Positions 1-64,000 of a DNA stretch of 64,000 nt are shown in pieces; within the stretch, counting starts at the first letter, position 1, and every line of letters starts with the position of its first letter. The DNA lies in NCBI GenBank assembly GCA_025352125.1, contig JANXTZ010000044.1, forward strand, positions 148,345 through 212,344, in the 5' to 3' direction. Below the pieces are notes generated by a model. That model did no database searches. It was not told the origin of the DNA and worked only from the letters and a program-made list of their open reading frames with translations. A program made the translations under genes and the position numbers. Source of the DNA: Deinococcales bacterium. Lineage in GTDB: Bacteria; Deinococcota; Deinococci; Deinococcales; JAAFIG01.

Positions 1-751
1 AGGGACTGTCCTGGGTGATCGGATGCACCACCGTCCAGGACAAATTGAAAAACGCAACTTTTTGCCGCTCGAGTTTTAACTGGTAAAACTTGCGAACTTG
101 AGCACCCTTGATGTTCTCAAACCAGGAAAGTGTGACCAGGGCTTCGATGTCAAGCACTTCGCTTTGTAAACCATTCACCACCCGAATCATCCAACCCATG
201 CCATTTTGGTACGGCGCAAACAACATATTCTTGGAAAACAAAATTCGGGTCATCGGTTTGGAGAATCTGGCAAACAACAATCCTGTCGCCAATGCCACAG
301 CCAACAAACCCACAAAAGCCTCGATGGTCGCCACAATGTTCGCCGCAAGGCTGGCAGGCGCAACATGTCCATAACCAATCGTGGACAGCGTTTGGACACT
401 AAAGAAAAAACCGCGCCAAAACCGATTCTCGAGCACCAGATTTGAACCCGCTTGAAGTGCATCTGCCCCACAAAACCAGTACAGACTTGCGAAGAACAGG
501 TTGATCAAAATAAACGTGGCTGCCAAAAAACCAAAAAACAAGGCAGGCTGCAAGGTGATCAACCCGTAAAAAATATTCTGACTCGAGAGCCACCCCAAGC
601 CCAAACGCCTGGTGTTAAATGAACCGTCCGAATTGACGAACCTGGCAGTGCTGCGTTCTGCCGCCACCCGCCCAATGCCAAGGTCTTCGTTGGTATCGCT
701 GGCTCGAGATTCTGATTCGGTGATCTTGCTCGAGGAATTGGTGTCTGTCAT
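1..751 (-). CDS. Inward-rectifier-type K+ channel (KirBac-like); N-terminus complete, C-terminus runs off the window start
   Basis: Own translation of the minus strand from ATG (751-749): MTDTNSSSKITESE... It has two TM helices flanking a pore helix with selectivity filter TIGYG, then a beta-rich cytoplasmic domain (LFAPYQNGMGWMIRVVNGLQSEVLDIEALV...). No stop codon occurs before position 1, so it is absent from the supplied ORF track. Confidence 0.85.
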   Translation of the reverse strand, partial: MTDTNSSSKITESESRASDTNEDLGIGRVAAERSTARFVNSDGSFNTRRLGLGWLSSQNIFYGLITLQPALFFGFLAATFILINLFFASLYWFCGADALQAGSNLVLENRFWRGFFFSVQTLSTIGYGHVAPASLAANIVATIEAFVGLLAVALATGLLFARFSKPMTRILFSKNMLFAPYQNGMGWMIRVVNGLQSEVLDIEALVTLSWFENIKGAQVRKFYQLKLERQKVAFFNLSWTVVHPITQDSP

Positions 752-856
752 GGGTTCAGAATACGACAACCATCTAGTTCAAACTCGAGCGACATTCCAA
801 TTCAAAAATTCAGCTCCAGATTATCCCGTGACAGATTTGAGATTTGCCCAACGAGA

Positions 857-1366
857 ATGAGCACACATGTTATGCTCGAGATGCTTTACAAATTAATTGC
901 TTCAAGAGGAGCACGCATGGCAGATGTTATCATCCAGGTATCCAAGGACGGCAAGCACCTGGTCACGGGCGACGGCAGAACCATCTACCGTTTTGTCCCC
1001 ATGAAATCCGACCCCGAGCATTTGTACATCCCCTGGGGCGGAAATTTTCCACCGTACCTGCTCGAGTTTATTGCCACCTGGAGTCCGTTGATTGGTGTTC
1101 CCAAAGCTGGTAACGGTGTGAAACAAGAAAACCTGAGCGACTTTGACCGCGATGGTCCGCCCGACGAGGGTTTAACGCAAATCAGTTACCGTGGTTGGTG
1201 GTTGTATTTTTACCCAACCGCCGCACCAGATTCGATCCATGAGGTTCCAAAATTGTTCCAACTGGTGTCACCAAGCATTGCCCCGCAACGGGTAGGAATG
1301 TCAATTGTTGGTGCAGATGATCCAGATGACGTTGGCGGTCCACCTTACATTTTTGGTGGTCCTTGA
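857..1366 (+). CDS. Hypothetical protein (possible alternative start at 917, MADVIIQ...)
   Basis: 169-aa ORF with normal composition and no recognisable motif. It overlaps the STAND gene tail-to-tail by 22 nt. Confidence 0.45.
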   Translation: MSTHVMLEMLYKLIASRGARMADVIIQVSKDGKHLVTGDGRTIYRFVPMKSDPEHLYIPWGGNFPPYLLEFIATWSPLIGVPKAGNGVKQENLSDFDRDGPPDEGLTQISYRGWWLYFYPTAAPDSIHEVPKLFQLVSPSIAPQRVGMSIVGADDPDDVGGPPYIFGGP

Positions 1367-4128
1367 TTTTCATAAATATTTGACAATAGGATTTCACTTA
1401 CTAAATCTTGAATTAATTGTTCAGAAACAAATTCTCTAGTCGCTTTTTCTGAAAAAGAGAGATTTAATTGATTTTGAATCATTTGAATCTCTCTCTTTTG
1501 AGAAACTTGAAGTAAAGGATAACTTAAAATAGCTTTTATTATTTTTGCTGATTTCTCAGTATCTCCCACTAAGCCTTTTAGGTATGCAAAAAAAATTAAC
1601 GTATCTATTTTTTGAGTAATATGAGGTAAGTTTTTTGCTTCAAACAAAGATTTAAATAAGTATTTTTCTGCAAACAAAAATTGTTTACGTTTAATTTCAA
1701 TACAACCTAGCATTAGATAAGCACCGCAAGTAACTTCAAAAATTGATTGATCTTTTAATACATTAAGTGTAAGATTTGCAAAATACTCTGACTCTTCATA
1801 GTCTTGTAAATAGTATAAGCCTATGCTCAAATTATGATAATAATAAGGTATCGCCATTTTTTGTAAGCTTGTTTTTGATATCAAATCTAAACCAATCTTT
1901 AATGATTCACATATTTTTTTGTAATTTGGATTTAGTAAAACAGAGTATAGAATGCCTGAAAAATTTAAACGAGCTAAAATTTCCGTACTATAATCTTTTA
2001 CTCTTGACGAATTTAATATTATTTCACTATAATAAGTTATAGCCTTAGTAGTATTTCCTCTTTCGGATTCTAGAATCGCTAAATTGCTTAAACAAGTTAT
2101 TTCTCGAGCTTTATCATCATGTTTTCTAATTAACATAAGCGCGTTTTCGTAAAATTGAATTGCTAATGTATACTCAGCTACCGTTGCTGCGATAGAACCA
2201 AGTATATTTAATGCTTTAGAGAGCGTAATTTCATTTAAACTTCCAACTTTGGATGCCAAACTTTTAGCTTGTATTGCATTGTTTCGAGCTTCTGTGATTT
2301 TACCCAATCTAAATTGTAACCAAGCTGCACCGACTAACATGGGAGCCAATGCAAGTGATGGTGCACCGTAATTCTCGAGTGCGGTAATTGTGGTTTCAAA
2401 CCAACTCAAGCCTTCGCCAAATCTTGCATTTTGATCGAAAAACACCACAATGTCTTGAACTTTCTCGAGCCTTGCAGCTTGATTGTTTTGAATCGCGTGC
2501 GACCATGCGGCGCGAATGTTCTCGAGTTCGGTTTCGATGTTGCGCATGGCGTTCGCGGCTTCAGACCCACGAATTTTGGCGGTGTCTCGCTCGAGTCTGG
2601 TCAGGTAATAATCTTGGTGGCGTTCAAAACTGCCCGCAAAATCGGGAAGCTCGAGCAGTTTTTCAAGCGTGAATTGGTACAGAAGCGGGTGAATGCCGAA
2701 ACGATTTGTCGCGTCGCGTTGCACCAAACTTTTGTCGCTCAGGTTTGCCAAGGTCTGCAATTTGGTGGCGTTGATTGCCCCAACGGCTTCTCGGGTTGCG
2801 CCACCCCTGAACACGGCAAGTTGCGCCAGGGCGTGTTGCTCGAGGGTGGAGAGTATCTTCCAGGAATGCTCGAACACGGCGCGGATGCTGCGGTGACGTT
2901 CGGGCGTGTCGCGCAATGTGTTGTCGAGCAAGTCAAGGTTATCCGCCAAATCTTGACGGAGTTCGGATAGGCTCAAGGCGCGTAAAAGGGGCACGGCAAG
3001 TTCGATGGCAAGCGGAAAACCGTGCACGAGTTTGCAAATCTCGAGCGCATCGGCACGGTCTTCAAAAGTTTGGATTTGCCTTCCAATTCTGTTCGCACGG
3101 TCTATAAACAACTCGAGCGCGGCATCTTGATCGGACCCTGCACCCAGACCCTCGAGTGGCGTGATCCATTCGCCGTGCAAATTCAGGCGTTCGCGGGAGG
3201 TCACGATCAGGCGCAAATTCGGGCAACGCTCGAGCAGCAGGGTCAGGTGAAAACCGTGTTCGGTCAGGTGCTCGAAGTTGTCGAGCACCAACAAGATTTG
3301 ACGTTGCCCAATGCCTTCCATGATTTGCTCAAAGACTGGCGCGTCGGGTTTTAAATTGATTTTAAAAACTTGCACGATTCGTGACAGCAGCGCTTCCAAG
3401 TCATTGATCGCCTCGAGCATGACCATCAAGACACCATCTTTAAAAAGCTCGAATTGCAAACTTTGCCGTGCCGTCTCGAGCGCCAGACGGGTTTTGCCCA
3501 CACCGCCAGGTCCAACCAGCGTCACCAGTCTGGCTTCCTCTTGCAGCAACTCGAGCACGTGCGCAGACTCTCGGGCGCGTCCAACAAAACTGGTCAAGCT
3601 CTGCGAGAGGTTGTTCGGAATGACCAACGGCTTTAAAGTCTCGAGGTTGAGGCTTTCGAGTTTGGCAATGCGCTGCAACCAAGCTGACTCGAGGTTTTCA
3701 AAGCCAATGATGTTCCGTGCCGCCTCGAGATGCTGACTTACCGCAAGCTGCTCAACCGCCCGTTCTGCCAGCGTCAAGTGCGCCTCTATAATGCCTCGAG
3801 CCAAATACGCTCGCATGGTTTCAATCCACTCGAGCAACTCTGGGTGAACCTCGGGAATGTCCAGATTCTCGAGGAACGGCGCAGTATAAAGTTCGACCGC
3901 CCGTTCCAAATTTTGATGCTCGAGCGCAAACAAAACCTCTGCTGCATCGCAATCCACAGCCGCTTTCAACCTCGAGCCAGAACCCCCAAACGCCGTTGGC
4001 ACAATTTGTCGCACACGGTTGATCGTGCTGCGCAAACTGCCCGCCGCGTCACTGGCATTCGGGAAGAACAACTCGCGCAAATGATCGCGGGTTTGCTCAC
4101 CCTCGAGCGCCACATACGCCAGCAACAC
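1345..4128 (-). CDS. STAND NTPase regulator: SARP-type wHTH/BTAD + NB-ARC P-loop ATPase + C-terminal TPR array
   Basis: The N-terminus LVLLAYVALEGEQTRDHLRELFFP...LRSTINRVRQ and ELYTAPFLENL match the SARP/BTAD pattern. Walker A is LVGPGGVGKTRLA. The long C-terminal region is helical TPR-like repeats. The frame stays open upstream to ~4236 and encodes LKVLGNLHLEPFGFAQAKP, but with no ATG/GTG/TTG, so the true start is uncertain. Confidence 0.8.
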   Translation of the reverse strand: MLLAYVALEGEQTRDHLRELFFPNASDAAGSLRSTINRVRQIVPTAFGGSGSRLKAAVDCDAAEVLFALEHQNLERAVELYTAPFLENLDIPEVHPELLEWIETMRAYLARGIIEAHLTLAERAVEQLAVSQHLEAARNIIGFENLESAWLQRIAKLESLNLETLKPLVIPNNLSQSLTSFVGRARESAHVLELLQEEARLVTLVGPGGVGKTRLALETARQSLQFELFKDGVLMVMLEAINDLEALLSRIVQVFKINLKPDAPVFEQIMEGIGQRQILLVLDNFEHLTEHGFHLTLLLERCPNLRLIVTSRERLNLHGEWITPLEGLGAGSDQDAALELFIDRANRIGRQIQTFEDRADALEICKLVHGFPLAIELAVPLLRALSLSELRQDLADNLDLLDNTLRDTPERHRSIRAVFEHSWKILSTLEQHALAQLAVFRGGATREAVGAINATKLQTLANLSDKSLVQRDATNRFGIHPLLYQFTLEKLLELPDFAGSFERHQDYYLTRLERDTAKIRGSEAANAMRNIETELENIRAAWSHAIQNNQAARLEKVQDIVVFFDQNARFGEGLSWFETTITALENYGAPSLALAPMLVGAAWLQFRLGKITEARNNAIQAKSLASKVGSLNEITLSKALNILGSIAATVAEYTLAIQFYENALMLIRKHDDKAREITCLSNLAILESERGNTTKAITYYSEIILNSSRVKDYSTEILARLNFSGILYSVLLNPNYKKICESLKIGLDLISKTSLQKMAIPYYYHNLSIGLYYLQDYEESEYFANLTLNVLKDQSIFEVTCGAYLMLGCIEIKRKQFLFAEKYLFKSLFEAKNLPHITQKIDTLIFFAYLKGLVGDTEKSAKIIKAILSYPLLQVSQKREIQMIQNQLNLSFSEKATREFVSEQLIQDLVSEILLSNIYENQGPPKM

Positions 4129-4408
4129 CAGCGGCTTGGCTTGAGCAAACCCAAACGGTTCGAGGTGTAAATTCCCCAGTACCTTTAAGCGCGGTAAAGT
4201 ATTGTTTTCTCGAGAAGGCGTTTTAATGCACTCAGTTTACCTCGAGATGAACTGAATGTTGTCAACTGCGTGAAGAATTAAGAAATTCGAGCTTTGAAAT
4301 TGCTGGGGATTCTGGCATTCCAAAACAAATTGGATTTTTGGTCACTCGAGCCTCGCTTGTCGCCACACAAAACAGAACCAAAGCTGGGGATGAGAGGGAG
4401 CAGGTGGT

Positions 4409-4443
4409 GATTATTTCACTCGAGCATCTCGAGTGAAATAATC
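4409..4443. promoter_or_regulatory. Perfect 16-bp inverted repeat with 3-nt loop (GATTATTTCACTCGAG cat CTCGAGTGAAATAATC), 15 nt upstream of the HAD start codon
   Basis: Read directly. The arms are exact reverse complements and each contains a CTCGAG. It lies in the divergent STAND/HAD intergenic region. Operator or 5-prime UTR hairpin; function unknown. Confidence 0.4.
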
Positions 4444-4457
4444 GGTACACTGAACAC

Positions 4458-5231
4458 GTGATTAAAGCCGTTTTATTCGACCTCGATGAAACCCTGATTC
4501 TTGACGAAGCCGTGTCGCTTCACGCGTTTCAAATGGTGGCGCTCAGTGTGACCCGAGATGCAAGCAAAGCCGCACAACTTGCGCACGCGGCGGAACAACA
4601 TGCAAAACGATTGTGGCAAACCCTGCCAGTTCCCGCACTCGAGTACGCCGCGCAAATTGGTCACAGTGCGCTCGAGGGCTTGTGGGCGGTGTACGACCCG
4701 AAGCTCGAGTTTGAGGTTTTACTCGAGGCGCACATTGTTGATTACCGTTTTGAAACCTGGAATGCGGCGCTTGTCGATTGCGGTTTGAAGGCGGATGCTC
4801 GAGGGTTAGAAAAATTGTGGCGAGGTTTGCGTGCCAGGTATCCGCTTTATCCAGGCGCGGACGAGTTGCTGGTATATTTAAAACCAAATTACAAACTTGG
4901 CATCGTCACGAACGGCGTGGCTTGTTTGCAACGCCAGAAATGGCATGGTTGCGGACTCGAGCCGTGGTTTGATGCGGTGGCGATTTCTGGAGAGCTTGGT
5001 ATTGGTAAACCCAATCCAGCGATTTTTGAATGGATTGCAGGTGAGTTAAAAGTGCCGCTCGAGACTTGCGTCGTGGTTGGTGACAATGCTGACCGCGATG
5101 TTCAGGGCGGCATCAACGCAGGAATCAAAACCGTCTGGATTGATCGCGGCTTCAAACCGCGCACGGCAATTGCCACGCTCGAGGTCAAACAATTGCTCGA
5201 GATGCTGCCCTGGCTCGAGGCGCAAACCTGA
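4458..5231 (+). CDS. HAD-superfamily hydrolase (subfamily IA-like)
   Basis: GTG start. Motif I is VLFDLDETL. Also IVTNG, GKPNP and the motif IV region VVGDNADRDVQG. Confidence 0.85.
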   Translation: MIKAVLFDLDETLILDEAVSLHAFQMVALSVTRDASKAAQLAHAAEQHAKRLWQTLPVPALEYAAQIGHSALEGLWAVYDPKLEFEVLLEAHIVDYRFETWNAALVDCGLKADARGLEKLWRGLRARYPLYPGADELLVYLKPNYKLGIVTNGVACLQRQKWHGCGLEPWFDAVAISGELGIGKPNPAIFEWIAGELKVPLETCVVVGDNADRDVQGGINAGIKTVWIDRGFKPRTAIATLEVKQLLEMLPWLEAQT

Positions 5232-5311
5232 CTTTTGTCATGTGCTCCCTCTGACAGTCTGCACTGTTTTAAATATGCGTCAACCCCGAGAATGACCACA
5301 GGAGGAACACA

Positions 5312-6205
5312 ATGTCTTTGGCGGTGGAACTCGAGAATGCAAGTAAATCTTTTGGCAGTGTTCAGGCACTTCGTAACGTGTCGCTCGAAGTTGAGGCGGG
5401 TGAGGTGGTCGCGTTTCTGGGACCGAACGGCGCAGGCAAAACCACCGCCATCAGCATCATGCTTGGTCTGCGTTCACCGACTTCGGGTCATGCCAGAATT
5501 TTTGGGCAGAACCCCAGAGAACCCAAAAACCGTGCGCGTATTGGCGTGATGCTGCAAGAATCTGGCGTGCCAGGATTGCTGAAGGTGCGCGAGTTGATTC
5601 GGTTGTTCACCCAGTTTTACAATGCGCCCTTGCTGGTTTCCAAAGTGCTCGAGATGGCGAACTTGACCGAGAAAAAAGACGCGATAGCCTCCACGCTTTC
5701 GGGTGGTCAAAAGCAACGACTTTATTTTGCATTGGCAATTTGTGGCAACCCAGATGTTTTGTTTCTGGACGAACCCAGCGTGGCGCTCGATGTCGAATCG
5801 CGTCGCGCGTTCTGGCAAGAAATTTCTGGCTTTGCGAAAACTGGTAAAACTGTGATTCTGACCACGCATTATCTCGAGGAAGCCGACGCGCTGGCGAACC
5901 GAATCATTGTCATCAACAAAGGCGAGATCGTGGCGCAGGGCAGTCCCGCGCAAATCAAATCGCGGGTTGGTGGCAAGAACGTTTCGTTCAAACTCGAGGT
6001 TGGAAATGCGGATGCGCTCGAGAATTTACCGAATGTACAGCGTTTCAGTAAGACTGGTGAAAGCATCAATCTGTACACTTTAGAGCCTGAAAAAGTCTTG
6101 CAAGAAGTTTTTGCATCTGGTTTGCAAATTTCAAACCTCAGCGTTGCAGGTGCGGGACTCGAGGAAGCCTTCATGGAAATCACCGAACAGGGAGCAAAAC
6201 AATGA
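5312..6205 (+). CDS. ABC transporter ATP-binding protein (ABC-2/drug-exporter type)
   Basis: Walker A GPNGAGKTT, signature LSGGQKQR, Walker B LFLDEP. Confidence 0.9.
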   Translation: MSLAVELENASKSFGSVQALRNVSLEVEAGEVVAFLGPNGAGKTTAISIMLGLRSPTSGHARIFGQNPREPKNRARIGVMLQESGVPGLLKVRELIRLFTQFYNAPLLVSKVLEMANLTEKKDAIASTLSGGQKQRLYFALAICGNPDVLFLDEPSVALDVESRRAFWQEISGFAKTGKTVILTTHYLEEADALANRIIVINKGEIVAQGSPAQIKSRVGGKNVSFKLEVGNADALENLPNVQRFSKTGESINLYTLEPEKVLQEVFASGLQISNLSVAGAGLEEAFMEITEQGAKQ

Positions 6206-7005
6206 CTGGTCTGAATCCTGAAAATGCGAATGCTCGAGCCTACAATCCGTTCAAAGGTTTGGGCTTTCAGTTGTACTGCGAACTGATTCGTTTATTGCGC
6301 AACCCAGGTTTTTTGATTCCGACGGTTTTGTTTCCGATCATGTTTTTTACGCTGTTTGGTTTGCCCAACGCCAAAGAAAATATTGGCAATGGCGTGACGG
6401 TTGGCGCGTACCTGCTGGCATCGTATGGGACTTACGGGATGCTTTCGGCAGCCTTGTTTGGCTTTGGGGTTGGCATTGCCGCCGAGCGTGGTCTGGGTTG
6501 GAACCGTTTGACTCGGGCAACGCCGATGCACCCGATCATGTACTTCAGCGCCAAAATTTTGACCGCCCTGTTGTCTGGGCTGGTGACACTGACCGCATTG
6601 TTCGCCTTCGGAATTCTGGTTGGACACATTTCGCTCCCGCTCGAGACTTGGCTGTTGCTGACCGCCCGAATCATGCTCGGCATGATGCCGTTTGTGGCGC
6701 TTGGCTTGTTCATCGGTTATCTTGGCAATCCGCAAAGTGCCACGCCGATCACTCAACTTATTTTCTTGCCGATGTCGTTTGCTTCAGGCATTTTCTTGCC
6801 AATCAAAAATTTGCCGCAGTTTGTCCAAGACCTCGCGCCGTACCTGCCCGCGTATCACAGCGGTCAACTGGCATGGCATACTCTGGGTGCTGGCGACAGC
6901 GCTAGCCTCGACTCGCACATCATCTGGAATCTTGGCTTCACGGTGCTGTTCCTGGCATTGGCTGTCTGGGCATATAAACGCGACGAAGCCAAGCAATACG
7001 GTTAA
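6202..7005 (+). CDS. ABC-2 type transporter permease
   Basis: ATGA start/stop overlap with the ATPase gene. About six predicted TM helices. Confidence 0.8.
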   Translation: MTGLNPENANARAYNPFKGLGFQLYCELIRLLRNPGFLIPTVLFPIMFFTLFGLPNAKENIGNGVTVGAYLLASYGTYGMLSAALFGFGVGIAAERGLGWNRLTRATPMHPIMYFSAKILTALLSGLVTLTALFAFGILVGHISLPLETWLLLTARIMLGMMPFVALGLFIGYLGNPQSATPITQLIFLPMSFASGIFLPIKNLPQFVQDLAPYLPAYHSGQLAWHTLGAGDSASLDSHIIWNLGFTVLFLALAVWAYKRDEAKQYG

Positions 7006-7038
7006 AGTGTTCCTCGAGCTTTTCAGATTTGAGGTTGT

Positions 7039-8175
7039 ATGACATACCGACGCAATTGGACCCGCTGGTACCCGCTGATCTGGTTGGTCTTCCTCGGGTT
7101 GCCAATATCGGCGCTCTTACAAACACAACGCAGCCCGCTCGAGTACGTCTACGGATTTTCATTGATCGCTGCGTTTGTAGGGTTTTTTCTGTGGTCATTT
7201 TTCTGGAATCACAACGACGAGCATAAACTCGAGGCAGCTTACCGAATTCCCAGTTTGATCGGTATGGTTTTCAGTTACGTCGTGTTCGGTTTGATGTGGA
7301 AGTTGCTCAATGGTGATGGTTCGGCATTCGTTGTCTACGCGGGTTCGTTTGCAGGTTTTCAAAAAAGCAACCGCCCCTTGATTGTCAGTGTTGTTATTTC
7401 GTTTGCTCTGGCGGTTGCTTTTGCGTTTTTCGATGCCAATTGGTTTGTCTGGACGATTCCAATTTCGACCGTGATTGCTGCGCTGGGCAATCACAGTGCC
7501 TATCTGCAAATACAAACGTTTCGCAGATTGCAAAACTCGCAGGCGCAAGTGGCAAGCATTGCCAAGGTTGCCGAACGCGAACGGATTGCCCGAGATTTGC
7601 ACGACCTTCTAGGGCATACGCTTTCGGTGATCGTCTTAAAGTCAGAACTTGCCAGCAAACTTGCCGAAAAAAATCCTGCCAAAGCCATCGCCGAAATCCG
7701 CGATGTCGAACGCATCAGCCGCGAAGCCCTGTCAGAGGTGCGCAGCGCCGTGCGCGGCTACCGCTCGAGTGGACTCGAAGCCGAACTGGCGAGCATTTCC
7801 CTGGCGCTTGAGGCAGCACAAATCAAGCTCGTGCCATTCGTGATGCCTTTAGAGCTTGAATGGGCAACCGAGCAGACCTTGGCGTTTATTTTGCGCGAGG
7901 CGATCACGAATGTGGTGCGGCACAGCAACGCCAGAACCTGTTTTGTTTCCCTCGAGCAATGCGGTCAATTTGTGCTGCTTGAGGTTTACGATGACGCGCA
8001 ACTCGAGCTTAAACCAGGCAACGGCATTGCTGGAATGCGAGAACGGGTGGCAGCCCTGGCAGGAAAATTCTCGCTTGTCACTGTGATTGGCAAGCGGGGA
8101 ATCAGCGTTAAACTTGCCCTTCACAGTTCCACCGATTCCAGTCTCAATCCTGCGCAACTCGAGGTACTTCCATGA
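7039..8175 (+). CDS. Sensor histidine kinase, HisKA_3 (DesK/NarX/LiaS-like)
   Basis: N-terminal TM helices. H-box ERERIARDLHDLLGHTLS. C-terminal HATPase region (NVVRHSNA...GNGIAGMRERV). Confidence 0.85.
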   Translation: MTYRRNWTRWYPLIWLVFLGLPISALLQTQRSPLEYVYGFSLIAAFVGFFLWSFFWNHNDEHKLEAAYRIPSLIGMVFSYVVFGLMWKLLNGDGSAFVVYAGSFAGFQKSNRPLIVSVVISFALAVAFAFFDANWFVWTIPISTVIAALGNHSAYLQIQTFRRLQNSQAQVASIAKVAERERIARDLHDLLGHTLSVIVLKSELASKLAEKNPAKAIAEIRDVERISREALSEVRSAVRGYRSSGLEAELASISLALEAAQIKLVPFVMPLELEWATEQTLAFILREAITNVVRHSNARTCFVSLEQCGQFVLLEVYDDAQLELKPGNGIAGMRERVAALAGKFSLVTVIGKRGISVKLALHSSTDSSLNPAQLEVLP

Positions 8176-8218
8176 TCGAATATTTTAAATTTTTAACAAT
8201 ACTCAAAGGTATACGCCC

Positions 8219-8821
8219 TTGATTCGTGTGATCCTCGCCGAAGACCAAGCCCTGGTTCGCGGCGCACTTTCTGCACTGCTCGAGCTTGAGGACGACATTG
8301 AAGTGATCTTCCAAGCCCAGAACGGTCTTGAAGCGCTCGAACAAACCCAAAGACTTCAACCCGATGTGCTCCTGACCGATATTGAAATGCCCAAAATGAC
8401 GGGCTTGGAACTCGCGCTCGAGGTCAAAAAACAAAACCTCAAAACCAAAGTGGTGATCGTCACCACCTTCGCTCGAGCAGGGTACTTGCGGCGTGCACTC
8501 GAGGCTGGGGCGACAGGATACTTGTTAAAGGATGCACCCGCCGACGACCTTGCCGACGCCGTGCGCCGCGTTCATGCGGGCGCTCGAGCGATAGACCCGA
8601 CGCTGGCGCTTGAAGCCTGGAGCGAAGCCGACCCACTGACCGACCGTGAACGCCAGGTGCTGCGGTTTGCAAGTGAGGGTCAGAGCAGTCTCGAGATTGC
8701 TGGCAGCCTGAAACTTTCTGAAGGCACAATCCGAAATTATTTATCCGAAGCGATTGCCAAACTTGGTGCGAACAACCGCGTTGAAGCGGCGCGGATTGCC
8801 AGAGAAAAAGGTTGGTTGTAG
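8219..8821 (+). CDS. Response regulator, NarL/LuxR family
   Basis: REC domain (VILAEDQ...LLTDIEMPKMTG) plus LuxR HTH (LTDRERQVLRFASEGQSSLEIAGSLKLSEGTIRNYLSEA). Confidence 0.9.
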   Translation: MIRVILAEDQALVRGALSALLELEDDIEVIFQAQNGLEALEQTQRLQPDVLLTDIEMPKMTGLELALEVKKQNLKTKVVIVTTFARAGYLRRALEAGATGYLLKDAPADDLADAVRRVHAGARAIDPTLALEAWSEADPLTDRERQVLRFASEGQSSLEIAGSLKLSEGTIRNYLSEAIAKLGANNRVEAARIAREKGWL

Positions 8822-8875
8822 GGTGCGCCCCGTGCACTAAGGACGCGTGAATGACGGTGCACAAGGCGCATCCTA
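8819..8875. other. Nested hairpin immediately after the response-regulator stop codon
   Basis: Outer stem TAGGGTGCGCC / GGCGCATCCTA (11 bp, one G-T pair). Inner stem GTGCAC / GTGCAC. The 19-nt loop TAAGGACGCGTGAATGACG loosely resembles the loop of the 37-nt repeat family. Confidence 0.35.
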
Positions 8876-8950
8876 CACAATTGTTGTGGTTTCTCGAGAG
8901 GTGGTATTTCCTGATTGTGAAACTTGAATACCACCGAATACTTTTCCATT

Positions 8951-9142
8951 GCGCCTATAGCTCAATGGTTAGAGCACCAATCTTCTTGACCATAAAACGT
9001 ACCTGTCTTGATCTTGATCCCAAACATGCACCTGATGGGCGGGATCGCTGACGGGCAAGGTCGCTTGTTGACCATAAAACGCACCTGACGGGCATGGTCG
9101 CTTCTAAATTGGCGCATACGGGTTCGAGTCCCGTTAGGCACA
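8951..9142 (+). tRNA. tRNA-Arg(TCT) gene interrupted by a 119-nt insert in the anticodon loop (possible pseudogene or intron-bearing gene)
   Basis: Hand fold after removing 8984-9102. Acceptor GCGCCTA/TAGGCAC has one C2-A71 mismatch. D arm GCTC-AATGGTTA-GAGC. Anticodon stem CCAAT/ATTGG with loop CT|TCTAA. Variable loop CGCAT. T arm ACGGG-TTCGAGT-CCCGT. Discriminator A. No encoded CCA. Confidence 0.7.
8984..9102 (+). repeat. Three copies of a ~37-nt hairpin repeat, one nested inside another, forming the tRNA insert
   Basis: Copy a is 8984-9005 plus 9050-9065 and is split by copy b, 9012-9049 (stem GATCCC/GGGATC). Copy c is 9066-9102 (stem GACCAT/ATGGTC). The consensus is TCTTG-stem-AAAACGCACCTGACGGGC-stem-CGCT. 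Confidence 0.8.
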
Positions 9143-9225
9143 TCAACTTTTAAAGCCCAACTTTCAACAAATACTTTGCATTGAACTCGAGATCGGCTTT
9201 TGTAGAATTCGGGTACGATGAATTT

Positions 9226-9654
9226 ATGAAACGTGGCATTGCGCACATGGCTTTGGTCGTTCGTGATTACGATGAAGCCATCGCTTTTTACACGCAGAAA
9301 CTTGGCTTTGTGGTGCTCGAGGACACGTACCAGCCCGCCCAGGACAAACGCTGGGTGGTGATCGCGCCAGCCGAATCTTGCGGCGCGACCTTGTTGCTGG
9401 CTCGAGCCTCCACACCAGAGCAGGAAGCATTTATTGGTCATCAGGCTGGTGGTCGGGTTTTCTTGTTTCTCGCCACCGATGATTTTTGGCGCGATTACCG
9501 AGGGTTTCTTGCCAAGGGAATACAATTTGTGCGTGAACCCAAGACCGATGATTACGGCACGGTTGCGGTCTTCAAAGATTTGTACGGCAACCTTTGGGAT
9601 TTGCTCGAGTTTGGTATGGATCACCCAATGCGGAAAAGGTTGGAAATTTTTTAA
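9226..9654 (+). CDS. VOC-family (glyoxalase/bleomycin-resistance/dioxygenase fold) protein
   Basis: MKRGIAHMALVVRDYDEAIAFYTQKLGF... and C-terminal FKDLYGNLWDLLE are typical of the family. The ATG at 9226 is preferred over the TTG at 9181. Confidence 0.8.
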   Translation: MKRGIAHMALVVRDYDEAIAFYTQKLGFVVLEDTYQPAQDKRWVVIAPAESCGATLLLARASTPEQEAFIGHQAGGRVFLFLATDDFWRDYRGFLAKGIQFVREPKTDDYGTVAVFKDLYGNLWDLLEFGMDHPMRKRLEIF

Positions 9655-9669
9655 ACTCGCGCTTTTGAT

Positions 9670-10527
9670 TCACTGTTGCACATCCACCGAAACCTCAACC
9701 CCAATCGATTCCACGCCCCCACCGCGCCGCAACCCGCGCAAAGGCGGCACGTCGTCGTAATCACGTCCATGCCCAATTTTGATATGGGATTCATTGATGC
9801 GGGTGTTGTTGGTCGGGTCAAACCCAAGCCAGCCGTAACCTGGTAACAGGCACTCGAGCCACGCGTGGGTGGCTTCCGCGCCCACAAAATCCGCACCAGC
9901 ATAAACGTAACCACTGACATACCGCGCCGGAATGCCGCCAGATCGTGCAACCGCAAGCATGGCGTGGGCGTAATCCTGACAGACGCCAATGCCGCCTTGC
10001 ACAAACTCGAGCAGTGGCGTGTCCACTTTGGTGACACCAGATTGATACCTAAACCTCGAGTGCAAATGCGAGTTCAGACCGTCCAGGTAGGCGACATAAT
10101 CTTCTTCTGGCTCGAGTTGATGCCAGCCCAAAATGCTTGCCCAGTCAAACTCGAGCGGCACGCGAGGGCTGGTGGTCAGGTATTCGATGTTCGGTAACTT
10201 GTGCGCCTCGAGCACGCTGGCGGGTTGCCCTATCGGTTGGGTCATGGCGTGCGTGACCACCAGAGCTTTGGTTTCAATTCTCAAAACCGTGTGTTTTTCG
10301 AGCACGTGAAAGTGATGTAAGGTCGTGCCGTAATAATCCAGGTGCGAGTACACGGGAACGTTTGGCTCGAGTTGCAATCGAAACGACAGCACGGTCTGCC
10401 TCGAGTCTTCAATCGGTTGCAGGCGCAGTTCGTTAAACGAATCAAAGGCGGGTTCGGGGTAACGGTATTCGGTGATGTGATGGATGTTGGCTCGCACCAG
10501 AAGACCTCTAAGAATGGCAGAAAACAA
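9670..10527 (-). CDS. Transglutaminase-like cysteine protease family protein (N-terminal Bact_transglu_N + core)
   Basis: Core motif GVCQDYAHAMLAVARSGGIPARYVSGY with downstream His/Asp (THAWLE...FDPTN). Confidence 0.85.
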   Translation of the reverse strand: MFSAILRGLLVRANIHHITEYRYPEPAFDSFNELRLQPIEDSRQTVLSFRLQLEPNVPVYSHLDYYGTTLHHFHVLEKHTVLRIETKALVVTHAMTQPIGQPASVLEAHKLPNIEYLTTSPRVPLEFDWASILGWHQLEPEEDYVAYLDGLNSHLHSRFRYQSGVTKVDTPLLEFVQGGIGVCQDYAHAMLAVARSGGIPARYVSGYVYAGADFVGAEATHAWLECLLPGYGWLGFDPTNNTRINESHIKIGHGRDYDDVPPLRGLRRGGGVESIGVEVSVDVQQ

Positions 10528-10552
10528 AATTCAAGGTGATCATTTTTCGCAT

Positions 10553-11485
10553 TTAATTGCTAAAATACGCTTGGTACACCGCCGCACCCACCGCGTTAAA
10601 ATCGCCCAGCAGTTGCTCGAGGCTTGGGTTTTCAAGGTCCAAAATCTGGTCAATCTGCGCGTACTCGAGTTTTGCGGCGAGCCAGCCGACTTCGCGCAGG
10701 GCGTCGCGCTTGCCGCTGCGGTTGGCTTGGGCAATCACTTCCAGAGCGGCGCATAATGTTTCGGCGCAGTACCTGACGCTGCGCGGAAAGTCGGGTTCGA
10801 GCAGCAAAAATTCGGCGATGCCGCGAGGCTCGAGGCGGGCTTTGCTTTTGCGGTACGCCTCGTAGGCGCTGGCGGTTTTTAAAACTGCCATCCAACGGTG
10901 ATTCTCCAGCGCTTCGGCGACGGCTTTTTCGCCCGTGTTTTTGTAGCGCACTTGCAAGAGTCGTAACAGTGCATCGCCGCGCTCGAGGTGCTGACCCGCC
11001 TGCAAGAATTGCCAGCCCTGATCGCGGGGCAGCGTGGCGAAGGCAATCCCGAAAAACAGATGGCTGGCGTCGCGCACGGTCACGCAGTATTGGTGCAACT
11101 CGTCGTTGGGCAGAACGTGTTCGGTGCCAAAGCAAAGTTTGTGGTAGGCGCTGTTGATGCACTCCCACATCTCGCTCGAGATGCGGTCACGTAATGCTCG
11201 GGCGTTCTCGCGGGCTTGGGCAATGCAACTGCGGATGCTCGAGGGATTGCTGGGGTCGAACGCCAACCAGTTTGGGACATTTCTGGAATCGGCGCGGTAG
11301 CCTTTGGCTTTGAATTCTTCTTGTGAACCCGTGATTGCCAGCAGGGGAGACCATTGCTGCGTGAACAGCCCTGCACCCTCGAGCGTGGCGTAATAGTTCA
11401 CGTCCAGTAAGCGCGCAATGTTTTCGGCGCGTTCAATGTACCGCGCAATCCAGAATAAATTTTCGGCAACCCGAGAGAGCATCAA
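10553..11485 (-). CDS. Alpha-E domain protein (DUF403)
   Basis: [28 protein letters not shown] is the signature N-terminus of the alpha-E family. It overlaps the upstream ATP-grasp gene by 4 nt. Confidence 0.85.
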
Positions 11486-12996
11486 TCATCACCGCCAGTG
11501 TTTTGCGATTGACTTTGAGATTGGGATTGACTTTGCCCCGACTGTGTTTCCTCGAGCACCCAGGTGTCTTTGCTGCCGCCGCCCTGACTGGAATTGACGA
11601 CCAGGCTGCCGCGCTTTAATGCCACGCGGGTTAAACCGCCTGGGACAATCGTGATTTTTTTGCCGACCAGAATGTAGGGGCGCAAATCCACGTGGCAGGG
11701 TTCAAACGTTCCAGTGTCGGGGTAGTACGTCGGGTGTCTCGAGAGAGCGATGGTGGGTTGTCCGATGTAATTGCGCGGATTGGCTTCAACTTTTTTCATG
11801 AACTCGGTAATTTCTTTTTTGTTGGATGCCGTGCCGACCAACATGCCGTAGCCCCCAGCCTCGCCGACGGCTTTGATCACCAGTTTTTCGGGGTTGGACA
11901 GCATTTCTGCCAAGCCCTCTTTGTCCCAACCCAGGAGCGTTGGGACGTTGGGCAGGATCGGGCGCTCGGACAGGTAATACTCGATCATTTTTGGCACGTA
12001 GGCGTAAATTGCCTTGTCGTCTGCCACGCCCGCACCTATCGCGTTTGCCAGCGCCACGCGACCACTGCGGTATGCCTCGAGCAAGCCTGGCACGCCGAGG
12101 CTCGAGTTGGGATTGAACGCCAGCGGGTCGAGGTAATCGTCATCGACGCGGCGGTAAATCACATCCACCTGCTCGCGCCCAGACGTGGTGCGCATCCAAA
12201 CTTTGCCCTCAGTGACAAACAAATCCCTGCCCTCGACCAATTCCACCCCCATTTGCTGCGCCAGAAAAGCGTGCTCGAAATAGGCGCTGTTGTACATGCC
12301 AGGGGTCAGCACGACAATGGTTGGCTCCTCGACATCTCTGGGCGCGAGCGAGCGCAGCACCTCGAGCAGCACGGTGGTGTAATGCTGGACTGGGCGCACA
12401 CCCTGGTCTTTGAACAGACTCGGCAGGGTGCGGGTCATGGCGACGCGGTTTGCCAGCAGGTAACTGACGCCCGACGGGGTGCGCAGATTGTCCTCGAGCA
12501 CCATGTACGTGCCGTGCTCGTCTCGAATCAAATCTGAACCGACGACGTGGGTGTACAAGCCGTGCGGCAGGTTGACGCCGTGAACCTCGCGGCAAAAATG
12601 GCTGGCTGAAAGCACCAATTCCCTGGGGACAACGCCGTCGTTCAAAATCTCGCCCTTGCCGTAAACATCGCGCAAAAAGGCGTTCAGTGCCAGCACCCGC
12701 TGGGTCAAACCTTTCTCGAGGTGCGCCCATTCTTGCGCGGGAATGATGCGCGGCACAGGGTCAAACGGAAAGGTGCGTTCTGTCCCCTCGGTATCGCCGT
12801 AAACGGTAAAGGTAATGCCTTGATTGCGGAAGCTCAAGTCAGACAGCGTTCTTCGTCGTTCAAATTCTTTGCGCCCCAAAGCTTCAAGTCGCTCGAGCAC
12901 TTGTGCATAATGTGCGCGTGGTGCACCGTTGTCCTCGAACATTTCATCGAAAAACCCGTTTGGTGCGTAACCGTTAAAAACGCCCTCGTTCCCCAT
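11482..12996 (-). CDS. Circularly permuted ATP-grasp type 2 protein (DUF404/DUF407)
   Basis: The length and conserved blocks ([41 protein letters not shown]) fit this family. The unusual C-terminal tail is [19 protein letters not shown]. Confidence 0.8.
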
Positions 12997-13347
12997 GAAT
13001 AAGTATACAGAGTCGTTTCAAGCCTGACAAGTTTCTCGGGTTACGGTCTTCAAATGTATTAAGGGTTTTGTGATTGAAGTTTAGGCGTTCGATCAAAGCT
13101 TTTCTTGACATGTTCATTTTGGTGTTGATTTCTTGAGTTCCGATTCGATGTAAATCTGATTGTGTTTGGAACGAGGTTTCTGTTGACTGGTAAGCCTTAT
13201 GGGGTATTTGGCGAGGGTAAAAATACGTTTGACACCAGATTATTAAAGAAGTATTTTGTTGAAGACAAAACGATTTAAGCGTCTCGAACCAAACATCACC
13301 TCAAATCACAACGTCATGGTTTCTCGAGATTCAAAAGGAGATTGAGC

Positions 13348-13752
13348 ATGAATAAAGCCACCGAAAGTCGTACCGTCAGTGATTGGAGCATCAATGTTGT
13401 AACGCTTTTTGTTGAAGATTTGGCTGCCACAAAACAGTTTTACCAAGAGGTTTTTGGATTATCCATCACCTTCGAGGATGAAAATTCAGCCGTGTTTAAG
13501 TTCAAAAACATGATGATTAATTTGTTGAAGGTGACAGAGGCAAACGAACTGATTGAACCTGCTATGGTGGCAAACCGTGAATCGGGAGCGCGTTTTGTCT
13601 TCACCATCAATGTCGAGGATGTCGACGCAAGCTGTGAAGACCTGAGAAAACGCGGCGTGGTGTTGCTAAACGGTCCAATGGATCGACCCTGGGGCATTCG
13701 CACCGCCAGCTTCAAAGACCCAGGCGGTTACATTTGGGAGATCGCCAAATGA
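13348..13752 (+). CDS. VOC-family (glyoxalase-like) protein
   Basis: SD AAAGGAG lies 8 nt upstream of the ATG at 13348. Family-typical motifs are VTLFVEDLAATKQFYQEVFGL and C-terminal FKDPGGYIWEIA. Confidence 0.8.
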   Translation: MNKATESRTVSDWSINVVTLFVEDLAATKQFYQEVFGLSITFEDENSAVFKFKNMMINLLKVTEANELIEPAMVANRESGARFVFTINVEDVDASCEDLRKRGVVLLNGPMDRPWGIRTASFKDPGGYIWEIAK

Positions 13753-13793
13753 TCTTGACTGTGCCTCATGTTTGGGCAATCTAGCGTCTAAAT

Positions 13794-15161
13794 TTAAGGT
13801 TTTGGAACTAAATTCTTTGCTTCGAGTGCCAATGCCGCGTACTTGCTGCCCGCATCTTTGCCCAAGAACACCACAATGTTATTTGCTCCCTCAGGGTAGC
13901 GGTACGGCGTGCTGACGCTGACGCCCAGCACTTTGGCATAAAATTCGGCACTCGACGCATCGCCCCATGATCGACGCATGATTTGCGTGGGCGTGCTGGC
14001 AGGCTCGAGGGTGATGACGTTGGCACTTAACCAGCCATGACGCTTTAAGTAATCTGCCATCGCCTCGCCCAAGCCCGGAATACCACTTTGGTTGACCACC
14101 GTCGGAGCGCTGGTTGGCAGCACCAGGTCGCTTGAGGTTGGCGCTTGAGTTAAAACTGTCTCGAGTTTGGCTTTGATGTCGGCGTCGTTTGGAATCAGGT
14201 ACGAACCGGCAATAATTTGCTGTCCAGCCACATTATTTTCGGTGGTTGGGAGGGTGTCAAAGTGCGGGGTCAAACCCCTGGCGGACGCCAGCATTTTTTG
14301 CACCAAATCTGGGGTCACGTTGGTGATGACATCGTTTTGCAATCCCGATATCAAAGTCGGCAACAAGCCAAACGCGGCTGGGCTTTTGACCTTCGCCAGC
14401 AGTTGTCCAATCACATCTTTGCCACGATCCATGCGGGCGTAATCGCTGCCAGTGCCGTGACGAAAACGCAAATATCCGACCGCTTTCTTGCCGTCCAGAT
14501 GCGAATTTCCGGCGGGCAGATCAATATAGAGATTGGCGGCGCGGTCTGTGTATTTCATGGCTTCGGGAAGGTTGACGTTAACACCGCCCAAAGCATCGAT
14601 GACCTTCTCGACCAGTTCAACATTAAAAACCACATAGTAATCGATTCCCACGCCAAGAAGCGACTCCGCCGAGGCTTTTAATTGCGCCACACCGCCTTGC
14701 AGGTAAGGCTCTTCAGCGCCTGGGTCTTTGAGCGCCGTGAATCCAGCCTCGAGCATCGCCGCTTGACCGCCGTCAAAGAAACTCGCGTTGATTTTGTGAT
14801 AGCCGTATTTGTCGTTGACCAGGGTATCTCGGGGAATGGACATCACATCCAAACGCCCAGGTTGAACCCGCACAAACATCATCGTGTCGGTGCGTCCATT
14901 GTAGCGTTCTGCCCCTTTGCAGGGTTCGGCTGCCAAACCGATTGGTCCAAAACCAGGTTTGCAGTAGGCGATGTCTCGCCCAGCAATGATCATGTTGAAG
15001 GTTGGAACGTCACCGCTCGGCGTGTACCAGTTGGGGGTTGCTATGCTGCGTTTTTCGGGTTTGGCTTCGACGATGTAATACGACGCAAGGCTGAGAATGG
15101 CTGCCATCAAGCCACCGACTTGAAAGGCGCGACGCCAGCTCATGCGTTTCTCGAGGTGCAA
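13794..15161 (-). CDS. LytR-CpsA-Psr (LCP) family protein with LytR_C-like C-terminal domain
   Basis: N-terminal TM anchor. LCP core RTDTMMFVRV...SIPRDT...KINASF...LRFRH...D..R. Confidence 0.85.
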   Translation of the reverse strand: MHLEKRMSWRRAFQVGGLMAAILSLASYYIVEAKPEKRSIATPNWYTPSGDVPTFNMIIAGRDIAYCKPGFGPIGLAAEPCKGAERYNGRTDTMMFVRVQPGRLDVMSIPRDTLVNDKYGYHKINASFFDGGQAAMLEAGFTALKDPGAEEPYLQGGVAQLKASAESLLGVGIDYYVVFNVELVEKVIDALGGVNVNLPEAMKYTDRAANLYIDLPAGNSHLDGKKAVGYLRFRHGTGSDYARMDRGKDVIGQLLAKVKSPAAFGLLPTLISGLQNDVITNVTPDLVQKMLASARGLTPHFDTLPTTENNVAGQQIIAGSYLIPNDADIKAKLETVLTQAPTSSDLVLPTSAPTVVNQSGIPGLGEAMADYLKRHGWLSANVITLEPASTPTQIMRRSWGDASSAEFYAKVLGVSVSTPYRYPEGANNIVVFLGKDAGSKYAALALEAKNLVPKP

Positions 15162-15257
15162 AACAATTTAGAATTGAAGGTCAACATGCTTTTCTCTCAA
15201 TCTCTCGAGCCTTGCCAAATACCAGCATAATTTAGGATATGAGCCTGAGGTGATAGT

Positions 15258-15941
15258 TTAGTCGCCGCACTCGAGATCATCGGGAATTTGACCCTCGAGC
15301 TTCAGGCGCTCGAACGCCGCCAGGGTGCGCGGGTGAACGGGCACACCCTTTTTTTGCAGGTATCTCACTTTGCACGCCACCGCCTCAGCAAAAGCTTTTG
15401 GCAAGTCCTGAAATGCCAATTCCCTGATGTGATGGTTGACCCCGCGCCCTGGTTCGGTCACATCGGCAACGTACAGGCACATTGCCAGCAATTTGTCCTC
15501 TCGAGGGGCGGTGGTGTGGTCTTCGACGGCATCCAGAATCTCGGTGTCGTTAAAGCCGTAACCTTCCAAGATCGCCCGTCCAGCCCGCCCATGAACCGCC
15601 AGCGGGTGCGCGGCATCCATCTCGGATTCTGGAGGCGCAAGACGCAGCAATTCCTCGCCTGGCAAATCCCTGGCGATGTCATGCAAGACCCCCGCCAGAT
15701 AGGCTTTGAATTCGTGCAAACCGTTGGAGTGCGCAATGTCTTTGGAGAGTGCTGCCACCCGCAGAACATGCTCGAACCGTTCTGGCTTGACCATGGTGCG
15801 CACCCGCTCGAGCCAGAAGTTTATCGTGTCCGAACCTTCGATGTCAGTTTCGGTAAAGTTGGTGTTTGGTGATGAACTGGTTGACGCTTTTGGGGACGAG
15901 GTACTCAATCGGTGCTCCTTGGGCAATCCGGGCGCGAACAA
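15258..15941 (-). CDS. yqeK: HD-domain hydrolase, YqeK family (bis(5-nucleosyl)-tetraphosphatase-like)
   Basis: RFEHVLRVAALSKDIA...LAGVLHDIARD is an HD motif, and the gene lies directly downstream of nadD as in many genomes. The listed start overlaps nadD by ~100 nt, so the real start is probably nearer ~15850. Confidence 0.75.
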   Translation of the reverse strand: MFAPGLPKEHRLSTSSPKASTSSSPNTNFTETDIEGSDTINFWLERVRTMVKPERFEHVLRVAALSKDIAHSNGLHEFKAYLAGVLHDIARDLPGEELLRLAPPESEMDAAHPLAVHGRAGRAILEGYGFNDTEILDAVEDHTTAPREDKLLAMCLYVADVTEPGRGVNHHIRELAFQDLPKAFAEAVACKVRYLQKKGVPVHPRTLAAFERLKLEGQIPDDLECGD

Positions 15942-16470
15942 TCGTGCTCGAGGCGTTCACACCCAGCCAGTGAAGCTCGAGTGTCCCTGAAGGCAGGGCT
16001 TGTAAAGTATACGGCGCAAAGACCGATTTTGGTTCAGTAACAGCTAAAGAAACACCTCCAGAATTCTCACGGTCTGCGACCACCAAGGTTGCCAGGCGCA
16101 AAATCGTTTCGGGTTCAAACCATGTTTCAAGCGACATTGCCGCGTCGCGCCCCGTCAGCAAGAAAATCTGGCTCTCAGGCTCGAGGTCATGTAGGCGCTC
16201 GAGGGTCTGGGCGGTGTAATGCGGACCTGGGAAGTCAAGCTCGAGGCGTGTGGCTTCCAAAAGCGGGTACTCGAGTGCGGCACGGCGCACCATCTCAAAA
16301 CGTTGCTCTGGCGTGGCTCTGGGGGTTTTGTGCGGCGGGTCGCCGGTGGGCGAGAGCAGTACCTTGTCCAGCCCGAGTTGATAGCCAAATTCGATGGCAG
16401 CCCCCAAATGACCCCAGTGAATCGGGTCGAAGCTGCCACCGTAAAAACCAATTTTACGCGTTTGGATCAA
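15844..16470 (-). CDS. nadD: Nicotinate-nucleotide adenylyltransferase
   Basis: GFYGGSFDPIHWGHL is the (T/H)xGH nucleotidyltransferase motif. ISSTIVR-like SSTIVRARI lies near the C-terminus. Confidence 0.9.
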   Translation of the reverse strand: MIQTRKIGFYGGSFDPIHWGHLGAAIEFGYQLGLDKVLLSPTGDPPHKTPRATPEQRFEMVRRAALEYPLLEATRLELDFPGPHYTAQTLERLHDLEPESQIFLLTGRDAAMSLETWFEPETILRLATLVVADRENSGGVSLAVTEPKSVFAPYTLQALPSGTLELHWLGVNASSTIVRARIAQGAPIEYLVPKSVNQFITKHQLYRN

Positions 16471-16508
16471 GTAACCCTCGTGCCGTCATGATACTCGAGC
16501 GCCCAGTC

Positions 16509-17759
16509 TTAACGTAAGACCTCGAGCGCTTTTTCCAGCATCGCATCGCATCCAGTGCGGTTTATAAGCTCCAGGTCGTCTTTGAGGGCAATATCTGGCG
16601 TGACAAATTCTGGAAAGAACGTGCCGTCTGGTCGGACGCTTTTTGCCGCAGTCATCAGCAAAAACGATCCATCGGAGATTTTGACTCCAGCCACCGCCGT
16701 GTTGGCAACGCCGGCGGTGCGTTCGCCAATCACCAAACCCCGCTTGGCGGTTTGAATGTCCAAACCAAAATACTCGGCTGCCGAGGCGCTCTGGTCATTT
16801 ACCAGAACAGCCATTGGCAAAGTCCACTTGGCGGCTTGCGCGATTTTGTAGGTCAACCGTTTTTGACCGTTGATGACCTGTTCGATACTGCCTTGTCTGT
16901 AGACCGCCTGAAAATTGGCGAGCGGTTGTTTGGACACCAGCCGCCGTTCCAAACCGTCTGGAATAAACGCGCTCACGCCCGCCATCTCGTCCTCGAGATT
17001 GCCACCGCCGTTGTTGCGCAGGTCAACCACAATGGCTCTGGCTTTTTTGGCTTGCGCCTCGAGCACCAGCGCATGGATGGTCTGCCCGACTTTGGGTGTG
17101 GGAATAAAACCTGGCACGCGCAAGACCGCCACGCCATCGTCGCGCAGTTTCAGGCTTGGCAAGCGAAGGCTGGAAATGGTCTGAGGCTCGAGCCGAATGA
17201 CAAAACTTTTGTTTTGCCTGAACACGCTAATCCTGGAGCGACTCTTGATCGATTCGGCAACTTCCCAAGCCTCAAATAATTTCTCAATCGTGGTCAGAGC
17301 TTTGCCATTCAACCCCAAAATCCAATCGCCACGTTTGAATCCAGCCCGTTCAGCGCTCGAGCCTTCGATCATCCCATCGACAAAAACCCTGGATTCTTTT
17401 AACACCCGCAAGTCAAGTCCAAAACCAAGACTCGAACCCGTGCCACTGAAATACGCCAGCACCTTCTTTGCCCCGCCAGCAATAAAATGTGTGTGGATGT
17501 CGTCCAGTTCTTTGATCATGGCATCAACAATTGGATAGGCACTTTCGGCAGGACAAGGGTTTTTGTCTTTGCAGGCGGCATCGAGTTTTGGCTGGTACTT
17601 GTCGGCGAAGCCGCGCACGTTGGCGCTCGAGAATCCCCCGTAATTCAAAACCAGAAAGTAATTCACCTCGTCAAAGACATCTTGTGCGCTGACGGTGGCG
17701 GCGCTTGAAGTGGTCAGGCTGAGAATGGCAAGAACAAAAGCAAAAATAGTTTTTTTCAT
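16509..17759 (-). CDS. S41 family C-terminal processing peptidase with PDZ domain
   Basis: Signal peptide MKKTIFAFVLAILSLTTSSAA. PDZ region (GSSAERAGFKRGDWILGLNG). S41 block VVDLRNNGGGN...SASAAE. Confidence 0.85.
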   Translation of the reverse strand: MKKTIFAFVLAILSLTTSSAATVSAQDVFDEVNYFLVLNYGGFSSANVRGFADKYQPKLDAACKDKNPCPAESAYPIVDAMIKELDDIHTHFIAGGAKKVLAYFSGTGSSLGFGLDLRVLKESRVFVDGMIEGSSAERAGFKRGDWILGLNGKALTTIEKLFEAWEVAESIKSRSRISVFRQNKSFVIRLEPQTISSLRLPSLKLRDDGVAVLRVPGFIPTPKVGQTIHALVLEAQAKKARAIVVDLRNNGGGNLEDEMAGVSAFIPDGLERRLVSKQPLANFQAVYRQGSIEQVINGQKRLTYKIAQAAKWTLPMAVLVNDQSASAAEYFGLDIQTAKRGLVIGERTAGVANTAVAGVKISDGSFLLMTAAKSVRPDGTFFPEFVTPDIALKDDLELINRTGCDAMLEKALEVLR

Positions 17760-17771
17760 GGTTCACCATTC

Positions 17772-17800
17772 AAAAACCCTCGAGCTTTGACACTCGAGGG
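17772..17800 (-). terminator. Rho-independent terminator built from two CTCGAG sites
   Basis: The minus strand reads CCCTCGAG-tgtcaaag-CTCGAGGG followed by TTTTTG, 18 nt after the stop of the 17818..18528 gene. Confidence 0.7.
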
Positions 17801-17817
17801 CGCGAGAGCAGACTGGC

Positions 17818-18528
17818 TTATTTGGGTTTGGCGAAGGTTTTGTCGGTGAAACTTGGGTTGATCAGAATATTTGAGGTTGCAGTATCGATGGAGAGTTCTG
17901 TACCCTGATAAAGTTTGCTGGAAAAAGCGACCTTGATACCGTCAACCGTGCGGAAATCACCGTACACCGAGTTTGTTTCGTCTTCTTTAGAACCCAGAAC
18001 TGTTCCATCGGCATCGAAAATCAAGTTGCTGACCGCGCCTTTTGTGCTGATCGTGACCGATTCACCCTTGACACCACCAGGCAATTCCACCATGCCGTTG
18101 CTGCTTGCCGCTTCAAACTCTTTTGTTCCAAAGCGCAGAGCGAAAATACCCTGGTACAAAGAATCTCGAATTGGTTTGGCTTGCGCTGCGGGTAATTTGA
18201 CCGTACCAGAAGCCTCGGTCCAAGTCCAAGCTTCCTTTGGATCAACCTGAATGATCTGAGCCAAATTGCCCACCGCACTCAACTCGAGGCGCACCAATTC
18301 TTTGCCAAAATCGACCATTGAAACACCGTCCAACGCCCCCGCCACAACCCCATTTTGGTAGATGGTCAAGGTTGCCTTTTCCTGGTAGGTTTTCAGGTTC
18401 TCGAGCGCCTGCCCGCCTTGGATGATTTTGGCTTTCTCGAGCAACGCCAGGGTTTTTGGGGCGATGGCGGTTTGAGCCAGAACCGCGCCGATAAATAAAG
18501 TACTGAACAAGAATGCCAGTTTTTTCAT
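17818..18528 (-). CDS. Secreted hypothetical protein
   Basis: Signal peptide MKKLAFLFSTLFIGAVLAQTA. The sequence is beta-rich with no catalytic motif recognised. Confidence 0.6.
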   Translation of the reverse strand: MKKLAFLFSTLFIGAVLAQTAIAPKTLALLEKAKIIQGGQALENLKTYQEKATLTIYQNGVVAGALDGVSMVDFGKELVRLELSAVGNLAQIIQVDPKEAWTWTEASGTVKLPAAQAKPIRDSLYQGIFALRFGTKEFEAASSNGMVELPGGVKGESVTISTKGAVSNLIFDADGTVLGSKEDETNSVYGDFRTVDGIKVAFSSKLYQGTELSIDTATSNILINPSFTDKTFAKPK

Positions 18529-18766
18529 GAATCTCCTTGAAATTTGTTACGAGATGAAGTGGGCGAAAGTTCCGTTTGTGGATGAGAGGATGACCTTTGA
18601 AATATTTTTTTAATTTTAAGGGAGTTCAATGAGATCACACTTGTTCAAAGAGGATTTGTTCAGTGCTCAAGCTTGCAAGGTGGTTGTCAGTCTGACGCAG
18701 ATTCAAGTTTTCAAATCCTCAAGAAAAAGGCTCGAAGCGAACGGCAGCTCGAGCCTCTAGAATCCT

Positions 18767-19561
18767 TTAGCGAACCGCTTTCAACTCTTCCCCTCGAGCC
18801 TCAAAATACTGCCCCTCATCGGTGCGCACATCCACTGTTCCTTTTAGCGGGTTCAGCTTCACGACCTTGCCCACCAAACTCGAGTCGTTGTGGCTGCACA
18901 CCTTCGCACCCTTGCGCGGCAAATCTTTAAGCAGTTCAATGTACATGTCATGCTCGTACTGCAAGCAGCAGAGCAAGCGCCCACAAGGTCCAGAAATTTT
19001 TTCTGGATTAAGCGGCAACTGCTGATCTCTGGACATCCGAATCGTGACCGGCGTGAATTCTTGCAGGTGATGGCTCGAGCAATTTTCGGTGCCGCACACC
19101 CCCAGCACACCCATGATCCGCGCCTGATCCCGAGCGCCGACCGCATGAAAATGAATCTGGGCGCTGGTTTTGGTGTTCAAATCCTGTACCAGACCGCGCA
19201 GTTCAATTCGTTCCTCGCTCGAGTAACTGACGGTCAAACTTGTGCCGTCCAGCGTGATCTCGACGCAGATAATTTTGACGTTCAAACGCCGTTCGCGGGC
19301 TTTGGCACGCAAAAACCATTTCAGGTCGCCCGCCTCCACCTCGAGCTTGGCGTGTTGCTCCAGGTCTTCGGGGGTGGCGATGCGTTCGATGCGTCCCGCC
19401 GTGACCGCCTGCGGGCTGTTGTCCTTGGTGCGAACCGTGGCGACCTCCAGACCGCGTCTGGATTGCACCACCACGCGGGTATCGATGCCAATTTCCAGCA
19501 ATGGATTCTCGAAGGCGTACAATTTTGGTCCGTTGTCGAAACGAATCCCTTGGGTTGTCAT
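18767..19561 (-). CDS. PSP1 domain protein (RicT/YaaT-like)
   Basis: PSP1 C-terminal domain pattern ([15 protein letters not shown]..., cysteine cluster CGTENCSSH...[11 protein letters not shown]). Confidence 0.8.
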
Positions 19562-19587
19562 GAATTGCTCCAGTTCATAATTGCAGT

Positions 19588-20172
19588 TTACCCCTCGAGC
19601 GAATCCAGAAAAGTTACGGGCGCTCGAATCGCTTTCTCGAGCAGCGGCTTGTACTCCCGTTCCCGAATTTCAAATGCGCCAAAACGCTCGAGATGTGGAT
19701 TTTGAATTTGGGCATCGAACAACATAAAATTTTGATTCCGAAGGTGTTCGACCAGGCGCACCATTGCGACCTTGGAGGCGTCTGGGACAGCGTAAAACAT
19801 GGTTTCGCCAATAAACGCACCGCCAATCACAATGCCCAAAATGCCAGCCGCCAGCCCATTCTCAAACCAAGTTTCAAAACTAAACGCGAAACCGGCACGG
19901 TTTAACTCGAGGTAAATTTCTTTTAACTCATGTGTGATCCAAGTCTCTTCGCGGGCGGCGCAACCGTTTATCACGCCGATAAAATCGGAATTGATACGGG
20001 TTTCAAAACGCCCAGAGTTCAGCGCTCGGCGCAAACTTGTCGGCACATGAAAGCGTTCATCCAGGGGAATTAAGGCATGGCGGCGGCTCGAGTACCAGCC
20101 CAAACCCTCGCCGTTGTCCATCAAGAAATAACCTTCAGAATACGCTTGAATGATGGTATTCACATCGAGCAT
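19588..20172 (-). CDS. aat: Leucyl/phenylalanyl-tRNA--protein transferase
   Basis: AYSEGYFLM...[23 protein letters not shown] and GAFIGETMF...DASKVA match the family. Confidence 0.85.
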
Positions 20173-20178
20173 GGAGGT

Positions 20179-20565
20179 TTAATTCTTCTGGCAGGATTGG
20201 CATATGCCATGAAATTCGACGTTGGTTTTTTGAACTTTAAAACCAGACAAGCCTTTAGAAGCCACAGTGCTTAAGTCTGGAAGCTCGAGCATCACGTCAA
20301 AAACCTCACCGCAAGAATCGCAGATGAAATGGTAATGCCCGTCCAGCCTGGCATCGTAACGCGTGGCTTGACCAGGTTGTTGAATCCGAATCAAATGCCC
20401 CTCGAGCGCCAACGCCTCGAGCGACCTGTAGACTGTCCCAAGTGAAATATTCGGCACGGTTTCTCGCACGGTTTCAAACACACGGGCAGCATCAGGATGC
20501 TCGCGGGAGGCTTGCACCACCTCGAGCACGGCTTGACGTTGACGGGTAAAACGAATGATTGCCAT
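20179..20565 (-). CDS. Fur-family metalloregulator (Fur/Zur/PerR type)
   Basis: wHTH (ISLGTVYRSLEAL), HYHFICDSCG and a C-terminal CQSC zinc motif. Confidence 0.85.
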   Translation of the reverse strand: MAIIRFTRQRQAVLEVVQASREHPDAARVFETVRETVPNISLGTVYRSLEALALEGHLIRIQQPGQATRYDARLDGHYHFICDSCGEVFDVMLELPDLSTVASKGLSGFKVQKTNVEFHGICQSCQKN

Positions 20566-20634
20566 AAGACCTCGAAGTTACCGAGAATCGGAGTATACCC
20601 AGGTTTGGAGAGGTTTTTCAACGCAATTATGAGA

Positions 20635-20651
20635 TCACTCGATTTGAGTGA
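20635..20651. promoter_or_regulatory. Candidate operator: 6-bp inverted repeat TCACTC-gattt-GAGTGA upstream of the Fur-family gene
   Basis: Read directly in the divergent intergenic region. There is no match to a classical Fur box, so this is weak. Confidence 0.25.
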
Positions 20652-20726
20652 GCCGCGACACAGCCATTTTGCGATTCAAGGGCTATGCTCGAAACAAGTT
20701 AAAGCTCGAGCATTCTTGGAGGTTTT

Positions 20727-21224
20727 ATGCGAAATAAACTTGCGTTCTTCGGTATCTCGAGCGTCTTGGTTTTCGGCGGTCTTGGAACACAAATTACCGC
20801 TCAAACCGCTTTTGTGGACGTGCCAAGTTGTCACTGGGCGGTTGAAGCGATCAATCAAATCTCGGGCGAAACTTCGGTCACTCCAGCGCAAAACGCCAGC
20901 ACCGCCGCAAACGCCTTCAGGCAGGTTTTTGAAGGTATGAAATGCGCCGATCCAAACTGGACGTTGCAATTCATTCAAAACGCTCCAGACAGCCTTCGCG
21001 CCCTGATCGCTGGCGACCCACTGAAAGGCTTCAGTCTGGCTGGCGTGACCGCTACCGTCTCGAGCAACACCGCCAAAGTGAATTTCAAACTGAATATCAC
21101 CCTCAAAAATGGTTTGAACGTCGCCAGAATCGGCAACGCTCAACTGGTGGCAGACAAAAAAATGGGTTGGAAGGTCGTTTACTCGAGCCTCAGCGCTTTA
21201 AACCTGCCAGTCTTTCCAAAATAA
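20727..21224 (+). CDS. Secreted protein with SLH-like N-terminal motif
   Basis: Signal peptide followed by AFVDVPSCHWAVEAINQISG, which resembles the S-layer-homology motif (F.DVP..HWA..A). Confidence 0.55.
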   Translation: MRNKLAFFGISSVLVFGGLGTQITAQTAFVDVPSCHWAVEAINQISGETSVTPAQNASTAANAFRQVFEGMKCADPNWTLQFIQNAPDSLRALIAGDPLKGFSLAGVTATVSSNTAKVNFKLNITLKNGLNVARIGNAQLVADKKMGWKVVYSSLSALNLPVFPK

Positions 21225-21914
21225 TTACAGCCTTGCGGTGACAGCCATAAACTTGATGTTCGGACCTTCAAAACCGTCAGAACTGACCGAAACAAACACG
21301 ACCATGCTCGAGTCTGAAACGAAAACACTGTGCATTCTGTAATCTGCCGCGCAACGTCTCGAGCTTGGTAATTTGGTGTCGTTTTGCAAAACCCGGACGG
21401 TTTTTCCAGTCAAGGTTAATTTCATAAGTTGCGGCGCGTGACCGTCACAGTCCGTCTCCGCGCCGCCGTCACGCATCGAAAGCTCGAGACGGTACGCTTT
21501 GCCCTTCGCGCTGAACTCGAGCGTGTTGTCCATCACAGCCCCCTGAGCGCCACCCAAAGCACCTGCGACAAAACGACCCTGGTTGCCGATTAGGATGCCA
21601 TATTTTTTCAACATCGGCGCAGCTTTGGTCAATACTGCCGCCCGTACTGCCGCCGTGCTCGAGTTGTCGGTTTGAGTATCAACATTTAAACTGGCGACCA
21701 ACGTGTTCTTGGCAACGTCAACCACATCAATGCCTGCATATGGAAAACCAGTCCCGTCACCGATAGCCGCCTGACCAAATGCCAGATACGCGCCGTTCTT
21801 TGAAAAACCAACAAAATCAAAATGTGCAATGTCCCCAGCTTGAGCCAACGACAGACCAAGAAAGCCGATCAACAAGAATTTTTTCACCCCAAAAGCATAA
21901 CTTGATCCTTGCAC
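21225..21914 (-). CDS. Secreted hypothetical protein
   Basis: Hydrophobic signal-like N-terminus (KKFLLIGFLGLSLAQA). No motif recognised. Confidence 0.55.
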   Translation of the reverse strand: MQGSSYAFGVKKFLLIGFLGLSLAQAGDIAHFDFVGFSKNGAYLAFGQAAIGDGTGFPYAGIDVVDVAKNTLVASLNVDTQTDNSSTAAVRAAVLTKAAPMLKKYGILIGNQGRFVAGALGGAQGAVMDNTLEFSAKGKAYRLELSMRDGGAETDCDGHAPQLMKLTLTGKTVRVLQNDTKLPSSRRCAADYRMHSVFVSDSSMVVFVSVSSDGFEGPNIKFMAVTARL

Positions 21915-21946
21915 GTTAAGGGTTCAAGCTTGGTACGCTAGAGCCT

Positions 21947-22405
21947 ATGGAAATCCGAGAGTACACCCGAAAAGACCGCCTGGCGTGTCTGCGCGTGCTC
22001 GATTCCAACATTCCAGGATTCTTCCCGCCCGAAACCCGAGATGATTTCACCGATTACCTCGACGAGATTGACAGCCCAGGTCACACGTTTTTTGTGCTCG
22101 AGAATCACAGCAAGCACCTGATCGCCTGTGGTGGAATTTACATTTTTCCAGGCGCTGTTCTTGCCAGCCTGAATTGGGGGATGGTCGCTCGAGCCTACCA
22201 CCGCACCAGAATTGGTGCTGCCCTGCTCGAGTACCGCCTGAACTGGCTGCGCGACACCGCGATTGTCCGCACCGTCATACTGAATGCTCCTCCAGCCGCA
22301 AGCGGATTTTTTGAACAATTTGGTTTTGTGTTTGAAACCAGTATTGAAAATCCTGAAGCTACCGGTCTTCAACGCCTCGAGATGCGGCTTCAATTGCGCC
22401 CATGA
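21947..22405 (+). CDS. GNAT family N-acetyltransferase
   Basis: Acetyl-CoA-binding pattern VARAYHRTRIGAALLE in a 152-aa protein. Confidence 0.8.
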   Translation: MEIREYTRKDRLACLRVLDSNIPGFFPPETRDDFTDYLDEIDSPGHTFFVLENHSKHLIACGGIYIFPGAVLASLNWGMVARAYHRTRIGAALLEYRLNWLRDTAIVRTVILNAPPAASGFFEQFGFVFETSIENPEATGLQRLEMRLQLRP

Positions 22406-22548
22406 CCTTAACCGCGCACCGCAAAATCATGCTTGAGCGAACACTCAAAATGCAGCTCGGGCATCCGCAACCCGAAAGTTTCGAGTCTTTGATTGCGTGG
22501 TTGAAAATGAAACTCGAGAAGCGGCTGAAAGCCAAGAAGAAAAAGTGA
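22402..22548 (+). CDS. Candidate 48-aa small basic protein (not in the ORF track)
   Basis: The ATG overlaps the GNAT stop codon as ATGA. Own translation: MTLTAHRKIMLERTLKMQLGHPQPESFESLIAWLKMKLEKRLKAKKKK. No homolog recognised. Confidence 0.3.
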   Translation: MTLTAHRKIMLERTLKMQLGHPQPESFESLIAWLKMKLEKRLKAKKKK

Positions 22549-22578
22549 ATTTTCACGCACTGGTGCTAAACTTTTTAC

Positions 22579-23079
22579 ATGGCAATAACACCCGAGCAAA
22601 TGATTTTAGATGCCGCAAACACAAACGTTCGCCTCGAGTTTGTGCGTGGCATTCCGCTTTGGGAAGCCAGCCCAGTCGCGGGGCATCAACTCGAGATTTT
22701 CCGAATTCAGAACAGTATTAAGAGAAGTGATGACTCTCAAGCTTGTGCCTGTACCCACCTTTCAGACACGCTTTTTAAGTTTGGCGAGGGTTCACTCAAA
22801 CGCCCCGACATTGCGATTCTGTGCCAAGAATTAAAACCCGAACAACTGTACAGCGCCCTCGAGATCATCCCCGAAGCTGTGGTCGAAGTGATTTCCGAAG
22901 GTTACGAATACAAAGACCTCGAGATTGCGCCCCAGTTTTACCTGGGTTTGGGTGTGAAAGACGTTTTGATTCTCGAGCCACGGCTTAAAGTTGTGTATCA
23001 CCACCGAAAAGACAGCAAAACCCGACTCGAGTCACCTGTAAAATTGAGGCTCGAGTGTGGTTATGAAATTGAGGTTTAA
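22579..23079 (+). CDS. Uma2 family endonuclease (DUF820)
   Basis: EFVRGIPLWEASP..GHQ, PDIAIL, EVISEG...D..K...Y...GVKDVLILEP form the PD-(D/E)xK-like Uma2 pattern. Confidence 0.8.
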   Translation: MAITPEQMILDAANTNVRLEFVRGIPLWEASPVAGHQLEIFRIQNSIKRSDDSQACACTHLSDTLFKFGEGSLKRPDIAILCQELKPEQLYSALEIIPEAVVEVISEGYEYKDLEIAPQFYLGLGVKDVLILEPRLKVVYHHRKDSKTRLESPVKLRLECGYEIEV

Positions 23080-23510
23080 AATTTAATCAAGTGGCGCAAT
23101 CGTAAAAAATTTAAGAATTCGGCTGGAGTCAAAATAACAGCTTCTCCAAGCGTTTCCAATTCCAAAACACCAATGTTATCGCTGCTGACCAAAGCATTGG
23201 CTAGACCTTGTTCAACAATGGCGATTAAGAAATTGTCCTTTGGGTCTTTTGAGTCTCTCGAGTTTTGGTTGCCCCGCACGTACAAACCGTCAGAATGAAG
23301 TTGATTGACCAGCGCACCAATCCGATTGCGTTTCAAACGCTTTTTCAAACGTGGGTACGCGCAAACCAATTTGATTTCCTCGAGTAATTCAAGGTTGTAC
23401 AACACCACAAAAGCCCGATGTTCCCAAGCAAGAACAATTTGTCCACACAAACCATTGGGGTGAAGCATTGCACTGATAAACACGTTCGTATCCAGAACAA
23501 CTTTTAACAC
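23076..23510 (-). CDS. PIN-domain toxin (type II TA system)
   Basis: MLKVVLDTNVFISAML... N-terminus and later acidic residues are typical of the PIN family. It overlaps the upstream antitoxin gene by 1 nt. Confidence 0.8.
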   Translation of the reverse strand: MLKVVLDTNVFISAMLHPNGLCGQIVLAWEHRAFVVLYNLELLEEIKLVCAYPRLKKRLKRNRIGALVNQLHSDGLYVRGNQNSRDSKDPKDNFLIAIVEQGLANALVSSDNIGVLELETLGEAVILTPAEFLNFLRLRHLIKF

Positions 23511-23755
23511 TAGCCTCTAGCATCCCGCACAGCCCTTTGAGCCTCGAGTGCCAGCATCAACCCATCTTCTTCGGACAAATCATGATTAACAGCGTCATCC
23601 TCAAGAATTGCCCGAAAATTATCGGCTCGACGCTCGAGTTCGACGAGCGCTTGTTCAATCACATCGGCTTGCGAGGTTTTTAAACTGCTCTGAAGCTTTT
23701 CGATGCGTTTCAGTGCATCTTTTGACAATGCGATTTCCATAGTCAGATTGTACAT
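23510..23755 (-). CDS. Antitoxin partner of the PIN toxin (small helical/RHH-like protein)
   Basis: It lies immediately upstream of and overlaps the PIN gene. The start is uncertain (ATG at 23755 or 23740; the track gives GTG at 23782 inside repeat copy B). Confidence 0.6.
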   Translation of the reverse strand: MYNLTMEIALSKDALKRIEKLQSSLKTSQADVIEQALVELERRADNFRAILEDDAVNHDLSEEDGLMLALEAQRAVRDARG

Positions 23756-23772
23756 GATAAGCTCGGGTTTTG

Positions 23773-23826
23773 CTCGAGTCACCCGTAAAATTGAAACTCG
23801 AGTGCGGTTGTGAAATTGAGGTTTGA
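23773..23826 (+). repeat. Direct repeat copy B of the Uma2 3-prime end
   Basis: 48 of 54 nt are identical to 23026-23079 by hand alignment. It still encodes ..LESPVKLKLECGCEIEV*. Confidence 0.85.
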
Positions 23827-23876
23827 ATGCGAGATTTGAGCTTGTTGAAACCTTTCTGTTGTACTAAAATCATACC

Positions 23877-24074
23877 ATGAGTTCAATGCCTGAAATTAAA
23901 AAACTCAGTGTTTCAGATCGCCTTGATTTGCTCGAGAGTATTTGGGAGAGTTTGAGCCTTGAAGATGCTGTTCCAGAATTAACGCAAGCACAAAAACTCG
24001 AGATTGATCGGCGACTTACTGCCCATGACGCGAATCCAAGCCGAGGTCGTTCTTGGACTGAAGCCCGAGTGTGA
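23877..24074 (+). CDS. Putative addiction-module component (small antitoxin-like protein)
   Basis: LSVSDRLDLLESIWESL...ELTQAQKLEIDRRL is the pattern of the small 'putative addiction module component' family. The stop codon lies inside repeat copy C. Confidence 0.65.
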   Translation: MSSMPEIKKLSVSDRLDLLESIWESLSLEDAVPELTQAQKLEIDRRLTAHDANPSRGRSWTEARV

Positions 24075-24093
24075 TTGTGAGATCGAGGTTTGA
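24064..24093 (+). repeat. Direct repeat copy C (diverged, partial) of the Uma2 3-prime end
   Basis: 24 of 30 nt are identical to 23050-23079. It would encode ..ECDCEIEV*. Confidence 0.6.
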
Positions 24094-24097
24094 ATAA

Positions 24098-24451
24098 ATG
24101 ATTGAATTTATTAAAGTTGTTTTAATTATTGTATTTTTTTACACTTTTCTTATTTTAACTTTTGGGGTAATCATTAGATTAGTAGTATCGTACAGTCTTT
24201 TAAGTGATTGCATTCAAATAAAACTGTATGGGGATTCTTACCGAAAAATTTACTATGAAAATATCCAAGAAATTACGTATTGGAATCGAGAAACTGCACT
24301 AAAAAACTTTTGGTGTACGTTTGTTTTTAGGGAAAGAAATTCTGACCTTTTCCGATTTTTCAATCCCGTTGTTGTAGTTATGAATGGTAGTACATTTAAA
24401 GTTTTAATCACACCTCCAAATCCAAAAGAATTTGTCGAGAAAGTGAAATGA
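24098..24451 (+). CDS. Hypothetical membrane protein encoded by AT-rich DNA
   Basis: 117-aa ORF with an N-terminal hydrophobic helix pair. The DNA is strongly AT-rich and has no CTCGAG between 24002 and 24522. Confidence 0.5.
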   Translation: MIEFIKVVLIIVFFYTFLILTFGVIIRLVVSYSLLSDCIQIKLYGDSYRKIYYENIQEITYWNRETALKNFWCTFVFRERNSDLFRFFNPVVVVMNGSTFKVLITPPNPKEFVEKVK

Positions 24452-24545
24452 CTTAAAAGCCAAGTGAAATCAGATGAAATTCAACTCAATCCTGCATTGC
24501 GTCGATTGGCAAAATAAAGAATCTCGAGCTTCCCAAATTTCCAAT

Positions 24546-25787
24546 TCAATTGACAGTCTTGACCCGTTTGTTCACGTAATCCATCAACACATACTGCCCA
24601 ACATTGTGCGGCGTGGTGAAATACGCTTTTCCATGCGTCATCTCGGCGACTTTTTTCACGAACGCAATCAAATCGGGGTCCCTTGCCAGCATGAACGTGT
24701 TGATCTGAATGCCTGCACGTCTGCATTGCGCGACTTCACGAATGGTTTCACCCAGCACAAACGGGTCTAAACCCCAAGCGTTTTTGTAAATTCTGCCGTC
24801 GGGCAAGGTTAACGCCGAGGGTTTACCGTCGGTAATCATGATGATTTGCTTCATGTCTTTGTTCTCGCGTTTTAACAGTTGTTGCGCGAGTCTCAAGCCG
24901 CCTGCGGTGTTGGTGTGGTACGGACCAACTTGGCATTGCGCCAGCTTACCCAAGGGTATCTCTTCGGCAGAATCGTGAAACAACACAAACTTGATCGTGT
25001 CCCCCGCGTATTGCGTGCGAATCATGTGCGCCAGCGCCAACGCCACTTGCTTGGCAGGGGTGAACCTGTCCTCGCCGTACAAGATCATGCTGTGCGAGCA
25101 GTCCAGCATCACAATGGTTGCGGCGCTGCTTTTGTACTCGGCTTGCCGCACCACCAGATCGGATTCCTCGAGGTTCTCGAGTCCTTTTGCCATCGTGTTG
25201 GTCAGGGTTGCGCCAATGTCGAGGTTGAGGGTGTCACCAAATTCGTAATCTTTCAGGTCGCCCGTCATCTCGACACCCGAGGCGTATTCTTTGGTGTCGT
25301 GTCGTCCCATGCTCGACTTGCCCAGACCACCGAGCAGGTCGCGCAAGGTTTTGTAACCCAGGAAATCGATGCTTTTGTCGGTCAGTTGAAATTGCGCCTG
25401 CCCTGGGTCGCCCGCGCCGCCTTGACCGCTGGCTTCGCTGGGTTGCGGGTCGTCAACGCGAATGTAACCCTCGTCTTTCATGCGTTGAATCATCTTGGAA
25501 ATTTCCTGGGAAAGGCGTGTTTTGTCAAAATCTTTGGTACTTTGCGCCTCTTTGAGCATGTCTTCAGGAATTAGGTCGCGTTCCATTAAAGCCTGCAAGA
25601 TCGCCTCGCGCAACTCGTCCATGCTCTGCCCAGAGTTGGGGTCTGGGTCGTAAGGATTGTTGAACGCCGACCCAATGATTGAATCGCGGATCATTTCCAT
25701 GATGCTCGAGGTGTCAATGTCGTCTAAGGTGGATTCGTATTTGGAATAACGGGTCGAGCGGGTTGTGGTTTGCATAAAAGACCTCAC
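24546..25787 (-). CDS. VWA-domain protein (partner of the upstream AAA+ ATPase)
   Basis: MIDAS motif VMLDCSHSM, later ITDGKPS. Confidence 0.8.
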
Positions 25788-26254
25788 TCTCGAGCTTCTG
25801 GCAGTCCATCTGAGATTTCGGTGTTGATTTTTTGTAAGAATTCGGCTACGGATTGGGTTTTTAATTCGCCTCGACGGTATGCAGCACTGGTTTCCTTGGC
25901 TTCAGCGATCATTGAATTACGTCTTCGTTTGCTGCATTCACGTTTTAGATTTTCGAGAACATCTATTTGATCGTCAAGGGATAACAACTCAAAATTGATA
26001 AATATTTTATCGAGGTCTGTTAATGATTTTAAGTTATTGCTCGTTCCCAATTGCTGCAATGCTTGCAAGGTTTCTTGTAAGTTACGGGTTGCGAATTTTC
26101 CAGACTGCATTGCTTTTGTTGCGGCGTTGCTTTCTTGAACGAATTCCTCATGACGCTTGTTTTTGAGAATTCGATTTGAAATCTCGAGTTGTTCGTGTTT
26201 TGGTAAGTCTTGAATCACGTCCATTATTTGCTCGAGTGTCATCTGAACCTCCAA
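25784..26254 (-). CDS. Hypothetical helical protein between the ATPase and VWA genes
   Basis: 156-aa ORF with lower GC than its neighbours and a 4-nt overlap with the VWA start. The N-terminus [24 protein letters not shown] resembles addiction-module-component motifs. Confidence 0.5.
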
Positions 26255-26268
26255 GCGAAATCATTCCA

Positions 26269-27684
26269 TTAATTCCAGCGTCCACCACGTCCACGGACTT
26301 GTTCTGGCTCGGCGGCGGCGTAGCCAAATTCTTCGCTTCTCGAGACTTTCTTCTTGCCGTACAAACCCTCTAATATAAATTCGGCAGCGGACAGGGTGTG
26401 CGCGTCGCTTTGCCCTTCGGCAAGGTCGCGGGCGTAACGCAGCAAATTCGGAACTTTATCCAGGGCTTTCACGGCGACGCTCGAGCCGCCAACTTGCGGA
26501 ATGTTCAGGACGTTGCCCGCCTCAAACCAATCCTCGAGTTCTTTGGTGTTCAGTTTCCCAGCGCGTCTCGAGAAGACCGCGCCGGCGGCTTTGCGGATCA
26601 TGTCTTTGGCGATGGTGTCCGCGCCTTTCAACTCGCCCTCGTACTCGAGTTCCATCTTGCCGGTGATGGCGGGAAGTCCGGCGTACAAGTCCAGCGGTCG
26701 GGCAACGGCGTCAGTATTCTCGAGCAGTGATCTGCGTTCGGCGTTGCTGGCGACCAGTTCGATCAAACTGATTGGCAGGCGTTGCGAGACACCAGATTGC
26801 TTGTCCACGCGGTTGTCATCGCGGGCTTGGAAGGCGACCTCTTCGATAATCTCGGCGACAAATCCTGGAATGTCGGCTCGAGAACTCACGTCGGTTTCTT
26901 GACGGGTGATTTCCATGCCGCGTGCAATGTCGCTCGGGTAATGCGTGCGAATTTCTGAACCGATACGGTCTTTGAGTGGTGTAACGATCTTGCCCCTTGC
27001 GGTGTAATCTTCTGGGTTGGCGCTGAAGACCAGCATCACGTCAAGCTCGAGCCTGATTGGGTAGCCTTTGATTTGCACGTCGCCTTCTTGCATGATGTTG
27101 AACAGACCGACTTGAACTTTTGGCGCAAGGTCGGCAAGTTCGTTGACGGCAAATATTCCTCGGTTTGCCCTGGGCAACAAACCGTAATGGATGGTCAGTT
27201 CGTTGCCGAGGCTTTCACCCATGCGGGCGGCTTTGATCGGGTCAACGTCGCCGATCATGTCGGCGACGGTCACGTCTGGCGTGGCAAGTTTTTCGACGTA
27301 ACGGTGCGCCCTGGGCAACCAGCCAATTTTGGTGGCGTCGCCGTCGCGCTCCAAGATTCGTTTTGCCTCGCTCGAGATTGGGTTTAACGGGTCGTCATGG
27401 AGTTCTGTGCCCAGAACATAAGGCACTTCAGGATCGAGCAGCTCGGTGATGGCACGTAAAATTCTGGATTTGGCTTGACCGCGCAAACCCAGCAAAATAA
27501 AATTCTGCCTTGCCAGCAGGGCGTTCACGACTTGAGGGGTGACGGTGTCTTCGTAACCGACGACGCCAGGAAAAATTTGTTCGCCGGATTTAATCTTGTT
27601 GATCAGGTTTTCGCGGACTTCATCTTGAACGCTGCGGGCGCGATAACCAGAGGCTTTGAGATCTAAGAGGGTTGAGGCTTTCAT
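26269..27684 (-). CDS. AAA+ ATPase, Mg-chelatase ChlI/BchI-like (sigma54-interaction-domain type)
   Basis: P-loop-like [11 protein letters not shown], Walker B/sensor region ([11 protein letters not shown]), and a long C-terminal helical domain. It is adjacent to a VWA partner, as in chelatase-like pairs. Confidence 0.7.
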
Positions 27685-27904
27685 TGCACCATCCTTGTTG
27701 ACAAGAGGGCGAAGGGAGGAATCTTGACCCCTAGCCTACCAGTCCAGCGCAAACCCGACTGTGCCTTGCATGACGGGATGCTCAAAAGTCAAATGCGCCA
27801 ACACCCGTGTAAAACAAGGTTTCTCGGGTATTTGTGCCGAAAATCAGCAATTTGGCTTAAACTAATCCATTAGAAGTGCCACATCATCTCGAGAATGGAC
27901 GCGC

Positions 27905-28537
27905 ATGTCACGAATTTTGCTGATTGAAGACAACCCAGATCAGGCGTTCGTTGCCAGCCGTTTTCTCGAGCGTGCAGGTTTTGCCGTGGCGCACGAACTG
28001 ACGGGTGCGGCAGGTTTGGAGGCGGCACGGGTTGGCATGTTCGATCTGGTCATGCTCGATTACCAACTGCCTGACACCGACGGTTTGACGCTGCTCGAGA
28101 AACTCTTGCCGTTCGGTGCGCCCGTGATTTTGGTGACGGGTCGCTCTGAGGCGCAACTGGCGGTCAAGGCGCTGCACGCTGGTGCAGCCAATTACATTGT
28201 CAAAGACTCGCATTACCTGGCAAAACTGCCCGACATTGCCAGGGACACGCTCGAGCGGGTTCAGGCGCAAAGCCTCGATTTGATTCCACCCAAACTCGAG
28301 CTTGACGAGAGCGAGACTTTGGAACGTTTCCGCCAGGTGGTTCGCGGTGCGCTCGCGCCACTGGTCAGCGTGTTTCACGAGCGTGTCAATTCTCAGCCGT
28401 TTGGTGATGCAGTCGAGGAACTCGAGCGGGTGCTTTCGAGTGCCGAGATGGTCTTGGATGAGGAACTCGAGGTGTTGGATCAGTTGTTGTACGAAGCAAT
28501 GTCCAAAGTGCTGGCGACTGCCCAAGCCCAAGCGTAA
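27905..28537 (+). CDS. Response-regulator receiver protein with uncharacterised C-terminal helical domain
   Basis: REC motifs ILLIEDNPD, LVMLDYQLPDTDG, ILVTG, and K in YIVKD. No DNA-binding domain recognised. Confidence 0.8.
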   Translation: MSRILLIEDNPDQAFVASRFLERAGFAVAHELTGAAGLEAARVGMFDLVMLDYQLPDTDGLTLLEKLLPFGAPVILVTGRSEAQLAVKALHAGAANYIVKDSHYLAKLPDIARDTLERVQAQSLDLIPPKLELDESETLERFRQVVRGALAPLVSVFHERVNSQPFGDAVEELERVLSSAEMVLDEELEVLDQLLYEAMSKVLATAQAQA

Positions 28538-28563
28538 AAAGCTCGAGTTCTTAAAACTCGAGC
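28536..28563 (-). terminator. Rho-independent terminator built from two CTCGAG sites (downstream of the yceI-like gene; also abuts the REC gene stop)
   Basis: The minus strand reads GCTCGAG-ttttaagaa-CTCGAGC followed by TTTTTA, 22 nt after the YceI stop. Confidence 0.65.
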
Positions 28564-28584
28564 CATCTTGATGGGTGCTTTGTT

Positions 28585-29127
28585 TTACGCGGCTGGGGTG
28601 GCTGGTGGAATCACGGCTTCAATCTCGAGCGTGATCTTGATTTCATCGCCGACCACCAAAGCGCCAAACTCGAGCACTTGATTCCAGGTCAAATCCCATT
28701 CTTTGCGCGAAATTTTGCCGGTGGCGCTGGCGGCGGTGCGCGTCATGCCCCAAGGGTCTTTGATGGCAGCCACAGTTTCAACCTCGAGCGTGACAGGTTT
28801 GGTGATGCCGTGCATGCTCAGATCGCCGGTGACGGTGTATTCGTTGCCACCTTTGGCTTGAACATTGGTGCTTTTGAAGGTGATGGTCGGGTGGGTTGCC
28901 ACGTCAAAAAAGTCAGGGCTTTTGAGGTGTCCGTCGCGTTGGGCATCTTTGGTGTCGATGCTGCTGGCGTCAATATTGGCTTCAATGCTCTCGAGCGCCC
29001 CAGATTCGTTGGTGGTGACTGTTCCCGAAAGGGCTTTGAAGTGACCGCGAACGGTGGAGATTGCCATGTGTTTGACGGCGAAGTCGAGGCTGGTGTGGCT
29101 GGCGTCAATGTTCCAAGTTTGGCTCAT
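28585..29127 (-). CDS. YceI-family (polyisoprenoid-binding) protein
   Basis: WNIDASHTSLDFAVKHMAISTVRGHF is the YceI signature. The ATG at 29127 is preceded by SD AGGAGGA. Confidence 0.85.
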   Translation of the reverse strand: MSQTWNIDASHTSLDFAVKHMAISTVRGHFKALSGTVTTNESGALESIEANIDASSIDTKDAQRDGHLKSPDFFDVATHPTITFKSTNVQAKGGNEYTVTGDLSMHGITKPVTLEVETVAAIKDPWGMTRTAASATGKISRKEWDLTWNQVLEFGALVVGDEIKITLEIEAVIPPATPAA

Positions 29128-29225
29128 GTGTTGTTCCTCCTGTTGGGTGATCCCGAACAAATAGTAGTATATATTCCATAGTAATTAATAATGTAAAGTA
29201 AAATACCAACTCGTGCTAAAATAAA

Positions 29226-29570
29226 TTGGTGAACGAGGTACAACCATCCTGTCCAGCCGTGGAAGCCATTTCTTTTCTGCAAGAGAAATGGGTTTTGTAC
29301 ATTGTACGTACCCTGCTGGACGGCACCAAAGGCTTTAATGAAATCCGCCGAAATGTCGGCAACTGCAACCCCAGCACGCTCTCAGAACGCCTCGAGATGC
29401 TCGAGTCGGAGGGCATTGTCAGTAAAACCGTTCACAGCACCATGCCGCCACGCACCAGTTACAGGCTGACCTGCGCGGGCTATGAGCTTCAAACTGTTGT
29501 GGCTGCCATTGATTCCTGGGCGCGAGTCCATTGGAAACCAGTCCCAACACCCGAACTCGAGCCAGCCTAA
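29226..29570 (+). CDS. HxlR-family transcriptional regulator
   Basis: CPAVEAISFLQEKWVLYIVRTLLDGTKGFNEIRR...LSERLEMLESEGIV is the HxlR wHTH pattern. It is divergent from yceI. Confidence 0.85.
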   Translation: MVNEVQPSCPAVEAISFLQEKWVLYIVRTLLDGTKGFNEIRRNVGNCNPSTLSERLEMLESEGIVSKTVHSTMPPRTSYRLTCAGYELQTVVAAIDSWARVHWKPVPTPELEPA

Positions 29571-29573
29571 ATT

Positions 29574-30077
29574 TTACAAACCCAATTTCGTGGTGACTGC
29601 CGCGATTAAAGCTGCGTCGGCAGAGGCATTTTCGGGTTCGTACATTGTAAAATGATGCTGCATCGAAATCCAGGGTGCGCGGTCATCGGTTTTGTCCGTC
29701 GCAGGGTTCACGCCGTACACACCATCGCTGCCCAGCATCCAAAGACGTTCCTTGGCTAAACCCGCCGCATCCAGATGCTCGAGCGTGTCCAAATACAGGT
29801 ACAAACCCCTGCGAAAACCGTTTGCCGTGAACCTGTGTCATAAGTTTTGCTGCTTGGGTTTTTGCGCATCTGGAATGATCGGGTCGCCCTTTTCCCCATT
29901 TTATTTTATGATTTCGCACCCGTAACCCACAAAATAACCGTAATCGGGTTTAAAACAAGTTCAGGACGCGAGCCACACGCGGTCAAAAACAATGAAGTCA
30001 ACACAGCAATTGGGCGTAGCAACATAAAAACCTCGAGCATTCAGGATGAGTTTGAATATCGGGTTCCAGTATTGCAT
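29574..30077 (-). pseudogene. Degraded gene remnant (several frame breaks)
   Basis: Own translation gives four consecutive fragments in different frames: MQYWNPIFKLILNARGFYVATPNCCVDF.., ELVLNPITVILWVTGAKS, NGEKGDPIIPDAQKPKQQNL, and the 76-aa tracked ORF. Family not recognised. Confidence 0.4.
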
Positions 30078-30158
30078 TTTGGGCAAGAAACACAAGGCAA
30101 AAAATCACACCACAAAACCAAACGGTATCGTGTAAAACAGTTTTCAAATCTCGAGAAA

Positions 30159-30710
30159 CTACGAGGCGACCACGGGTTTGGGCAGGTCAATCAACTTCAA
30201 CATCGGAATTTCCTTGCAATTGGTCAAAAACGGACAACGCTGACACTCGCCGTAAATTTCTTGCGGCAATGTGGCTTCCTCACGGGGGATTCTGGCATAG
30301 CCACAACGTTCAAAAAAGCGTTGCTCGTACGTCCAGGCGAACAAGCGCTTCAAACCCCAGTCCCGAGCCATTCTTTCCGCGCCAAGCACCAACCAACGCC
30401 CCAAACCCTTGCCTTGATAATTGGGCGCAACCGCCAAACCGCGAACCTCCGCCAAATCTTCTGCCATACGGTGCAAACCTACCACTCCCGCAAACCCATG
30501 ATGTTGATCCTCGAGCAACAAAAACTCGTGAATCGTACTCGCCAGCAGTTCAGGACTACGCTCGAGCATCCGCCCACGTTCCGCCCAATATTTGATGAGG
30601 TCATACAGTCTTGGGATGTCCTCGAGTGTCGCCGCACGAAGCTCGAGCGGAACGGCAGGGGAGAGTTGAGGCAGCGGGTTGGCGGGTTGAAACTCGAGCG
30701 GGTTGGGCAT
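30159..30710 (-). CDS. GNAT acetyltransferase (amino-acid N-acetyltransferase-like), downstream of argH
   Basis: The ATG at 30710 is preceded by a strong SD AAGGAGGA. GNAT motif GLAVAPNYQGKGLGRWLV. C-terminal Cys motif CQRCP..NC. Confidence 0.8.
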   Translation of the reverse strand: MPNPLEFQPANPLPQLSPAVPLELRAATLEDIPRLYDLIKYWAERGRMLERSPELLASTIHEFLLLEDQHHGFAGVVGLHRMAEDLAEVRGLAVAPNYQGKGLGRWLVLGAERMARDWGLKRLFAWTYEQRFFERCGYARIPREEATLPQEIYGECQRCPFLTNCKEIPMLKLIDLPKPVVAS

Positions 30711-30777
30711 TTTTGGGTTTCCTCCTTTGGGAAAATGAATAAATTGATGCAACGGCAAGGCACATGGCAATGCGCCC

Positions 30778-32166
30778 CTACGGATTTTGGATGGATTTTC
30801 TGGCAGCTTCAATGGCTTCTTGAACCCGAATTGGGGCTGTGCCGCCGTAGCTAGTTCGGGCGTTGACACTTGCTTCCACCGTCACCACCTCGAGCGCTGC
30901 CAGTGACAGTTTTGGATGCGCTTGCTCGAGTTCGGAAGCTGTGAGTTCCCAAAGTTGACGTTTGGTGTTGACGCACGAACCCACCAGTTTTCCAACGACC
31001 TCATGCGCGTCACGAAATGGCACACCTTGACGCGCCAAGTAATCTGCCAAGTCGGTGGCGGTGCTGTACCCTCGAGCCGCCGCGAGTTTGGTCGTCTCGG
31101 TTTGCCATGCGCATTTTGGTAGCATCTGGGCATAAAGTTGCAAGATCACCTCGAGCGTGTCGGCGGCATCAAATACGGGTTCTTTGTCTTCCTGAAAATC
31201 CTTGTTGTAAGCCAGTGGTGTACCTTTCACGACGGTCAACAATGCCATCAGATCACCAAACACCCGCCCAGCTTTGCCTCGAGCCAGTTCACTCACATCA
31301 GGATTTTTCTTTTGCGGCATGATGCTGCTGCCTGTGGTGTGCGAATCGGGCAAGATTACAAAACCAAACTCGAAGCTCGAGTACAGAATCAACTCCTCAG
31401 AAATTCTGGACAAGGTCGCCATACAAATGCTGGTGGCACTCAAAAACTCGAGCGCGAAATCCCGAGAACCCACACTGTCCAAACTGTTGCGGGTTGGGGC
31501 AGCGAAACCCAACTTTTTGGCGGTGGCAAAACGATCAATCTGCCACGGCGTTCCCGCCAGAGCGCCAGCCCCGAGTGGACTTTCATTCATGCGATTTGCC
31601 GCGTCGTAAAACCTCGAGATGTCACGATTGAACATCTCAAAATACGCCATAAACCAGTGCGACAACAAAATCGGTTGCGCCACCTGCAAATGCGTGTAGC
31701 CAGGCATGATCGTGCCAAAATTTCGTTCCGCCTCGGACACCATGACCTCACGCAACACCTCGAGTTTGTGCGCCATGCGAAGACAAGCCTTTTTAACCCA
31801 CAACCGAAAATCGAGCGCCACCTGATCGTTCCTCGAGCGTGCCGTGTGGAGTTTTCCAGCGACAGCCCCAATCAATTCTTTCAAGCGCGTTTCGACGTTC
31901 ATGTGAACATCCTCGAGTTCGGTACGCCACGGGAACACGTCAGACTCGACCTCTTTTAGGATGTTCTCCAAACCATCCAAAATCTGTTGCACTTCAAAAG
32001 CCTCGAGAATCCCAACCGCGCCCAACATGCTCACATGTGCCTTGCTGCCCGCGATGTCCTCGAGTACAAGGCGTTTATCGAAGTCCACGCTGGCATTAAA
32101 AGCCTCAACGAGTTTGTCAGTCGGGGCTTCAAAACGTCCACCCCACGGTTTTTTAGTGTTGCTCAT
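30778..32166 (-). CDS. argH: Argininosuccinate lyase
   Basis: WGGRF N-terminus, HTARSRNDQV, and fumarate-lyase signature GSSIMPQKKNPD. Confidence 0.95.
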   Translation of the reverse strand: MSNTKKPWGGRFEAPTDKLVEAFNASVDFDKRLVLEDIAGSKAHVSMLGAVGILEAFEVQQILDGLENILKEVESDVFPWRTELEDVHMNVETRLKELIGAVAGKLHTARSRNDQVALDFRLWVKKACLRMAHKLEVLREVMVSEAERNFGTIMPGYTHLQVAQPILLSHWFMAYFEMFNRDISRFYDAANRMNESPLGAGALAGTPWQIDRFATAKKLGFAAPTRNSLDSVGSRDFALEFLSATSICMATLSRISEELILYSSFEFGFVILPDSHTTGSSIMPQKKNPDVSELARGKAGRVFGDLMALLTVVKGTPLAYNKDFQEDKEPVFDAADTLEVILQLYAQMLPKCAWQTETTKLAAARGYSTATDLADYLARQGVPFRDAHEVVGKLVGSCVNTKRQLWELTASELEQAHPKLSLAALEVVTVEASVNARTSYGGTAPIRVQEAIEAARKSIQNP

Positions 32167-32693
32167 GCGAAATCTCCTCGAGTTGGGGCGCGATGAAATA
32201 AATATTTTCGCATTGTAATTGGTTTTTGACTGTTCGGATTGGCATGGCTGTATTTGATGCCGTCATCCTCAAAAAAACCTTGACGCTTGTAAAACTCGAG
32301 CAAGCCAGGCTCGTCGGTTCGCACCGCAAGCCGCAATTCTTCAATCCCGCTCGAGGTCGCCCGAATCATAATTTCATTCATCAGCCAAGTCGAAAGTCCA
32401 CGTCCACGGTAAGCGGGCAGAATGCCGAGCCGACCAATCTCCCAAGCAATCGCGCCGTGATACGTGACCTCGGGCGTGCTTTCACCCATCACAGGGTAAT
32501 AACGCACGCTGCCCACCGCAATACCCTCGAGACACATGATTATCGCGCTGCCTTCACGCAAACTTTTTTCCACCGCCTCAACCGATTCAGTATGTCCGCT
32601 TGAGTTTGCGGGTTTCCCAACCCAGCATTCACGCGTGAGGCGTGCAATCAAAGCCGCATCCTCGAGTGTGGCGGTATAAAGTTCTGGAATCAT
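32163..32693 (-). CDS. GNAT family N-acetyltransferase
   Basis: ILPAYRGRGLSTWLMNE acetyl-CoA motif. 4-nt overlaps with both neighbours. Confidence 0.8.
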   Translation of the reverse strand: MIPELYTATLEDAALIARLTRECWVGKPANSSGHTESVEAVEKSLREGSAIIMCLEGIAVGSVRYYPVMGESTPEVTYHGAIAWEIGRLGILPAYRGRGLSTWLMNEIMIRATSSGIEELRLAVRTDEPGLLEFYKRQGFFEDDGIKYSHANPNSQKPITMRKYLFHRAPTRGDFA

Positions 32694-33172
32694 GATGGTT
32701 CTTTCAAAAGTTCTGGAATATTTTCAGGCTCGAGCCAGCGAACGCATTTTTGTTTTTCTCGAGCGTACAAAATTTCTCGAGTGGCGCTTTCACCCACATA
32801 ACCGTCCACGTTCACCACCAGAATTTCGTCTGCCAGATCAATTTTTTGAAAATGTAGTTTCTCTAGTTTTTGTTTGAGTTCCTCGAGTTCGGATTGGGTT
32901 TTAGCTGCAAAAATTGCATTTTCGGTTTCTCGGTTTGAAGCGATTGAAAGCACAATTTTCCCAGCCAGAGTTTCCTCGAGATTCAGTTTTGAGAACACGT
33001 CATAAAACCGTGTTGAACCGCACAAGCACACGATGGTTGGACGCTCGAGATTTAAGAAGAATAGCGGAATCACCATGCTAAACTCGGCAGTATTTTGCTC
33101 GAATTCATCGGTTTCTTGGTCAGTCCAAGTTCCAGCCAGATGAGTCAAATCACGTTTTTTCTCGAGCATCAA
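32690..33172 (-). CDS. Hypothetical protein (possibly nucleoside 2-deoxyribosyltransferase-like fold)
   Basis: IVCLCGSTRF...KIDLADEILVVNVDGYVGESATREILYA pattern. The assignment is tentative. Confidence 0.5.
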   Translation of the reverse strand: MMLEKKRDLTHLAGTWTDQETDEFEQNTAEFSMVIPLFFLNLERPTIVCLCGSTRFYDVFSKLNLEETLAGKIVLSIASNRETENAIFAAKTQSELEELKQKLEKLHFQKIDLADEILVVNVDGYVGESATREILYAREKQKCVRWLEPENIPELLKEPS

Positions 33173-33225
33173 AATTCACCTCACAGCCGACTTCAACCCT
33201 TTTGCAACCATGTCTAAACTCGAGC

Positions 33226-33741
33226 TTAAAAAAACTTCCCATCAAAAAATTCTTGAGCAACTTGGGTGTGCAACGGAAAACCCAATGATGCAAAAGATTT
33301 CAAAACCGTCACCTCAGACGTTTCGCTCGAGACACTCAAACCCTCGAGCACGTTTGAAGCCTGAACTGGCGCAACCCCAAAAATCAAAATGGTGCTGTCA
33401 GGAGCGCTCAAAACATCTGCCAAACGAATTGATTCCGGCTCGAGTTGCAAACCTGTTTCTTCAAAAACTTCTCGAGTCGCACCCATCTGCCACGATTCGC
33501 CGTAACCGATAAAACCACCTGGCAAAGCAAGTTGCCCTTCTTTGGGTGGAATGCTGCGCCGAATCACCAACAAACCCAATGCGTCCGTGTTCTCGAGTTT
33601 CACGGGGACGAGTGTGACCGCGACGGGCGTGGGATTGCGGTAACTGGTGCGGTTGCAACCCGAGCAAACCCGAGTGTGAATGGGTTGATCGGGCGTGAAG
33701 GCTGTTCCGCAGTAACCGCAATGGGCAAATGGGTCGTTCAT
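33226..33741 (-). CDS. NUDIX hydrolase with N-terminal zinc ribbon
   Basis: CGYCG...CSGCN zinc ribbon. Nudix box GGFIGYGESWQMGATREVFEETG. Confidence 0.85.
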   Translation of the reverse strand: MNDPFAHCGYCGTAFTPDQPIHTRVCSGCNRTSYRNPTPVAVTLVPVKLENTDALGLLVIRRSIPPKEGQLALPGGFIGYGESWQMGATREVFEETGLQLEPESIRLADVLSAPDSTILIFGVAPVQASNVLEGLSVSSETSEVTVLKSFASLGFPLHTQVAQEFFDGKFF

Positions 33742-33744
33742 AAG

Positions 33745-34947
33745 TTAATCCTTTTGAAGGCGTGCCCGAACTCGAGCGCGAAGGGCATTCAGTTTGATGA
33801 ATCCGCCAGCGTCGGCTTGGTCGTACACGGTCTCTTTTTCAAACGTGACCAAGGTCGGGTCGTACAGGCTGATCGGGGATTTGCGTCCAACCACCAGCGC
33901 TTGCCCCTTGAACATTTTCATGCGGGCAATGCCTGTGGTGCTTTTTGCCACATGGTCAAAGTAGACCTGCATCGATTCGCGCTCACTGGTGAACCAAAAG
34001 CCGTTGTACACAAGTTCGGCGTATTTGGCTTGCATACTGTCTCGAGTGTGCAGTACCTCGCGGTCGAGGGTGATGCTTTCGACGGCGCGACGGGCGTGGT
34101 ACAGGAGCGTGCCGCCTGGGGTTTCGTAGACCCCCCTGGATTTCATGCCGACAAAACGGTTCTCGACCAAGTCCACCACGCCAATGCCGTGATTGCCAGC
34201 AATCTGGTTGGCTTTCTCGAGTAACGCGGCTGGGCTTAATTTCTCGCCGTTGATGGCAATGGGGTCGCCTGCTACAAATTCGATTTCGACGTATTCGGGC
34301 GTGTTTGGGGTGTCTTCGATGTACTTGGTCAGTTTGAACATGCCTCCTGGCGGTTCAGTCCAGGGGTCCTCGAGAATTCCGCCCTCGAAGCTGTTGTGCA
34401 ACAAATTGGAGTCCACGCTGTACGGTTTGGCAGCGCTGACTGGGACTGGAATGTTGTGTTTGGCGGCAAATTCCATCAGTTCTTTGCGCCCACTTGGACC
34501 CCATTCGCGCCACGGTGCAATGATCTTGATTTCTGGGTTGAGGGCGTAGGCACTCACCTCAAAACGCACCTGATCGTTGCCTTTGCCAGTCGCGCCGTGC
34601 GAGATGGCTTCGGCGTTTTCTTTGAAGGCAATGTCCACCAAATGCTTGGCAATCAGGGGTCGGGCAATGCTCGTGCCGAGCAGATAATAACCTTCGTACA
34701 GGGCGGATGATCGTTGCATCGGAAAGACAAAATCGCGCACAAATTCTTCGCGTAAATCCAGAGCATATGCGGCAACCGCGCCAGTGTTGAGGGCTTTGAC
34801 TCGAGCCTCCTCGACCTCCTCGCCCTGTCCAATGTCGGCGGTGAAGCACACAACTTCATAATCGCGCTCGAGTTGAAGCCATTTCAAGATCATGCTGGTG
34901 TCCAAGCCACCGCTGTAGGCGAGTACCACTTTTTTCTTGTCAGACAT
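33745..34947 (-). CDS. argG: Argininosuccinate synthase
   Basis: [12 protein letters not shown]-binding motif and [15 protein letters not shown] signature. Confidence 0.95.
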
Positions 34948-35101
34948 TTTTGTTCCTCCGGTTTCTGGCAGACAGCATAAACCGCCCGTCGATGGCTCGA
35001 GTATCCCAGATTTGGGCGCTCGAGTTCAGGAGGGTCGTCGGTTGATGGTCATGGTTTGTCAATGCCCGAGTTTTATTCACTCGACTGCATACTTATTCAT
35101 A

Positions 35102-35341
35102 TCATTTTGCGGCGTTCGGGTCAAGCTCATCGTGCACCCAAAACTCGAGCACATGATCGATCCAATCGTCAGGCACGCGCCGAGCCGCCAAATACTGCAA
35201 TTGTTCAACCCGTGACATGGCGTACCAGAATGGAAACCATTCCTCATGCAGCCACAATTCGCTGTTGCCTTGACGCCAACCAGCCCACCAGGGCGGTTTG
35301 TCGGGATATTGAACCCAGGGTGGCAGAATCTCGGAATACAC
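35102..35341 (-). CDS. Hypothetical Trp-rich small protein
   Basis: 79-aa ORF (PPWWAGWRQGNSELWLHEEWFPFWY). No family recognised. Confidence 0.4.
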   Translation of the reverse strand: MYSEILPPWVQYPDKPPWWAGWRQGNSELWLHEEWFPFWYAMSRVEQLQYLAARRVPDDWIDHVLEFWVHDELDPNAAK

Positions 35342-35461
35342 AACCCAATATCAACAAAAATTAATGTTCTTATCGTGAGATAGGCTCGAGAAGTGTTGAA
35401 GACTGACCATGCCCCAAGCATAAATCTTTGATGGTTTTCACATTCAGAATATACTTTTGGA

Positions 35462-36250
35462 ATGGAAAAACTTAAAGACAAAGTTGCCCTGGTCACTGGC
35501 GCGAGTCGTGGTGTGGGCAAAGGAATTGCGCTCGAGCTGGCTGAGGCTGGAGCAATAGTGTACGTGACCGGGCGTTCGCTCAACGAATCTCAACCCAACG
35601 ATAAGAACATTATTGCTTTCAAATGCGATCATAGCGATGACGATCAAACTCGAGCGGCACTGGCTCGAATTCAGTCCGAACAAGGTCGTTTGGACATTCT
35701 GGTGAACAATGTTTGGGGTGGTTATGAAAACATGGTTGAAGACGGTCAGTTCACGTGGGAATTTCCGTTCTGGCAGCAACCACTTTGGCGCTGGGATGCC
35801 ATGTTTCAAGCGGGAGTTCGGGCTTTCTTTGTGACCAGTCAATTGGCAGCACCAATCATGGTCGCACAAAAAAGTGGTTTGATCGTCAACATTTCGTTCT
35901 GGGCAGCACAAAAATTTATAGGCAACGTCATTTACGGCGTTTCCAAAGCGGCAACAGACAAAATGAGCGCTGACATGGCACACGATTTACTCGAGCATCA
36001 AGTCTCGGTTGTTTCCCTTTACCCCGGGTTGGTCCGAACCGAAAAAGTGATGGAATCTGCCGAATGGTTTGACCTGAGCAACTCGGAATCCCCAGAATTT
36101 ATAGGTCGTGCTTTGGTTGGGCTTGCCAGCGACGCAAAACGGCTCGAGAAAACAGGGCAAGTGCTGATTGCGGCAGCATTGGCTCGAGAGTATGGTTTTA
36201 CTGACACTGATGGGAAATCGCCAAGACCCTTGATCTTAGCTGAGGTTTAA
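35462..36250 (+). CDS. Short-chain dehydrogenase/reductase (SDR)
   Basis: TGASRGVGKG cofactor motif, NNVWG, YGVSKAA catalytic YxxxK. Confidence 0.9.
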   Translation: MEKLKDKVALVTGASRGVGKGIALELAEAGAIVYVTGRSLNESQPNDKNIIAFKCDHSDDDQTRAALARIQSEQGRLDILVNNVWGGYENMVEDGQFTWEFPFWQQPLWRWDAMFQAGVRAFFVTSQLAAPIMVAQKSGLIVNISFWAAQKFIGNVIYGVSKAATDKMSADMAHDLLEHQVSVVSLYPGLVRTEKVMESAEWFDLSNSESPEFIGRALVGLASDAKRLEKTGQVLIAAALAREYGFTDTDGKSPRPLILAEV

Positions 36251-37408
36251 CAGCTCGAGCTTTTGTGCGGCGGCTTCAAGGGTCTTCTGGGTTTTGCAAA
36301 ACGCAAATCTAAAACCAGGAATTGCGGTTTCCCGAGTTGCAGCCGAGTAAAACACGCTCATGGGCATGGCGGCAAGTTTGAACTCTGCAATGATGCGTTT
36401 CGAGAATTCTGTGGCATTGTCCGTGAATCTCGAGGCGTCAGCAACGATGTAATACGCGCCTTGAGGATGCCAAACTTTAAAACCAGCACCCTCGAGCGCG
36501 GAAGCGAGAAAATCACGTTTTGCCAGGAAACTCGAGCGGAAATCTTGTTCGTAATTTTCGTTTTTCATGCGCTCGAGACACAATGCCACGGCTTCCTGCA
36601 CGGGGGTTGCCGCCGCGAAGGTCGTCCATTGCAAACCCGCCCGAATCGCGCTGGCGATGGCGGCACTCGAGACGGTCCAACCGATGCGCCAGCCTGTCAC
36701 CGAGAACATTTTCCCAGCCGAGCCAATCGTGATGGTGCGCTCGCGCATTTCTGGCAGGCTGGCAATCGAGACATGATCCACGCCGTACACCAGTCGGTCG
36801 TAAACTTCGTCACTTATCACGTAAAAATCAAACTCGAGCGCGATTTTGGCAATTTGCGCAAGTTCGGAACGGGTAAAAACCTTGCCTGTGGGATTGTGCG
36901 GCGTGTTGAGCAGCATCAATTTCGTGTGGCTCGAGCAGGCGGCGCGAAGCTCCTGAAAATCGAGTTCCCACGTTGCCTCCTTGGGATGAAGCGGCACGTA
37001 AACAGGCACGCCCCCAGCCAATAAAACTTGTGGTGTGTACGTGTCAAATTGCGGCTCGAGGACAATCACCTCGTCGTCTGGCTCGAGCAGCGCCTGCATG
37101 GTGGCATGAAGCGCCTGGGTTGCCCCACAATGGATGGTCACCTCGAGCGTCGGGTCTGGGCAAAACCCCAAACTTGGCTCGAGCGTTCGTCCCAAAGCCT
37201 GTTGCAGCCGTCCGTGACCCCTCGGCGGGGCGTACTGATGCAAGTTGCTGGCGAAGGCTTCCTTGGCGGCTTGGAGCACAAAATCTGGCGGCGCGAAGTC
37301 AGGGAAACCCTGCCCAAGATTGACCGCACTGTACTGTGCGGCAAGCAAAGTCATCTCGCCAAAGGCGGACGGTAAAAAGCTCGAGTTGCGCAGCGCATAG
37401 TCTTTCAT
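36236..37408 (-). CDS. Class I/II pyridoxal-phosphate aminotransferase (YbdL/kynurenine aminotransferase-like)
   Basis: NLGQGFPDF, NTPHNPTGKV, and PLP-lysine block SAGKMFSVTGWRIGW. Confidence 0.85.
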   Translation of the reverse strand: MKDYALRNSSFLPSAFGEMTLLAAQYSAVNLGQGFPDFAPPDFVLQAAKEAFASNLHQYAPPRGHGRLQQALGRTLEPSLGFCPDPTLEVTIHCGATQALHATMQALLEPDDEVIVLEPQFDTYTPQVLLAGGVPVYVPLHPKEATWELDFQELRAACSSHTKLMLLNTPHNPTGKVFTRSELAQIAKIALEFDFYVISDEVYDRLVYGVDHVSIASLPEMRERTITIGSAGKMFSVTGWRIGWTVSSAAIASAIRAGLQWTTFAAATPVQEAVALCLERMKNENYEQDFRSSFLAKRDFLASALEGAGFKVWHPQGAYYIVADASRFTDNATEFSKRIIAEFKLAAMPMSVFYSAATRETAIPGFRFAFCKTQKTLEAAAQKLELLNLS

Positions 37409-37448
37409 CTCGAGCTTTTATCATACCGAGAATGTTGTGGTGATCTGC

Positions 37449-38414
37449 TTACAATGCCAGAACTTTCGCCATCAAACGCATTTTCTGGTTGACATCCTTG
37501 CGTTTTTCCCAGGTTTCCTGAAGCGGCGTGAAATGAATCTCGTCAGCCACCACGCCCGCCATCAAATCGGTTTTGCCCTCCATCAGCGCCTCAACCGCCG
37601 CAAACCCCAGCCTCGAGGCGAGAATACGGTCTGCCGCCGTCGGGCTGCCGCCGCGTTGCACATGCCCCAGAATGCTGGCTCGAGCGTCCAGACCTGTCGC
37701 CTTGGAGACGGCTTCCATGACTTTCAAACCGCCACCCTCAAAGCCTTCAGCCACCACGATGATGCTCGAGGCTTTGCCTTTTAAGGCGCTTTGACGCACG
37801 GTTTCGATGACCTGATCGAGGTGTTCGGGTTGCTCGGGAATCAGTATTTCTTCCGCGCCGCCAGCAATGCCGACGCTGAGGGCGATAAAACCGGCGTGAC
37901 GCCCCATGACCTCGATAAAAAACAGGCGTTCGTGGCTGGCTGCCGTGTCCCTGATGCGGTCTATCGCCGCGAGGGCAGTGTTGAGCGCCGTGTCGTAACC
38001 AATCGTGAAATCTGTGCCGTACAGGTCATTGTCGATTGTTCCAGGCACACCCATCACCTTGATGCCGTGCTCTTGACAGAGGTAATGCGCCCCGTGAAAC
38101 GAACCGTCACCACCGATCACGACCAAGCCTTCAATGCCAGCCTCTTCAAGCTTTGCCGCAGCCTGTGCACGACCTTCGGGCTCAAAGAAGGCTTTGCAAC
38201 GTGCCGTCAGCAACACGGTTCCGCCGCGTTGGATGGTGTTGGCAACATCTCGAGGACCCATTTTGATGAAGTCGCCGTCGATCATGCCCGCAAACCCGCG
38301 TTTGACGCCGATGACTTCGAGTTCGTGCGCGGTTGAGGTGCGAACCACCGCACGGATGGCGGCATTCATGCCTGGGGCATCGCCGCCAGAGGTGAGTACA
38401 CCGATTCGTTTCAT
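37449..38414 (-). CDS. pfkA: ATP-dependent 6-phosphofructokinase
   Basis: [36 protein letters not shown] motifs. Confidence 0.95.
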
Positions 38415-38455
38415 ACGTCCCTCTGATCGTGTTTCATATTTCCCCCTCGAACAAA

Positions 38456-39304
38456 TTATTCTTGATTGATGCTCGAGATTGCCTCGAGCGCGATTTCATA
38501 GGCTTTGTTGCGATCTAAACCCAAATTCTGAAGTATTTCTCGGATATCCCTGGCGGTTTTTCCCTCTCGAGCCTGTTCTAAAGCTTTGGTTTCAAAACTG
38601 GTGTGGTCTGGGATGGCGGTGTTCGGTGGAAGTCCTGCAACAACGATCACAATTTCACCACGAATCTGCCCCTGTTGGAAGTGGTCAAACGTTTGTTCGA
38701 GGCTGCCCCGAAAGACTTCCTCGTGTAACTTGGTCAGTTCCCGCACCACCGCACAACCTCGAGTGACCCCACAAGCTTGCCCCAAATCTGTCAGGGTTTC
38801 GAGAAGACGGTGCGGACTTTCGTAAATCGCACTGGTGATGCTCGAGTTGGCAATTTCCGCAATTCGTTCACGACGCTCGCGCCCAGAACGCGGCAGAAAC
38901 CCGTGATACGAAAACCGAGCGGTGGACAAACCCGACAACACCAGCGCCGGTACAAGTGCTGTCGCTCCAGGCAGTGCCTCGATTTTGTATCCCAAAGTGA
39001 TCGCCACCGCCACCAACTCCGCGCCAGGGTCGGACAGACCAGGCGTTCCCGCATCGCTGACAAACGCCAAACGCGGGTATTTGCCCAAGACATACGCCGC
39101 CCGAGCATTCATGGTGTGCGCGTCAAGGCGCTCGAGGGGCTTGTTGATGCCAAAATGCGTCAATAACCTTCTCGAGTGCCTGGTGTCCTCGCAGGCGATG
39201 GCATCCACGGATTTTAAAACCTCGAGCGCCCGAAGCGTGATGTCGCCCAAATTGCCAATCGGGGTTGGGACAAGATAAACAATGCCATTCGGGGGTTCAG
39301 TCAT
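38456..39304 (-). CDS. rsmI: 16S rRNA (cytidine1402-2'-O)-methyltransferase
   Basis: [27 protein letters not shown] and [12 protein letters not shown] are tetrapyrrole-methylase-fold RsmI motifs. Confidence 0.9.
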
Positions 39305-39421
39305 GACGGAATCCAGAAACCATCAAGAATATTTTGGGGATTTGAAGGGGCGCAGCATGACTGAAAGCGCAGCAAGCAGCGCCCCTACGAAATTTTTGGT
39401 GCATGAGCATCGCAATTGGTC

Positions 39422-39781
39422 TCATAAAAATTTTTGCACCAACATCGTCAAACGCATCGGCATTTTAAACGTCCCATCTTCAGATGGTGGAAAATCGAGC
39501 ACCATCATGACCGCCTCGAGATTGAGTGCACCCAAAATATGCGGGAACAATTCACCCGTCTTGTAGAGATCGGCGTCAAAAATGCTCGAGCGAATCCTGG
39601 CACGGTGCAAAACCAATAACAGCAAATCGTCACGTCCGGCAAAGGAATTATTGCCAACCTTCAAAACCTGTTCGGGTTTCAAAAGGTGAACAAAACCATC
39701 ATCCTCGAGTTCGCCGTGAAAGACGCCCAAGGTTTTGGCTTGTTCCCAACTGGCTTTGTCGGTCATCCGAACGAGTATCAC
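39422..39781 (-). CDS. DUF952 family protein
   Basis: The W.......G.......DGF.HL....Q pattern (ASWEQAKTLGVFHGELEDDGFVHLLKPEQV) and the ~119-aa size fit DUF952. Confidence 0.7.
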   Translation of the reverse strand: MILVRMTDKASWEQAKTLGVFHGELEDDGFVHLLKPEQVLKVGNNSFAGRDDLLLLVLHRARIRSSIFDADLYKTGELFPHILGALNLEAVMMVLDFPPSEDGTFKMPMRLTMLVQKFL

Positions 39782-39793
39782 AGCGCTTGCATC

Positions 39794-41326
39794 TTAAGCT
39801 TGCTCTTCGCTCGAGGTTGCGGTTTTTTCAGGTTTCAACAGCGGGAATAACAACACATCACGAATGCTGACACGGTTGGTCAAGAGCATCACCAGACGGT
39901 CAATGCCGATGCCAATACCAGCCGCTGGCGGCATCCCGTACTCGAGCGAAACCAAAAAATCCTCGTCTTGTTCGTGTGCCTCATCGTCGCCAGCGTCGCG
40001 TCGGGCGCTCTGGGCTTCAAATCTGGCGCGTTGTTCGCTTGCATCGTTTAACTCGCTGTACGCATTTGCGACTTCAAAACCAGCCACATACAACTCGAAA
40101 CGCTCGGTTAAACCAGGCTTTAAACGGTGAGGCTTGGTCAGTGGACTGATTGCCAGCGGATGGTCCATGACAAACGTTGGGTTGATTAATAACGGTTCGA
40201 CGTACTCGCCAAACAACTTGTCCAGCAACTTGTAATCTGGCAAAGTCTTCCACTGTGGGTAACGCGCATCGCAGAAGGCACGCAACTTTGAAAGCTCGAG
40301 CGGGTCAAAATCCAAATCTGGCACGTGCTTTTTTAAGCCTTCAACGTAATCAATCTCATCAAACGGCGCACCAAAATCGAGCGTCTGCCCCTCAAACTCG
40401 AGCTTCGTGCCGCCTGAAATCTCAAGCGCCAACCCACGAAACAAATCCTCGGTCATTCGCGCCATGTCTCGGTAATCTGCATACGCCCAGTACAACTCGA
40501 GCATCGTAAACTCTGGATTGTGGGTTAAATCGATGCCCTCGTTGCGGTAGACGCGTCCAATCTCGAACACGCGCTCAAAACCACCAACCAGCAAACGCTT
40601 CAAATGAAGCTCGAGCGCAATTCGCAAGTTAAAGGTGTGACCCAGCGCGTTGTGATGCGTCTTGAAAGGCTTGGCTTCCGTGCCGCCCGCTATCGCTTGC
40701 AGCGTCGGACCCTCAACTTCCATAAAATCTCGAGCCTCATAAAAATTCCTGATGAACCTTAACGTCTTGGAACGCGCCTTGAAGACCGCTCGAGATGCTG
40801 GGTTGACAATCAAATCCAGATAGCGCTGCCGATACCGCGTTTCGACATCCGTCAAGCCGTAATAATCGCTCGGCAATGGATGCAGGGACTTCACGAGCGG
40901 TGTGAAACTGGTCGCCTTGATCGACAATTCACCCGTTTTGGTCGTGATCAAATGCCCAGACACGCCAACAATATCGCCCAGATCAATCTTTTTTGCCGCG
41001 TCAAAATGCTCGAGTTCGTTTTTGGACATGAACAACTGAATTCGTCCAGTCTCGTCCTGCAAGCTGGCAAAAATCAGTTTGCCAATGTCGCGCCACGCCA
41101 TGACGCGCCCCGCCACGCTGACTTTTTCCGCCAGCCATTCCTGTCCAGGCTCGAGCGGCGCGGGATGCAATTTGTGCAACTGCTCCGCATGATGCGTTTG
41201 GTTGAAACTGTACGGAAAGCGTTCAAAACCCGCCGCAACAATCGCATCCGCGTTCTTCAACCGCGCAATGGTTTGTTCATGAAGGCTGATCTCGAGGTCG
41301 GGCGGTTGGGTGGTTGGGTTGCTCAC
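39794..41326 (-). CDS. lysS: Lysine--tRNA ligase (class II)
   Basis: OB anticodon-binding domain plus class II motifs ([27 protein letters not shown]). Confidence 0.95.
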
Positions 41327-41448
41327 AGGTTTGCTCCTTGATGCTCAATTCCCCGTTCGGGGGAAGGGTGAACACGAGGTTCACCCCTACAAAAAACCTT
41401 TATGATGCTCGAGGTTTGGCTAATCACTTTCTGCATCATTACATTTCC

Positions 41449-41479
41449 AAAAAAATGGGGCGCTCACCTGGAGCGCCCC
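41449..41479 (-). terminator. Rho-independent terminator of greA
   Basis: The minus strand reads GGGGCGCTC-caggt-GAGCGCCCC followed by ATTTTTTT, 17 nt after the greA stop. Confidence 0.8.
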
Positions 41480-41495
41480 AAAACGCAGCCACTCC

Positions 41496-41966
41496 CTAAC
41501 GTATCTCGAGCACTTTGTATTTCAACTGGTTTTTCTCGAGGTCAACAATAAACATTTCATTTTTCTTCTTGCCAATCAATTTTGTCCCGAGTGGGCTGTC
41601 GTCCGAAACTTTGCGAATGCCACCCAGCACCGTGGCTTCCGCGCCACTGACCAGTTGCACCTCGAGTTCACGCCCAGATTTTTGCTCGATCAACTTGATG
41701 ATGCTGCCCAGTTCGACGTTCGTGCCGCCCTCCTTGTGGGCAATAATCACGGCTCGAGTCAACATGTCCTCGAGTTCGTCGATGCGCATGGCGATATTGA
41801 GTTTTTCACGTTTGGCATCTTCAACGCCCGAATCGTCAAAATCGTCGCTCGAACCTGTTTGTTCTTGCAAAATTCCTGTGGCGTTGCCAAGGCGCTGCTG
41901 TTCGATTTCCAGTTGTTTCTGAAGGCGTTCAAAACCTTCTTGGGTGAGTTTTACTTCTCGAGCCAT
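41496..41966 (-). CDS. greA: Transcription elongation factor GreA
   Basis: N-terminal coiled coil (LTQEGFERLQKQLE) and C-terminal FKBP-like domain (SDDSPLGTKLIGKKKNE). Confidence 0.9.
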   Translation of the reverse strand: MAREVKLTQEGFERLQKQLEIEQQRLGNATGILQEQTGSSDDFDDSGVEDAKREKLNIAMRIDELEDMLTRAVIIAHKEGGTNVELGSIIKLIEQKSGRELEVQLVSGAEATVLGGIRKVSDDSPLGTKLIGKKKNEMFIVDLEKNQLKYKVLEIR

Positions 41967-42166
41967 GTCACTGATCCCCCGTAAGATTTTGAAACTTTAC
42001 CAAATTTATTCAAAAAACGGTATGCACCCCAGTTTAAGCTGGGTCAATACCGCTTGCCGAGTCGCGGGTACAGGTGTACACTTTTACGGCTGCCCTGAAA
42101 CAGGGTGATGCCGGAGTGAACTCGGGGGTGAGTATACCGCGTTCCGCCTGCGGCGAAAGGAATCAC

Positions 42167-42874
42167 ATGGCAACAGTTAACCGAGGCGCGATTTTAAAAA
42201 GCGTCGAACAATCTCACTTGCGCTCTGACATCCCAGATTTTCGTCCGGGCGATACCGTTCGCGTCGATTACAAAGTCACCGAAGGTACCCGCACCCGCGT
42301 TCAAGCTTTCGAGGGCGTCGTCATCGCCATCAACCACGGTGGCACCGCCAAAAGCTTCACCGTGCGCAAAATTGCTTTCAACGAAGGCGTCGAACGTATT
42401 TTCCCGTACAACACCCCTCTCATTGACAAGGTTACGGTGCTCGAGCGCGGTAAGGTTCGCCGCGCCAAGTTGTACTACCTGCGTGAACTGCGTGGCAAAG
42501 CCGCCAAGATCAAAACAGATCGCGGTCGCATGATGAAAGTCCAAGCCGCCACCGCTGCCAGCAAAGCCAGCGCCGTGGCTGCCGCCGCCGTTGCCGTGAC
42601 AACCTCGAGCAACGCCGTTCTGACTGAAGACCTCAAACGCATCGAAGGCATCGGACCAAAAATCAATGACGCCCTGATCGCCGCCGGAATCACCACCTAC
42701 GCTCAACTTGCCGCCAGCAACGAGGACAGCCTGAAAGCGGCACTCGAGATTGACGACATGAACGCCCACCCAAGCATGGGATCGTGGGCTGCACAAGCCG
42801 AACTTCTTGCCAAAGGTGACGAGGAAGGCTTCAAAGCACTGACCGACAGCTTGAACGCTGGTCGCGCAGAGTAA
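42167..42874 (+). CDS. rplS: 50S ribosomal protein L19 with ~110-aa C-terminal extension (Ala-rich linker + helix-hairpin-helix-like domain)
   Basis: ATG at 42167 with GAAAGGA upstream. L19 core is [29 protein letters not shown]...FTVRK. The extension contains [27 protein letters not shown]. Confidence 0.85.
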
Positions 42875-42894
42875 ATTAAGCTCGAGAAAACTTG

Positions 42895-42924
42895 CAGGGC
42901 GAGCGAAGGCTTGCCCTGTTTTTT
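42895..42924 (+). terminator. Rho-independent terminator of rplS
   Basis: CAGGGC-gagcgaaggctt-GCCCTG followed by TTTTTT. Confidence 0.75.
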
Positions 42925-43001
42925 GTATGAAAGCTCGAGGTTCAACTCGTTGAAATAGATGTACAAGGAACAGCAATTGCTCTGGCTACCCTCATCCCCA
43001 G

Positions 43002-43063
43002 CCCTTCTCCCGTCTTGACCATAAAACGCACCTGCGGGCATGGTCGCAACATCGGGAGAAGGG
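43002..43063. repeat. Composite hairpin: 11-bp perfect stem (CCCTTCTCCCG/CGGGAGAAGGG) whose loop carries one copy of the 37-nt repeat (43013-43049)
   Basis: Read directly. The inner sequence TCTTGACCATAAAACGCACCTGCGGGCATGGTCGC matches the tRNA-insert copies. Confidence 0.8.
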
Positions 43064-43130
43064 AGCTTTGATCTTTTATAAGTGTGACTCGAAGTATTTC
43101 CTTCTTCCAAATATTACGCCCTCACAAAAA

Positions 43131-43757
43131 TCACAAGGCTTGCAACACCCGTTGCTCAAGCGAATTCAAAACTTTCACCACCCGTGGGAACACGCCGAGC
43201 ACGTCTTGCCAGAGCGTTTTTGGGACAACCTCGAGCGCTGGTGTTCCCCAATCTGGCGTGGCATCCCACCATTCGCCGCGCAAAACCCAGGTGTTGTTGT
43301 GCTGATATGCCAGTCCAAATGCTGCGCCCAAACCGCGCAATTCCTCAAAACCAGCCTCGAGATTCGTGATTTCTCGCTCGAGCCGCGTGATTTTGGGTTT
43401 TGGACGAAGACGCAAGGTCAGCGTCTCGAGTTTGATGGGTTGCGTCAAACTTGGGTCTGACCCAACCACCAAACGCACCAAGTCATAGCCCGAAACGTTT
43501 TTGACCACACGCCCTCCCGCTTGGACAGCGCCAGAACTCGAGGAGGTATAGGTCAAACCCAGCACGTCCTTGCGAACGGCGGGTGCAGCCAACAAACCCA
43601 CGCCGCCCGAGAGCACCCAATTTTGAAGCGTCAAATCAATCAATGGGGCACGGTAATGCAAATTCTCGGGCAGTGCCGCCTCGAGTTGGGCAAGGCTGGT
43701 GCTGGCGGGAACGGTCACATACTGGTCGGAAGCATGAATCTCGAGCGACATGAACAA
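43131..43757 (-). CDS. FAD-binding (PCMH-type, GlcE-like) domain protein, short
   Basis: GGRVVKNVSGYDLVRLVVGS resembles the GlcE/FAD_binding_4 block. At 208 aa it is shorter than typical GlcE. Confidence 0.5.
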   Translation of the reverse strand: MFMSLEIHASDQYVTVPASTSLAQLEAALPENLHYRAPLIDLTLQNWVLSGGVGLLAAPAVRKDVLGLTYTSSSSGAVQAGGRVVKNVSGYDLVRLVVGSDPSLTQPIKLETLTLRLRPKPKITRLEREITNLEAGFEELRGLGAAFGLAYQHNNTWVLRGEWWDATPDWGTPALEVVPKTLWQDVLGVFPRVVKVLNSLEQRVLQAL

Positions 43758-43767
43758 AGTTTACCCG

Positions 43768-45258
43768 CTAGAGGAGATTCACCCAAACGGTTTTCAGTTC
43801 CGTATACGTTGCTAACGCCGCCGAACCCATCTCACGCCCAATGCCACTGCTTTTAAAGCCGCCCCAGGGCAGTGCCGCGTCCAGCATTCCGTAACCGTTG
43901 ATCCAGACGCTGCCAGCTTTCAAAGCGTGCGCCAATCGAATGCCCTGTCGCACGTCTGAAGTCCAGATGCCCGCCCCCAAACCGTACTGACTCGAGTTGG
44001 CACGGTGGGTCAAGTCTTCAATGCCATCAAACTCGAGGACGGTCAGCACGGGTCCAAAAATTTCTTCGCGGGCAATCTCGAGGTCATCTTTGCCCAAAAA
44101 AATCGTGGGGTTGACGTAAAACCCTGGTAAGTCGGTGTTTCTCGAGCCTCCCGTAATCAGTTCGGCATGTTGATTGCCACGCTCCACAAAACCCATCACG
44201 CGGTCTTGATGCAGGCTCGAGACCATTGGACCCATCTGTGAGGTTGGGTCAAGCCCAAAACCTTGCACAATGCTTTCGGCTCGAGATTTTAAAGCAGTCA
44301 CGATTTCTGAACGCAAGTGCTTTGGCACGAACAACCTCGAGCCTGCCACGCACGCCTCGCCCTGATTGAAGAAAATGGCGCTCAGGCTGCCGTCAATGGC
44401 AACGTCCAAATCGGCATCGGGCAGAATAATGTTCGGGCTTTTGCCGCCAAGCTCGAGGGTCACGCGTTTAAAATTGCCGCCCGATTTTGCCAGGATTTCA
44501 CGTCCGACGCGGGTCGAACCCGTGAAGCTGATCTTGTCCACATCGTTGTGTTCGACCAGCGCGTTGCCAGCCTCCAGTCCAAGTCCAGGCAATATGTTCA
44601 CCACCCCTTGGGGGAATCCAGCCTCGAGAATCAACTCGCCCAGTTTGAGGGCGGAAAGCGGGGTCAGTTCGCTGGGTTTTAAAATCACGGTGTTGCCGCA
44701 AGCCAGCGCTGGCGCGAGTTTCCAGGCGGCGATGGCAAGCGGAAAATTCCAGGGTGTGATTGCGCCGACCACGCCAACAGGTTCGCGGCGGGTGTAGGCC
44801 AGCGCCTCGCCAGGTAAGGAAGTCGGAATGCTTTCACCCGTCAATTTTGTTGCCCAACCCGCAAAATAGCGAAAGTGATCGCTGGCAATCGGCAGGTCAA
44901 ACACATACGTTTCCATGACTGGCTTGCCCGTGTCCAGACTCTCGAGCTGCCGCAAGAAATCGGCGTTCTCATCAATCAAATCCGCCAGTTTCCACAGCAA
45001 GCGCCCGCGTTCGGCTGGGGTTGTACCGCCCCAAGTACCCTCAAGTGCCCGTCGCGCCGCAGCCACCGCCAAGTTCACATCCGCCAAATTCGCGGCGGCA
45101 ACGGTTGCGAGTTGAGCACCCGTGCAGGGATCGATGATGGTCAAGAACTTGCCGTCAACAGCCTCGAGCCACCTGCCCGCAATCAAGAGTTTTCTGGGCT
45201 GCGACAACCAGGTTTTGACTTCGGGCAGTAAGAACTCGGACTCGAGGGTTGAGGTCAT
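43768..45258 (-). CDS. NAD(P)-dependent aldehyde dehydrogenase
   Basis: FTGSTRVGR, catalytic ELGGKSP and FFNQGEACVAGSR (Cys) motifs. The ATG at 45258 (MTSTLESEF) is preferred; the track start is 45288. Confidence 0.9.
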   Translation of the reverse strand: MTSTLESEFLLPEVKTWLSQPRKLLIAGRWLEAVDGKFLTIIDPCTGAQLATVAAANLADVNLAVAAARRALEGTWGGTTPAERGRLLWKLADLIDENADFLRQLESLDTGKPVMETYVFDLPIASDHFRYFAGWATKLTGESIPTSLPGEALAYTRREPVGVVGAITPWNFPLAIAAWKLAPALACGNTVILKPSELTPLSALKLGELILEAGFPQGVVNILPGLGLEAGNALVEHNDVDKISFTGSTRVGREILAKSGGNFKRVTLELGGKSPNIILPDADLDVAIDGSLSAIFFNQGEACVAGSRLFVPKHLRSEIVTALKSRAESIVQGFGLDPTSQMGPMVSSLHQDRVMGFVERGNQHAELITGGSRNTDLPGFYVNPTIFLGKDDLEIAREEIFGPVLTVLEFDGIEDLTHRANSSQYGLGAGIWTSDVRQGIRLAHALKAGSVWINGYGMLDAALPWGGFKSSGIGREMGSAALATYTELKTVWVNLL

Positions 45259-45298
45259 GGCTTGGTTATAACCCAAATCTGAAATCAAAACCTCGAGT

Positions 45299-45910
45299 TT
45301 AAATCTTTTTGGTTTTCAACCAAGCTTTAAATTGCTTGATTTCTTTGCCTTGGTCGTTCACCACGTTCTGCCCAAACTTGCGCAACTCTGGGCGTGAAGC
45401 CCGTTTTACGGCGTCTTTGCCCATCGCCACGGCGTGTTCGTGGTGCGGAATCATGCCCTCGAGAAAACTGCGGTCTGTGGCGTGCGTCATGCCTGACATT
45501 GGGTTCATGCCAGCCATTGATGTGTCCATCATGGGTTTCATGTCGGCTTTCATCATCGCCATTTGCTTTGGGTCGGGCTTGGCGTTGTACCAAGATTTGA
45601 GCCAAGTGTTCATCAGTTTGATTTCTTTGTCCTGCGCGTTGATAATTTTTTGTGCCGCCATTTTGACATCTCGGTCTAGACAAGCCTTGATGCACATTTT
45701 TGACATGTCTACCGCCCCACGGTGATGCTCGATCATTTGAGACATCCAAGCGATGTCGTAGACTTTGCCTTTTAACTGAGCCAAGGCTTTTACCCCAGAG
45801 TCTCCCATCGTGCTCATCGTGCCCATGTTCATTTGAGCGCCGACAGAAACGGTCCATACAGCCGTGCCGAGTGTGCCAAAAAGTCCAAGTGTTAAGAATA
45901 ACTTTTTCAT
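45299..45910 (-). CDS. DUF305 family protein, secreted, Met-rich (copper-associated context)
   Basis: Signal peptide from the ATG at 45910 (MKKLFLTLGLFG...). Two DUF305 half-motifs, MIEHHRGAVDM and MIPHHEHAVAM. Met-rich stretch MAMMKADMKPMMDTSMAGMNPMSGM. Confidence 0.8.
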   Translation of the reverse strand: MKKLFLTLGLFGTLGTAVWTVSVGAQMNMGTMSTMGDSGVKALAQLKGKVYDIAWMSQMIEHHRGAVDMSKMCIKACLDRDVKMAAQKIINAQDKEIKLMNTWLKSWYNAKPDPKQMAMMKADMKPMMDTSMAGMNPMSGMTHATDRSFLEGMIPHHEHAVAMGKDAVKRASRPELRKFGQNVVNDQGKEIKQFKAWLKTKKI

Positions 45911-46023
45911 GTTTGAAACCTCGAGATCAGAAGTGTTGAAGTTCAGTTTTGACACTTCACCTTTGCAGTTGAGAATCATTTTATTCAAGTTACACCGACA
46001 GCCATTTTGCCCAGTCTTCTCCT

Positions 46024-48555
46024 TTAAACTTTTGCCAAACAGGTTTGCGTTGACGGGGTGACACGCTCGAGAATTGGTGCTTTGAAGCCACGAAGTCGCA
46101 GGGCGTTGGTCAGCACAAAGACGCTCGAGAAACCCATCGCCGCACCCGCCAGAACTGGACTGAGCAGCCAGCCGAAAATTGGATACAACGCACCCGCCGC
46201 CACTGGAATCAGCACGATGTTGTAAGCAAAAGCCCAGAATAAATTCAGTTTGATATTTGAGATGGTGGCTCGAGAGAGTGCCACCGCATTTGGAACGCCG
46301 CGTACATCGCCAGACATCAGAATCACGTCGGCGGTTTCGATGGCAACATCTGTGCCCGTGCCAATTGCCAGACCCACATCGGCTTGCGCCAGGGCGGGTG
46401 CGTCGTTGATGCCATCGCCGACAAAAGCGACTTTTATCCCGCCCGTTTGCAACTGCTTAATCGCGTTGGCTTTTCCGTCAGGCAGCACTTCGGCAAGAAC
46501 CTTGTCAATGCCAAGCTGCGCGGCTATCGCTCGAGCGGTGCGTTGATTGTCGCCTGTGATCATGACCACTTTGATGCCCATGTGCTGCAATGCCTCGAGT
46601 GCCAATTTTGAGCCGTCCTTGATCGGGTCTGCCACCGCCAGAATCGCGCTGAGTTTGCCGTTTACGGCAGCATAAAGCGGTGATTTACCCTGATCGCCCA
46701 AACGAATGGCGTCGCTCGAGAATCTATCAACACTCAAACCCAATTGGGTCATGAAACGGTCTGCGCCGATTTGTACAAGTTTTCCCAAAACTCGAGCCGA
46801 AACTCCAAATCCTGGACTTGCCTCAAAATCGGTTGCCGCCTCAAGCGTCACGCCCTTTTCCTTGGCAGAGTTGACAATCGCTTGCGCCATCGGGTGTTCG
46901 CTCAGGTTTTCGACGCTGGCAAGAAGGCGCAACAATTCCGTGTCTGCAATGTCGCTCGAGTTGATGAAATCCATCAATTCTGGCTTTCCCTTGGTCAGTG
47001 TGCCAGTTTTGTCCAGGGCAATCGTTTGAACGCCCTGCAACGCCTCGAGCGCGTCGCCCTTGCGGAACAGCACGCCCATCTCGGCGGCTTTGCCCGTACC
47101 GACCATGATGCTGGTTGGTGTCGCCAAGCCCATCGCGCAAGGACAGGCGATAATCAAGACCGCAACGGTGTTGACCACCGCGAAACCCAGGGCGTTGTTG
47201 CCCCCAAAAATCATCCAGAGGATAAACGTTAAGCTGGCAATTCCCAGCACAATTGGTGTGAAGACCGCCACGACCCGGTCCGCCAGCCCTTGAATCGGTG
47301 ATTTGCTGCCCTGCGCGGTTTCGACGAGTTTGATAATTTGTGCCAGCACCGTGTCCGCACCGACCGCCGTTGCCTTAAAAGTCAGTGCGCCCGTGGTGTT
47401 CAAGGTGCTGCCAACAACGCTCGAGCCAGCGTTTTTACTGACCGGAATCGGTTCGCCGGTAATCATGCTTTCATCAACGTAACTCGAGCCTGAAACCACC
47501 GTGCCGTCCACCGGAATTTTTTCGCCTGGGCGCACACTGACCAGATCGTTTGCCAGCACTTCATCGATTGGCAACTCGAGTTCAATACCGTTTCGCAGCA
47601 CCCGTGCGGTTTTGGCTTGCAAACCAATCAGTTTTTTCATGGCTTGACTGGTGCGCCCTTTGGCTATCGCCTCGAGGTACTTGCCCAGCAAAATTAAGGC
47701 GATCACCACGCCAGCCGCCTCGAAATAGACCGAGCGACCAGTCTCGGGAATTAATCCAGGCACAAACGTCTCGAGCAGCACCACCGCGCTGCTGTACCAG
47801 AAGGCGGCGCTCGTGCCGAGCATGACCAGAGAGTTCATGTCTGGACTGCCGGAAATGAGGGCTTTCCAGCCGTGGGTCAAGAAACGTCTGCCAGGACCAA
47901 AATAGACGGGTACAGCCAGTGCCAGCATCAGCCAATCCCAAACCCGCGTGGGCACAAGACCCTCCAAGAACATCATGGCGGGCATCCAGAGCATGGGGAT
48001 CATGGCGAGCAGCAAGAGCGGCACGCCAAACATTGTGGCAAAGATCAAATCACGCCTTAACACGGCAATCTCTGCCTCTCGAGCCTCCCGTTCAACGTCC
48101 GAGCGGTCTTTGCCAACTTGCGTTTTGAGCACGTCATAACCGGCGTCTTGAATGGCAGTTTTGAACTGTGTTGCGCTTGCACTTTCGGGAATGTATTGAA
48201 TGCTGGCACGTTCGGTGGCAAGGTTGACGGATGCGCTCAACACGCCAGGAACTTTGGTCAGCGCCTTCTCGACCCGAGTGACACAGGCGGCACAGGTCAT
48301 GCCCGTGACGCCCAACTCGAGATTGGCAACACGAGGCTCGTAACCAACCTCATGAATGTTCTCGAGAATTGCCGTTGGCGAAATCGCTTTGGAATCGTAA
48401 ACGACGGTGGCGCGTTCGGTGGCAAGGTTGACGGTGGCACTTTCAACGCCATTCAGTTTTTTTAAACCGCGTTCAACCCGTCCGACACAAGCCGCGCAAG
48501 TCATGCCGCCCACGCCAATCTCGAGGGTTGATTGTTGAATGTTTGGTTGAATCAT
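46024..48555 (-). CDS. copA: Copper-translocating P1B-type ATPase with two N-terminal HMA domains
   Basis: Two GMTCAACV motifs, [22 protein letters not shown]. Confidence 0.95.
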
Positions 48556-48559
48556 GTTG

Positions 48560-48577
48560 TATCCCCCCTGGGGGTTA
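48560..48577. promoter_or_regulatory. Candidate CsoR operator next to the copA start (TATCCCCC-ct-GGGGGTTA)
   Basis: G/C-tract pseudo-palindrome (7 of 8 arm positions complementary) of the kind bound by CsoR-family repressors, 5 nt from the copA ATG. Confidence 0.5.
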
Positions 48578-48750
48578 GGTCCAGGTGCAGCCTACTCAGA
48601 ATTGAATCTGGCGTCAAGTCATTAACACTACAACGTCATCAGATTTTAGGATTTTCTCGAGTTTATGATTGAATTTTTTGTTTGAACCTCGAGAATCGAT
48701 GATCGATTTCAACTTGACGAAAAAACCTCTCAGGATGTATTGTTGCCTCA

Positions 48751-48768
48751 TACCCCCATAAGGGGATA
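48751..48768. promoter_or_regulatory. Candidate CsoR operator upstream of copZ-csoR (TACCCCC-ataa-GGGGATA)
   Basis: A second G/C-tract pseudo-palindrome of the same design, just upstream of SD AGGAGG and the copZ ATG. Confidence 0.5.
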
Positions 48769-48782
48769 ACAGGAGGCAAGAC

Positions 48783-48992
48783 ATGAGTATTCAACTAAAC
48801 GTCAGCGGAATGACCTGCGGACATTGCGAAACTGCGGTCGCCAAAGCCTTAAAAGGCATTGAAGGCGTGCAAGCTGTTCAGGTTGACCTTAAAAACGGAA
48901 CTGCCAAAGTCGAAGGTCAGAATGTCAATACCCAAGCCCTGATCGCGGCTGTGATTGACGAAGGTTACGGCGCAAGCATCGCAGGGGCTTGA
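48783..48992 (+). CDS. copZ: Copper chaperone CopZ (HMA domain)
   Basis: GMTCGHCETAV metal-binding motif in a 69-aa protein. Confidence 0.9.
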   Translation: MSIQLNVSGMTCGHCETAVAKALKGIEGVQAVQVDLKNGTAKVEGQNVNTQALIAAVIDEGYGASIAGA

Positions 48993-49298
48993 ATGATTGA
49001 AGCCGTTGCTGAAACTGCTGAGCCAGCCTTATGTATGCCGCTCGAGTCGCGCAAACGAGCGATTCGCCGTCTTGCGATTGCCAAAGGGCATCTCGAGAGC
49101 ATCCAACGAATGCTCGAGAATCCTCATGTCTACTGCGTGGACGTGCTGCGGCAGATCAAAGCGGTTCAGGGAGCACTCGAGGGTGCGGGTGACGTTGTGC
49201 TGCGTGGTCATCTCGAGGCGCACGTTGCCACGGCAGCCCTGCGCGGCGACGCCACCGAGATGGTGGATGAGGTGATGGAAGCCATTCGGTTGCGCTAA
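48993..49298 (+). CDS. csoR: CsoR-family metal-sensing transcriptional repressor
   Basis: RLAIAKGHLESIQRMLEN..YCVDVLRQIKAVQGAL carries the Cys and His ligand pattern of the CsoR/RcnR family. Confidence 0.9.
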   Translation: MIEAVAETAEPALCMPLESRKRAIRRLAIAKGHLESIQRMLENPHVYCVDVLRQIKAVQGALEGAGDVVLRGHLEAHVATAALRGDATEMVDEVMEAIRLR

Positions 49299-49341
49299 AA
49301 GTATTGCCACAGAACATGGCACAATTGCTTTAAACCCTCAA

Positions 49342-50265
49342 TCAAGCCACCACTTCTTCCCGCTCGAGTTGCACGCTTTCCTCGCCCAAGACCTCTGCCA
49401 AACTTAGACCCCTGGCACGTTCAATGCGGGCAATGCGTTTTTGAAACTGTGAAACCGCAAAATTCACAAATTCATCCTGCTCGAGGTTGAACGGAATCTC
49501 GCCCCTGGCAGCGGTCAAGTCAAAGAGTTCATTGACCACCCCGATGGCGGGCACGAACAATTCGCCCATTCGGGATTCAATCGCCTCCCAAACTGGGTCG
49601 CCGTGTTCGGCAACCAACCTCGAGAGCAGGTACACGCCGTAAGCGATGTGGCGCGATTCGTCTTGCTTGAATTTTTGCATGGCGTAACGCATTCCTGGCA
49701 TGATCTGGTGGCGCTCGAGAATGTTGTGATACGCGTGATACCCCGTTTCGGCTAGCACACCTTCGACAATCATGTTGTACGTGACCGAAGCTTTTGCCAG
49801 CGCCACGGGGCTGGAATCGGTTTTCAAAGCCTCGAGCGACGTGTGCAATTCCTGGTAAAAAATGGTGTGGTAACTCGGCGTGTGAAACCTCGAGAGGTCA
49901 CCGTTGGCTTGCGCCACCTCGGTCATGAAACGTCCGAACGTCTCGAGGTGTTTGGCTTCCTCCCACAAGAAACTGGTCAGGAACATTTCCTCCTCGAGTT
50001 GCCCCTGGTTGGCAATCACCATGATTAGCGGCAGCAAATCGAGCGTCACGCTTTCCTCGCCCGCCTGGTACATCGCGGCAAGGTTCAAGAGCACTTCACG
50101 CTCGAGGTCGTTCAGTGCCGCCCAATCTTTAATATCCTGAGAAAAATCGATATCGCTTGGATTCCAGATGCCAAACTTTTTGGCTTTCTGCCAGAGCCGC
50201 ATCGGGAAGCTGGCATAATTCAGTTTGCGGGTGCTGGTGGTAAACGATTCTCGAGCGATGGTCAT
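49342..50265 (-). CDS. R2-like ligand-binding oxidase (ferritin-like, RNR-R2 fold)
   Basis: Start ATG at 50265 with SD AGGAGA. Di-metal ligand motifs: QAGEESV, EEAKHLETF, AETGYHAY, DESRHIAYG. Confidence 0.8.
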   Translation of the reverse strand: MTIARESFTTSTRKLNYASFPMRLWQKAKKFGIWNPSDIDFSQDIKDWAALNDLEREVLLNLAAMYQAGEESVTLDLLPLIMVIANQGQLEEEMFLTSFLWEEAKHLETFGRFMTEVAQANGDLSRFHTPSYHTIFYQELHTSLEALKTDSSPVALAKASVTYNMIVEGVLAETGYHAYHNILERHQIMPGMRYAMQKFKQDESRHIAYGVYLLSRLVAEHGDPVWEAIESRMGELFVPAIGVVNELFDLTAARGEIPFNLEQDEFVNFAVSQFQKRIARIERARGLSLAEVLGEESVQLEREEVVA

Positions 50266-50305
50266 GGGGTTCTCCTGGGTTTTGTGAAGCTCGAGGTTGA
50301 GTAGG

Positions 50306-50418
50306 AGGGTGCGCTTCTTCTTGGTCTCAAGACGCACCTCACGGACGAGACCACTTCGGGCATGGTCGCTCCACGCACCAATCGCACATGTTTGACGGGA
50401 CGGTGCGCACGGCGCACC
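50306..50418. repeat. Pile-up of 37-nt hairpin-repeat copies and fragments between the ADH and R2lox genes
   Basis: The full variant copy is ~50318-50354 (stem GGTCTC/GAGACC, loop AAGACGCACCTCACGGAC). A 3-prime fragment TCGGGCATGGTCGCT lies at 50355-50369. Further ACGCACC / GACGGGAC fragments follow, plus the hairpin GGTGCGC-acg-GCGCACC at 50402-50418. Confidence 0.65.
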
Positions 50419-51453
50419 TTACGGGATCAAGATGACTTTGCTGGCTTGGCGTTTGTCGAACAAGTCATAACCTTCCACGGCATCACTCAAACTTAACCTG
50501 TGTGAAATCACGATTGTTGGATCAATCTTGCCGCTCGAGATGAGTGCCAGAGTCTCGTCAATGTCACGGTGAATGTTCGCCAGTCCGATTCTGAAGGTCA
50601 CGTCTTTGGTCAGGCTTTGCATCAATGGATATTCAAACGTGGTTTCGCTCGAGACGCCAACCGCCGCAATTCGACCACCAGGGCGCACGAGTTCAAACGC
50701 GAGAATGATGGTTCGAGGACCACCAACCGCCTCGATCACGGCATCCACGCCCTCGCCGTCGGTCAATTGCATGACGCGCCCGACAGGGTCAGAGGTTGAA
50801 CCATTGACGGCAATCGCGCCTAAGCTTGCCGCCAGATTTAAGCGCTCCTCGAGCAGGTCAATTGCCAGGACTCGAGCCGCGCCACGGGCAAAAGCACTCT
50901 GAATTGCCATGATGCCGACTGGACCGCAACCGATCACGGCAACGGTTTCGCCGATCATGACGCCCGCATTTTTGACCGCACCGTAAGCGGTGGTCAGAAT
51001 GTCACCCGCGAACAGGGCTTGCTCATCCTCGAGCTGGGCGGGAATTAAACGCAGGTTGACATCTGCTTTTGGGACTCGGGCGTACTCGGCTTGCGTGCCG
51101 TTGAGACTGCCGTAAATGGGTCCGTACCCAAAAACCGCGCCGCTCGAGCACAAGTGAAATTCGCCTCTAAGACACGCGTTGCACCCGCCGCAGGCGGTGT
51201 GAAACGTGCCAACCACCCGATCACCGCGTTTTAATTTGACGCTCGAGCCGGTGTCTTCGATCACGCCCGTGAATTCATGACCGCAGGTGTCGCCTGGCAT
51301 CATGGGAATGTCACCGTGGTACAGGTGCAAATCCGAACCGCAAATCGCGCAGCGCGTCACGCGAACGATCACATCGGAATCCTCGAGAAGCTCGGGTTCG
51401 GCAACGTCGGAAACGGCAATGACACCCACATCTTGAAAGGTCACGGCTTTCAT
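50419..51453 (-). CDS. Zinc-dependent medium-chain alcohol dehydrogenase family protein
   Basis: Catalytic and structural Zn ligands (CAICGSDLH, GHEFTG, CGGCNACLRGEFHLC). Rossmann motif AVIGCGPVG. Confidence 0.9.
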   Translation of the reverse strand: MKAVTFQDVGVIAVSDVAEPELLEDSDVIVRVTRCAICGSDLHLYHGDIPMMPGDTCGHEFTGVIEDTGSSVKLKRGDRVVGTFHTACGGCNACLRGEFHLCSSGAVFGYGPIYGSLNGTQAEYARVPKADVNLRLIPAQLEDEQALFAGDILTTAYGAVKNAGVMIGETVAVIGCGPVGIMAIQSAFARGAARVLAIDLLEERLNLAASLGAIAVNGSTSDPVGRVMQLTDGEGVDAVIEAVGGPRTIILAFELVRPGGRIAAVGVSSETTFEYPLMQSLTKDVTFRIGLANIHRDIDETLALISSGKIDPTIVISHRLSLSDAVEGYDLFDKRQASKVILIP

Positions 51454-51454
51454 G

Positions 51455-51877
51455 TCACTCGCCCGGGAAGATGGTTTCGACGCCGCTTGCGCCCAAGACC
51501 AATTCTTTGGCTGCCAGCACGTACCGCGCCAGCACCGCCATGTTGCCCTTCACGAGTTTCAACTTGCCGCGCAACAAGCCTGCTATCGGCTCGAGTTTCC
51601 CTTCCAGGACTTGCTTCCAGGTGAACGCATCGGCTGAGATCACATACGGCGCTCCGGCAATGTCGTCCTTGCTGGCGGCTCGAGCCTCGCGGCACTCGCC
51701 GTGCCACAAATCAAAATACACCGAGCGTGCATCGACAATGCCCAGACTGGCATCGGCTTGCATGGTCATGACCATCGCGCCCTCCCAGGTTTTGGCAGCG
51801 TTTTTATAACCCTCGCTGGCTTGCAGAACGGTGGCGGCTTGTTGCGCCCAGGCTTCAGTAAACAACTCGAGTTTCAT
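51455..51877 (-). CDS. SCP2 sterol-carrier-like domain protein
   Basis: The C-terminal G.L.P..A...GKLK..G......R pattern (GKLEPIAGLLRGKLKLVKGNMAVLARY) fits SCP2. Start ATG at 51877. A 1-nt spacer (51454) separates it from the ADH gene. Confidence 0.7.
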   Translation of the reverse strand: MKLELFTEAWAQQAATVLQASEGYKNAAKTWEGAMVMTMQADASLGIVDARSVYFDLWHGECREARAASKDDIAGAPYVISADAFTWKQVLEGKLEPIAGLLRGKLKLVKGNMAVLARYVLAAKELVLGASGVETIFPGE

Positions 51878-51921
51878 GATGCTCCCCCAATTTTGGACTG
51901 GGTTTAAGTCTATCACTCGGA

Positions 51922-52224
51922 TTACAAGTATTTTTCGACGCGAACCACGGCGACATTCTCGAGATAGGCAATCACGGCAAAATGCTGAAAGTATTTGTTC
52001 GCCACCATCTCCAGAATCGCGTCCGCAACACCCTCAGAAACTATTGTCTCGAGTTTGATGTTGCCACCCTCCCACAAAGACGCCCGAACCCCTCGGGTGC
52101 CATCGCCGTGCGCCTGGGTGATCGTGTACCCTTTTGCGCCACACGTTTTGACATCCCGAATCAGACGATCCTCGAGCAGCGCCTCAGCGATAATGGTGAT
52201 GCGAAATGCGGGAGTGGTTTTCAT
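51922..52224 (-). CDS. P-II-like signalling protein (SbtB-like)
   Basis: 100-aa P-II fold pattern (ITIIAEALLEDRLIRDVKTCGAKGYTI...T-loop-like GDGTRGVRAS...IKLETIV). It overlaps the upstream SbtA-like gene by 4 nt. Confidence 0.65.
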   Translation of the reverse strand: MKTTPAFRITIIAEALLEDRLIRDVKTCGAKGYTITQAHGDGTRGVRASLWEGGNIKLETIVSEGVADAILEMVANKYFQHFAVIAYLENVAVVRVEKYL

Positions 52225-53216
52225 ACCCGTGCTCCCAGGGCGCTCGCCACCGCGTAATACAACGGAATGCCGAGCGAGAGGTTAAATGGAAACGTGACGC
52301 CCAAAGACATGCCCAGATAATACGCGGGATTGGCTTGCGGCAACGCCACCCGAATTGCGGCGGGTCCGGCAATATAGCTGGCGCTGCCAGCCATTGCGCC
52401 CAGAACGAACGAACCACCGACGCTTAAGCCTGCAAAATGTCCCAGCACCACGCCAACTGAACCATTGATGATCGGCATGACTATCGCAAAGGCGGTCAAG
52501 AAACCACCAACTTTCAGAAAATCGCGCAAGCGACTTGCCGCGACCATGCCCATCTCGAGCAAGAACAACGTTAACGCACCCTTGAACGGGTCCACAAAAA
52601 ACGGTTTGACTTGTTCCAGACCAGCTTTTCCACTGAGCCAACCGATCACCAAGCCGCCCAGCAGGACAAACAAGCTGCGTCCGGTGAACAACTCGCGCCA
52701 AACCTCACCCATGCCCGAGTGTGCAGATTGGCTCGAGTTTGGGTTCAGGCTCGCCCGTGCCAGAAGCAACGCCACGACAATCCCTGGAACCTCGAGTGCG
52801 GCGAGAAGAGCGGGCATGAAACCCTCGAGTTCGATGTTCTGGGCTTGGGCAAAACTGAGCGCCGCCGTGAACGTGACGGCGCTGACCGAGCCGTAATGCG
52901 CGGCTATTGCGGCGGCATCGACAATGCTCAAACGCCCAAGGCGCAACAAGATTTGATACGCCACCAAGGGAATGCTGACCCCCAGGATCAGTGTCGCCAG
53001 CAGTGGTTTCCAAAACACCGCAAAGGAGGTCACCGACAATTCGCCGCCACCTTTTAAACCGATGGCGAACAGCAAATAAATGCTCAAGACCGTGTACAAC
53101 TGCTCGGGAAGTTTCAAATCCGATTTGACCCAGACCGCCACCAAACCCAGCACAAATGCCAGCACCATCGGGGAGAGTAAGTTTAAGCGCAGCAATTCGA
53201 GTGCATCCATGCGCAA
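52221..53216 (-). CDS. SbtA-family (DUF897) sodium-dependent bicarbonate transporter-like permease
   Basis: ~10 TM helices. N-terminal LLSPMVLAFVLGLVA...SDLKLP..LY..LSIYLLFAIGLKGG is typical of the family. Confidence 0.7.
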   Translation of the reverse strand: MRMDALELLRLNLLSPMVLAFVLGLVAVWVKSDLKLPEQLYTVLSIYLLFAIGLKGGGELSVTSFAVFWKPLLATLILGVSIPLVAYQILLRLGRLSIVDAAAIAAHYGSVSAVTFTAALSFAQAQNIELEGFMPALLAALEVPGIVVALLLARASLNPNSSQSAHSGMGEVWRELFTGRSLFVLLGGLVIGWLSGKAGLEQVKPFFVDPFKGALTLFLLEMGMVAASRLRDFLKVGGFLTAFAIVMPIINGSVGVVLGHFAGLSVGGSFVLGAMAGSASYIAGPAAIRVALPQANPAYYLGMSLGVTFPFNLSLGIPLYYAVASALGARV

Positions 53217-53280
53217 AAGTCTAACAAATCCCAGCTTTAGAAACGAAAGCTCGAGTGTCTGGGTTTAAAATCTTTTCAGC

Positions 53281-53667
53281 ATGAACATCACCTACCAAAC
53301 CAATCCGAAACTCGAGAATGCCGCCGTAAATGAACTTTTCTCGAGTGCCTGGGGTAAACCTTACGATTTTGATTTCCAACCCGAACTCGAGGCGGCGTTT
53401 TGTTACATTGCCGCGTTTGACGGTTCAAAGCTGGTTGGATTTGTCAAACTGGTCGGCGATGCTGGCGTTCACGCGTTTTTGCTCGACCCATCGGTCGATG
53501 CGGCTTACAAACGCCGTGGCATCGGGCGCGAACTGGTCGCTCGAGCCGTACAATTCGCTCGAGATCACGGTTGCGAATGGGTGCACGTGGATTTTGAAGA
53601 TCATCTTGAACCTTTTTACGCCGCTTGCGGTTTCAGACCGACCAAGGCGGGTTTGATTCAGCTCTGA
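53281..53667 (+). CDS. GNAT family N-acetyltransferase
   Basis: VDAAYKRRGIGRELVARAV acetyl-CoA motif. Confidence 0.8.
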   Translation: MNITYQTNPKLENAAVNELFSSAWGKPYDFDFQPELEAAFCYIAAFDGSKLVGFVKLVGDAGVHAFLLDPSVDAAYKRRGIGRELVARAVQFARDHGCEWVHVDFEDHLEPFYAACGFRPTKAGLIQL

Positions 53668-53668
53668 A

Positions 53669-55168
53669 TCAGGCTCGAGCGGCGTCTTGTACGGTTTTTT
53701 CTTTGGCGCGTTCGGTTTCGGCGCGGACTGCCAGCACTTTCTTGGTCACGACCTCGATCACACCTTCGGCGGCAACGTCGATGCTTTCGCCGTCAATGAT
53801 TGCCACACCAACGGTTTTTGCCATTTGCTCAATGTAGCCTTGCAGGGCGCGAATGTCTTCAAAATGCTCCAGGTAATGTGCCATCGGGCGGTGCTGGCTG
53901 GTTTCCTGATCGCGCAGGTAAAAGCGTTTGCGGTGCTCGGCTTCGCTTTTGACGACAATCACCACGGGCACGACAATCACATCTTTGAAGGCTTCGGTCG
54001 GCAAAAACCCTGGCACAATGTGCACCCCCTCGATCAACATGCTCGAGTGTTCGTTGCTGGCGCGTTCGATGATGGCTCTGACGCCGACTGTCACTTGCTT
54101 GACCTGATCGCGGAAACCGTCGAGCAACTGGTCTGGCGTGGGTTTCATGACCCTGCGTCCACCTTTGGATTTGTACTGCGCAGCGACATGAGGCTCGAGC
54201 GTTGCCGTCCAGGCATCAAAGGTGCTGGCGTGCAGGGTTGGAATCAAATCTTTGGCGATCATGGCTCGCATGACCTGCCGGATCGAATCGGTGCTTTCGA
54301 TGCGGGTGATGCCCAGACGGTAGGCGACCTCGGCGGCGAGGTAACTCTTGCCCGTGCCGGTCACGCCACCAATCACAATCAGAATCGGTTTTTCGGGACG
54401 ACGGATTGAGCGCAACAGCGTATAACGTCCCGCCATGTCCTCGCCAACCTCAACCCGAATAGCCGCCTCGACAATTTCGCGCAAGCCCGTGCGGTCAACG
54501 GTCGGTTCGCCGCGTTCAAAGAGTTTGAGTTCAATCTCTCGAGCCAACCTGTGCGCGTAAGCTGGGCTTAATCCTGTTGCCAGGAGTGACTGCGCCAGAA
54601 TACCCTTGGAAAATGGGAAATTAACGCCCGTGTCCTCGTCAACCACATTGACCAGACTCGCCCGTTGCCAGCGCTGAAGATAGGCATCGCGGGCTTGTTT
54701 GCCCAGTTGCTTCTCAACTTCCCCGACCGCCAGTTTCTCGAGGTCTGCGCGGTCTATGGTCGTGATGCCCGAAATCCGAAGTTGCCGCTCGAGTTCTTTT
54801 GCCAGCTCGTGCGCGTCCTTGATCGGCACGCCAGCCAACTCGAGCGATCTTGTCAGAATGCCTTTGGAAAACGGAATGCTCGAGTCGCCATCGGTCACTA
54901 CCACATCCTCAAAGGCTGGGGTCTGCGCCTCGAGCTTGTCGGCAGCCTCGCCTCCCAGTAATTCCCTCGCCTCTTCAGAGACAATTTCTTTGAGTTTGCT
55001 CGGATCAACAACCCGCAAGTTCTCGTCCAGCAGACGCTGTTCGACACGTCTGGCAATGACAATCGCGGGTTCGCGCTCGATCTCGGCGTTCAACAGCGAT
55101 TCAACCACAAGTCCTTTGGAAAAGGGCCAGGCATGTCCACCGCTCGAGACACTGATTTCTCGCATCAT
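53669..55168 (-). CDS. 2-phosphoglycerate-kinase-like P-loop kinase with three N-terminal PFSKG-type (ATP-cone-like) repeats
   Basis: Three repeats begin WPFSKGLV, IPFSKGIL and FPFSKGIL. Walker A is IGGVTGTGKS. The C-terminal half is kinase-like. Confidence 0.6.
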   Translation of the reverse strand: MMREISVSSGGHAWPFSKGLVVESLLNAEIEREPAIVIARRVEQRLLDENLRVVDPSKLKEIVSEEARELLGGEAADKLEAQTPAFEDVVVTDGDSSIPFSKGILTRSLELAGVPIKDAHELAKELERQLRISGITTIDRADLEKLAVGEVEKQLGKQARDAYLQRWQRASLVNVVDEDTGVNFPFSKGILAQSLLATGLSPAYAHRLAREIELKLFERGEPTVDRTGLREIVEAAIRVEVGEDMAGRYTLLRSIRRPEKPILIVIGGVTGTGKSYLAAEVAYRLGITRIESTDSIRQVMRAMIAKDLIPTLHASTFDAWTATLEPHVAAQYKSKGGRRVMKPTPDQLLDGFRDQVKQVTVGVRAIIERASNEHSSMLIEGVHIVPGFLPTEAFKDVIVVPVVIVVKSEAEHRKRFYLRDQETSQHRPMAHYLEHFEDIRALQGYIEQMAKTVGVAIIDGESIDVAAEGVIEVVTKKVLAVRAETERAKEKTVQDAARA

Positions 55169-55260
55169 GTACAGTCTAACGCATCCGACGTGAAATCACC
55201 GTGAAGAGAAACCAAAGGCTTCTTTTGGTTGCGTCTCAATGCACAAGAAATGGCTCGAGC

Positions 55261-55854
55261 TTAATTGTCGGATAGGTTGATGCCGTGTTGACGTAGAAGC
55301 GCGTGAAGTGTGCCACGGTGAGATGTCTCGTGAATCACCGCGCCCGTCAAAACCCGCAAGATCGTGGCAGCCCCACGTTTTTGCATGGCAGTCGTGTCTG
55401 TGCCGCGTTGTTCGGCATTCTCGAGGGCTTTTTTGAACGTGGCTTCTGTGCCTGGCGTGGTCATCAAAAGATCACTGGCGGGTTTGTCGAGCCAGACTTG
55501 AAACTCGGCTCGAGCGGCTTTGAGGTACTCGAGCATCTGGGTTTTGCCGTCGTAAGGTTGTAACGTCCACTTTGCACCTTTTTGAAGTTCGGGTTGTTCA
55601 AAAGAAAATTGAAGCATGTAATGCTCTTCGGCTCGTTCGATATTTGTGCCAGTCAGTTGCCCTGCAAATTGCAACCTCGAGTCTGCCAGGTGAAACGCAA
55701 TTTCCCCAAGGCTATTCTAAAACGCGCCGCTCGGGTCGATGGGTCGCCACTCGAGCAAGTCTTCTGGAATCAGTGCACAAAGTTGATCGGTGGTGTTCAG
55801 TGCCCGTGCGAGGCTCGGCAGGCTTTCGGAAATTGGCAGGGTTTCGTTGCTCAT
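55261..55854 (-). pseudogene. DinB-family (DinB_2) gene interrupted by one in-frame TAG
   Basis: Start ATG at 55854 (SD AGGAAG). The frame reads ..LLEWRPIDPSGAF[TAG at 55719-55717]NSLGEIAFHLADSRLQF... and continues to ..HETSHRGTLHALL. The stop lies where the family normally has Trp (TGG). Confidence 0.7.
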
Positions 55855-55974
55855 CGCTTCCTGTTTACACCCTAACTGTGATCCGATCAATGTCAACGCC
55901 ATGACTTTGAGCTTGCCCGAAAAAATCACGCCACCAATAACGATGGCGTGACCAAAACATCTCGAGGCTCGAGT

Positions 55975-56377
55975 TTAAGTTGTTGGGTTTTGCACCACGT
56001 AAATCGAATTTCCGAACGGGTCACTTAATTGCAAATCCTTACCCCAGGGGTGGTGTTAACATCCGATGCGCCGTGACCTGCGGCTTTGAATTTGGCGTGC
56101 AGGGCATCAATGTCGTCCGTGACCAGAATCAACTGTGGTTGCTTGCCGATTTGCGAGAGTGCATCTTTGAGCGCCTGGTCTTTAAACCAGCCGTTTGGGT
56201 TCATCAGCACCAGTTCCATTTGTGGTTGGGCTGCCAGGCTCATGGTCAACCAACGTTGTTCGGGTGTGCCCATTGGGTTGTCCATCTTGACTTCAAAGTC
56301 CAGCATGTCACGGTAAAAATCGAGGGCTTATTCTTCGTTGGGAATGTATCGAACGACGTGGGTAATGCCTGTGATCA
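55975..56377 (-). pseudogene. VOC-family gene with an in-frame TAA and a frameshift
   Basis: Start ATG at 56377 (SD AAGGAG). MITGITHVVRYIPNEE[TAA]ALDFYRDMLDFEV... The canonical C-terminus PWGKDLQLSDPFGNSIYVVQ is reached only after a 1-nt frame change in the ACCACCCCTGGGG run (~56040). Confidence 0.75.
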
Positions 56378-56446
56378 TAAAAACTCCTTTAAAATCTCGA
56401 GAGGGCTTAAAAACCAATTGGCAGCCAGCGCTTTTGTGCAAGGTGC

Positions 56447-56869
56447 TTAAACATGCTGAATCCATTGTTGAATCATGTTTACAAAAGCCAACTTTTTTGT
56501 CTCGATGTCTTTTAAATTGTAAAACTTGACCATTGCGCGGTCGCTTCCAAGCCACTCGAGCAAGGATTCTGGATCGTTGATGTTGATGCCAGTGACTGCG
56601 GTGTCTCGCACTTTTGCGCCCAAATGAACAATGATTCCAACACTGTCCTTGGTTCGCAGGTGAAAGGTGGCAAAATGCTGTGTGGTACAAAAACTGGGTA
56701 CATTCCATTTGATTTGTTCTGCAATGTTTGGATCGACCTCAAGAATGATTTGTCTGATCGCCAGCATCTCTGATTTCAACCCAGAATCGAGTTCGGCAAG
56801 AAATGTTTCAACATCTGGGAGCGATGATTTATTTTTTGCTGGTTTTGTCTGGCTTTTGCCCAAGCTCAT
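56447..56869 (-). CDS. DUF1801 (YdhG-like) domain protein
   Basis: VETFLAEL......IRQIILEVDPNIAEQIKWNVPSF fits the family pattern. The ORF is intact. Confidence 0.7.
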   Translation of the reverse strand: MSLGKSQTKPAKNKSSLPDVETFLAELDSGLKSEMLAIRQIILEVDPNIAEQIKWNVPSFCTTQHFATFHLRTKDSVGIIVHLGAKVRDTAVTGININDPESLLEWLGSDRAMVKFYNLKDIETKKLAFVNMIQQWIQHV

Positions 56870-56897
56870 AATTTACCTGTTCTTGAAAACTCGAGTT

Positions 56898-57355
56898 TCA
56901 AAGTTTCATGATTTGCCGAATGGCGCTGGCATGGTGTGCACAGTGTGCGATGTTATCAATGGCGCTCGAGAGGCTGCGTTTATCCCAGGTTGCCTGAGTT
57001 TGAATCAGTTCTTGGGTCAGTTTAAATTTGTTTTGTAATCTCAATTTCAGGTCTTCCCATTCAGAGTCTTCGACGCTCGAGATTTCCAACTGCTGCCCCA
57101 ATCGGGGTGTGGTTGCTCGGTTCGTGCCCACGCCCTGACGGCGTTTAGGCATAAATGCACATGATGAACATGCGCGTCAATGTTCGGACGACCCAATGCG
57201 GGTACTTTTGAGGCGGTGATTGAACTCATATTCTCGAGCGAGAACAGAATGCCGTTGAGCCAACCACTGTCGCTTTCACTGGCAACGAATGCCGTGTTTA
57301 AACCTTTTAAGAGTGCATAGGTGATGATCGGACTCGAGATGCTGACTGTTTCCAT
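56898..57355 (-). pseudogene. DinB-family gene split by a frameshift
   Basis: Two overlapping ORFs (57047..57355 and 56898..57152) together span ~152 codons. The first carries AHVHHVHL and the second carries the C-terminal HCAHHASAIRQI. The frame change is near 57140-57150. Confidence 0.6.
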
Positions 57356-57511
57356 GTGCTCCTCGTTGGTAGAGATGATTAACGTATTTTAACACAATTT
57401 TTTGTAAATGACGTAACAAAAGTTTAAACCACACTGCCTTAAAAGGCAAGTGCCAATCAAACCTTGGGTTTTAAACACCAGATGGCGGCGGCACAGATAA
57501 AAAATTTAAAT

Positions 57512-58627
57512 TCAGTTGTGTCCAGCAATCCCAGGAGGGTTCGGCAAGAAAAAGAATGCCAGCGCCAAAATGACGTAGACGCCCAAGAGCATAAAACCCT
57601 CGAGCCAGTTGGTTTCACCGTCACGGGTGACACTGTTGGCGATCAAGACCGCACCAATCAGCGTCACAATCTCGAGCGGGTTGTTCAAAACCAAATTCAT
57701 GGGTTTGCCAATCACCCAAGACAAAATCACCAGTATCGGTGCGACCAGCAAAGCCACCTGCACCGTGCTGCCAATGGCAATCGTGACCGCCAATTCCATG
57801 CGGTTCTTGATGGCAAAAACCACCGCGCTGGCGTGTTCGGCAGCATTGCCCACAATAGGAATGATAATCAGACCCACAAAAAATTCGGACAAGCCAAAGG
57901 TTTTGGTAAATCCTTCGATGCTCGAGACCAAAAATTCGGACATGAAACCGACCATGATCGTGCTGCCGAGTAACACGCCCAGCGCAACTGGAACACTCCA
58001 TTCGGTCACATGATGCTCCGATTCGGCTTCGTCGGAGGTTGACAGAACATCCTTGTGGGTGATCAACGTGAAGACAATATTTGCGGCGTACAACGCCAAC
58101 AAGACAAAACTGACACCGAGCGCCAGGTTGGCGTCATCGATTTTGATCTGGGCACTCGAGATACCAAATTGTTTTTCTGCCACATCAAAAAGCGCTGGCA
58201 CCAGAAACGCGATCAAGCTAATGACCAACAGGCTTGCCGCCGTACCCGCACTTTCACGGTTGAAAGTTTGTTTGGTGTATTTCAAGCCTCCCAAAAAAAC
58301 CGCCAGACCCAAGACCAGCAACAAATTCCCAATGATGCTGCCCGTAATACTGGCTTTCACGACATCAAACTTGCCCGCCTGAAGCGCAAAAAACGCGATA
58401 ATCAACTCTGTGGCGTTGCCAAACGTGGCGTTCAACAAACCACCGATGGTTGCCCCTGTTCGCGCCGCCAATTCTTCGGTGGCTTTGCCCATCAAGCCTG
58501 CCAGTGGCAAAATCGCCGCCGCTGAAACGATGAAAATCCAGGTTTGTGACGGGTGAACAATGAATTCGAGCACGAAAGCCACAGGAACGAGAACCAGCAA
58601 CCAGTTCAACATCTTTGCAGTGTACAA
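57512..58627 (-). CDS. Ca2+/H+ antiporter (CAX family)
   Basis: Two alpha-repeat signatures, GNATELIIA and GNAAEHASAV, and 11 TM-type hydropathy. Confidence 0.9.
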   Translation of the reverse strand: MYTAKMLNWLLVLVPVAFVLEFIVHPSQTWIFIVSAAAILPLAGLMGKATEELAARTGATIGGLLNATFGNATELIIAFFALQAGKFDVVKASITGSIIGNLLLVLGLAVFLGGLKYTKQTFNRESAGTAASLLVISLIAFLVPALFDVAEKQFGISSAQIKIDDANLALGVSFVLLALYAANIVFTLITHKDVLSTSDEAESEHHVTEWSVPVALGVLLGSTIMVGFMSEFLVSSIEGFTKTFGLSEFFVGLIIIPIVGNAAEHASAVVFAIKNRMELAVTIAIGSTVQVALLVAPILVILSWVIGKPMNLVLNNPLEIVTLIGAVLIANSVTRDGETNWLEGFMLLGVYVILALAFFFLPNPPGIAGHN

Positions 58628-58830
58628 GAATTCCCACTTTTGGATTTTAGGTGATCAAATTGCAAGAATTTTGTGCTGATGAACAGTATTTCAGCTCGAA
58701 TTTCGGTGTTAAACAAGGCTTCAGACTCGAGCACAATGGCAGTATTTGGATCATTCCAATACAACGTTTTTGACCGTGTTGAATCTTGACACTCTTAAAT
58801 GTTGCCCTCAAATGACTTTTGTGTCGAGCG

Positions 58831-59115
58831 TCAGTGTGTCATCAGCTCTGGTTCAACCAAAGCGCTTAATTTGAAATCATGGTTTTCATTCAGCCCAGAC
58901 CACCAGCCGTCATGATTGTACCGACAGGTCCAGAACTTGAACCTCCAACAATACCTCCAAGACCACCGGTTACCGAACCCCCGCAAATTCCTGATCTTCC
59001 ACCGCTCAAGGACCCGCCAAACATTGTCCCCAGACCAGATTTTCCACCGAGCATCACCGATCCAATTCCCAGCGAGGTTCCGCCCGTACAACCGCTCAAT
59101 TAAAGGGCGTGACAT
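58831..59115. other. Low-complexity segment open in several frames on both strands (Pro-rich on plus, Gly-rich and Trp/Arg-rich on minus)
   Basis: ORF track: 58879..59103(+) Pro-rich, 58890..59099(-) Gly-rich, 58831..59115(-) W/R-rich. The coding strand cannot be decided by eye. Confidence 0.3.
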
Positions 59116-59350
59116 GAGAATTCAAAAGCTGTTGTTCGGAACCATCCTCGTTTTTGTCACGCTGGTGGCGTTGTCAAACCTGAATGCTTTGGTTGTCTCG
59201 AGTGTCATTTACCTGCCGCTTTTGGGCGTGTTTCAATTGCCGTTGTTCTTGATCGGTTTGCTTGGTGTCCTGCTGACCGCCCTGGTGTTTTTTGGGCTGC
59301 CAAGTCGAGTTTTACCCAAGCCAGCCGTGTCAAAGACCTCGAGCAACTGA
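59114..59350 (+). CDS. Small two-TM membrane protein (LapA/DUF1049-like)
   Basis: Own reading from the ATG at 59114: MRIQKLLFGTILVFVTLVALSNLNALVVSSVIYLPLLGVFQLPLFLIGLLGVLLTALVFFGL... Possible downstream frame changes link it to the coiled-coil-like ORF 59367..59606. Confidence 0.5.
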   Translation: MRIQKLLFGTILVFVTLVALSNLNALVVSSVIYLPLLGVFQLPLFLIGLLGVLLTALVFFGLPSRVLPKPAVSKTSSN

Positions 59351-59740
59351 TTGATTTTCAACGCATTTGCGCAGCCATCAAGAAAGCACAAACTTGCAGG
59401 CGTCGCTTGACACCCATGTCAATGCGATCATGGCTCGGCTCGAGATGTTGCGCTCAAATGAAAAATTAAAACTCTCAGCAGGCAATTTGGTGTTTCATCC
59501 ATCGGCAGACGAGCACCTTATCGGAGCTGTCAGACCCAACCGTGAATCCCAAATGGACAACTCACAAGCTTTGCCCCACCAAAATAACAGCCTTGGCTTG
59601 CGCTAATATTTTTGTTTTTACCAAATTTTAAGGCGGACTTCTAACGATGGCTGCCTTAACTTCATTGTCATTTTTGGGCACTTTATAGGAATACATTTTC
59701 GGCAGAATGTATTGAAATTCGTGTTGCTCGGGGCAAACTT

Positions 59741-60292
59741 TCAGGCTCGAGCCGCAGGTTTTATGCTGAACAATACCTCTTGCGCTCGAGTGGCATCGGT
59801 GCTCTGAGCAATAACAGTATAGTTCTCTATCGGTAAAAAATTAGCCGCATTTTCAGCAGTGTTTTTTTTAAAAATCCAGGTCAGTACGCCAATGACGCCG
59901 CCAACCAGCGCCCCGTATGCCGCTCCAGAAAAGGCAAGATCAACCGAGGCTTGATAAGTCGGTGTCAACATCGAAACCATCAAAGCCAAAAACGAAATGC
60001 CCAGTCCAACCACAGCGCCGTTCAGGGTGGTTTGACCGCTCGAGAAGACCAAGTTGGATTCCTGGGGTGACGGTTTGTGTTGCATTGTCTCTTTTAAAAC
60101 GATTGCCAGGGACTGTTCGTGAAAGCCGTGATCGATCAGGTAATCCAGAGCGTTTTGGGCTTCGGCGAAAGTCGTGTACGTCGCAACCGTGCGGCATTTG
60201 GCGGCACGAATTTCGGCAAGCAGTGTGGTGGGTGTTGGCATTTTGGCGTGCATAAAATCCTTTGTGTTTGCCTGATGGCAATTTGTTTTCAA
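59741..60292 (-). CDS. Membrane protein with general-stress-protein-like N-terminal domain and Gly-zipper TM segments
   Basis: VATYTTFAEAQNALDYLIDHGF and later NYTVIAQSTDATRAQEVL repeats flank the G-rich TM helices. The start is uncertain (ATG at 60253 or 60241 possible). Confidence 0.5.
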   Translation of the reverse strand: MKTNCHQANTKDFMHAKMPTPTTLLAEIRAAKCRTVATYTTFAEAQNALDYLIDHGFHEQSLAIVLKETMQHKPSPQESNLVFSSGQTTLNGAVVGLGISFLALMVSMLTPTYQASVDLAFSGAAYGALVGGVIGVLTWIFKKNTAENAANFLPIENYTVIAQSTDATRAQEVLFSIKPAARA

Positions 60293-61635
60293 GTCTTATC
60301 GGACTTACTGCCCTCCTGATTGTTCCGATCCGCATCCAAGGCGGCACTCACTTCGGGCACGACGCCTTTGTCGCGGGCTTGCTCGAGCATCGCGCCGGTG
60401 ATGGGTTCATCGGGCGTGATGATGGTCTGACCGTCGTGACTGACCACGGCATGGTTCAAGGTTTTACCCAGAGCCGAACGGATCACCGATTCTTCCTCAG
60501 CCTGAACGTTTGGATTGCCGTCGTCGTCCAAAGCCAGAACAGAGGAATCATCTTTGGGTTGATGAAGCTCCTCAAACGATGGCGCTGGATTCATTTCGCC
60601 GAACACCGCATTGATCAAATCCGCGCCGTAACGCTCAGTGGCTGCCCTTTGAATGGTGTCTTGACTGACCGTCTCGCCCTCTTTGATGATCGGTGAATTC
60701 ACATCACCCACAGCCCGGCTGACGCTAAACCCGAGCGTCGCGTCCAGTCCGTTCAACTCCGAGGTTTCGGTGACCTCCGAAGTGCCGCGCAGGCGTTCAA
60801 GTGCTTGCGTCGCCAAATCCTTTGTCCGTTGCCAACTTTCACGGATGCTCGAGCCTCCAGTGGCTAAGAACAATGCCATCAACGTGCCGTGTTCGGCGGC
60901 TCGGGTGGCTTGGGCTTGGGTAATTGCTTCGCCCGCATCAATGCTCAGATCGTTGTCGATTTTAAAGGCTTGAGGTACGGTGCGCCCAACCACGTAACGC
61001 ATTTGATTGGCTTCAAATTTATTTCGTGCCAAGCCGATGGCGCTGCTGCTCGCCCCACCAACCACATTGGATGCCTCCAGCGCCGCCGTTTTCAATGAAT
61101 TGCCCGCCGTTGACACCACCTCACCCAGACTCGATACCACCTGATTCAGGACGCTCGAGACGGTTTGGCTTGCCAGTAAAGCTTGCGGTTCGACCAAGAC
61201 CTTTTCGCCAATCCTGATTCCAGGCATTGGAATGTAGGTGCGTCCGCGCAAATCCGCGACCGCACCTTTGGAAATTTCGATGCCAACGACCAGACCTGTC
61301 GTTTTGTCAAAGCACAGGTCAGCAAGGGTTCCCAAACGTTCGCCGGAGGTACTCAGCACCTCGCGTCCACGGTAGGCTCCGGTTTTGAACGCCTCTTGCG
61401 CCTGCGCCCATGAACTGACGAGAGCAGCTTCAATGCCCTGATTAATAACAATCGCGTCATTTCCAATACTGATTTTCTCAAATGGAATGACCCGAGGATT
61501 CTCTTTGTCTGCGCTGATCGTCAGTGCAATCAAACGCAATGCTTCGGAGTCCAGAAGCACGCCAACCACAGGATCAAGTTTTTGTCCGGTGTGGCTGACC
61601 ACGGGTTTTCCGATCAATTCGTGTTCTTTGATCAT
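60289..61635 (-). CDS. PRC-barrel domain protein (two PRC barrels plus long low-complexity C-terminal region)
   Basis: Start ATG at 61635 (AAAGGA upstream). LIGKPVVSHTGQKLDPVVGVLLD and YRGREVLSTSGERLGTLADLCFD are PRC-barrel motifs. Confidence 0.7.
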   Translation of the reverse strand: MIKEHELIGKPVVSHTGQKLDPVVGVLLDSEALRLIALTISADKENPRVIPFEKISIGNDAIVINQGIEAALVSSWAQAQEAFKTGAYRGREVLSTSGERLGTLADLCFDKTTGLVVGIEISKGAVADLRGRTYIPMPGIRIGEKVLVEPQALLASQTVSSVLNQVVSSLGEVVSTAGNSLKTAALEASNVVGGASSSAIGLARNKFEANQMRYVVGRTVPQAFKIDNDLSIDAGEAITQAQATRAAEHGTLMALFLATGGSSIRESWQRTKDLATQALERLRGTSEVTETSELNGLDATLGFSVSRAVGDVNSPIIKEGETVSQDTIQRAATERYGADLINAVFGEMNPAPSFEELHQPKDDSSVLALDDDGNPNVQAEEESVIRSALGKTLNHAVVSHDGQTIITPDEPITGAMLEQARDKGVVPEVSAALDADRNNQEGSKSDKT

Positions 61636-61913
61636 TTTGAATCCTTTCAATAAACCAAGATGCAGTGTTGTGTTCAGATTAAAATGATGCTCGAGCAAGA
61701 CTCGAGGTTTGCGTCCCGGTGTCTTGTCATTGTGTCTTGTCACCTGAAGTTTGAACCGCAGCACTGACGCCAAGCTGAGGCATCACTGAAAGAGAGCTGA
61801 AGATTCAAGCCAAGCTCAGCTTTGTTTCAACCCAACATCAATCCATCTTGCCATCATCGGATCAAGGCGTTACAACCTCGGGTTTTTGGGTATCGCCAGA
61901 GAGGGACTGATTC

Positions 61914-62183
61914 ATGCCCAGATCAATCGCAAGTCAACAACCAAATGCCGACAAACGGGTCAAGCCAACTTCACAGGCTCAAACGCCCGATCAAAAAAGT
62001 GCCAGCGATGTGGTGCCACCAGCAAAAATTGCCGAGGTCGAGCAGGCGGCAGCCAAGGTCACACACCGGGCTGAAAACCCCGTGGACCGCAGTGCCGAAC
62101 TGCTGCTCGAGGAATCCGAAGTGACCAATGCGGGGATCAGCACCCCTCAAAATGCAAAGCAAACCATACGCGCTGGACGCTGA
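61914..62183 (+). CDS. Hypothetical small hydrophilic protein
   Basis: 89-aa ORF in an otherwise unassigned 600-bp gap. No motif recognised. Alternative frames are also open. Confidence 0.3.
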   Translation: MPRSIASQQPNADKRVKPTSQAQTPDQKSASDVVPPAKIAEVEQAAAKVTHRAENPVDRSAELLLEESEVTNAGISTPQNAKQTIRAGR

Positions 62184-62192
62184 AATGAAGCC

Positions 62193-62222
62193 AAAAAAAT
62201 CTGCTCGAGAACCTCGAGCAGA
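62193..62222 (-). terminator. Rho-independent terminator built from two CTCGAG sites (downstream of the sugar-permease operon)
   Basis: The minus strand reads TCTGCTCGAG-gtt-CTCGAGCAGA followed by TTTTTTT, 24 nt after the permease stop. Confidence 0.8.
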
Positions 62223-62245
62223 GATGAATACTGGGTTTAAAAAAT

Positions 62246-63604
62246 TTACTCTTTGACGCCGCCCGAAAGTGAGCCAGAGACAAAGAATTGCTGGAACCCG
62301 TAAAAGAGCGCCACGATTGGCAAAGCGCCCAGCACCGCAGCCGCGCTGAACTTGCCGTACTCGGCGGTGAATTGCTGTGCGAAACTGCGAAGCCCCAAAC
62401 CGATGTTCCAATTGTCCACCCCTGCGGCAAGCAGAATATTTGCCAGGAAAAATTCGGCATACGTGCCGATGAATTGTTGCAAGAAGATGAACACCAGCAT
62501 CGGACCCGAAAGCGGCAGCACCACCCTGGTAAATGCCGTCCAACGGGTGCAACCGTCCACCAGGGCAGCTTCCTCGAGGCTGGGAGGCAGGCTTTCGACA
62601 TATCCCTTGTAAATCCAAGTGCCGTAGGCGATAGACCCACCCGAGTACGCCAGAATCAAACCTGCAAAACTGCCCAGCAAGCCGAGACGGTACATCAGGT
62701 CGTAAATCGCCACGGCTGCCAAGAACACTGGAAACATTTGCACAAAAATAAAGAACAGCAAGACCTGAAAGCGCCCCGGGAAACGAAGCCGTGCCATCGC
62801 ATAACCGACGGTGGTGGTCAGCATCACGGTCAAAACCCCCGTGATGGTTGAAATAATAAACGTGTTGCGCAACCACAGCAAAAACTTTGCCTCGAGGCTG
62901 CCATCGCCTGTAAATTGTGCAGGTCCGAGCGTGCCGAAAAACACCAGCAAGCCAATGGCTATCGCCCAGTAGGCTCGAGTTCGGTTCTGGTTGATGCTGG
63001 CATTGGTTTTGCCAGCGTTGGACTGCACCATAAACCACAGCGCCGCGATGCCCACAATGCCCAGTGCAAAGACCACCAGCCCCAGAATTTGCCAGGGCGC
63101 AATGACCACGCCCTTGAACAATGCCTCGTAATTGCTGAAGTCTTTGCCCTCGAGACTCGGTAAAACTTTGGCTTGCACGATCAGCGGTCCGGTGTCGCCA
63201 AGGCTGGCGTCGGTCAGGGTGTTGCGCGGGTCAAACGAGGCGCTGACCACAAAAATAATTGGGTACAGGGCAACCAAAATAAAAATCCAGAAGAACAGGT
63301 GTGTGAGCTGGTCGGACATGATCGCCCAGTAACTGATTTTACGCCCCTGCCGCGTGCGTTCGCCCCAAAGCTTACCGACATAAGAGGTCAAAAAAATCAA
63401 AATCACCGCACCCAGCAAACCCAGCAGCACGTTGCGCCCGCCATTTTCTGGATACATGACCGCAAACGAACGCGGCAACACCCTCGAGGCTAAATCTCGG
63501 ACGGTGATGACGGTGAACACCAGCAATGCCGCCCCCAAAGCCCAACCCACAATGGATTGCCACGAGAAGCCCGAGCCAGAATTTGTGCCAGAACCTGAAG
63601 TCAT
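62246..63604 (-). CDS. Carbohydrate ABC transporter permease (CUT1 family, MalG-like with long N-terminal region)
   Basis: EAA loop [23 protein letters not shown] and multiple TM helices. Confidence 0.85.
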
Positions 63605-64000
63605 TTTCGAGCCTCCTTAAAGACACCAGCGACACTGAAGTTGACCATGCTGATGCCGATGGTCAAAAAGGCAACCAGCACCGCAATGGCGCTTGCCATG
63701 CCACGGTCAATGCCGTTCAAAAAGGCGGTGTTGTAACCCCACGAGAGCAAGATGTCGGTGCTGTGCGCAGTTGGAAGCTGTCCAGCTTCGATGGGTTTAC
63801 CACCCGTAAGAAGGTAAATAATGCCAAAATTATTAAAGTTAAAGGCAAATGTGCCCAAAATAATTGGGGTGAACGCGGCTGTCAGCATTGGTAGCGTGAT
63901 AAAACGGGTTTGATTCCAACGGTTTGCACCATCAATTTCGGCGGCTTCGTACAGTTCATCTGGAATGGCTGACAACGCGCCGACGGTGGCGGTCATCATG
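63601..64000 (-). CDS. Carbohydrate ABC transporter permease (MalF-like), C-terminal part only; the gene continues beyond the window end
   Basis: EAA loop [24 protein letters not shown]. 4-nt overlap with the downstream permease. The frame is open to position 64000. Confidence 0.8.

Follow-up and report, generated by a model that had tools for sequence, protein, structure and literature searches.

The 64,000-nt stretch of Deinococcales DNA analysed here, referred to below as the window, raises the question why a single palindromic hexamer, CTCGAG, occurs in it so often. The initial annotation had described the hexamer as hyper-iterated, with one site per ~110 bp and a ~30-fold excess over base composition. 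Its hand counts were exact (46 sites in 1-5220 and 46 in 30001-35040). The full count gave 436 sites (6.8/kb), with a median spacing of 116 bp. The sites are dense, as claimed, but at one per 147 bp the window as a whole is sparser than had been estimated, because the two stretches sampled by hand are denser than the window average. The excess over composition was of the order stated: about 17 sites are expected, which corresponds to 26-fold enrichment.

Counts, null models and placement of CTCGAG

Dinucleotide-preserving shuffles of the window (n = 100) contained 11.0 ± 3.3 sites, with a maximum of 19. The observed count is 40-fold higher and far from the ratio near 1 that the initial annotation had named as a refutation. 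With the sites masked during training, an order-1 Markov model predicted 7.0 sites (62-fold). The expectation of a maximal-order Markov model (362 sites) is uninformative, because the 5-mers of that model are themselves made of CTCGAG sites. CTCGAG was the top hexamer of the window by a factor of more than 2, and the next nine hexamers all overlap it. In two lineages, represented by 143 kb and 122 kb, the word exceeded base composition about 26-fold and 30-fold, respectively. In this uncultured Deinococcota lineage CTCGAG qualifies as a genuine highly iterated palindrome.

A null in which synonymous codons were permuted gene by gene, so that protein and codon usage stay the same, yielded 50 ± 6 sites, compared with the 372 coding sites observed (7.4-fold); with codon order shuffled, 20 ± 4 were expected. 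All three reading frames are used (247, 49 and 76 sites). Site density is similar in genes of the plus and the minus strand (6.9/kb and 6.6/kb; 6.7/kb over all coding DNA) and in intergenic DNA (7.8/kb), as the hand scan had suggested. The enrichment acts at the DNA level: it exceeds the codon-preserving null, is at least as high in intergenic as in coding DNA and extends to all frames. The sites of the intergenic stretch near the left end of the window (Table 1) likewise make the enrichment independent of coding. The genes of the window include argG, argH, pfk, lysS, greA, rplS and those for a copper ATPase and ABC transporters. The longest site-free stretches of the window are AT-rich islands, and on this basis CTCGAG sites build up with residence time; the longest of these stretches is probably newer or foreign DNA that has yet to acquire sites.

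Table 1. Features of the window and their CTCGAG sites
Feature	Coordinates	Strand	Remarks
Whole window	1..64000		436 single-copy CTCGAG sites; ordinary chromosomal segment
Intergenic stretch	375..856		5 sites: 428, 582, 703, 729, 784
Longest site-free stretch	1061..2103		1042 bp; GC 33% vs 52% in the window; 3' part of NB-ARC/TPR gene
Densest part	3401..4500		15 sites/kb; within NB-ARC/TPR gene 1345-4128 (-) and following spacer; two sites only 9 bp apart (4419 and 4428)
Intergenic or unassigned stretch	15942..16508		7 sites
973-bp stretch, no convincing gene	29805..30777		7 sites; ORF 29847-30854 without Pfam match
lysS	39794..41326	-	11 sites; basis for finding relatives and for the cross-species comparison of site positions

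CTCGAG fills about two thirds of the positions permitted by the encoded protein, with 78%, 36% and 57% of the synonymous opportunities occupied in the three frames. In the window 247 of 318 Leu-Glu dipeptides (78%) are spelled CTCGAG, and Leu-Glu is the most over-represented dipeptide (O/E 2.22). In an independent lineage 86% of Leu-Glu is written CTCGAG, and its O/E is 2.62. The site pressure has raised Leu-Glu and thereby altered protein sequences; it prevails over codon choice and over some of the protein sequence.

Conservation, origin and spacing of the sites

Between related species at 85-89% nucleotide identity, 85-95% of the CTCGAG sites were conserved. Identity was 96-98% inside the sites and 86-89% outside. 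Synonymous third positions were 95-97% identical inside sites, compared with 73-75% in other codons, and third positions of CTC and GAG codons lying outside sites were only 44-60% identical. At this distance the sites are held about 5-10 times tighter than synonymous positions. Conservation extended to 13 of the 14 aligned intergenic sites. The constraint was about equal over all six positions of the word, and no gradient of conservation or divergence was seen in the flanks, even at 1-3 bp, which speaks against a lower mutation rate near sites, as would be the case if the sites guided mismatch repair. A force on exactly six bases holds the sites in place. This force appears to be selection-like, in a sense that covers selection, biased conversion and biased uptake, which sequence statistics do not separate.

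Between species in which lysS was 94-95% identical at the amino-acid level, 85-95% of its sites were conserved; with lineages at 69% amino-acid identity, only 5 of 18 site positions were shared. Site positions turn over at deeper divergence. Alignment of orthologs, which the initial annotation had proposed, indicated how sites originate: only 1 of 94 site differences aligned with a gap, therefore sites arise by substitution, not by insertion. Point substitution creates these single-copy sites at any place in the chromosome. Between site and non-site homologues, 19 of 93 pairs showed multi-nucleotide differences, compared with 8% in controls, and three or more of the six bases were changed in 20% of the site differences.

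The flanks of the sites are near background composition and carry little information; the most frequent 10-mer occurs 16 times, and palindrome-extending flanks are rarer than expected (80 observed, 120 expected). The core TCGA was rejected as the actual signal: outside CTCGAG it is near expectation, TTCGAA occurs 0 times against 33 expected and GTCGAC once against 15. A dispersed repeat, MITE or insertion footprint was likewise rejected, on the unique flanks and the near absence of gaps.

An artefact might take several forms, namely a by-product of codon or amino-acid usage, the footprint of a dispersed repeat or insertion, or a contig that is chimeric or engineered. Codon preference (CTC, GAG) does largely lift high-GC viral contigs to 4-6 CTCGAG/kb, and their O/E against the codon null is only 1.3-3.9. 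In the window the null that preserves codons and amino acids falls far short of the count, the intergenic density matches the coding density, the flanks are unique and evolve at the background rate, and gaps hardly occur. Moreover, the same trait is present in independent assemblies from other samples and several projects, which disposes of the engineered or chimeric contig that the initial annotation had considered. The artefact explanation is already refuted by these tests.

At spacings below about 30 bp, neighbouring sites hinder one another. Occupancy in the window was 23% when another site lay within 15 bp and 75-91% beyond 120 bp; in an independent lineage it rose from 38% at 5-15 bp to about 78%, levelling off beyond about 30-45 bp. 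Over pair distances of up to 300 bp there was only a deficit below 50 bp, without helical or other periodicity. Interference on this scale, about the size of a protein footprint, and conservation strictly confined to the hexamer would suit a structural signal of the nucleoid (one of the options listed in the initial annotation), by which an abundant hexamer-specific DNA-binding protein would compact the chromosome under weak selection per site. Deinococcota nucleoids are unusually condensed, and a role in nucleoid structure has been suggested for HIP1, the iterated palindrome of cyanobacteria (PMC5861425). We nevertheless hold this explanation to be quite unlikely: it has no known candidate protein, pair distances lack helical or longer periodicity, and no nucleoid protein is known with exact 6-bp palindromic specificity.

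Distribution across lineages and avoidance of other palindromes

CTCGAG iteration is a heritable lineage trait of varying strength. It marks several uncultured Deinococcota lineages, at 1.8-13 sites/kb across GC contents of 44-62%. Deinococcus proper avoids the word (40 copies, 201 expected, O/E about 0.2).

From CTCGAG-rich genomes nearly all other GC-containing palindromic hexamers have been purged. Some 20 palindromic hexamers had zero copies where 12-33 were expected, and the 63 other than CTCGAG, pooled, had an O/E of 0.44, whereas CTCGAG is enriched 40-fold. GGCC was found twice, with 279 copies expected. CTCGAG thus behaves in the opposite way to an avoided restriction target, as the initial annotation had pointed out, and does so alongside palindromes that are absent.

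The coexistence of the iterated word with extreme avoidance of other palindromic hexamers and GGCC is one argument for a self-marker, used by a resident nuclease or defence system (Chi-like or an inverted form of restriction) that would degrade or exclude DNA lacking CTCGAG every 100-200 bp. The AT-rich, likely foreign islands have no sites, and the sister lineages are almost site-free, which would make the mark discriminating. The self-marker is conjectural, no such system being known, and occupancy that levels off beyond about 30-45 bp does not correspond to one site per interval. Scans of viral contigs yielded no clear phage of the clade and no identifiable mobile DNA of the hosts; the matches were rejected as clade phages, being mostly chance or high-GC contigs in which the CTCGAG excess is largely codon usage. 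On balance a self-marker seems very unlikely.

Candidate enzymes and comparison with known systems

Neither the window nor 462 kb of CTCGAG-rich DNA yielded a methyltransferase, restriction enzyme or uptake receptor with CTCGAG specificity. The search for an orphan methyltransferase or Vsr that the initial annotation had called for was negative in the window, where Pfam matches and gene content revealed no methyltransferase, Vsr or XhoI-type gene. The 462 kb were probed with M.TaqI, a Type IIG family profile and the D12-class enzyme of L190; these three probes detected no methyltransferase beyond two already known, in a sample too small to establish absence. Local motif and profile searches of the same DNA for methyltransferases added nothing new. 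An AAA_5 and VWA gene pair of the window was considered as a McrBC-like system and rejected for want of Pfam support.

Two methyltransferases were met in relatives: one is a Type IIG enzyme whose family has asymmetric sites, the other a GGCC enzyme resembling M.CbeI. The Type IIG enzyme adjoins lysS in L005, and its solved relatives LlaGI, LlaBIII and DrdV are readers of asymmetric sites. Its four closest homologues all lie on CTCGAG-rich contigs; distant homologues lie on contigs without CTCGAG that avoid many palindromes (CTCGAG ranks 7th of 64). This pattern, together with the asymmetric sites of the relatives, attributes the link to shared ancestry, not to specificity. The other enzyme, which belongs to the D12 class and is fused to the polA operon in L190, shares 57% identity with M.CbeI, a GGCC m4C enzyme. 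Both were rejected as CTCGAG enzymes. A search of 5.8 billion proteins with M.TaqI (query sequence checked against the PDB) listed 120 matches, 56-98% identical to M.TaqI; those listed come from Thermus, Anaerolineae and Armatimonadota and are, by their similarity, probably TCGA-type enzymes.

The initial annotation had suggested a methyltransferase coupled to biased short-patch repair. A CTCGAG methyltransferase acting with Vsr-like or methyl-directed mismatch repair would turn near-sites into sites and let the word accumulate without any function, and there are precedents in CCWGG/Vsr of E. coli and in Elhai's model for HIP1 (PMC4390886). The enrichment is genome-wide and independent of reading frame, biased conversion would also give a selection-like force on the hexamer, and a dense lineage encodes an endonuclease-type MutL. 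The asymmetric depletion of one-off variants that biased repair predicts, and for which the initial annotation had proposed to look, was absent: the 18 variants, taken as nine pairs, had O/E values from 0.7 to 2.6 (outer positions 1.8-1.9, position 2/5 0.7-2.6, inner positions 1.3-1.6), and the deamination products CTTGAG/CTCAAG occurred 31 times against 23.6 expected (O/E 1.3). Nor does the near-equal constraint on six positions favour it, and a drop in synonymous divergence around sites, as locally better repair would give, was not seen. The window contains neither a methyltransferase nor Vsr by Pfam, and the methyltransferase probes were empty in the wider sample. Dcm/Vsr repair does provide a route by which a methylated palindrome becomes over-represented. 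Its effect on CCWGG is less than 2-fold, with depletion of the T:G product word, whereas CTCGAG is enriched 40-60-fold and its product words are not depleted. We consider biased repair unlikely.

HIP-type sequences are short palindromic words at least about 15-fold over-represented genome-wide, and CTCGAG is such a word. It is not HIP1 proper (GCGATCGC, core CGATCG, cyanobacterial): the motif is CTCGAG, the organism belongs to the Deinococcales, and CGATCG has 0 copies in the window against 20 expected. In our reading CTCGAG is an iterated palindrome of the HIP1 kind whose motif and phylum are new and whose density is roughly ten times that of HIP1. The searchable literature yielded no description of a CTCGAG iterated palindrome, which agrees with the initial annotation, to which no described system with this motif at this density was known.

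HIP1 and the alternate HIP sequences are, like CTCGAG, short GC-rich palindromes hugely over-represented genome-wide, in coding DNA (all frames) and non-coding DNA, and form a lineage-wide trait of varying strength in hosts that avoid many other palindromes. HIP1 sites are conserved (PMC5861425), and conservation between related genomes beyond background, which CTCGAG shares, is the argument of Xu et al. (2018) for selection on HIP1. The two differ in that CTCGAG is a hexamer of Deinococcota and HIP1 an octamer of cyanobacteria, and in density, 7-13 sites/kb versus about 1/kb (PMC4390886), a difference already claimed in the initial annotation. CTCGAG nearly saturates the available positions and has visibly altered protein sequences. 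Cognate methyltransferases accompany HIP sequences (PMC4390886), whereas the window and the 462 kb of CTCGAG-rich DNA yielded no cognate enzyme. One-nucleotide variants of HIP1 are biased to the outer positions and its cognate is usually a solitary methyltransferase (Elhai 2015); the variants of CTCGAG have no clear outer-position bias. HIP1 is reported to be periodic along the chromosome at the 10-90 kb scale (Xu et al. 2018); the contiguous sequence analysed here spans 64 kb. Methylated HIP1 makes natural transformation up to more than 100-fold more efficient (bioRxiv 10.1101/2024.09.10.611283).

A second comparison is with the uptake sequences of Neisseria (DUS) and Pasteurellaceae (USS). 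CTCGAG resembles them as an over-represented word, for which spread by transmission bias is proposed, that at short range is more evenly spaced than random placement would give, measurably affects peptide composition and is lineage-specific, being absent from sister taxa. Known uptake sequences are 9-12 nt long, non-palindromic, present at about one per kb and often arranged as inverted pairs in terminators, and a receptor has been identified in Neisseria. CTCGAG differs as a 6-bp palindrome with little flank information, at 6.8/kb in the window (7-13/kb).

The recognition word is identical to that of XhoI/PaeR7I-type systems and of solitary CTCGAG methyltransferases (mollivirus ml_216, m6A; pandoravirus, m4C), and an exact 6-bp palindrome is expected of a dimeric or methyltransferase-type reader. 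Genomes with restriction-modification systems normally avoid the target word, whereas CTCGAG is enriched 40-fold, and no XhoI/PaeR7I-type gene has been found in this clade so far (window and 462 kb). Mollivirus sibericum has about 1.3 CTCGAG/kb in a genome of roughly 650 kb. Its 850 sites are the densest documented set of methylated CTCGAG, and solitary CTCGAG methyltransferases, of prokaryotic origin and of m6A and m4C types, document methylation of the word without a restriction enzyme (PMC7253447).

The mechanism we favour, with a probability of about 0.4, combines a CTCGAG-reading protein, probably a methyltransferase, with a transmission or fixation bias. A resident protein, acting as a dimer, would recognise the 6-bp palindrome. 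As its reader, a CTCGAG-specific DNA methyltransferase without harmful cognate cleavage would be the most plausible, because HIP1 is served by methyltransferases of its own and solitary CTCGAG methyltransferases occur in other organisms; the reader is hypothetical, since the searches described above yielded no CTCGAG-specific enzyme or receptor. The word, perhaps in methylated form, would give DNA a transmission advantage through preferential uptake or recombination of the DNA of close relatives, an uptake-sequence-like molecular drive possibly reinforced by weak selection per site. An uptake or recombination signal was also among the options of the initial annotation. Where a site already exists within about 30 bp, another would add nothing, which would explain the short-range interference. 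Against this mechanism, a 6-mer uptake word at 7-13/kb would be unprecedented, and a simple single-step drive does not predict the multi-nucleotide excess.

As for the role of the word, we tentatively suggest, with considerable doubt, that CTCGAG may be an independently evolved, much denser genome-identity tag, a restriction-type word that a group of Deinococcota turned from a liability into a mark while almost all other palindromes were deleted. The mark would be read, and perhaps also written, by a dedicated system distinct from the HIP1 machinery of cyanobacteria, the writing because a fifth of the site differences involve at least three of the six bases. The tag could serve uptake or recombination of relatives' DNA, the sorting of fragments in repair, or discrimination between self and foreign DNA.

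The pressure on the word is measurable from sequence alone, with about two thirds of the synonymous opportunities used and Leu-Glu raised 2.2-2.6-fold. CTCGAG is the commercial XhoI site, so that methylation can be checked by a simple digest or in existing long-read data, and a dense lineage-specific word is a strong signal for binning and host assignment in metagenomes. The range in strength from 1.8 to 13 sites/kb, together with the avoiding sister group Deinococcus, is material for gene searches by phylogenetic profile. To our knowledge HIP1 has gone without an explanation for thirty years, and cyanobacteria were its only known hosts. CTCGAG, as a further and independent case with another word, in another phylum and about ten times denser, is a natural replicate for the question of what iterated palindromes are for.

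Enrichment of CTCGAG in the window and its effect on proteins

The 64,000-bp window (GC 51.9%) contains 436 copies of CTCGAG, one per 147 bp. The size of the enrichment varies with the null model chosen: about 17 copies were expected from base composition, 100 dinucleotide-preserving shuffles gave 11.0 ± 3.3 (maximum 19), and an order-1 Markov model, with the sites masked during training, predicted 7.0. The initial annotation had counted 46 sites by hand in each of two stretches, and both counts were exact on recount. CTCGAG ranked first among the hexamers by more than 2-fold, and ranks 2 to 10 were all occupied by words overlapping it. The enrichment is confined to the exact word. Its flanks were nearly uninformative (G at -1 and C at +1 in ~40% of the sites), flanks extending the palindrome to 8 bp were rarer than expected (80 observed vs 120), and TCGA not within CTCGAG was found at about the expected level. 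The most frequent 10-mer had only 16 copies, which shows that CTCGAG is not a dispersed repeat.

Seventy-three genes, called with our own codon-usage heuristic, cover 87% of the window. Pfam searches identified ordinary chromosomal genes including argG, argH, pfk, lysS, greA and rplS, as well as genes for an aldehyde dehydrogenase, a copper ATPase with CsoR, ABC transporters, two-component regulators and an NB-ARC/TPR STAND protein. The density of CTCGAG was 6.7 per kb in coding and 7.8 per kb in intergenic DNA, and equal in genes of the two strands, in agreement with the similar densities noted earlier from inspection. Sites in genes occupied all frames (CTC|GAG 247, xCT CGA Gxx 49, xxC TCG AGx 76). 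Shuffling synonymous codons within genes, which preserves all proteins and per-gene codon usage, gave 50 ± 6 sites, compared with 372 coding sites observed; this null is conservative because CTCGAG itself inflates codon usage. Shuffling codon order gave 20 ± 4. The excess is not a coding artefact. CTCGAG encodes 247 of the 318 Leu-Glu dipeptides (78%), and Leu-Glu is the most over-represented dipeptide of the window (observed/expected, O/E, 2.22 vs 1.03 for Glu-Leu), indicating that the pressure for CTCGAG altered protein sequences and not codon choice alone. Among positions where synonymous codons permit the word, 63% carry it (78%, 36% and 57% by frame).

The other palindromes behave in the opposite manner. 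About 20 palindromic hexamers had no copy in the window, where 12–33 were expected: TTCGAA (0/33), TCGCGA (0/26), GGCGCC (0/26), CCGCGG (0/24), CGGCCG (0/24), TGGCCA (0/22), CGATCG (0/20), ATGCAT (0/20), CTGCAG (0/17), CAGCTG (0/17) and GACGTC were among them. Pooled O/E of the 63 palindromic hexamers other than CTCGAG was 0.44. Of the tetramers, GGCC had 2 copies (279 expected) and CCGG 50 (266 expected). A CTCGAG-rich metagenome group (dense lineage) gave GGCGCC 0/96, CCGCGG 0/87 and a pooled O/E of 0.32. Related lineages avoid differing sets of palindromes. CTCGAG, whose behaviour is the reverse of that of restriction targets, is the single extreme exception in genomes otherwise behaving as if heavily restriction-pressured. 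That a nuclease or defence system uses it as a Chi-like mark of self seems to us improbable.

Conservation, turnover and spacing of sites

The window was compared with contigs of four close relatives (85–89% DNA identity), which kept 85–95% of its CTCGAG sites. Identity was 96–98% within sites and 86–89% outside. Where a site is read as Leu-Glu, its pair of synonymous third positions was 95–97% identical, compared with 73–75% for third positions of other codons and only 44–60% for CTC and GAG codons outside sites. Thirteen of 14 aligned intergenic sites were kept, at an intergenic per-base identity of 83–86%. Synonymous divergence was flat between 1–3 bp and >100 bp from CTCGAG; the constraint stops at the edges of the hexamer.

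This flatness speaks against biased mismatch repair as the source of the excess. The short-patch form of that explanation, offered in the initial annotation, predicts an asymmetry among one-base variants of the word, and none was seen: the 18 variants had 2–30 copies each in the window (O/E 0.7–2.6). The signature of very-short-patch repair is lacking, and we regard biased repair as unlikely.

At deeper divergence (lysS, ~70% DNA identity) only 5 of 18 CTCGAG positions were in common, thus there is turnover of positions, with sites originating independently. Only one of 94 site differences aligned with a gap; gains and losses are substitutions. In the segment 30700–49350 aligned with the four relatives, 19 of 93 homologous hexamer pairs of site and non-site differed at three or more of the six positions, vs 8.2% of controls (binomial p = 2e-4, the pairs not being fully independent). 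Differences at 3–5 positions include ATCACT, CAAAAG and AAGCCG opposite CTCGAG; two-step differences were scarce. To judge from these alignments, the excess may reflect conversion events spanning several nucleotides, or stepwise fixation that is very rapid.

Neighbouring sites less than 30 bp apart were fewer than expected (37 vs 81; spacing CV 0.88). Pair distances were depleted below ~50 bp and then flat to 300 bp, a range in which no helical periodicity was detected in the window. Occupancy of synonymous potential sites rose with distance from the nearest other site, from 23% within 15 bp and 51% at 15–30 bp to ~64% at 30–60 bp, 75% at 120–200 bp and 91% beyond 200 bp. The dense lineage, an independent one, had the same pattern (38% at 5–15 bp, 69% at 15–30 bp and ~78% beyond), with 86% of Leu-Glu encoded as CTCGAG and a Leu-Glu O/E of 2.62. 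In several lineages the longest stretches free of CTCGAG are AT-rich islands (Table), which fits gradual accumulation of sites in resident DNA; the one in the window resembles a sensor or C-terminal module acquired by recent exchange. A binding site for a nucleoid protein, another conceivable role of CTCGAG, is in our estimate quite unlikely.

Lineages and loci carrying the word

A lysS-based scan placed the window in an uncultured Deinococcales. Four metagenome-assembled contigs with LysS identity of 94–95% had 7.3–7.5 CTCGAG per kb. At 69% LysS identity the density was 5.6 per kb in contig L005 (GC 60%) and 4.3 in the complete 5.1-Mb chromosome L067 (GC 58%). Deinococcus itself, represented by over 30 species, had 0–3 copies per 21 kb vs ~7 expected (pooled 40 vs 201). 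Four further contigs were chance finds made while tracing a Type IIG enzyme: L190 (GC 44%, 2.4 per kb), L191 (2.2), L192 (1.8) and L195 (GC 62%, 2.7). L195 adjoins dnaA and encodes an SSB with two OB folds, typical of Deinococcota. A metagenome scan yielded the dense lineage: 13 contigs, 122 kb, GC 60%, with 1179 copies (9.7 per kb, ~13.7 in two short contigs). The nearest solved structure to its IleRS was the 1ILE chain, the IleRS of Thermus thermophilus, and its genes are 50–71% identical to Deinococcus loci. The trait is heritable, variable in strength between lineages and independent of GC content. Long-read assemblies in which it is present include OZ252252.1, contig_581 of ERZ25039524, and contigs of ERZ25070591 and ERZ25071726. 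Its recurrence in independent assemblies of several projects excludes a chimeric or engineered contig, a reservation voiced in the initial annotation, and an artefact of any kind is practically out of the question.

Many high-GC IMG/VR viral contigs (including L087/L143, L097, L160, L152 and L237) have 4–6 copies of CTCGAG per kb, CTGGAG being nearly absent; the CTCGAG excess is due mostly to preference for CTC and GAG codons (O/E 1.3–3.9 vs the codon null). In viral contigs L181, L187 and L240 the word occurs in all frames; these may be phages of related hosts.

The tRNA in the window was missed by ARAGORN. Without its insert the loop reads CTTCTAA, as in tRNA-Arg(UCU). The insert lacks CTCGAG and includes, as an internal direct repeat, two copies of TTGACCATAAAACG[T/C]ACCTG...GGTCGCTT. 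For a group I intron its length seems insufficient; the locus may represent an unusual small intron, a mobile insert or a disrupted gene.

Features of the window and of compared contigs
Feature	Location	Strand	Remarks
tRNA with insert	window 8951–9142	+	Rfam 45.7 bits; 122-nt insertion in anticodon loop
Ribosomal protein L19	window 42074–42874	+	C-terminal extension of ~115 aa with helix-hairpin-helix (HHH_5) match
AT-rich CTCGAG-free block	window 1061–2103, in gene 1345–4128	-	GC 33% vs 52%; 3' quarter of NB-ARC/TPR (STAND/Avs-like) gene
AT-rich CTCGAG-free islands	L003 (close relative) 6291–7486; L067 7647–8969; L257 207–1527 and L266 6151–6884 (dense lineage)		
Type IIG/Type ISP-like enzyme genes	L005 11853–15224; L190, L191, L192, L195 ~10001–13290		
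polA and alpha-class methyltransferase	L190 15907–19280		methyltransferase 6 bp downstream of polA; UDG gene nearby
Uma2-family (PF05685) putative endonuclease genes	window 22579–23079 (+); L191 14955–15509; L195 13322–13921 and 14225–14713		

Candidate enzymes and possible function

Pfam searches of the 64-kb window gave no gene for a methyltransferase, a restriction enzyme or Vsr. Relatives encode a Type IIG restriction-modification enzyme (1123 aa, PADLOC 1155 bits; Pfam Type_ISP_C, N6_Mtase, Eco57I), whose four nearest homologues are without exception on contigs rich in CTCGAG. We rejected it as the CTCGAG enzyme: more distant homologues lie on contigs without CTCGAG and without many other palindromes, and its solved relatives LlaBIII, LlaGI and DrdV recognise asymmetric sites. 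We read its link with CTCGAG as shared ancestry. The family (~1090 aa, with PD-ExK nuclease, gamma-class methyltransferase and Type_ISP_C domain) has 52–64% full-length identity over several phyla and 4231 proteins with E ≤ 1e-20, a uniformity unusual for enzymes with normally divergent specificity domains. In L195 the gene is in two pieces (943 aa and 118 aa).

The polA-linked methyltransferase of L190 is 57% identical to M.CbeI (PDB 7M6B), an N4-cytosine methyltransferase (PMC8616854). It would be a solitary methyltransferase sharing an operon with DNA polymerase I. This candidate too was rejected, M.CbeI being a GGCC-specific m4C enzyme. GGCC, for its part, is nearly absent from the window. 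When 462 kb of CTCGAG-rich DNA was searched locally with profiles and motifs, no further methyltransferase came to light; as that length amounts to a few percent of the genomes in question, the result is not evidence of absence. Among the matches listed, a search of a large protein collection with M.TaqI returned only close M.TaqI relatives. Genes of the Uma2 family recur in CTCGAG-rich loci, frequently adjoining toxin-antitoxin genes; cyanobacteria, the other phylum known to have iterated palindromes, also show an expansion of this family.

What the data show is a force equivalent to selection. It acts genome-wide on six palindromic bases and no others, strongly enough that available positions are saturated and proteins altered; it weakens if a second site is present within ~30 bp, and it is passed on within a clade with differing strength. 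Such a target, an exact palindrome of 6 bp whose flanks are uninformative, is what one would expect of a reader that is dimeric or of methyltransferase type. CTCGAG shares over-representation, frame independence and between-species conservation, the operational features of highly iterated palindromes (HIPs), with the cyanobacterial HIP1 and alternate HIPs, and differs from HIP1 in word, word length and phylum. HIP1 and alternate HIPs occur roughly once per kb (PMC4390886; PMC5861425); CTCGAG is about ten times as dense; the initial annotation had already called it far denser than HIP1. With uptake sequences it has in common the proteome effect and the spacing behaviour, but not length, asymmetry or density.

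HIP sequences and cognate methyltransferases co-occur (PMC4390886), methylated HIP1 raised transformation up to >100-fold (bioRxiv 10.1101/2024.09.10.611283), and in a PGLS analysis on a species tree HIP1 abundance correlated with genes for DNA transfer (bioRxiv 10.64898/2026.06.24.733823). Both m6A and m4C enzymes are represented among solitary CTCGAG methyltransferases (PMC7253447). On account of this literature we favour, by analogy and with a probability of roughly 40%, the reading that CTCGAG is a methylated self-tag: the word would be methylated, and tagged DNA from close relatives would gain a transmission advantage through uptake or recombination. Selection, biased conversion and biased uptake are inseparable by sequence statistics alone.

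Full-text literature searches retrieved no paper in which CTCGAG is described as iterated or over-represented in bacterial genomes. CTCGAG, in lineages that span weak to strong enrichment, is an independent, stronger and, being the XhoI word, experimentally convenient case of the unsolved iterated-palindrome phenomenon.

Follow-up and report, generated by a model that had tools for sequence, protein, structure and literature searches.

The AT-rich 3' third of a STAND NTPase gene from uncultured Deinococcales is probably a long-standing, hypervariable TPR specificity cassette, which the resident gene carries throughout this clade. The gene lies in a stretch of 64,000 nucleotides from a Deinococcales bacterium, referred to below as the window, and the features of the locus are listed in Table 1. 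Such a cassette would have a conserved position and fold, would be under purifying selection within an allele class and would occur in deeply diverged classes. Occasional exchange between lineages could take place by homologous recombination, with the conserved N-terminal part of the gene (N-part) as anchor on one side and a conserved convergent gene on the other. It seems possible that the cassette sets ligand specificity and that balancing or diversifying selection maintains the classes of this C-terminal third (C-third).

Table 1. Features of the STAND locus, with positions counted from the first nucleotide of the window.
Feature	Position	Strand	Description
Convergent conserved gene	857..1366	+	169 aa; weak Lipoprotein_15 match
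STAND NTPase gene	1345..4128	-	927 codons from the first GTG; ORF call
Lineage-specific C-terminal tail	1345..1380	-	..SNIYENQGPPKM; frame shifted relative to L002 (..VKNT)
Predicted TPR-like superhelix	1366..2481	-	~18 helices, residues ~550-921; AlphaFold, Foldseek and PDB profile matches
AT-rich, hypervariable, rare-codon block	1367..2300	-	GC 0.27-0.28, GC3 0.17; C-terminal ~310 residues of the TPR sensor
Sole CTCGAG of the block	2103..2108	.	read gCT CGA Gaa (K-A-R-E)
Transition zone	2290..2430	-	GC3 from ~0.6 to <0.2; orthologue nucleotide identity from ~90% to ~64%
NB-ARC / P-loop ATPase core	2977..3549	-	residues 194-384; Pfam NB-ARC
In-frame upstream extension	4129..4227	-	matches orthologue N-termini (..NNTLPRLKVLGNLHLEPFGFAQAKPL); no ATG, GTG or TTG start codon
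HAD-family hydrolase gene	4458..5231	+	divergent; conserved 5' flank of the locus

The product of the STAND gene consists of a SARP-like N-terminus, an NB-ARC ATPase and a C-terminal TPR array, in this order. Both the P-loop domain and the C-terminal repeat sensor that characterise the NB-ARC/AP-ATPase type are present, with Pfam matches to NB-ARC (28.6 bits, cut-off 23.5) and TPR_12 (46 bits, cut-off 30.1). The Walker A (GPGGVGKT) and Walker B (LLVLDNFE) motifs are invariant columns of the alignment (A1), and the ATPase part gives a profile match to the AfsR structure 8k60 (E = 8e-4). The N-terminus is SARP-like by eye, with a BTAD score of 14.7 bits (E = 0.041) that is below the cut-off of 22.1; a domain search of this region gave no Trans_reg_C match. 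The orthologues, P0002-P0012, are 58-74% identical to the protein at 96-100% coverage.

The predicted superhelix is modelled by AlphaFold with a pLDDT of 75-95 over residues ~570-890. Residues 1-560 of the full-length model are poor, with a pLDDT mostly below 50, and the model is therefore not used for inference on the N-terminus. The best Foldseek matches of the superhelix are the TPR domain of LGN/Pins, consensus TPR superhelices, the STAND protein PH0952 and Rap/NprR. Its coding sequence begins in normal-GC DNA and runs on through the AT-rich block.

The neighbourhood of the gene includes the HAD hydrolase, an ABC transporter, a two-component system and a K+ channel. The association of the STAND gene with the hydrolase, the small convergent gene and the channel is conserved in uncultured Deinococcales: the order HAD(-), STAND(+), small gene(-), K+ channel(+) is found in L001, L081-L084, L087 and L088, and L002 and L003 are Deinococcales MAGs. 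The C-terminus (GGP..GGP*) and stop codon of the small convergent gene are kept in orthologous loci.

The composition break is located within a single open reading frame. GC content is 0.284 over 1367-2340 and 0.542 over 2341-4128, which bears out an earlier note on this DNA in which the former segment had been estimated by eye at ~30% GC and the latter judged normal. Windows of equal length elsewhere have a mean GC of 0.523 (sd 0.035, minimum 0.373), which places the segment 1367-2340 at z = -6.9. The 5' edge of the block is gradual, GC3 declining over about 2430-2290, and the 3' edge is abrupt, coinciding exactly with the convergent gene's stop codon. Codon usage changes as well: in the block, TTA accounts for 56% of Leu codons (7% in other genes), AGA for 56% of Arg codons (7%) and ATA for 39% of Ile codons (5%), and a CAI-like index drops to 0.49 in the C-third, from 0.74 in the N-part; other genes have 0.73 +/- 0.04. 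Amino acid composition is also AT-shifted, the FYMINK fraction rising from 0.19 to 0.36. In this one respect, atypical composition and codon usage, the block looks like a recently acquired islet. Transcription-linked strand-biased mutation was considered as a cause and rejected, since A3 is close to T3 and G3 to C3 and no skew is seen in the block. A second AT-rich islet in the window, at 24098-24451, is a separate small ORF adjoining a PIN/antitoxin pair and is unrelated to the STAND block.

At the 3' end, the ORF terminus (..ENQGPPKM*) and the 22-nt overlap with the convergent ORF, both described in the earlier note, are correct. The tail ..NIYENQGPPKM* reads ~8-10 codons beyond the end of the closest allele, that of L002, and enters the 3' end of the neighbouring gene. 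The accompanying proposal of a stop codon found by chance is upheld for this lineage-specific read-through tail in comparison with L002, but does not extend beyond it.

The same fall in GC is seen in all ten orthologues for which DNA is available, at the same alignment position and in independent Deinococcales metagenomes. In these genes GC per 150 nt drops to 0.22-0.39, GC3 passes from 0.53-0.64 to 0.17-0.32 and GC1 from 0.63 to 0.36-0.52. Five paralogous STAND-TPR genes from the same or related MAGs (L020, L022, L036, L040 and L051) have TPR ends of 0.49-0.65 GC, which disposes of the idea that AT-rich TPR ends are a property of all paralogues. Two relatives, L007 and L070, show a mild drop to 0.33-0.41 and are, according to a synteny check, not at the STAND locus; the AT-rich trait may therefore not be wholly specific to the STAND orthologue.

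Since the AT-rich C-third is present in all ten orthologues with DNA, at a syntenic locus, the block is not a recent foreign acquisition private to one genome. A recent event confined to the window genome, in which a foreign AT-rich TPR module was inserted or took the place of the resident one, would fit the strong composition break, the foreign-looking codon usage, the lineage-specific tail entering the neighbouring gene and the presence of a single CTCGAG site. It is nevertheless very improbable, not only in view of the ten orthologues but also because the closest relative of the module is that of an orthologue, P0002. In an exhaustive phmmer search of 1.84 billion representative proteins with the C-third, P0002 was the sole full-length match (52%, 3e-77); the other matches were generic TPR repeats and no donor was found. 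Likewise, a scan of IMG/VR viral contigs with the C-third alignment gave no relatives.

Insertion scars are also lacking at the block: neither terminal inverted repeats nor a target duplication was detected, and the neighbouring gene is not disrupted at its end. Repeats within 1100-2700 are limited to short two-copy matches of 12-26 nt, with none at the boundaries; the window has no tRNA, and an Rfam scan of 1-5000 (E <= 0.1) returned nothing.

The possibility that the break is an assembly chimera joining DNA of two organisms can be set aside almost completely. The probable origin of the window in a metagenome-assembled genome speaks for it, but two in-frame junctions would be needed and the pattern recurs in ten independent assemblies. 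In addition, positions 1-9097 show 0 mismatches to a Logan assembly of SRR23617199, although this assembly may stem from the same reads.

Decay of the C-third under relaxed constraint, driven by AT-biased mutation alone, is highly unlikely. The fast protein divergence, an omega of 0.17-0.67, above that of the N-part in most pairs, and the AT-shifted amino acids are in its favour. However, the cassette is functional: none of the ten orthologues has its frame interrupted over the ~320 C-terminal codons, comparisons within an allele class give an omega of 0.21, and the prediction of a TPR superhelix is a confident one. In the window alone, the probability that 324 codons of such composition remain open by chance is ~1e-13. 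Moreover, the non-ORF DNA of the window has a GC content of 0.479, far above that of the block, so that unconstrained DNA does not fall to 0.27 here.

The scarcity of CTCGAG in the block is not a mark of recent arrival. This palindrome occurs 436 times in the 64 kb, where 11 occurrences are expected (40x), and in all three reading frames. The counts given in the earlier note hold: 2341-4440 contains exactly 27 sites, 1367-2340 only that at 2103, and 1067-2102 none; the CTCGAG-free gap of 1042 nt at 1061-2103 is the longest of the window, in which the mean gap is 146 nt. The use of this absence as a clock for a recent event fails, however. The C-parts of the orthologues hold 1-4 CTCGAG each, a total of 17 against 0.53 expected from composition (32x), and this enrichment is comparable with that of the N-parts (155 against 3.3, or 46x). 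The site at 2103 occupies the same alignment column in six of seven orthologues and is common to both allele classes. Leu-Glu dipeptides, 78% of which are spelled CTCGAG in the other genes of the window, are frequent in the N-part (24-26 in ~600 codons) and few in the C-part (1-4 in ~300). The block has few sites because it is AT-rich and encodes few Leu-Glu dipeptides. The case carries a caution, as a sharp intragenic composition break together with a missing signature motif resembles fresh horizontal transfer, yet here both are old and common to the clade.

A parallel is provided by HIP1, the hyper-abundant palindrome GCGATCGC of cyanobacteria (PMC5861425). CTCGAG is likewise a short palindrome of high abundance whose position is kept between orthologues, but it differs from HIP1 in motif, length and phylum. 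This background is relevant only because it explains the CTCGAG-poor appearance of the AT-rich block.

Conservation of the orthologous proteins is markedly uneven, with 72-90% identity in the N-part and 28-63% in the C-third. The C-third falls into two deep classes, the window gene with P0002 and the remaining sequences, which are ~31% identical; across both classes the convergent small gene is 82-88% identical. Synonymous divergence follows the same division. As estimated by NG86, for which values above 1 are saturated and rough, dS is 0.43-1.10 in the N-part, in step with four flanking genes (0.3-1.3), and 1.0-2.3 in the C-third of most pairs. The departure is in the opposite direction for L081 and L083, with a dS of 0.39 in the C-third and of 0.5-1.1 in the flanks. 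Sliding identity shows L083 to be like L082 over codon columns 30-500 and like L081 (84-97%) over 690-930. The histories of the C-third are incongruent with the rest of the locus, and at least one clear exchange between lineages, that of L083/P0010, has taken place. The C-terminal modules can all be aligned from end to end; their boundaries coincide and 47 positions are invariant. The locus thus combines two hallmarks of a polymorphic cassette, a hypervariable core between conserved anchors and a genealogy decoupled from that of the flanks. The general idea of sensor swapping at the C-terminus of STAND proteins, which the earlier note had invoked, finds support in these incongruent histories and in the L083/P0010 exchange. 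That note had also named, as evidence against its own reading, relatives sharing the AT-rich C-terminus with congruent phylogenies of the two halves; the shared C-terminus was found, but the phylogenies are not congruent.

A further explanation for these data is that C-modules were imported repeatedly from some unsampled pool of AT-rich DNA, such as that of phages, plasmids or low-GC bacteria, so that the copy in each lineage would be fairly recent and unameliorated. The excess of C-third dS over flank dS, the extremely alien codon usage, a hint of amelioration described below and the fact that exchange does happen are compatible with this scenario. We regard it as improbable, since such a pool was seen neither in the protein search, where only the orthologue was recovered, nor in IMG/VR, and since the modules share their length, boundaries and invariant positions. 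The ~32x enrichment of CTCGAG in the modules and the site common to both classes argue for long residence in CTCGAG-rich genomes. Finally, the sole traceable exchange is between two members of the clade.

The substitution regime of the block differs from that of the rest of the gene. For the only close triple available for the C-part, polarised third-position substitutions give an equilibrium GC3 of 0.37 (bootstrap 0.28-0.46), under the 0.48-0.57 obtained for four N-part triples. In the same C-part triple, AT-to-GC changes number 49 and GC-to-AT changes 30, and present-day GC3 (0.26) is lower than the equilibrium estimated for the block. This is a hint that the block began AT-rich and is ameliorating slowly instead of being perfectly maintained, although the signal comes from a small sample and is inflated by parsimony bias in AT-rich DNA.

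These observations bear on a scenario in which the clade ancestor acquired an AT-rich module once, long ago, and passed it on by ordinary vertical inheritance, the module ameliorating slowly with nothing to maintain its AT-richness. The break at the same place in all orthologues, the AT-to-GC excess with GC3 below equilibrium and the range of GC3 among lineages, from 0.17 to 0.32, are as expected from such a history. It is nonetheless rather improbable. With pS at 0.55-0.72, most lineage pairs have reached saturation at the synonymous sites of the C-third, so that the N-part regime, with an equilibrium of ~0.53, should have removed most of the GC3 difference, yet no lineage exceeds 0.32. The local equilibrium is itself lower than that of the N-part, and the C-third genealogy is decoupled from the flanks in both directions, which vertical descent cannot yield.

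A long-standing cassette, exchanged within the clade, remains the preferred reading. AT-richness and rare codons have outlasted more than one substitution per synonymous site, and a local force therefore appears to maintain them. Candidates are selection at the level of DNA, mRNA or translation, and the lack, in the block, of a process that raises GC in the rest of the genome. The stronger proposal, that AT-richness and the rare-codon load (TTA, ATA, AGA, CTA) of the sensor third are actively selected in the clade, is possible but unlikely. In one form, rare codons might act as a translational gate on the SARP-like regulator, by analogy with bldA/TTA control in Streptomyces; in another, the cassette might be kept poor in CTCGAG and so be inherited and exchanged as a unit. 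If active selection were true, one gene would have two equilibrium GC contents under the same mutation supply and could serve as a test bed for the determinants of bacterial GC. The locus provides a compact case for why hypervariable loci stay AT-rich, with GC3 of 0.6 beside 0.2 in ten lineages, in genomes whose DNA is also rich in a HIP1-like palindrome.

Several known systems share parts of this organisation. Large SARP or AfsR-type STAND regulators have the same domain order (SARP-like N-terminus, NB-ARC and TPR); by sequence reading, the N-terminus of the window protein resembles an OmpR-type winged helix followed by a BTAD, the latter below cut-off. The host here is a member of the Deinococcales, however, and not an actinomycete, and the window protein scores 39 bits with the AfsR equivalog NF053617, far from its cut-off of 1430. 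We know of no AT-rich hypervariable sensor third in AfsR. A P-loop STAND core followed by a TPR superhelix sensor is also found in PH0952 (PDB 6mfv) and MalT-type regulators, with matches in both sequence and fold, although the similarity is distant, with 15% identity and a low full-length TM-score. To our knowledge, neither allelic classes nor a composition break have been described for these proteins.

Polymorphic specificity regions with conserved flanks are familiar from staphylococcal agr groups, where the sensor half agrB/D/C is variable, from the pherotypes of Bacillus comQXP, from the target-recognition domains of hsdS and from O-antigen clusters, whose GC is persistently under the genome level. 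These loci and the present one are alike in having a hypervariable core next to conserved sequence, deep classes, a decoupled genealogy and flank-mediated exchange; as a probable further member, a bacterial STAND regulator would join the genes with deep, exchangeable specificity classes. Here, in contrast, the variable part is the distal portion, at least two-thirds, of the TPR array in a cytoplasmic STAND ATPase, and no ligand or co-varying partner gene was found for the C-third.

Hypervariable repeat sensors have also been described in STAND/NLR immune and conflict proteins, including NTP-dependent conflict systems (Kaur et al. 2020, PMC7159879). Fungal NLRs, bacterial Avs and these conflict systems likewise couple a STAND ATPase to a fast-diversifying C-terminal repeat sensor. 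The protein studied here differs from them in its transcription-factor-like N-terminus and in the absence of a defence-type effector: no effector domain is present, and PADLOC gave no system match, its output being limited to the generic model 'TPR' (1e-7) and noise below threshold. It also lacks high internal repeat identity. A diversity-generating retroelement is not indicated, with no long repeat pair in 1100-2700 and no reverse transcriptase among the L001 neighbours.

A search of metagenome contigs with A1 for orthologues at population scale gave one irrelevant 31% match, L085. Among the orthologues, P0004 and P0005 come from one JGI sample; their N-parts are only 87% identical and they may therefore belong to different species. 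The partial C-third of L004 has a tail that resembles P0004 by eye.

The contrast in base composition that the earlier note described within a single ORF is pronounced. The AT-rich block at the 3' end of the STAND gene has 28.4% GC against 54.2% in the remaining ORF (2341-4128), and equal-length windows elsewhere average 52.3% GC (sd 3.5, minimum 37.3), which places the block at z = -6.9. The frame stays open across it; 324 open codons would arise at the composition of the block with a chance of ~1e-13, so the block is coding. Its 5' edge is gradual, the GC3 drop spanning ~2430-2290, and its 3' edge is sharp. The C-third, the AT-rich last ~310 residues, has a FYMINK fraction of 0.36 and a GARP fraction of 0.15, against 0.19 and 0.27 in the part before it.

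Coordinates of the STAND gene, its domains and other AT-rich features of the window
Feature	Position	Strand	Remarks
STAND ORF	1345..4128	-	927 codons
AT-rich block	1367-2340		
Convergent ORF	857..1366		22-nt overlap with STAND ORF
NB-ARC	residues 194-384		Pfam 28.6 bits, cut-off 23.5
TPR_12	residues 638-702		Pfam 46 bits, cut-off 30.1
Open frame upstream of GTG at 4128	4129-4227	-	no ATG, GTG or TTG start; in-frame stop just before
Two low-GC3 ORFs	25784-26254, 32690-33172		GC3 0.39-0.40
AT-rich islet	24098-24451		GC 0.27-0.33; hydrophobic 117-aa ORF
PIN-like toxin and small antitoxin-like pair (by eye)	23076-23782		adjoins the islet

Other genomes share the AT-rich end, which is not a recent feature either, and in this respect the insertion proposed in the earlier note is mistaken. 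The exact protein also occurs in a Logan assembly, whose DNA is identical over window positions 1-9097, and eleven orthologues (P0002-P0012) share 58-74% identity over 96-100% coverage; genome contigs L002-L005 assign orthologues to uncultured Deinococcales MAGs. Wherever the flank suffices, the locus is syntenic: HAD hydrolase (-), STAND (+), small convergent gene (-), K+ channel (+). Each of the ten genes with available DNA (the window, L002, L003, L081-L084 and L086-L088) has the same GC drop at the same place of the alignment, GC per 150 nt going from 0.45-0.64 to 0.22-0.39. That relatives' orthologues carry the same AT-rich C-terminus is the first half of what the note itself held to speak against its reading. 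Broken down by codon position in seven genes, the fall is from 0.53-0.64 to 0.17-0.32 for GC3, from 0.61-0.64 to 0.36-0.52 for GC1 and from 0.37-0.39 to 0.28-0.32 for GC2; the drop at all three codon positions indicates a nucleotide-level effect, with amino-acid composition dragged along. Five paralogous STAND-TPR genes from the same or related MAGs (L020, L022, L036, L040, L051) have GC-normal TPR ends. Two non-syntenic STAND-TPR genes of other Deinococcales MAGs (L007 and L070, ~36% identity) show only a mild decrease, last-third GC reaching 0.33-0.41, and may carry a weaker form of the trait.

The two portions of the gene have separate histories. Among the 12 proteins, identity is 72-90% in the normal-GC N-part and 28-63% in the C-third, which forms two classes: the window with P0002 (mutual identity 52%) and all others, with ~31% between classes. 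N-part NG86 estimates (dS 0.43-1.10, omega 0.12-0.20) agree with those of four flanking genes (dS 0.3-1.3), while C-third dS is saturated in most pairs (1.0-2.3). For the pair L081-L083, C-third dS is only 0.39 against 0.5-1.1 in the flanks, and sliding identity relates L083 to L082 over codon columns 30-500 (84-96%) and to L081 over columns 690-930 (84-97%). Omega of 0.21 within this class implies that the C-third module is under purifying selection. The swapping of C-terminal sensors invoked in the note thus stands as exchange among clade members, and the allele classes predate the species splits. In a second mosaic patch of L083 (columns ~510-600), L081 and L082 share 84-94% identity and L083 reaches 73-82% with either of them, so the N-part is also recombinant in places. 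JGI sample 3300081913 contains both P0005 (L081) and P0004 (L088), whose C-thirds differ (60% identity); distinct alleles or lineages therefore co-occur in one community.

Neither a donor nor traces of an insertion event came to light. When the C-third was searched exhaustively with phmmer against 1.84 billion representatives, the one full-length match was the orthologue P0002 (52%, 3e-77), the remaining matches being generic TPR repeats at query residues ~28-122, and IMG/VR contained no relative. No terminal or flanking repeats were detected around the block, no tRNA in the window and no match in an Rfam scan of 1-5000 (E <= 0.1). The stop codon of the convergent gene coincides exactly with the block edge, and this stop and the preceding C-terminus (GGP..GGP*) are kept in other loci. 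The STAND ORF does end within the convergent ORF (..ENQGPPKM*), as the note had it. In L002 the STAND stop (..VKNT*) lies a few bases short of the convergent stop; the window gene is frame-shifted relative to it and runs 8-10 codons longer, so the terminal stop, read in the note as fortuitous, represents a small lineage-specific tail rather than an insertion scar. The STAND and convergent genes adjoin or overlap each other in the window, L002, L081, L083 and L084, and are separated by ~300-370 nt in L003 (~8772-9139) and L082 (~6760-7064, with a called 43-aa ORF), which indicates that the 3' junction is prone to insertions and deletions.

The scarcity of CTCGAG in the block does not date it either. 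The hexamer occurs 436 times in 64 kb (~6.8 per kb) against 11 expected from shuffles, and the counts reported earlier hold: 2341-4440 has exactly 27 sites, 1367-2340 a single one (2103) and 1067-2102 none. The longest CTCGAG-free gap of the window is 1061-2103 (1042 nt; mean gap 146 nt). Every one of the three reading frames has CTCGAG sites, as does non-ORF DNA; the motif spells 193 of 247 Leu-Glu dipeptides (78%) in the other long ORFs and 20 of 24 in the STAND N-part. The C-third has one Leu-Glu and six synonymous opportunities, one of which is used, and the block is CTCGAG-poor because it is AT-rich and has few Leu-Glu. Across seven orthologues, C-parts contain 1-4 sites each, 17 in total where base composition predicts 0.53 (32x), and N-parts 155 against 3.3 (46x); site 2103 (K-A-R-E, gCT CGA Gaa) occupies the same column in six of the seven, in both allele classes. 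The motif-enriching process has therefore acted on the block too, and the scarcity gives no indication of age.

Many CTCGAG sites are positionally conserved between orthologues at dS 0.5-1.1. The hyper-abundance, observed in window 1-64000, L001-L005 and L081-L084, resembles that of HIP1 in cyanobacteria (PMC5861425); density is 6.4-10.7 per kb in related Deinococcales MAG loci and 0.5-3 in Trueperaceae loci. The motif seems to shape protein sequence: from Leu and Glu percentages, ~9 Leu-Glu are expected per ~600 codons of the N-part (2341-4128) and its orthologues, where 24-26 occur (~2.6x), and ~3 per ~300 codons of the C-third, where 1-4 occur.

The feature is thus real and the recent foreign insertion is not. 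The feature is best described as a TPR specificity cassette that is long-lived, hypervariable, AT-rich and full of rare codons, carried by a SARP-like STAND regulator in a Deinococcales clade. The agr, comQXP, hsdS and O-antigen clusters, polymorphic specificity regions between conserved flanks, are among its closest analogues. So are the rapidly evolving repeat sensors found in NLR/STAND proteins (e.g. PMC7159879).

In sequence, the N-terminus looks like the winged helix and BTAD domain of a SARP, the BTAD match being sub-threshold (14.7 bits, threshold 22.1); the NCBIfam AfsR equivalog scores 39 bits (cut-off 1430), and a PADLOC defence-system scan returned only a generic TPR model. The orthologue profile matches the AfsR structure 8k60 over the ATPase (E = 8e-4), LGN/Pins-type TPR domains and the TPR sensor of the STAND protein PH0952. 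AlphaFold models residues 1-560 poorly and ~570-890 as a regular array of ~18 helices (pLDDT 75-95), best matched by LGN/Pins, consensus TPR superhelices, PH0952 and Rap/NprR. With this predicted array, the composition break falls within the TPR repeats, past the first one or two, and not at a domain border. The frame upstream of the GTG encodes an N-terminus conserved in orthologues (..NNTLPRLKVLGNLHLEPFGFAQAKPL), and the P0007 and P0008 gene calls present the same situation; either a non-canonical start is used or the protein would lack the beginning of the putative winged helix.

As to the origin of the low GC, the window's non-ORF DNA is at 47.9% GC, which shows that DNA free of constraint does not sink to 27% here, and third positions show no strand asymmetry. 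Relative to other genes, the C-third favours TTA (56% vs 7% of Leu codons), CTA (16% vs 1%), AGA (56% vs 7% of Arg) and ATA (39% vs 5% of Ile), with a CAI-like index of 0.49 against 0.73 +/- 0.04. Third-position substitutions, polarised in L081, L086 and L083, the single triple that is close enough, give a C-third equilibrium GC3 of 0.37 (bootstrap 0.28-0.46; current 0.26), against 0.48-0.57 (current 0.59-0.64) in four N-part triples, and the C-third regime is therefore the more AT-favouring. There is a hint that its GC3 is drifting upward, the direction in which parsimony bias also acts. Since synonymous change has reached saturation in most comparisons between lineages and GC3 is still <=0.32 in every lineage, we infer that something keeps GC low locally. 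Candidates are selection, whether on rare codons, on mRNA or on DNA, and exclusion of the C-third from a process that raises GC, for instance biased gene conversion between similar sequences. Besides the STAND C-third, the two low-GC3 ORFs of the table have the lowest GC3 in the window. The second AT-rich islet looks like a small accessory insertion with no relation to the STAND gene.

Follow-up and report, generated by a model that had tools for sequence, protein, structure and literature searches.

CTCGAG as a hyper-abundant palindrome and the excess of Leu-Glu dipeptides in an uncultured Deinococcales lineage

Described motif systems and the CTCGAG palindrome

Highly iterated palindromes (HIPs) are the closest described counterparts of the pattern reported here; HIP1 (GCGATCGC) and the alternate palindromes of this type are cyanobacterial (Elhai 2015, PMC4390886; Xu, Lawrence and Durand 2018, PMC5861425; Delaye et al. 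2011, PMC3025956). The same literature contains a hexameric precedent, GGCGCC in Calothrix, and examined the reading frames of HIP1 mainly to exclude a function of the encoded peptides (PMC4390886, PMC5861425, PMC3025956). In the window, by which we mean the whole stretch of 64,000 nucleotides (64 kb) that was analyzed, the hexamer CTCGAG resembled HIP1 in being a GC-rich perfect palindrome, over-represented tens of times, which is generated in situ and outside any longer repeat. As with HIP1, all three reading frames and non-coding DNA were enriched, conservation among related genomes exceeded the conservation of codons, and the motif was rare in compositionally atypical, putatively acquired segments. 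The two differ in the sequence of the motif, in the host (Deinococcota here, cyanobacteria for HIP1) and in density, with about 7 sites per kb here vs. roughly 1 per kb for HIP1. Furthermore, the alternate cyanobacterial HIPs have a cognate methyltransferase whereas none was found in the 64-kb window, and an imprint on proteins such as that observed here (Leu-Glu, hereafter LE, doubled, with 25% of Glu in LE) is not stressed in the HIP1 literature. Within the searchable library, our literature search retrieved no paper that describes CTCGAG as an HIP, connects the hexamer with Deinococcales or reports an HIP from Deinococcota.

A second counterpart is provided by the uptake sequences of Pasteurellaceae (USS) and Neisseria (DUS), which leave an imprint on the proteome in that the tripeptides they encode are doubled (Findlay and Redfield 2009, PMC2817400). 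CTCGAG shares with them that a short motif located in coding regions approximately doubles the encoded peptides (here an observed to expected ratio, O/E, of 2.2 for LE vs. 1.0), that sites favour poorly conserved residues (22 of 36 sites replaced residues other than LE at variable columns in our case), that the frame in which sites lie depends on compatibility with coding, and that genes without homologs are also without the motif. USS and DUS are non-palindromic, extend over 9-12 bases, occur at about 0.5-1 per kb and have a demonstrated role in uptake specificity; in contrast, CTCGAG is a 6-base palindrome without an extended asymmetric consensus, present at about 7 per kb. Here, moreover, a dipeptide is affected and the share of the proteome involved is much larger (about 4.8% of residues in overlapping codons). 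Judging from its sequence, CTCGAG does not appear to be an uptake signal of the 9-12-base asymmetric type.

Avoidance of palindromic restriction sites is reportedly a feature of bacterial genomes. CTCGAG belongs to the same class of 6-base type II palindromes, the effect on it likewise extends to all frames and the hexamer is avoided in Deinococcus, whereas the sign is the opposite in the window, with a 50-70-fold enrichment. By analogy, Dcm/Vsr very-short-patch repair is also methyltransferase-linked and tilts genome-wide oligonucleotide frequencies to the methylated site, shifting the E. coli genome towards CCWGG against CTWGG by under about 2-fold. That magnitude is small, no Vsr or corresponding methyltransferase was found here in the window or in related loci, and we know of no proteome effect of very-short-patch repair comparable to the inflation of LE. 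The CTCGAG pattern joins two described phenomena, the HIPs of cyanobacteria and the proteome imprint of uptake sequences, and the case is notable for the density of sites (about 7 per kb), the size of the effect on the proteome and the opposite behaviour of the sister genus.

Abundance, reading frame and conservation of CTCGAG sites

The window (positions 1..64000) contained 436 CTCGAG sites, as compared to 11.0 ± 3.3 in dinucleotide-preserving shuffles; per kb, coding DNA carried 6.7 sites and non-coding DNA a similar 7.4. The overall excess was about 40-70 times the expectation, and the next most common palindromic hexamer reached 48 copies. Genes were taken as the 71 non-overlapping long open reading frames (ORFs) obtained by greedy longest-ORF calls; 52 of them had Pfam or NCBIfam support, and the remaining ones could be mis-framed. 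The 71 ORFs enclosed 379 sites, distributed over phases 0, 1, and 2 as 242:59:78, and 57 sites were intergenic. Phases in the 52 family-supported genes were 215:43:65. An earlier note, made from the sequence alone, had held that the palindrome sits in codon phase as Leu-Glu, a view that an even spread over the three phases would have contradicted; the phases in the window (215:47:71, or 65:14:21 as percentages) clearly differed from 1:1:1 (P = 5e-33).

Expected numbers of sites were calculated with a three-periodic first-order Markov model of the same coding sequences in which motif positions were masked. This null model, validated by the ratio of 0.9 that it gave in every phase for unrelated bacteria, predicted 4.05, 0.82, and 0.95 sites in phases 0, 1, and 2, respectively, vs. 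the 215, 47, and 71 observed. Enrichment was therefore 53-, 57-, and 75-fold in the three phases and 69-fold in non-coding DNA, and this near equality ruled out a special targeting of the codon phase. The split over phases could not be distinguished from that of CTCGAG in unrelated bacteria lacking HIPs (57:15:12; chi-square P = 0.30). The phase-0 majority is the ordinary coding-compatibility profile of the hexamer multiplied by a uniform, frame-blind factor. With an enrichment blind to frame and a split resembling the background, codon phase is a consequence and not a property of the motif; thus, the earlier note was right about the majority of in-phase sites but not about phase as something that belongs to the palindrome. 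Its remark that a palindrome aligned to codon boundaries keeps its phase regardless of the coding strand is correct but trivial. The masked null expected slightly more phase-0 sites than were found (232:47:54 vs. 215:47:71; P = 0.04), and this shortfall may be due to near-saturation of phase 0 or to an imperfect null.

The reading that we consider very probable is that CTCGAG is a hyper-abundant palindrome of the HIP type under a frame-blind force at the DNA level, filtered by the tolerance of proteins. Such a force would act on the DNA itself, irrespective of frame and coding status, and would make and keep CTCGAG in situ throughout the genome in an uncultured Deinococcales clade, while new genic sites would persist only where the protein accepts the encoded residues. 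Phase 0 would introduce Leu-Glu, two common helix-compatible residues, and the other two phases would need the rarer combinations [S/P/T/A]-Arg(CGA)-[V/A/D/E/G] or x-Ser(TCG)-[Ser/Arg]. Since tolerance for these residues would differ by frame, about two thirds of genic sites would end up as CTC-GAG, and we infer that filtering by tolerance explains the phase split.

Flanks of the sites were near background composition, with only a weak preference for G at -1 and C at +1, and the most common 10-mer context of CTCGAG occurred in 12 copies. The lack of conservation in the flanks ruled out a mobile element or a longer repeat as the source of the motif. Spacing was near random (coefficient of variation 0.88 vs. 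0.96 in simulations), site counts were over-dispersed at the 1-2 kb scale, and pair-correlation indicated a mild deficit of sites less than about 45 bp apart. A regular or periodic arrangement of the kind described for HIP1 was also considered and discarded, the pair-correlation displaying no periodicity apart from this short-range deficit. Two AT-rich islands were free of the motif, one at 1061-2103, in the 3' third of the STAND gene (GC 0.33), and the other at 23997-24523 (GC 0.34).

The distribution of the motif was followed over the 64 kb of the window genome and about 190 kb from relatives. Comparison of LysS placed the window in an uncultured Deinococcales lineage, with four sister MAG species at 94-95% protein identity (LysS) and 86-89% DNA identity, two further MAG lineages (L005 and L067) at about 69% LysS identity, and true Deinococcus species at 60-68%. 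The four sister species carried 7.3-7.5 CTCGAG sites per kb, L005 5.6 and L067 4.3; two metagenomic lineages reached through homologs of the HAD hydrolase described below, L069 (GC 64%) and L071 (GC 47%), presented 5.7-6.8 sites per kb. The hexamer was nearly absent from 36 Deinococcus loci (0-9 per 21 kb vs. about 7 expected), where the O/E under the masked Markov null was 0.2 in every phase, that is, a 5-fold avoidance.

Sites of the window were conserved in the four sister species to a considerably higher extent than control hexamers (84-95% vs. 46-56%), intergenic sites included. Identity at third codon positions was 93-97% inside sites vs. 71-78% outside, and at non-coding positions 98-100% vs. 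77-83%. Individual gains and losses of sites occurred between sister species, some of them changing the protein, as in lysS of L004, where CTGGCG (LA) became CTCGAG (LE). The lysS gene of L067 carried its own, mostly different sites, and three conserved LE pairs were still spelled TTGGAR. These gains and losses at the species level, together with the separate sites of L067, indicated that accumulation is ongoing and that separate lineages acquire sites independently. CTCGAG sites thus arise in situ.

Leu-Glu dipeptides and the residues they replace

In the 52 family-supported genes, LE appeared 275 times vs. 123 expected (O/E 2.2). For ORFs of at least 150 aa, the count was 274, whereas shuffling the residues within each protein gave 124 ± 9.8 and never more than 154. 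LE represented 1.67% of dipeptides in the window, 0.59% in Deinococcus and 0.67% in other bacteria; its frequency was thus 2.5-2.8 times that in relatives without the motif, far from the equality that would have spoken against an effect on proteins in the terms of the earlier note. The O/E of LE was 2.22 in the window and 2.1-2.7 in six other motif-bearing genomes with GC contents from 47% to 64%, vs. 1.05 for the 36 Deinococcus loci and 0.99 for other bacteria. EL, with the two residues in the opposite order, remained at 1.0 of expectation in the window. Two proteins that had been pointed out as rich in LE were indeed so, with 25 LE vs. 12.6 expected in the STAND/NB-ARC-TPR protein and 9 vs. 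3.7 in ArgH.

Spelling of the dipeptide was clearly different as well. CTCGAG encoded 78% of LE pairs in the window, 3% in Deinococcus and 8% in other bacteria. Before Glu, CTC made up 84% of the Leu codons, vs. 10.8% in other contexts; after Leu, GAG made up 86% of the Glu codons, vs. 35% in other contexts. LE spelled in any other way was depleted (59 vs. about 100-120 expected from relatives or from composition). In the window, LE pairs held a quarter of the Glu residues and 15% of the Leu residues. Frames other than phase 0 likewise inflate the peptides that they encode: the O/E of [SPTA]R[VADEG] was 1.40 in the window vs. 0.83-0.86 in the comparison sets, with 39-54% of these tripeptides carrying the motif in the window and the four sister species, and the O/E of S[SR] was 1.28 vs. 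1.02-1.09. Altogether, about 4.8% of residues lay in codons overlapping a CTCGAG site. Phase-0 density per gene correlated with Glu content (rho 0.64) whereas out-of-phase density did not.

The gene of a HAD-IA family hydrolase (4458..5231, + strand; GTG start, 257 aa plus stop) carries sites that are a sample of this window-wide population. A pattern search located 10 CTCGAG sites in it (13 per kb, a higher density than in any other of the larger genes), nine of them in phase and at the positions previously listed. The only out-of-phase site reads GCT CGA GGG (A-R-G, phase 1), as had been described, although it starts at 4798 (4798..4803, + strand) and not at 4799, an error of one position. 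We considered whether the gene was an outlier and rejected this, the 9:1 split being within expectation for a window with 65% of sites in phase 0 (binomial P = 0.08). Recounting gave the same 10 LE pairs (3.9% of dipeptides) as before, vs. 2.6 predicted from the protein's own composition (L 13.6%, E 7.4%); nine were spelled CTC GAG and one, L117-E118 (4806..4811, + strand), TTA GAA. An AlphaFold (AF2) model of the protein (pLDDT 96.5) placed 8 of the 10 LE in helices, and none of the invariant HAD catalytic residues coincided with LE according to the model and the homologs. In an alignment of 120 homologs, sequences with at least about 62% identity contained 7-11 LE, and those of the 51-59% identity group a mean of 3.2. 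The named members of this last group were Archangium MAGs.

The nine in-phase sites of the HAD gene, all on the + strand, had different origins. LE was ancestral at L72-E73 (4671..4676; present in 28 of 50 distant orthologs), so that CTC GAG is a synonymous recoding there, and L89-E90 (4722..4727; 24 of 50) was ambiguous, probably ancestral. The seven remaining sites were derived, replacing AD, IP, LL/LA, VE, RE/AE, LR or variable residues. Thus, distant orthologs displayed AD, GE or ID, and LE in 0 of 50, at L61-E62 (4638..4643, in a helix); IP, VP or IA at L83-E84 (4704..4709, at a helix N-terminus); LL or LA at L167-E168 (4956..4961); variable residues, with LE in 5 of 50, at L201-E202 (5058..5063); mostly VE at L241-E242 (5178..5183, in a strand); RE, AE or RA at L247-E248 (5196..5201); and LR, LL or LQ at L253-E254 (5214..5219), the last two sites being in the C-terminal helix.

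In-phase sites of five families were mapped in this way, using as outgroups orthologs from genomes that lack the motif or were inferred to lack it. A site was called derived according to the outgroup majority at 40-68% identity, many such positions being variable in the outgroups. Besides the HAD protein (1 ancestral, 1 ambiguous and 7 derived), LysS (24 Deinococcus orthologs) had 4 ancestral and 4 derived sites out of 8, with none ambiguous; GreA had 1 ancestral, 1 ambiguous and 2 derived out of 4; aldehyde dehydrogenase (ALDH; 106 outgroups) had 2, 2, and 3 out of 7; and ArgH (128 representatives) had 0, 2, and 6 out of 8, respectively. Pooling the 36 sites, 22 were derived, 8 ancestral and 6 ambiguous. 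Since these 22 align with residues other than LE in relatives lacking the motif, amino acids were changed, which bears out the earlier suggestion that the motif shapes non-synonymous positions. Dipeptides replaced by LE included AD, IP, VE, LP, MT, and LD. Derived sites lay mostly at high-entropy columns, above the family means of 1.07 for ALDH and 2.07 for ArgH, and those of ALDH included a change from LP to LE at a fairly conserved column. Among the out-of-phase sites of ALDH and ArgH, 8 of 10 were derived. Where LE was conserved in outgroups and kept here it was spelled CTCGAG in all 8 cases, indicating that synonymous opportunities were saturated. The numbers of LE in the window and in the outgroup mean were 10 and 3.2, 9 and 4.4, 5 and 2.3, 9 and 4.7, and 9 and 3.6 for the five proteins (42 vs. 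18.2 in total).

Two explanations that operate above the level of DNA have to be weighed against these data. The lineage could favour Leu-Glu itself, for helix stability or on account of its environment, the palindrome being a by-product of selection on proteins. LE is indeed helix-friendly, as its predominance in the helices of the HAD model illustrates, and the correlation of in-phase density with Glu content points in the same direction. Selection of this kind would, however, not account for an equal enrichment in non-coding DNA and in the two frames that do not encode LE, nor for non-coding sites that are conserved well beyond their surroundings; furthermore, LE in other spellings was depleted instead of increased, EL was not enriched, and outside the motif only a minority of Leu and Glu is encoded by CTC and GAG. 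We regard this explanation as very improbable. Alternatively, the pair CTC-GAG could be favoured by the ribosome or the tRNA pool without any function of the motif in DNA, and such a translational codon-pair bias fits the spelling of 215 out of 274 LE as CTC GAG, where about 28 would be expected from codon usage. It cannot yield sites outside phase 0 or in non-coding DNA, it leaves both the rise in the number of LE and the perfect palindrome unexplained, and in the sister genus Deinococcus every frame shows a 5-fold avoidance of the hexamer; a bias of this type is scarcely credible. Both explanations are set aside because CTCGAG is enriched and conserved in non-coding DNA as well as in the two frames that do not encode LE.

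Under a frame-blind force on DNA, by contrast, nearly every pre-existing LE would have been recoded to CTC GAG, leading to synonymous saturation, and the same force would also drive amino acid replacements at permissive, mostly variable positions. Recoding and replacement together would bring LE to about 2.2 times the level expected from composition and to about 2.5-2.8 times that of relatives, with a quarter of the Glu residues ending up in LE pairs.

Possible drivers and implications

What drives the accumulation of sites can be approached in two ways. Sites may be selected because they serve the cell, for example in discriminating strands during repair, in recognising self-DNA when DNA is taken up or recombined, or in organising the chromosome. 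In favour of this, sites were conserved 4-8 times better than neutral neighbours, intergenic ones included, in parallel with the argument made for HIP1 (PMC5861425); the motif also held at 4-7.5 per kb across GC contents from 47% to 64%, and the mild deficit of closely spaced sites is consistent with it. Nevertheless, continual biased restoration of sites predicts conservation equally well, spacing was otherwise near random, without periodicity and with over-dispersion at 1-2 kb, and neither a function nor a recognising protein was identified here. Selection on site function is a realistic candidate, which we hold tentatively.

The sites may also be the product of a neutral molecular drive, in which mismatch repair or gene conversion would be biased through its link to a CTCGAG-specific methyltransferase of the XhoI/PaeR7I type. 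CTCGAG is among the classic recognition sites of type II enzymes, and the 5-fold avoidance in Deinococcus suggests that enzymes specific for it circulate in the phylum. A methyltransferase-linked drive is the model proposed by Elhai for HIPs, and the alternate cyanobacterial HIPs co-occur with a methyltransferase of matching specificity (PMC4390886). Variants of CTCGAG differing by one transition were elevated 1.6-2.7-fold when the change affected positions 1/6 and 2/5, but the central CpG transition variant, CTTGAG/CTCAAG, was not elevated (1.1-fold vs. a baseline of 1.3-fold). The latter could reflect an efficient restoration of T:G to C:G, which is a weak hint of such a drive, whereas differences between genomes displayed no deficit of the CTTGAG variant. 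Pfam and regular-expression scans, the latter including DPPY, NPPY, and PCQ/ENV motifs, detected no methyltransferase or Vsr gene among the ORFs of the 64-kb window, and the only enzyme revealed by regular-expression and Pfam scans of ten related loci (about 190 kb) was an unrelated Type ISP enzyme in L005. Known effects of the very-short-patch type are, besides, below 2-fold and not 50-fold. A drive of this kind is as realistic a candidate as selection on site function, and we hold it just as tentatively.

A wider reading, speculative and in our opinion rather unlikely, is that a lineage-specific drive or selection for CTCGAG overrides purifying selection across the proteome, with about 5% of residues in overlapping codons and most of these changed, including the fairly conserved Leu-Pro to Leu-Glu replacement in ALDH. 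Under that same reading, the avoidance in Deinococcus would imply an evolutionary switch, for example from restriction-modification to an orphan methyltransferase coupled to repair. If this were true, the switch would have made the most abundant word out of one that had been forbidden, and the clade would constitute a natural experiment on protein sequence imposed by DNA.

At the level of proteins, a word preference of DNA that is non-coding in nature can dictate amino acid sequence, and its extent is quantified here: one fourth of Glu and one seventh of Leu residues belong to a dipeptide that exists mostly because of a palindrome. Substitution models and dN/dS analyses will be biased at CTCGAG sites, and convergent gains of LE in separate lineages could mimic positive selection. 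Richness in LE together with CTCGAG density forms a signature of the lineage, which can flag recently acquired DNA and aid the binning of MAGs. The HIP phenomenon is extended outside cyanobacteria, at a density about 7-fold higher, and avoidance of the hexamer in the neighbouring genus offers a comparative handle on whether HIPs are kept up by selection or by biased repair.

A probable coding-driven site excess and a possible transfer of the HAD hydrolase gene

Locus L068, from which the HAD hydrolase homolog P0063 was taken, has a GC content of 73% and carries CTCGAG at a density of 2.1 per kb. Nearly all of its sites were in phase 0, that is, read as Leu-Glu (phases 37:2:2), and the observed/expected ratio (O/E) of the Leu-Glu dipeptide was 1.49. 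The excess in this locus looks like an effect of codon usage rather than a highly iterated palindrome; L068 gives a picture of a purely coding-driven excess, in contrast with the window. Of the motif-free homologs of the window HAD hydrolase in the set P0070-P0120, the closest ones with a source name came from Archangium (Myxococcota) MAGs and not from Deinococcus. Horizontal transfer may have taken part in the history of this gene.

Motif-free stretches and an interrupted tRNA match

Two AT-rich stretches of the window, at positions 1061-2103 and 23997-24523 (GC 0.33 and 0.34, respectively, vs. 0.52 overall), contained no CTCGAG and are candidates for recent DNA acquisitions in which the motif has not yet accumulated. 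The first makes up the last third (3' end) of the gene for the NB-ARC/TPR STAND protein. In composition this gene has the look of a chimera, and it was also found in L073, an independent Logan assembly.

Rfam returned a full-length tRNA match (45.7 bits) at 8951-9142 of the forward strand, with the anticodon loop split by an insertion of 122 nt; with the insertion removed, the sequence would be a tRNA-Arg(UCU). Two direct repeats, TTGACCATAAAACG(T/C)ACCTG, lie inside the insert, whose length falls short of that of a group I intron. ARAGORN called no tRNA across the window.

Restriction-type genes and CTCGAG avoidance in Deinococcus

Directly downstream of lysS, the motif-rich relative L005 encodes a Type ISP/IIG-like restriction-modification enzyme of 1123 aa (11853-15221, forward strand), with Type_ISP_C, N6_Mtase, and Eco57I domains and an NPPY motif; a 6-base palindrome is unlikely to be its recognition site. 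Uma2-family genes annotated as "putative restriction endonuclease" recurred in motif-rich genomes, with one in the window (22579-23076, forward strand) and two in L071 (3243-3725 and 7987-8508). The window copy, 166 aa long, holds seven in-phase CTCGAG sites; at 14 per kb, it is among the most site-dense genes of the window.

In 36 loci around lysS from true Deinococcus species (L006-L038, L043, L050, and L066), CTCGAG was avoided about fivefold, with an O/E of 0.2 in each reading frame, and many of these 21-kb loci had no site at all. This behaviour is the opposite of that of the neighbouring uncultured clade and suggests that this phylum has been subject to the action of CTCGAG-specific restriction-modification enzymes.

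Follow-up and report, generated by a model that had tools for sequence, protein, structure and literature searches.

An apparently mobile 37-nt hairpin repeat in the anticodon loop of a probable tRNA-Ile(UAU) pseudogene

A split tRNA gene and the make-up of its insert

The locus lies in a 64-kb stretch of DNA, referred to here in its full length as the window. Directly downstream of a gene for a NarL/DesR-type response regulator is a tRNA gene that is interrupted in its anticodon loop. Genes for an ABC transporter and a histidine kinase lie further upstream, and a glyoxalase-fold gene and a transglutaminase gene are located downstream. The Rfam tRNA model RF00005 spans positions 8951-9142 of the forward strand end to end with 45.7 bits (gathering score 29); the alignment covers model positions 1-71 and takes about 120 nt as an insertion in the anticodon loop. 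ARAGORN in its default mode found zero tRNAs across the 64 kb, whereas with introns allowed it called a tRNA(tct) and placed a 119-nt intron in it. The interruption of this tRNA is real, far beyond chance, and the cloverleaf with an insert in its anticodon loop that had been proposed from the sequence alone is borne out. The stems listed in that original prediction, the spliced loop CT-TCT-AA and the C2-A71 mismatch are all in the sequence (Table 1).

Table 1. Features of the split tRNA, its insert and the second copy of the repeat, in window coordinates
Feature	Position	Strand	Basis or remark
Response regulator gene (NarL/DesR type)	8219-8821		
tRNA 5' part	8951-8983	+	RF00005 alignment, ARAGORN with introns, sequence
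Acceptor 5' strand	8951-8957	+	tRNA 5' part; C2 at 8952
D arm	8960-8975	+	tRNA 5' part
Anticodon-stem 5' strand CCAAT	8977-8981	+	tRNA 5' part
C32 U33	8982-8983	+	tRNA 5' part
Insert, 119 nt, in anticodon loop	8984-9102	+	RF00005, ARAGORN, empty allele L212, filled/empty pairs
Leader TTC of unit A	8983-8985	+	sequence
Unit A, outer, GACCAT family	8986-9064	+	5' half TTGACCATAAAACGTACCTG, 3' half CGGGCAAGGTCGC, split by unit B
Leader TC ahead of TTGATC duplication	9006-9007	+	sequence
TTGATC, 6-nt duplication of unit B start	9008-9013	+	sequence; nested units elsewhere, e.g. L019
Unit B, GATCCC/GGGATC family	9014-9048	+	nested within apical loop of unit A
Spacer TTG, variant of TTC	9065-9067	+	between units A and C
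Unit C, GACCAT family, intact hairpin	9068-9101	+	tandem after unit A
tRNA 3' part	9103-9142	+	RF00005 alignment, ortholog comparison, sequence
Anticodon TCT	9103-9105	+	TAT in every ortholog with intact exons
A37 A38, then anticodon-stem 3' strand ATTGG	9108-9112 (ATTGG)	+	tRNA 3' part
Variable loop CGCAT	between ATTGG and T arm	+	tRNA 3' part
T arm	9118-9134	+	tRNA 3' part
Acceptor 3' strand	9135-9141	+	A71 at 9140 faces C2
Discriminator A	9142	+	tRNA 3' part
TCA after discriminator	9143-9145	+	orthologs encode CCA there
Second copy: GTC + GACCAT-family unit	43012-43047	+	loop of hairpin CCCTTCTCCC (43002-43011) / GGGAGAAGGG (43054-43063)

The insert had been described as three side-by-side copies of a hairpin repeat. 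Hairpin repeats do make it up, but they are not arranged side by side: unit B is nested within unit A, and only unit C stands in tandem. The stem of unit A has one mismatch (AAGGTC in place of ATGGTC). The same nested pair of a GACCAT and a GATCCC unit is also found at four other loci (L019, L046, L062 and L059; L numbers denote the loci and contigs compared here). Unit C is identical to the single unit in two orthologous tRNA alleles described below (L209/L211). One other copy exists within the window, where the 20-mer TTGACCATAAAAYGYACCTG recurs once, at 43015. It occupies the loop of a hairpin whose empty form is present in L040, L022 and L086. Owing to a repeat of CTTCT, insert placements from 8983-9101 to 8987-9105 are equivalent, and any junction from 8982/8983 through 8986/8987 is allowed.

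Two kinds of intron were considered and rejected. Group I introns resemble the insert in occupying bacterial anticodon loops, in being polymorphic among relatives and in their sense orientation. However, they are self-splicing ribozymes, at least about 200 nt long and built around a P1-P9 core, and are recognised by the catalytic core P3-P9, a U at position -1 and a G at omega, whereas the 119-nt insert is built from generic 37-nt repeat units. Rfam gave no match at E<=1 in 8800-9300 to Intron_gpI, to ribozymes or to any RNA family other than tRNA, in agreement with the original prediction, which had also discounted a group I intron. A protein-spliced intron of the archaeal or eukaryal type would usually lie at 37/38, whereas the present insert occupies 32/33 to 33/34; on inspection, its predicted folds contain a plain bulged hairpin and no bulge-helix-bulge.

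Orthologous alleles and the identity of the tRNA

Exact-protein look-ups of the window's response regulator returned no record, and the matches listed in a metagenome scan with this protein were relatives at about 70% from other taxa and one 80% locus that lacked the tRNA. Syntenic metagenome contigs were reached through response-regulator homologs with 90-99% identity. In all relatives the tRNA adjoins the NarL-type regulator on its 3' side.

The alleles at this position form a graded series. Five lineages carry the uninterrupted allele that the original prediction had proposed to seek at the orthologous locus (L001, L196, L198/199, L210 and L212; 76-80 bits against RF00005). Nine contigs from four lineages (L002/003, L197, L200-203, L209 and L211; 61.7-62.4 bits) carry a single 37-nt unit, placed identically in the loop, and their exons are otherwise faultless. 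Multi-unit alleles with the anticodon TCT and decayed exons are found in two lineages. One comprises the window and its near-twin L195 (45.7 bits); the other comprises L204/L206/L207, which have two or three tandem units and no RF00005 match at E<=0.01. L204 and L207 have damage in every one of the four stems (D, T, acceptor and anticodon), and their anticodon is also TCT; these two alleles are one unit apart in an otherwise identical background.

Every syntenic allele with intact exons is a tRNA-Ile(tat). We compared the tRNA body, defined as the 57 positions outside the anticodon stem-loop. All non-window alleles differ at 0-2 of these positions, and the window allele differs at 5-6, so that 51-52 of 57 are identical to the orthologs. 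Judged by synteny and sequence, the window gene is the ortholog of tRNA-Ile(TAT), the AUA decoder, and not an arginine tRNA by descent, as the name tRNA-Arg(TCT) had implied. It nevertheless appears to be an isoleucine tRNA by descent only, the TAT anticodon having apparently been lost to TCT. The minus strand of the intact alleles scores up to 64.4 bits against RF04354, 'Plastid-ycf2 5'UTR' (gathering score 65.7), a family that, from plastid gene order, we take to be the antisense of plastid trnI-CAU; the tRNA body would then presumably be Ile2-like.

A genuine tRNA-Arg(UCU), the cell's AGA decoder, struck by the element would agree with the spliced anticodon loop, with ARAGORN's label Arg(tct) and with an AGA usage of 4.6 per 1000 codons in the window. 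We find this reading scarcely credible. The closely similar orthologs with intact exons are all tRNA-Ile(tat), the sole other TCT allele is a wreck, and an intact tRNA-Arg(tct) in a related MAG (L032) bears no resemblance to the window's gene. Arginine identity elements include A20, a major one in E. coli, and C35. The D loop of the window tRNA, AAUGGUUA, has U and not A at position 20, and its C35 is owed to a change unique to decayed alleles. TCT is confined to the decayed multi-unit alleles, and the false arginine label comes from a single change of A35 to C in a tRNA-Ile(UAU) that was apparently already disabled.

The window gene had further been called canonical with a single blemish. Its drift in fact includes G71A, which creates the acceptor-stem mismatch, TCA in place of CCA, two changes in the variable loop and A35 to C. 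Between lineages, third codon positions of the response regulator differ by 22-41% and the 70 nt upstream of the tRNA by about 6-23%. The divergence of the window tRNA body is similar to that of the upstream flank, and its exons change about as fast as the neutral flank. These comparisons, at the level of sequence, establish decay of the tRNA in both multi-unit lineages. They also lend no support, for the window's own copy, to the proposal that the insert is removed post-transcriptionally: its exons evolve at a roughly neutral rate and the sister TCT allele is unrecognisable as a tRNA. That the window's copy is an interrupted but usable gene is extremely unlikely.

Interrupted alleles occur with two anticodon stems, CCAAT/ATTGG and TCAGT/GCTGA, related by compensatory changes, and each stem is also found with an empty site. 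For CCAAT/ATTGG, L212 is empty and L209/L211/L002/L197 are filled; for TCAGT/GCTGA, L198 is empty and L200-203 are filled. Identical regulator proteins accompany different insert states in L196 versus L197 and in L209 versus L210, and because the anticodon stems also differ within both pairs, allele replacement by recombination is indicated. Homing-like co-conversion of the stem as a necessity was dropped, as interrupted TCAGT/GCTGA alleles (L200-203) and an empty CCAAT/ATTGG allele (L212) exist; replacement by recombination is still required for L196 versus L197. Single-unit inserts differ across alleles by at most two bases. L197 and L202, which come from one sample, have a rare loop variant in common. 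Both features could point to recent spread of the single-unit insert.

The repeat family and its target sites

The unit belongs to a family with the layout (T/G)TC, TTG, an arm of 5-7 nt, AAAnn(n)GCACCT, a loop of 1-3 nt, CGGGC, the complementary arm and CGC. A seed-pattern scan of one genome per species found more than 111 stretches, nearly all in five uncultured 'Deinococcales bacterium' MAGs. A parser that joins a 5' half to a 3' half when their arms are complementary detected 270 units in 0.69 Mb of sequence from five Deinococcales MAGs, compared with 3 in shuffled DNA. Their lengths cluster at 33-38, about 72, about 110, about 146 and about 186 nt, in steps of about 37 nt. Sixty-six units hold one to four others, giving nests of up to five layers that are built one unit per step, and the inner unit invariably separates CACCT from CGGGC in its host. 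About a quarter of all units are placed in loops of their own kind, and units of different stem families are nested inside each other's loops.

The stems covary. A test that imposed no pairing requirement and left out the dominant GACCAT family covered 91 unique motif-defined units with 22 arm sequences. At least five contiguous Watson-Crick pairs were present in 70% of these units, compared with 7% after arm swapping. All 141 unique simple units passing the arm-complementarity filter have the leader (T/G)TC followed by TTG, with CGTC appearing only when the flank supplies the C. All 141 also have a T-G wobble at the foot, which pairs only on the strand shown. Most outermost units (177/201) lie outside long ORFs, although long ORFs make up 75% of the DNA. 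No strand bias was found relative to GC skew (73 versus 73) or to gene orientation; a mechanism acting on single-stranded DNA at the replication fork might have predicted one. Viral contigs contained zero copies. When the 20 element-rich loci whose units are surrounded by the longest non-coding DNA were searched with Rfam, no family scored at or above its gathering threshold and no further invaded RNA gene was seen.

To define the insertion sites, the outermost unit or tandem run was removed and the flanks were rejoined and folded. At 12% of sites, compared with 1.4% of random positions, the rejoined junction lay within the apical loop of a hairpin with 8 bp or more. Among the host hairpins, GTAG-type REP palindromes, the CCCTTCTCCC hairpin and repeats resembling them predominate, and within apical loops the units are placed preferentially towards the 5' side. 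In every filled/empty pair a 37-nt piece, NTC-TTG...CGC, has been inserted. The apparent break lies after C in 8/8 pairs and before T in 7/8: GC|TGTC, TC|TCCC, CC|TCGT, GC|TTGC, AC|TCGC and GC|TTCG, together with the tRNA junction AATC|TTATAA, which is C32|U33. The exception is CC|AACA. The CCAATCTTATAAATTGG stem-loop is a hairpin with C|T in its loop. In many tRNA anticodon loops, C32-U33 lies one base into the hairpin loop.

The rule bears on the placement of the window's insert. The predicted site between U33 and U34 falls within the range of equivalent junctions, but the C|T rule at the other sites favours the placement 8983-9101, between C32 and U33. Reading CTTCT as a 5-bp target duplication fails, as single-unit alleles repeat only CTT and the junction ambiguity elsewhere is 0-3 nt, varying by site. 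This variation indicates that there is no fixed target duplication; the two extra bases of CTTCT derive from the unit's TTC leader together with the change of A35 to C. Insertion recreates C|T at both ends of the unit, which accounts for tandem arrays with a 37-nt period.

Such arrays, of strict period, are present in L009, L064, L059 and L207. Together with the one-unit difference between L204 and L207, which slippage could produce, they might suggest that the units are immobile, with the array grown in place by slippage or unequal recombination and the likeness between units reflecting a shared motif such as a protein-binding site or terminator hairpin. This is very unlikely. Slippage cannot make the first copy inside a tRNA loop, put different stem families in each other's loops, or yield precise filled/empty pairs at unrelated hairpins. 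As a source of first insertions it is already contradicted, and it is plausible only for copy-number change within arrays. The comparisons of orthologous sites instead demonstrate, within what DNA sequence can reveal, a mobile 37-nt unit that inserts one at a time at C|T in hairpin loops and is polymorphic for presence or absence among close relatives; this polymorphism, together with that in copy number, indicates recent activity.

We also examined the other 28 tRNA genes in element-bearing Deinococcales loci using ARAGORN with introns allowed, and none was interrupted. Most simply, an insertion abolishes the function of a tRNA and is retained only where the cell can do without that tRNA. In L032, a unit lies in the spacer between tRNA-Asn and tRNA-Tyr, where it is harmless.

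Fate of the interrupted tRNA and relation to known elements

Together, these observations suggest that 8951-9142 is probably a pseudogene of an accessory, Ile2-type tRNA-Ile(UAU) that was split at the DNA level by the 37-nt hairpin element. Of the two readings offered originally, a tRNA killed by a miniature element that targets loops is thus the one upheld, by a dispersed and nested repeat, its preference for hairpin loops and its presence or absence at an exact position. The unit sits in the anticodon stem-loop, C32|U33 being a suitable hairpin-loop site. It may be moved in trans, as single-stranded or extruded DNA, by a hairpin-recognising enzyme of the HUH/Y1 type, related in action to the REP-associated transposases that cut at C|T. 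Disruption of the tRNA would be tolerated if a tRNA-Ile2(CAU), matured by TilS and encoded in another part of the genome, also reads AUA; tilS, tRNA-Ile2(CAU) and a real tRNA-Arg(UCU) are assumed to be present in the window's genome. Some bacteria hold tRNA-Ile(TAT) alongside tilS and read AUA redundantly (PMC3575796), which fits tRNA-Ile(TAT) being a losable gene. In the window lineage the gene contains three units, one nested and one in tandem, and has drifted.

The single-unit alleles invite a different interpretation, in which the unit is a new type of small bacterial tRNA intervening sequence: the 37-nt hairpin, or the 119-nt array, would be excised after transcription and the halves re-ligated (for example by an RtcB-type ligase) into a working tRNA. 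The nine single-unit contigs have 0/57 body differences and compensatory stems, and their exons are flawless in four lineages whose regulator third positions differ by 22-32%, a pattern that also fits a functional, processed tRNA. In addition, the unit in the tRNA is always sense-oriented, is predicted to fold as its own hairpin with the acceptor, D and T arms undisturbed, and is carried by about half of the sampled lineages. Against this, the multi-unit alleles, the window's included, are decaying; the unit is an ordinary intergenic DNA repeat that nests at the DNA level; and 0/28 other tRNA genes are interrupted, as if insertion were lethal in essential tRNAs. The region also matches no ribozyme or known RNA family, lacks a bulge-helix-bulge in the predicted folds and has its insert at a non-canonical position. 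Recent insertion or spread by recombination would explain the intact exons equally well, given that L196/L197 and L209/L210 are near-identical pairs with different alleles. We regard the intervening-sequence interpretation as quite unlikely.

Alternatively, the unit might be an undescribed kind of structure-targeting mobile DNA that integrates at C|T in hairpin loops, and its single insert in the tRNA might leave again, either by precise excision at the DNA level or by removal at the RNA level. Either route would explain flawless exons in four diverged lineages. We hold this to be unlikely as a whole, and that the single-unit alleles are interrupted but usable genes, by whichever route, to be rather unlikely; post-transcriptional removal is viable only for these alleles of other lineages. 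If true, precise DNA excision would let the insert switch an AUA decoder on and off reversibly, and removal from the transcript would make it the first non-group-I intervening sequence in a bacterial tRNA.

Among known kinds of element, the one that split the probable pseudogene comes closest to REP/REPIN-RAYT systems and to the SDRs of Nostoc. RAYT enzymes bind a bulged REP hairpin and cut single-stranded DNA between C and T on either side (PMC3479197), and the units here likewise appear to be bounded by, and inserted at, C|T. Also shared are an imperfect, bulged hairpin of 20-40 nt, high copy number, extragenic location, and tandem and composite arrangements; REPs within small palindromes have been reported (PMC3733652). 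The unit differs in that its leader is (T/G)TC-TTG, with neither the GTAG nor the CGTC tetranucleotide at the 5' foot that tags classical REPs. Moreover, units are not inverted doublets, at least 22 stem variants coexist while the upper hairpin is conserved, and nesting in apical loops is systematic, reaching five layers. By analogy, the element may be described as REP-like and may work like a RAYT substrate.

No transposase that would move the unit was found, which, like its missing GTAG/CGTC tag, counts against our preferred explanation. In 1.1 Mb of fetched loci, tblastn and blastp with an approximate IS608 TnpA query gave only matches with E>3. The ORF families near units comprise ABC transporters, kinases and regulators, with no recurrent transposase-like family, and neither the fetched loci nor these families contained a RAYT or Y1 gene. 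REPs usually flank the gene for their cognate RAYT.

The SDRs of Nostocaceae, reportedly described by Elhai and colleagues in 2008 (Genome Res 18:1484) as 'very small mobile repeated elements' of 21-27 nt, are said to be non-coding repeats of less than 40 nt with presence/absence at orthologous sites, nesting and hairpin potential. They reportedly show the same behaviour of a small mobile repeat, but in another phylum and with unrelated sequence. We know of no enzyme for SDRs, nor of a description of their insertion in a tRNA anticodon loop or of a C|T hairpin-loop rule.

Other classes are more distant. IS200/IS605 'peel and paste' ssDNA transposons (IS608, ISDra2) and their non-autonomous derivatives also have hairpin-defined ends, no target duplication and a short specific neighbour sequence, but each of them has a pair of dissimilar subterminal hairpins and a target of 4-5 nt, whereas the unit is a single 34-nt hairpin with a 3-nt leader and shows no detected replication-strand bias. 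They excise precisely, and a counterpart of this step for the unit would allow restoration of the tRNA. Palindromic repeats that persist inside functional genes are known as Rickettsia palindromic elements and as REPs in genes (PMC3733652). The Rickettsia elements, at about 100-150 bp, lie mainly in-frame in protein genes and are tolerated in the product, whereas the unit's target is the functional loop of an RNA gene whose older alleles decay. MITEs have terminal inverted repeats of a parent IS, a size of 70-300 bp and a target duplication of fixed length. A MITE was rejected for the unit, which is 37 nt long, shows a 0-3-nt ambiguity with no consistent duplication, and has no parent IS.

Searches of a limited literature collection brought up no account of a tRNA anticodon loop occupied by REP-like units. 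The locus provides an unusually clean natural series, running from an empty site through one unit to several units with decay and finally a wreck, in which a redundant AUA decoder would have been gained, interrupted and lost within one clade. It is also an annotation trap, as the default tRNA finder misses the gene and the intron-tolerant one names a tRNA-Arg where the gene is probably a dead tRNA-Ile(UAU). The element itself is much smaller than mobile DNA usually is, picks hairpin loops and nests in itself, with more than 20 stem variants carrying compensating changes while the loop-proximal motif is kept. With a 37-nt substrate, a C|T rule and a tRNA loop as target, the spread of REP-like repeats becomes directly testable. 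Classical GTAG-tagged REPs are found in the unit-bearing genomes too, and AUA is used in the window at 3.8 per 1000 codons.

Intact and possibly interrupted tRNA genes at other loci

An array of 22 tRNA genes in a related Deinococcales MAG (L032) includes an intact tRNA-Arg(tct), and its tRNA-Asn/tRNA-Tyr spacer holds one copy of the 37-nt hairpin unit that forms the insert of the split tRNA gene. On L135, an unrelated metagenome contig carrying a homologue (~70%) of the response regulator, ARAGORN called a tRNA-Cys(gca) interrupted by an insertion of 192 nt; this could represent a group I intron, or the call may be false.

The Rfam family RF04354 ('Plastid-ycf2 5'UTR RNA') matched the tRNA-Ile(TAT) alleles on their antisense strand, with scores reaching 64.4 bits, below the gathering threshold of 65.7. 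Since this family presumably includes antisense trnI-CAU, a cross-match to bacterial Ile2-type tRNAs is possible.

Coordinates of features in the window and in other loci
Feature	Location	Strand	Source
22-tRNA gene array	L032:1827-5563	-	contig CAXTTL010000157
tRNA-Cys(gca), insertion at position 40	L135:3799-4088	-	ARAGORN
RF04354 antisense match	L212:2752-2825	-	Rfam
RF04354 antisense match	L210:2745-2818	-	Rfam
RF04354 antisense match	window 9081-9143	-	Rfam
PIN-domain/AF2212-like pair and 517-aa ORF	L196:3129-3756, L197:2228-2449		
REPIN-like GTAG palindrome (GTAGGGTGCGCC...GGCGCATCCTAC)	window 8818-8876		
Composite repeat	L008, L026, L029, L039, L044, L083, L093; e.g. L026:6040-6300		
CTCGAG, example sites	window 8893-8898, 9186-9191		

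Genes around the tRNA in different lineages

The tRNA neighbourhood differs by lineage: L204-208 have a CHRD gene there, L212 a nucleotidyltransferase. In one lineage, the response regulator and the tRNA are separated by a 517-aa ORF of unassigned function and by a PIN-domain/AF2212-like pair that is likely a toxin-antitoxin module.

Repeats and palindromes

Directly upstream of the tRNA, a REPIN-like GTAG palindrome overlaps the response-regulator stop codon. Related MAG loci contain many GTAG-type REPs (GTAGGGGCGCTGC..., GGGTGAACC...), and the 37-nt unit is frequently found within them. A larger composite repeat (…TTGACGC..CTCTCACTTCTATGCAAGGCGC | TGTCTGTTGC.ACTCCC..GGTCGCCAATGTTCGACGC | TTCGCGTCAAACATTG…) recurs in seven loci and has hot spots for this unit at several fixed positions; it may represent a further non-coding element, or one end of something larger.

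The palindrome CTCGAG is far in excess throughout the whole window and related loci, resembling the HIP1 phenomenon of cyanobacteria. The whole window contains 436 strand matches, that is, 218 sites or one per ~290 bp, versus ~11 matches expected from dinucleotide-preserving shuffles.
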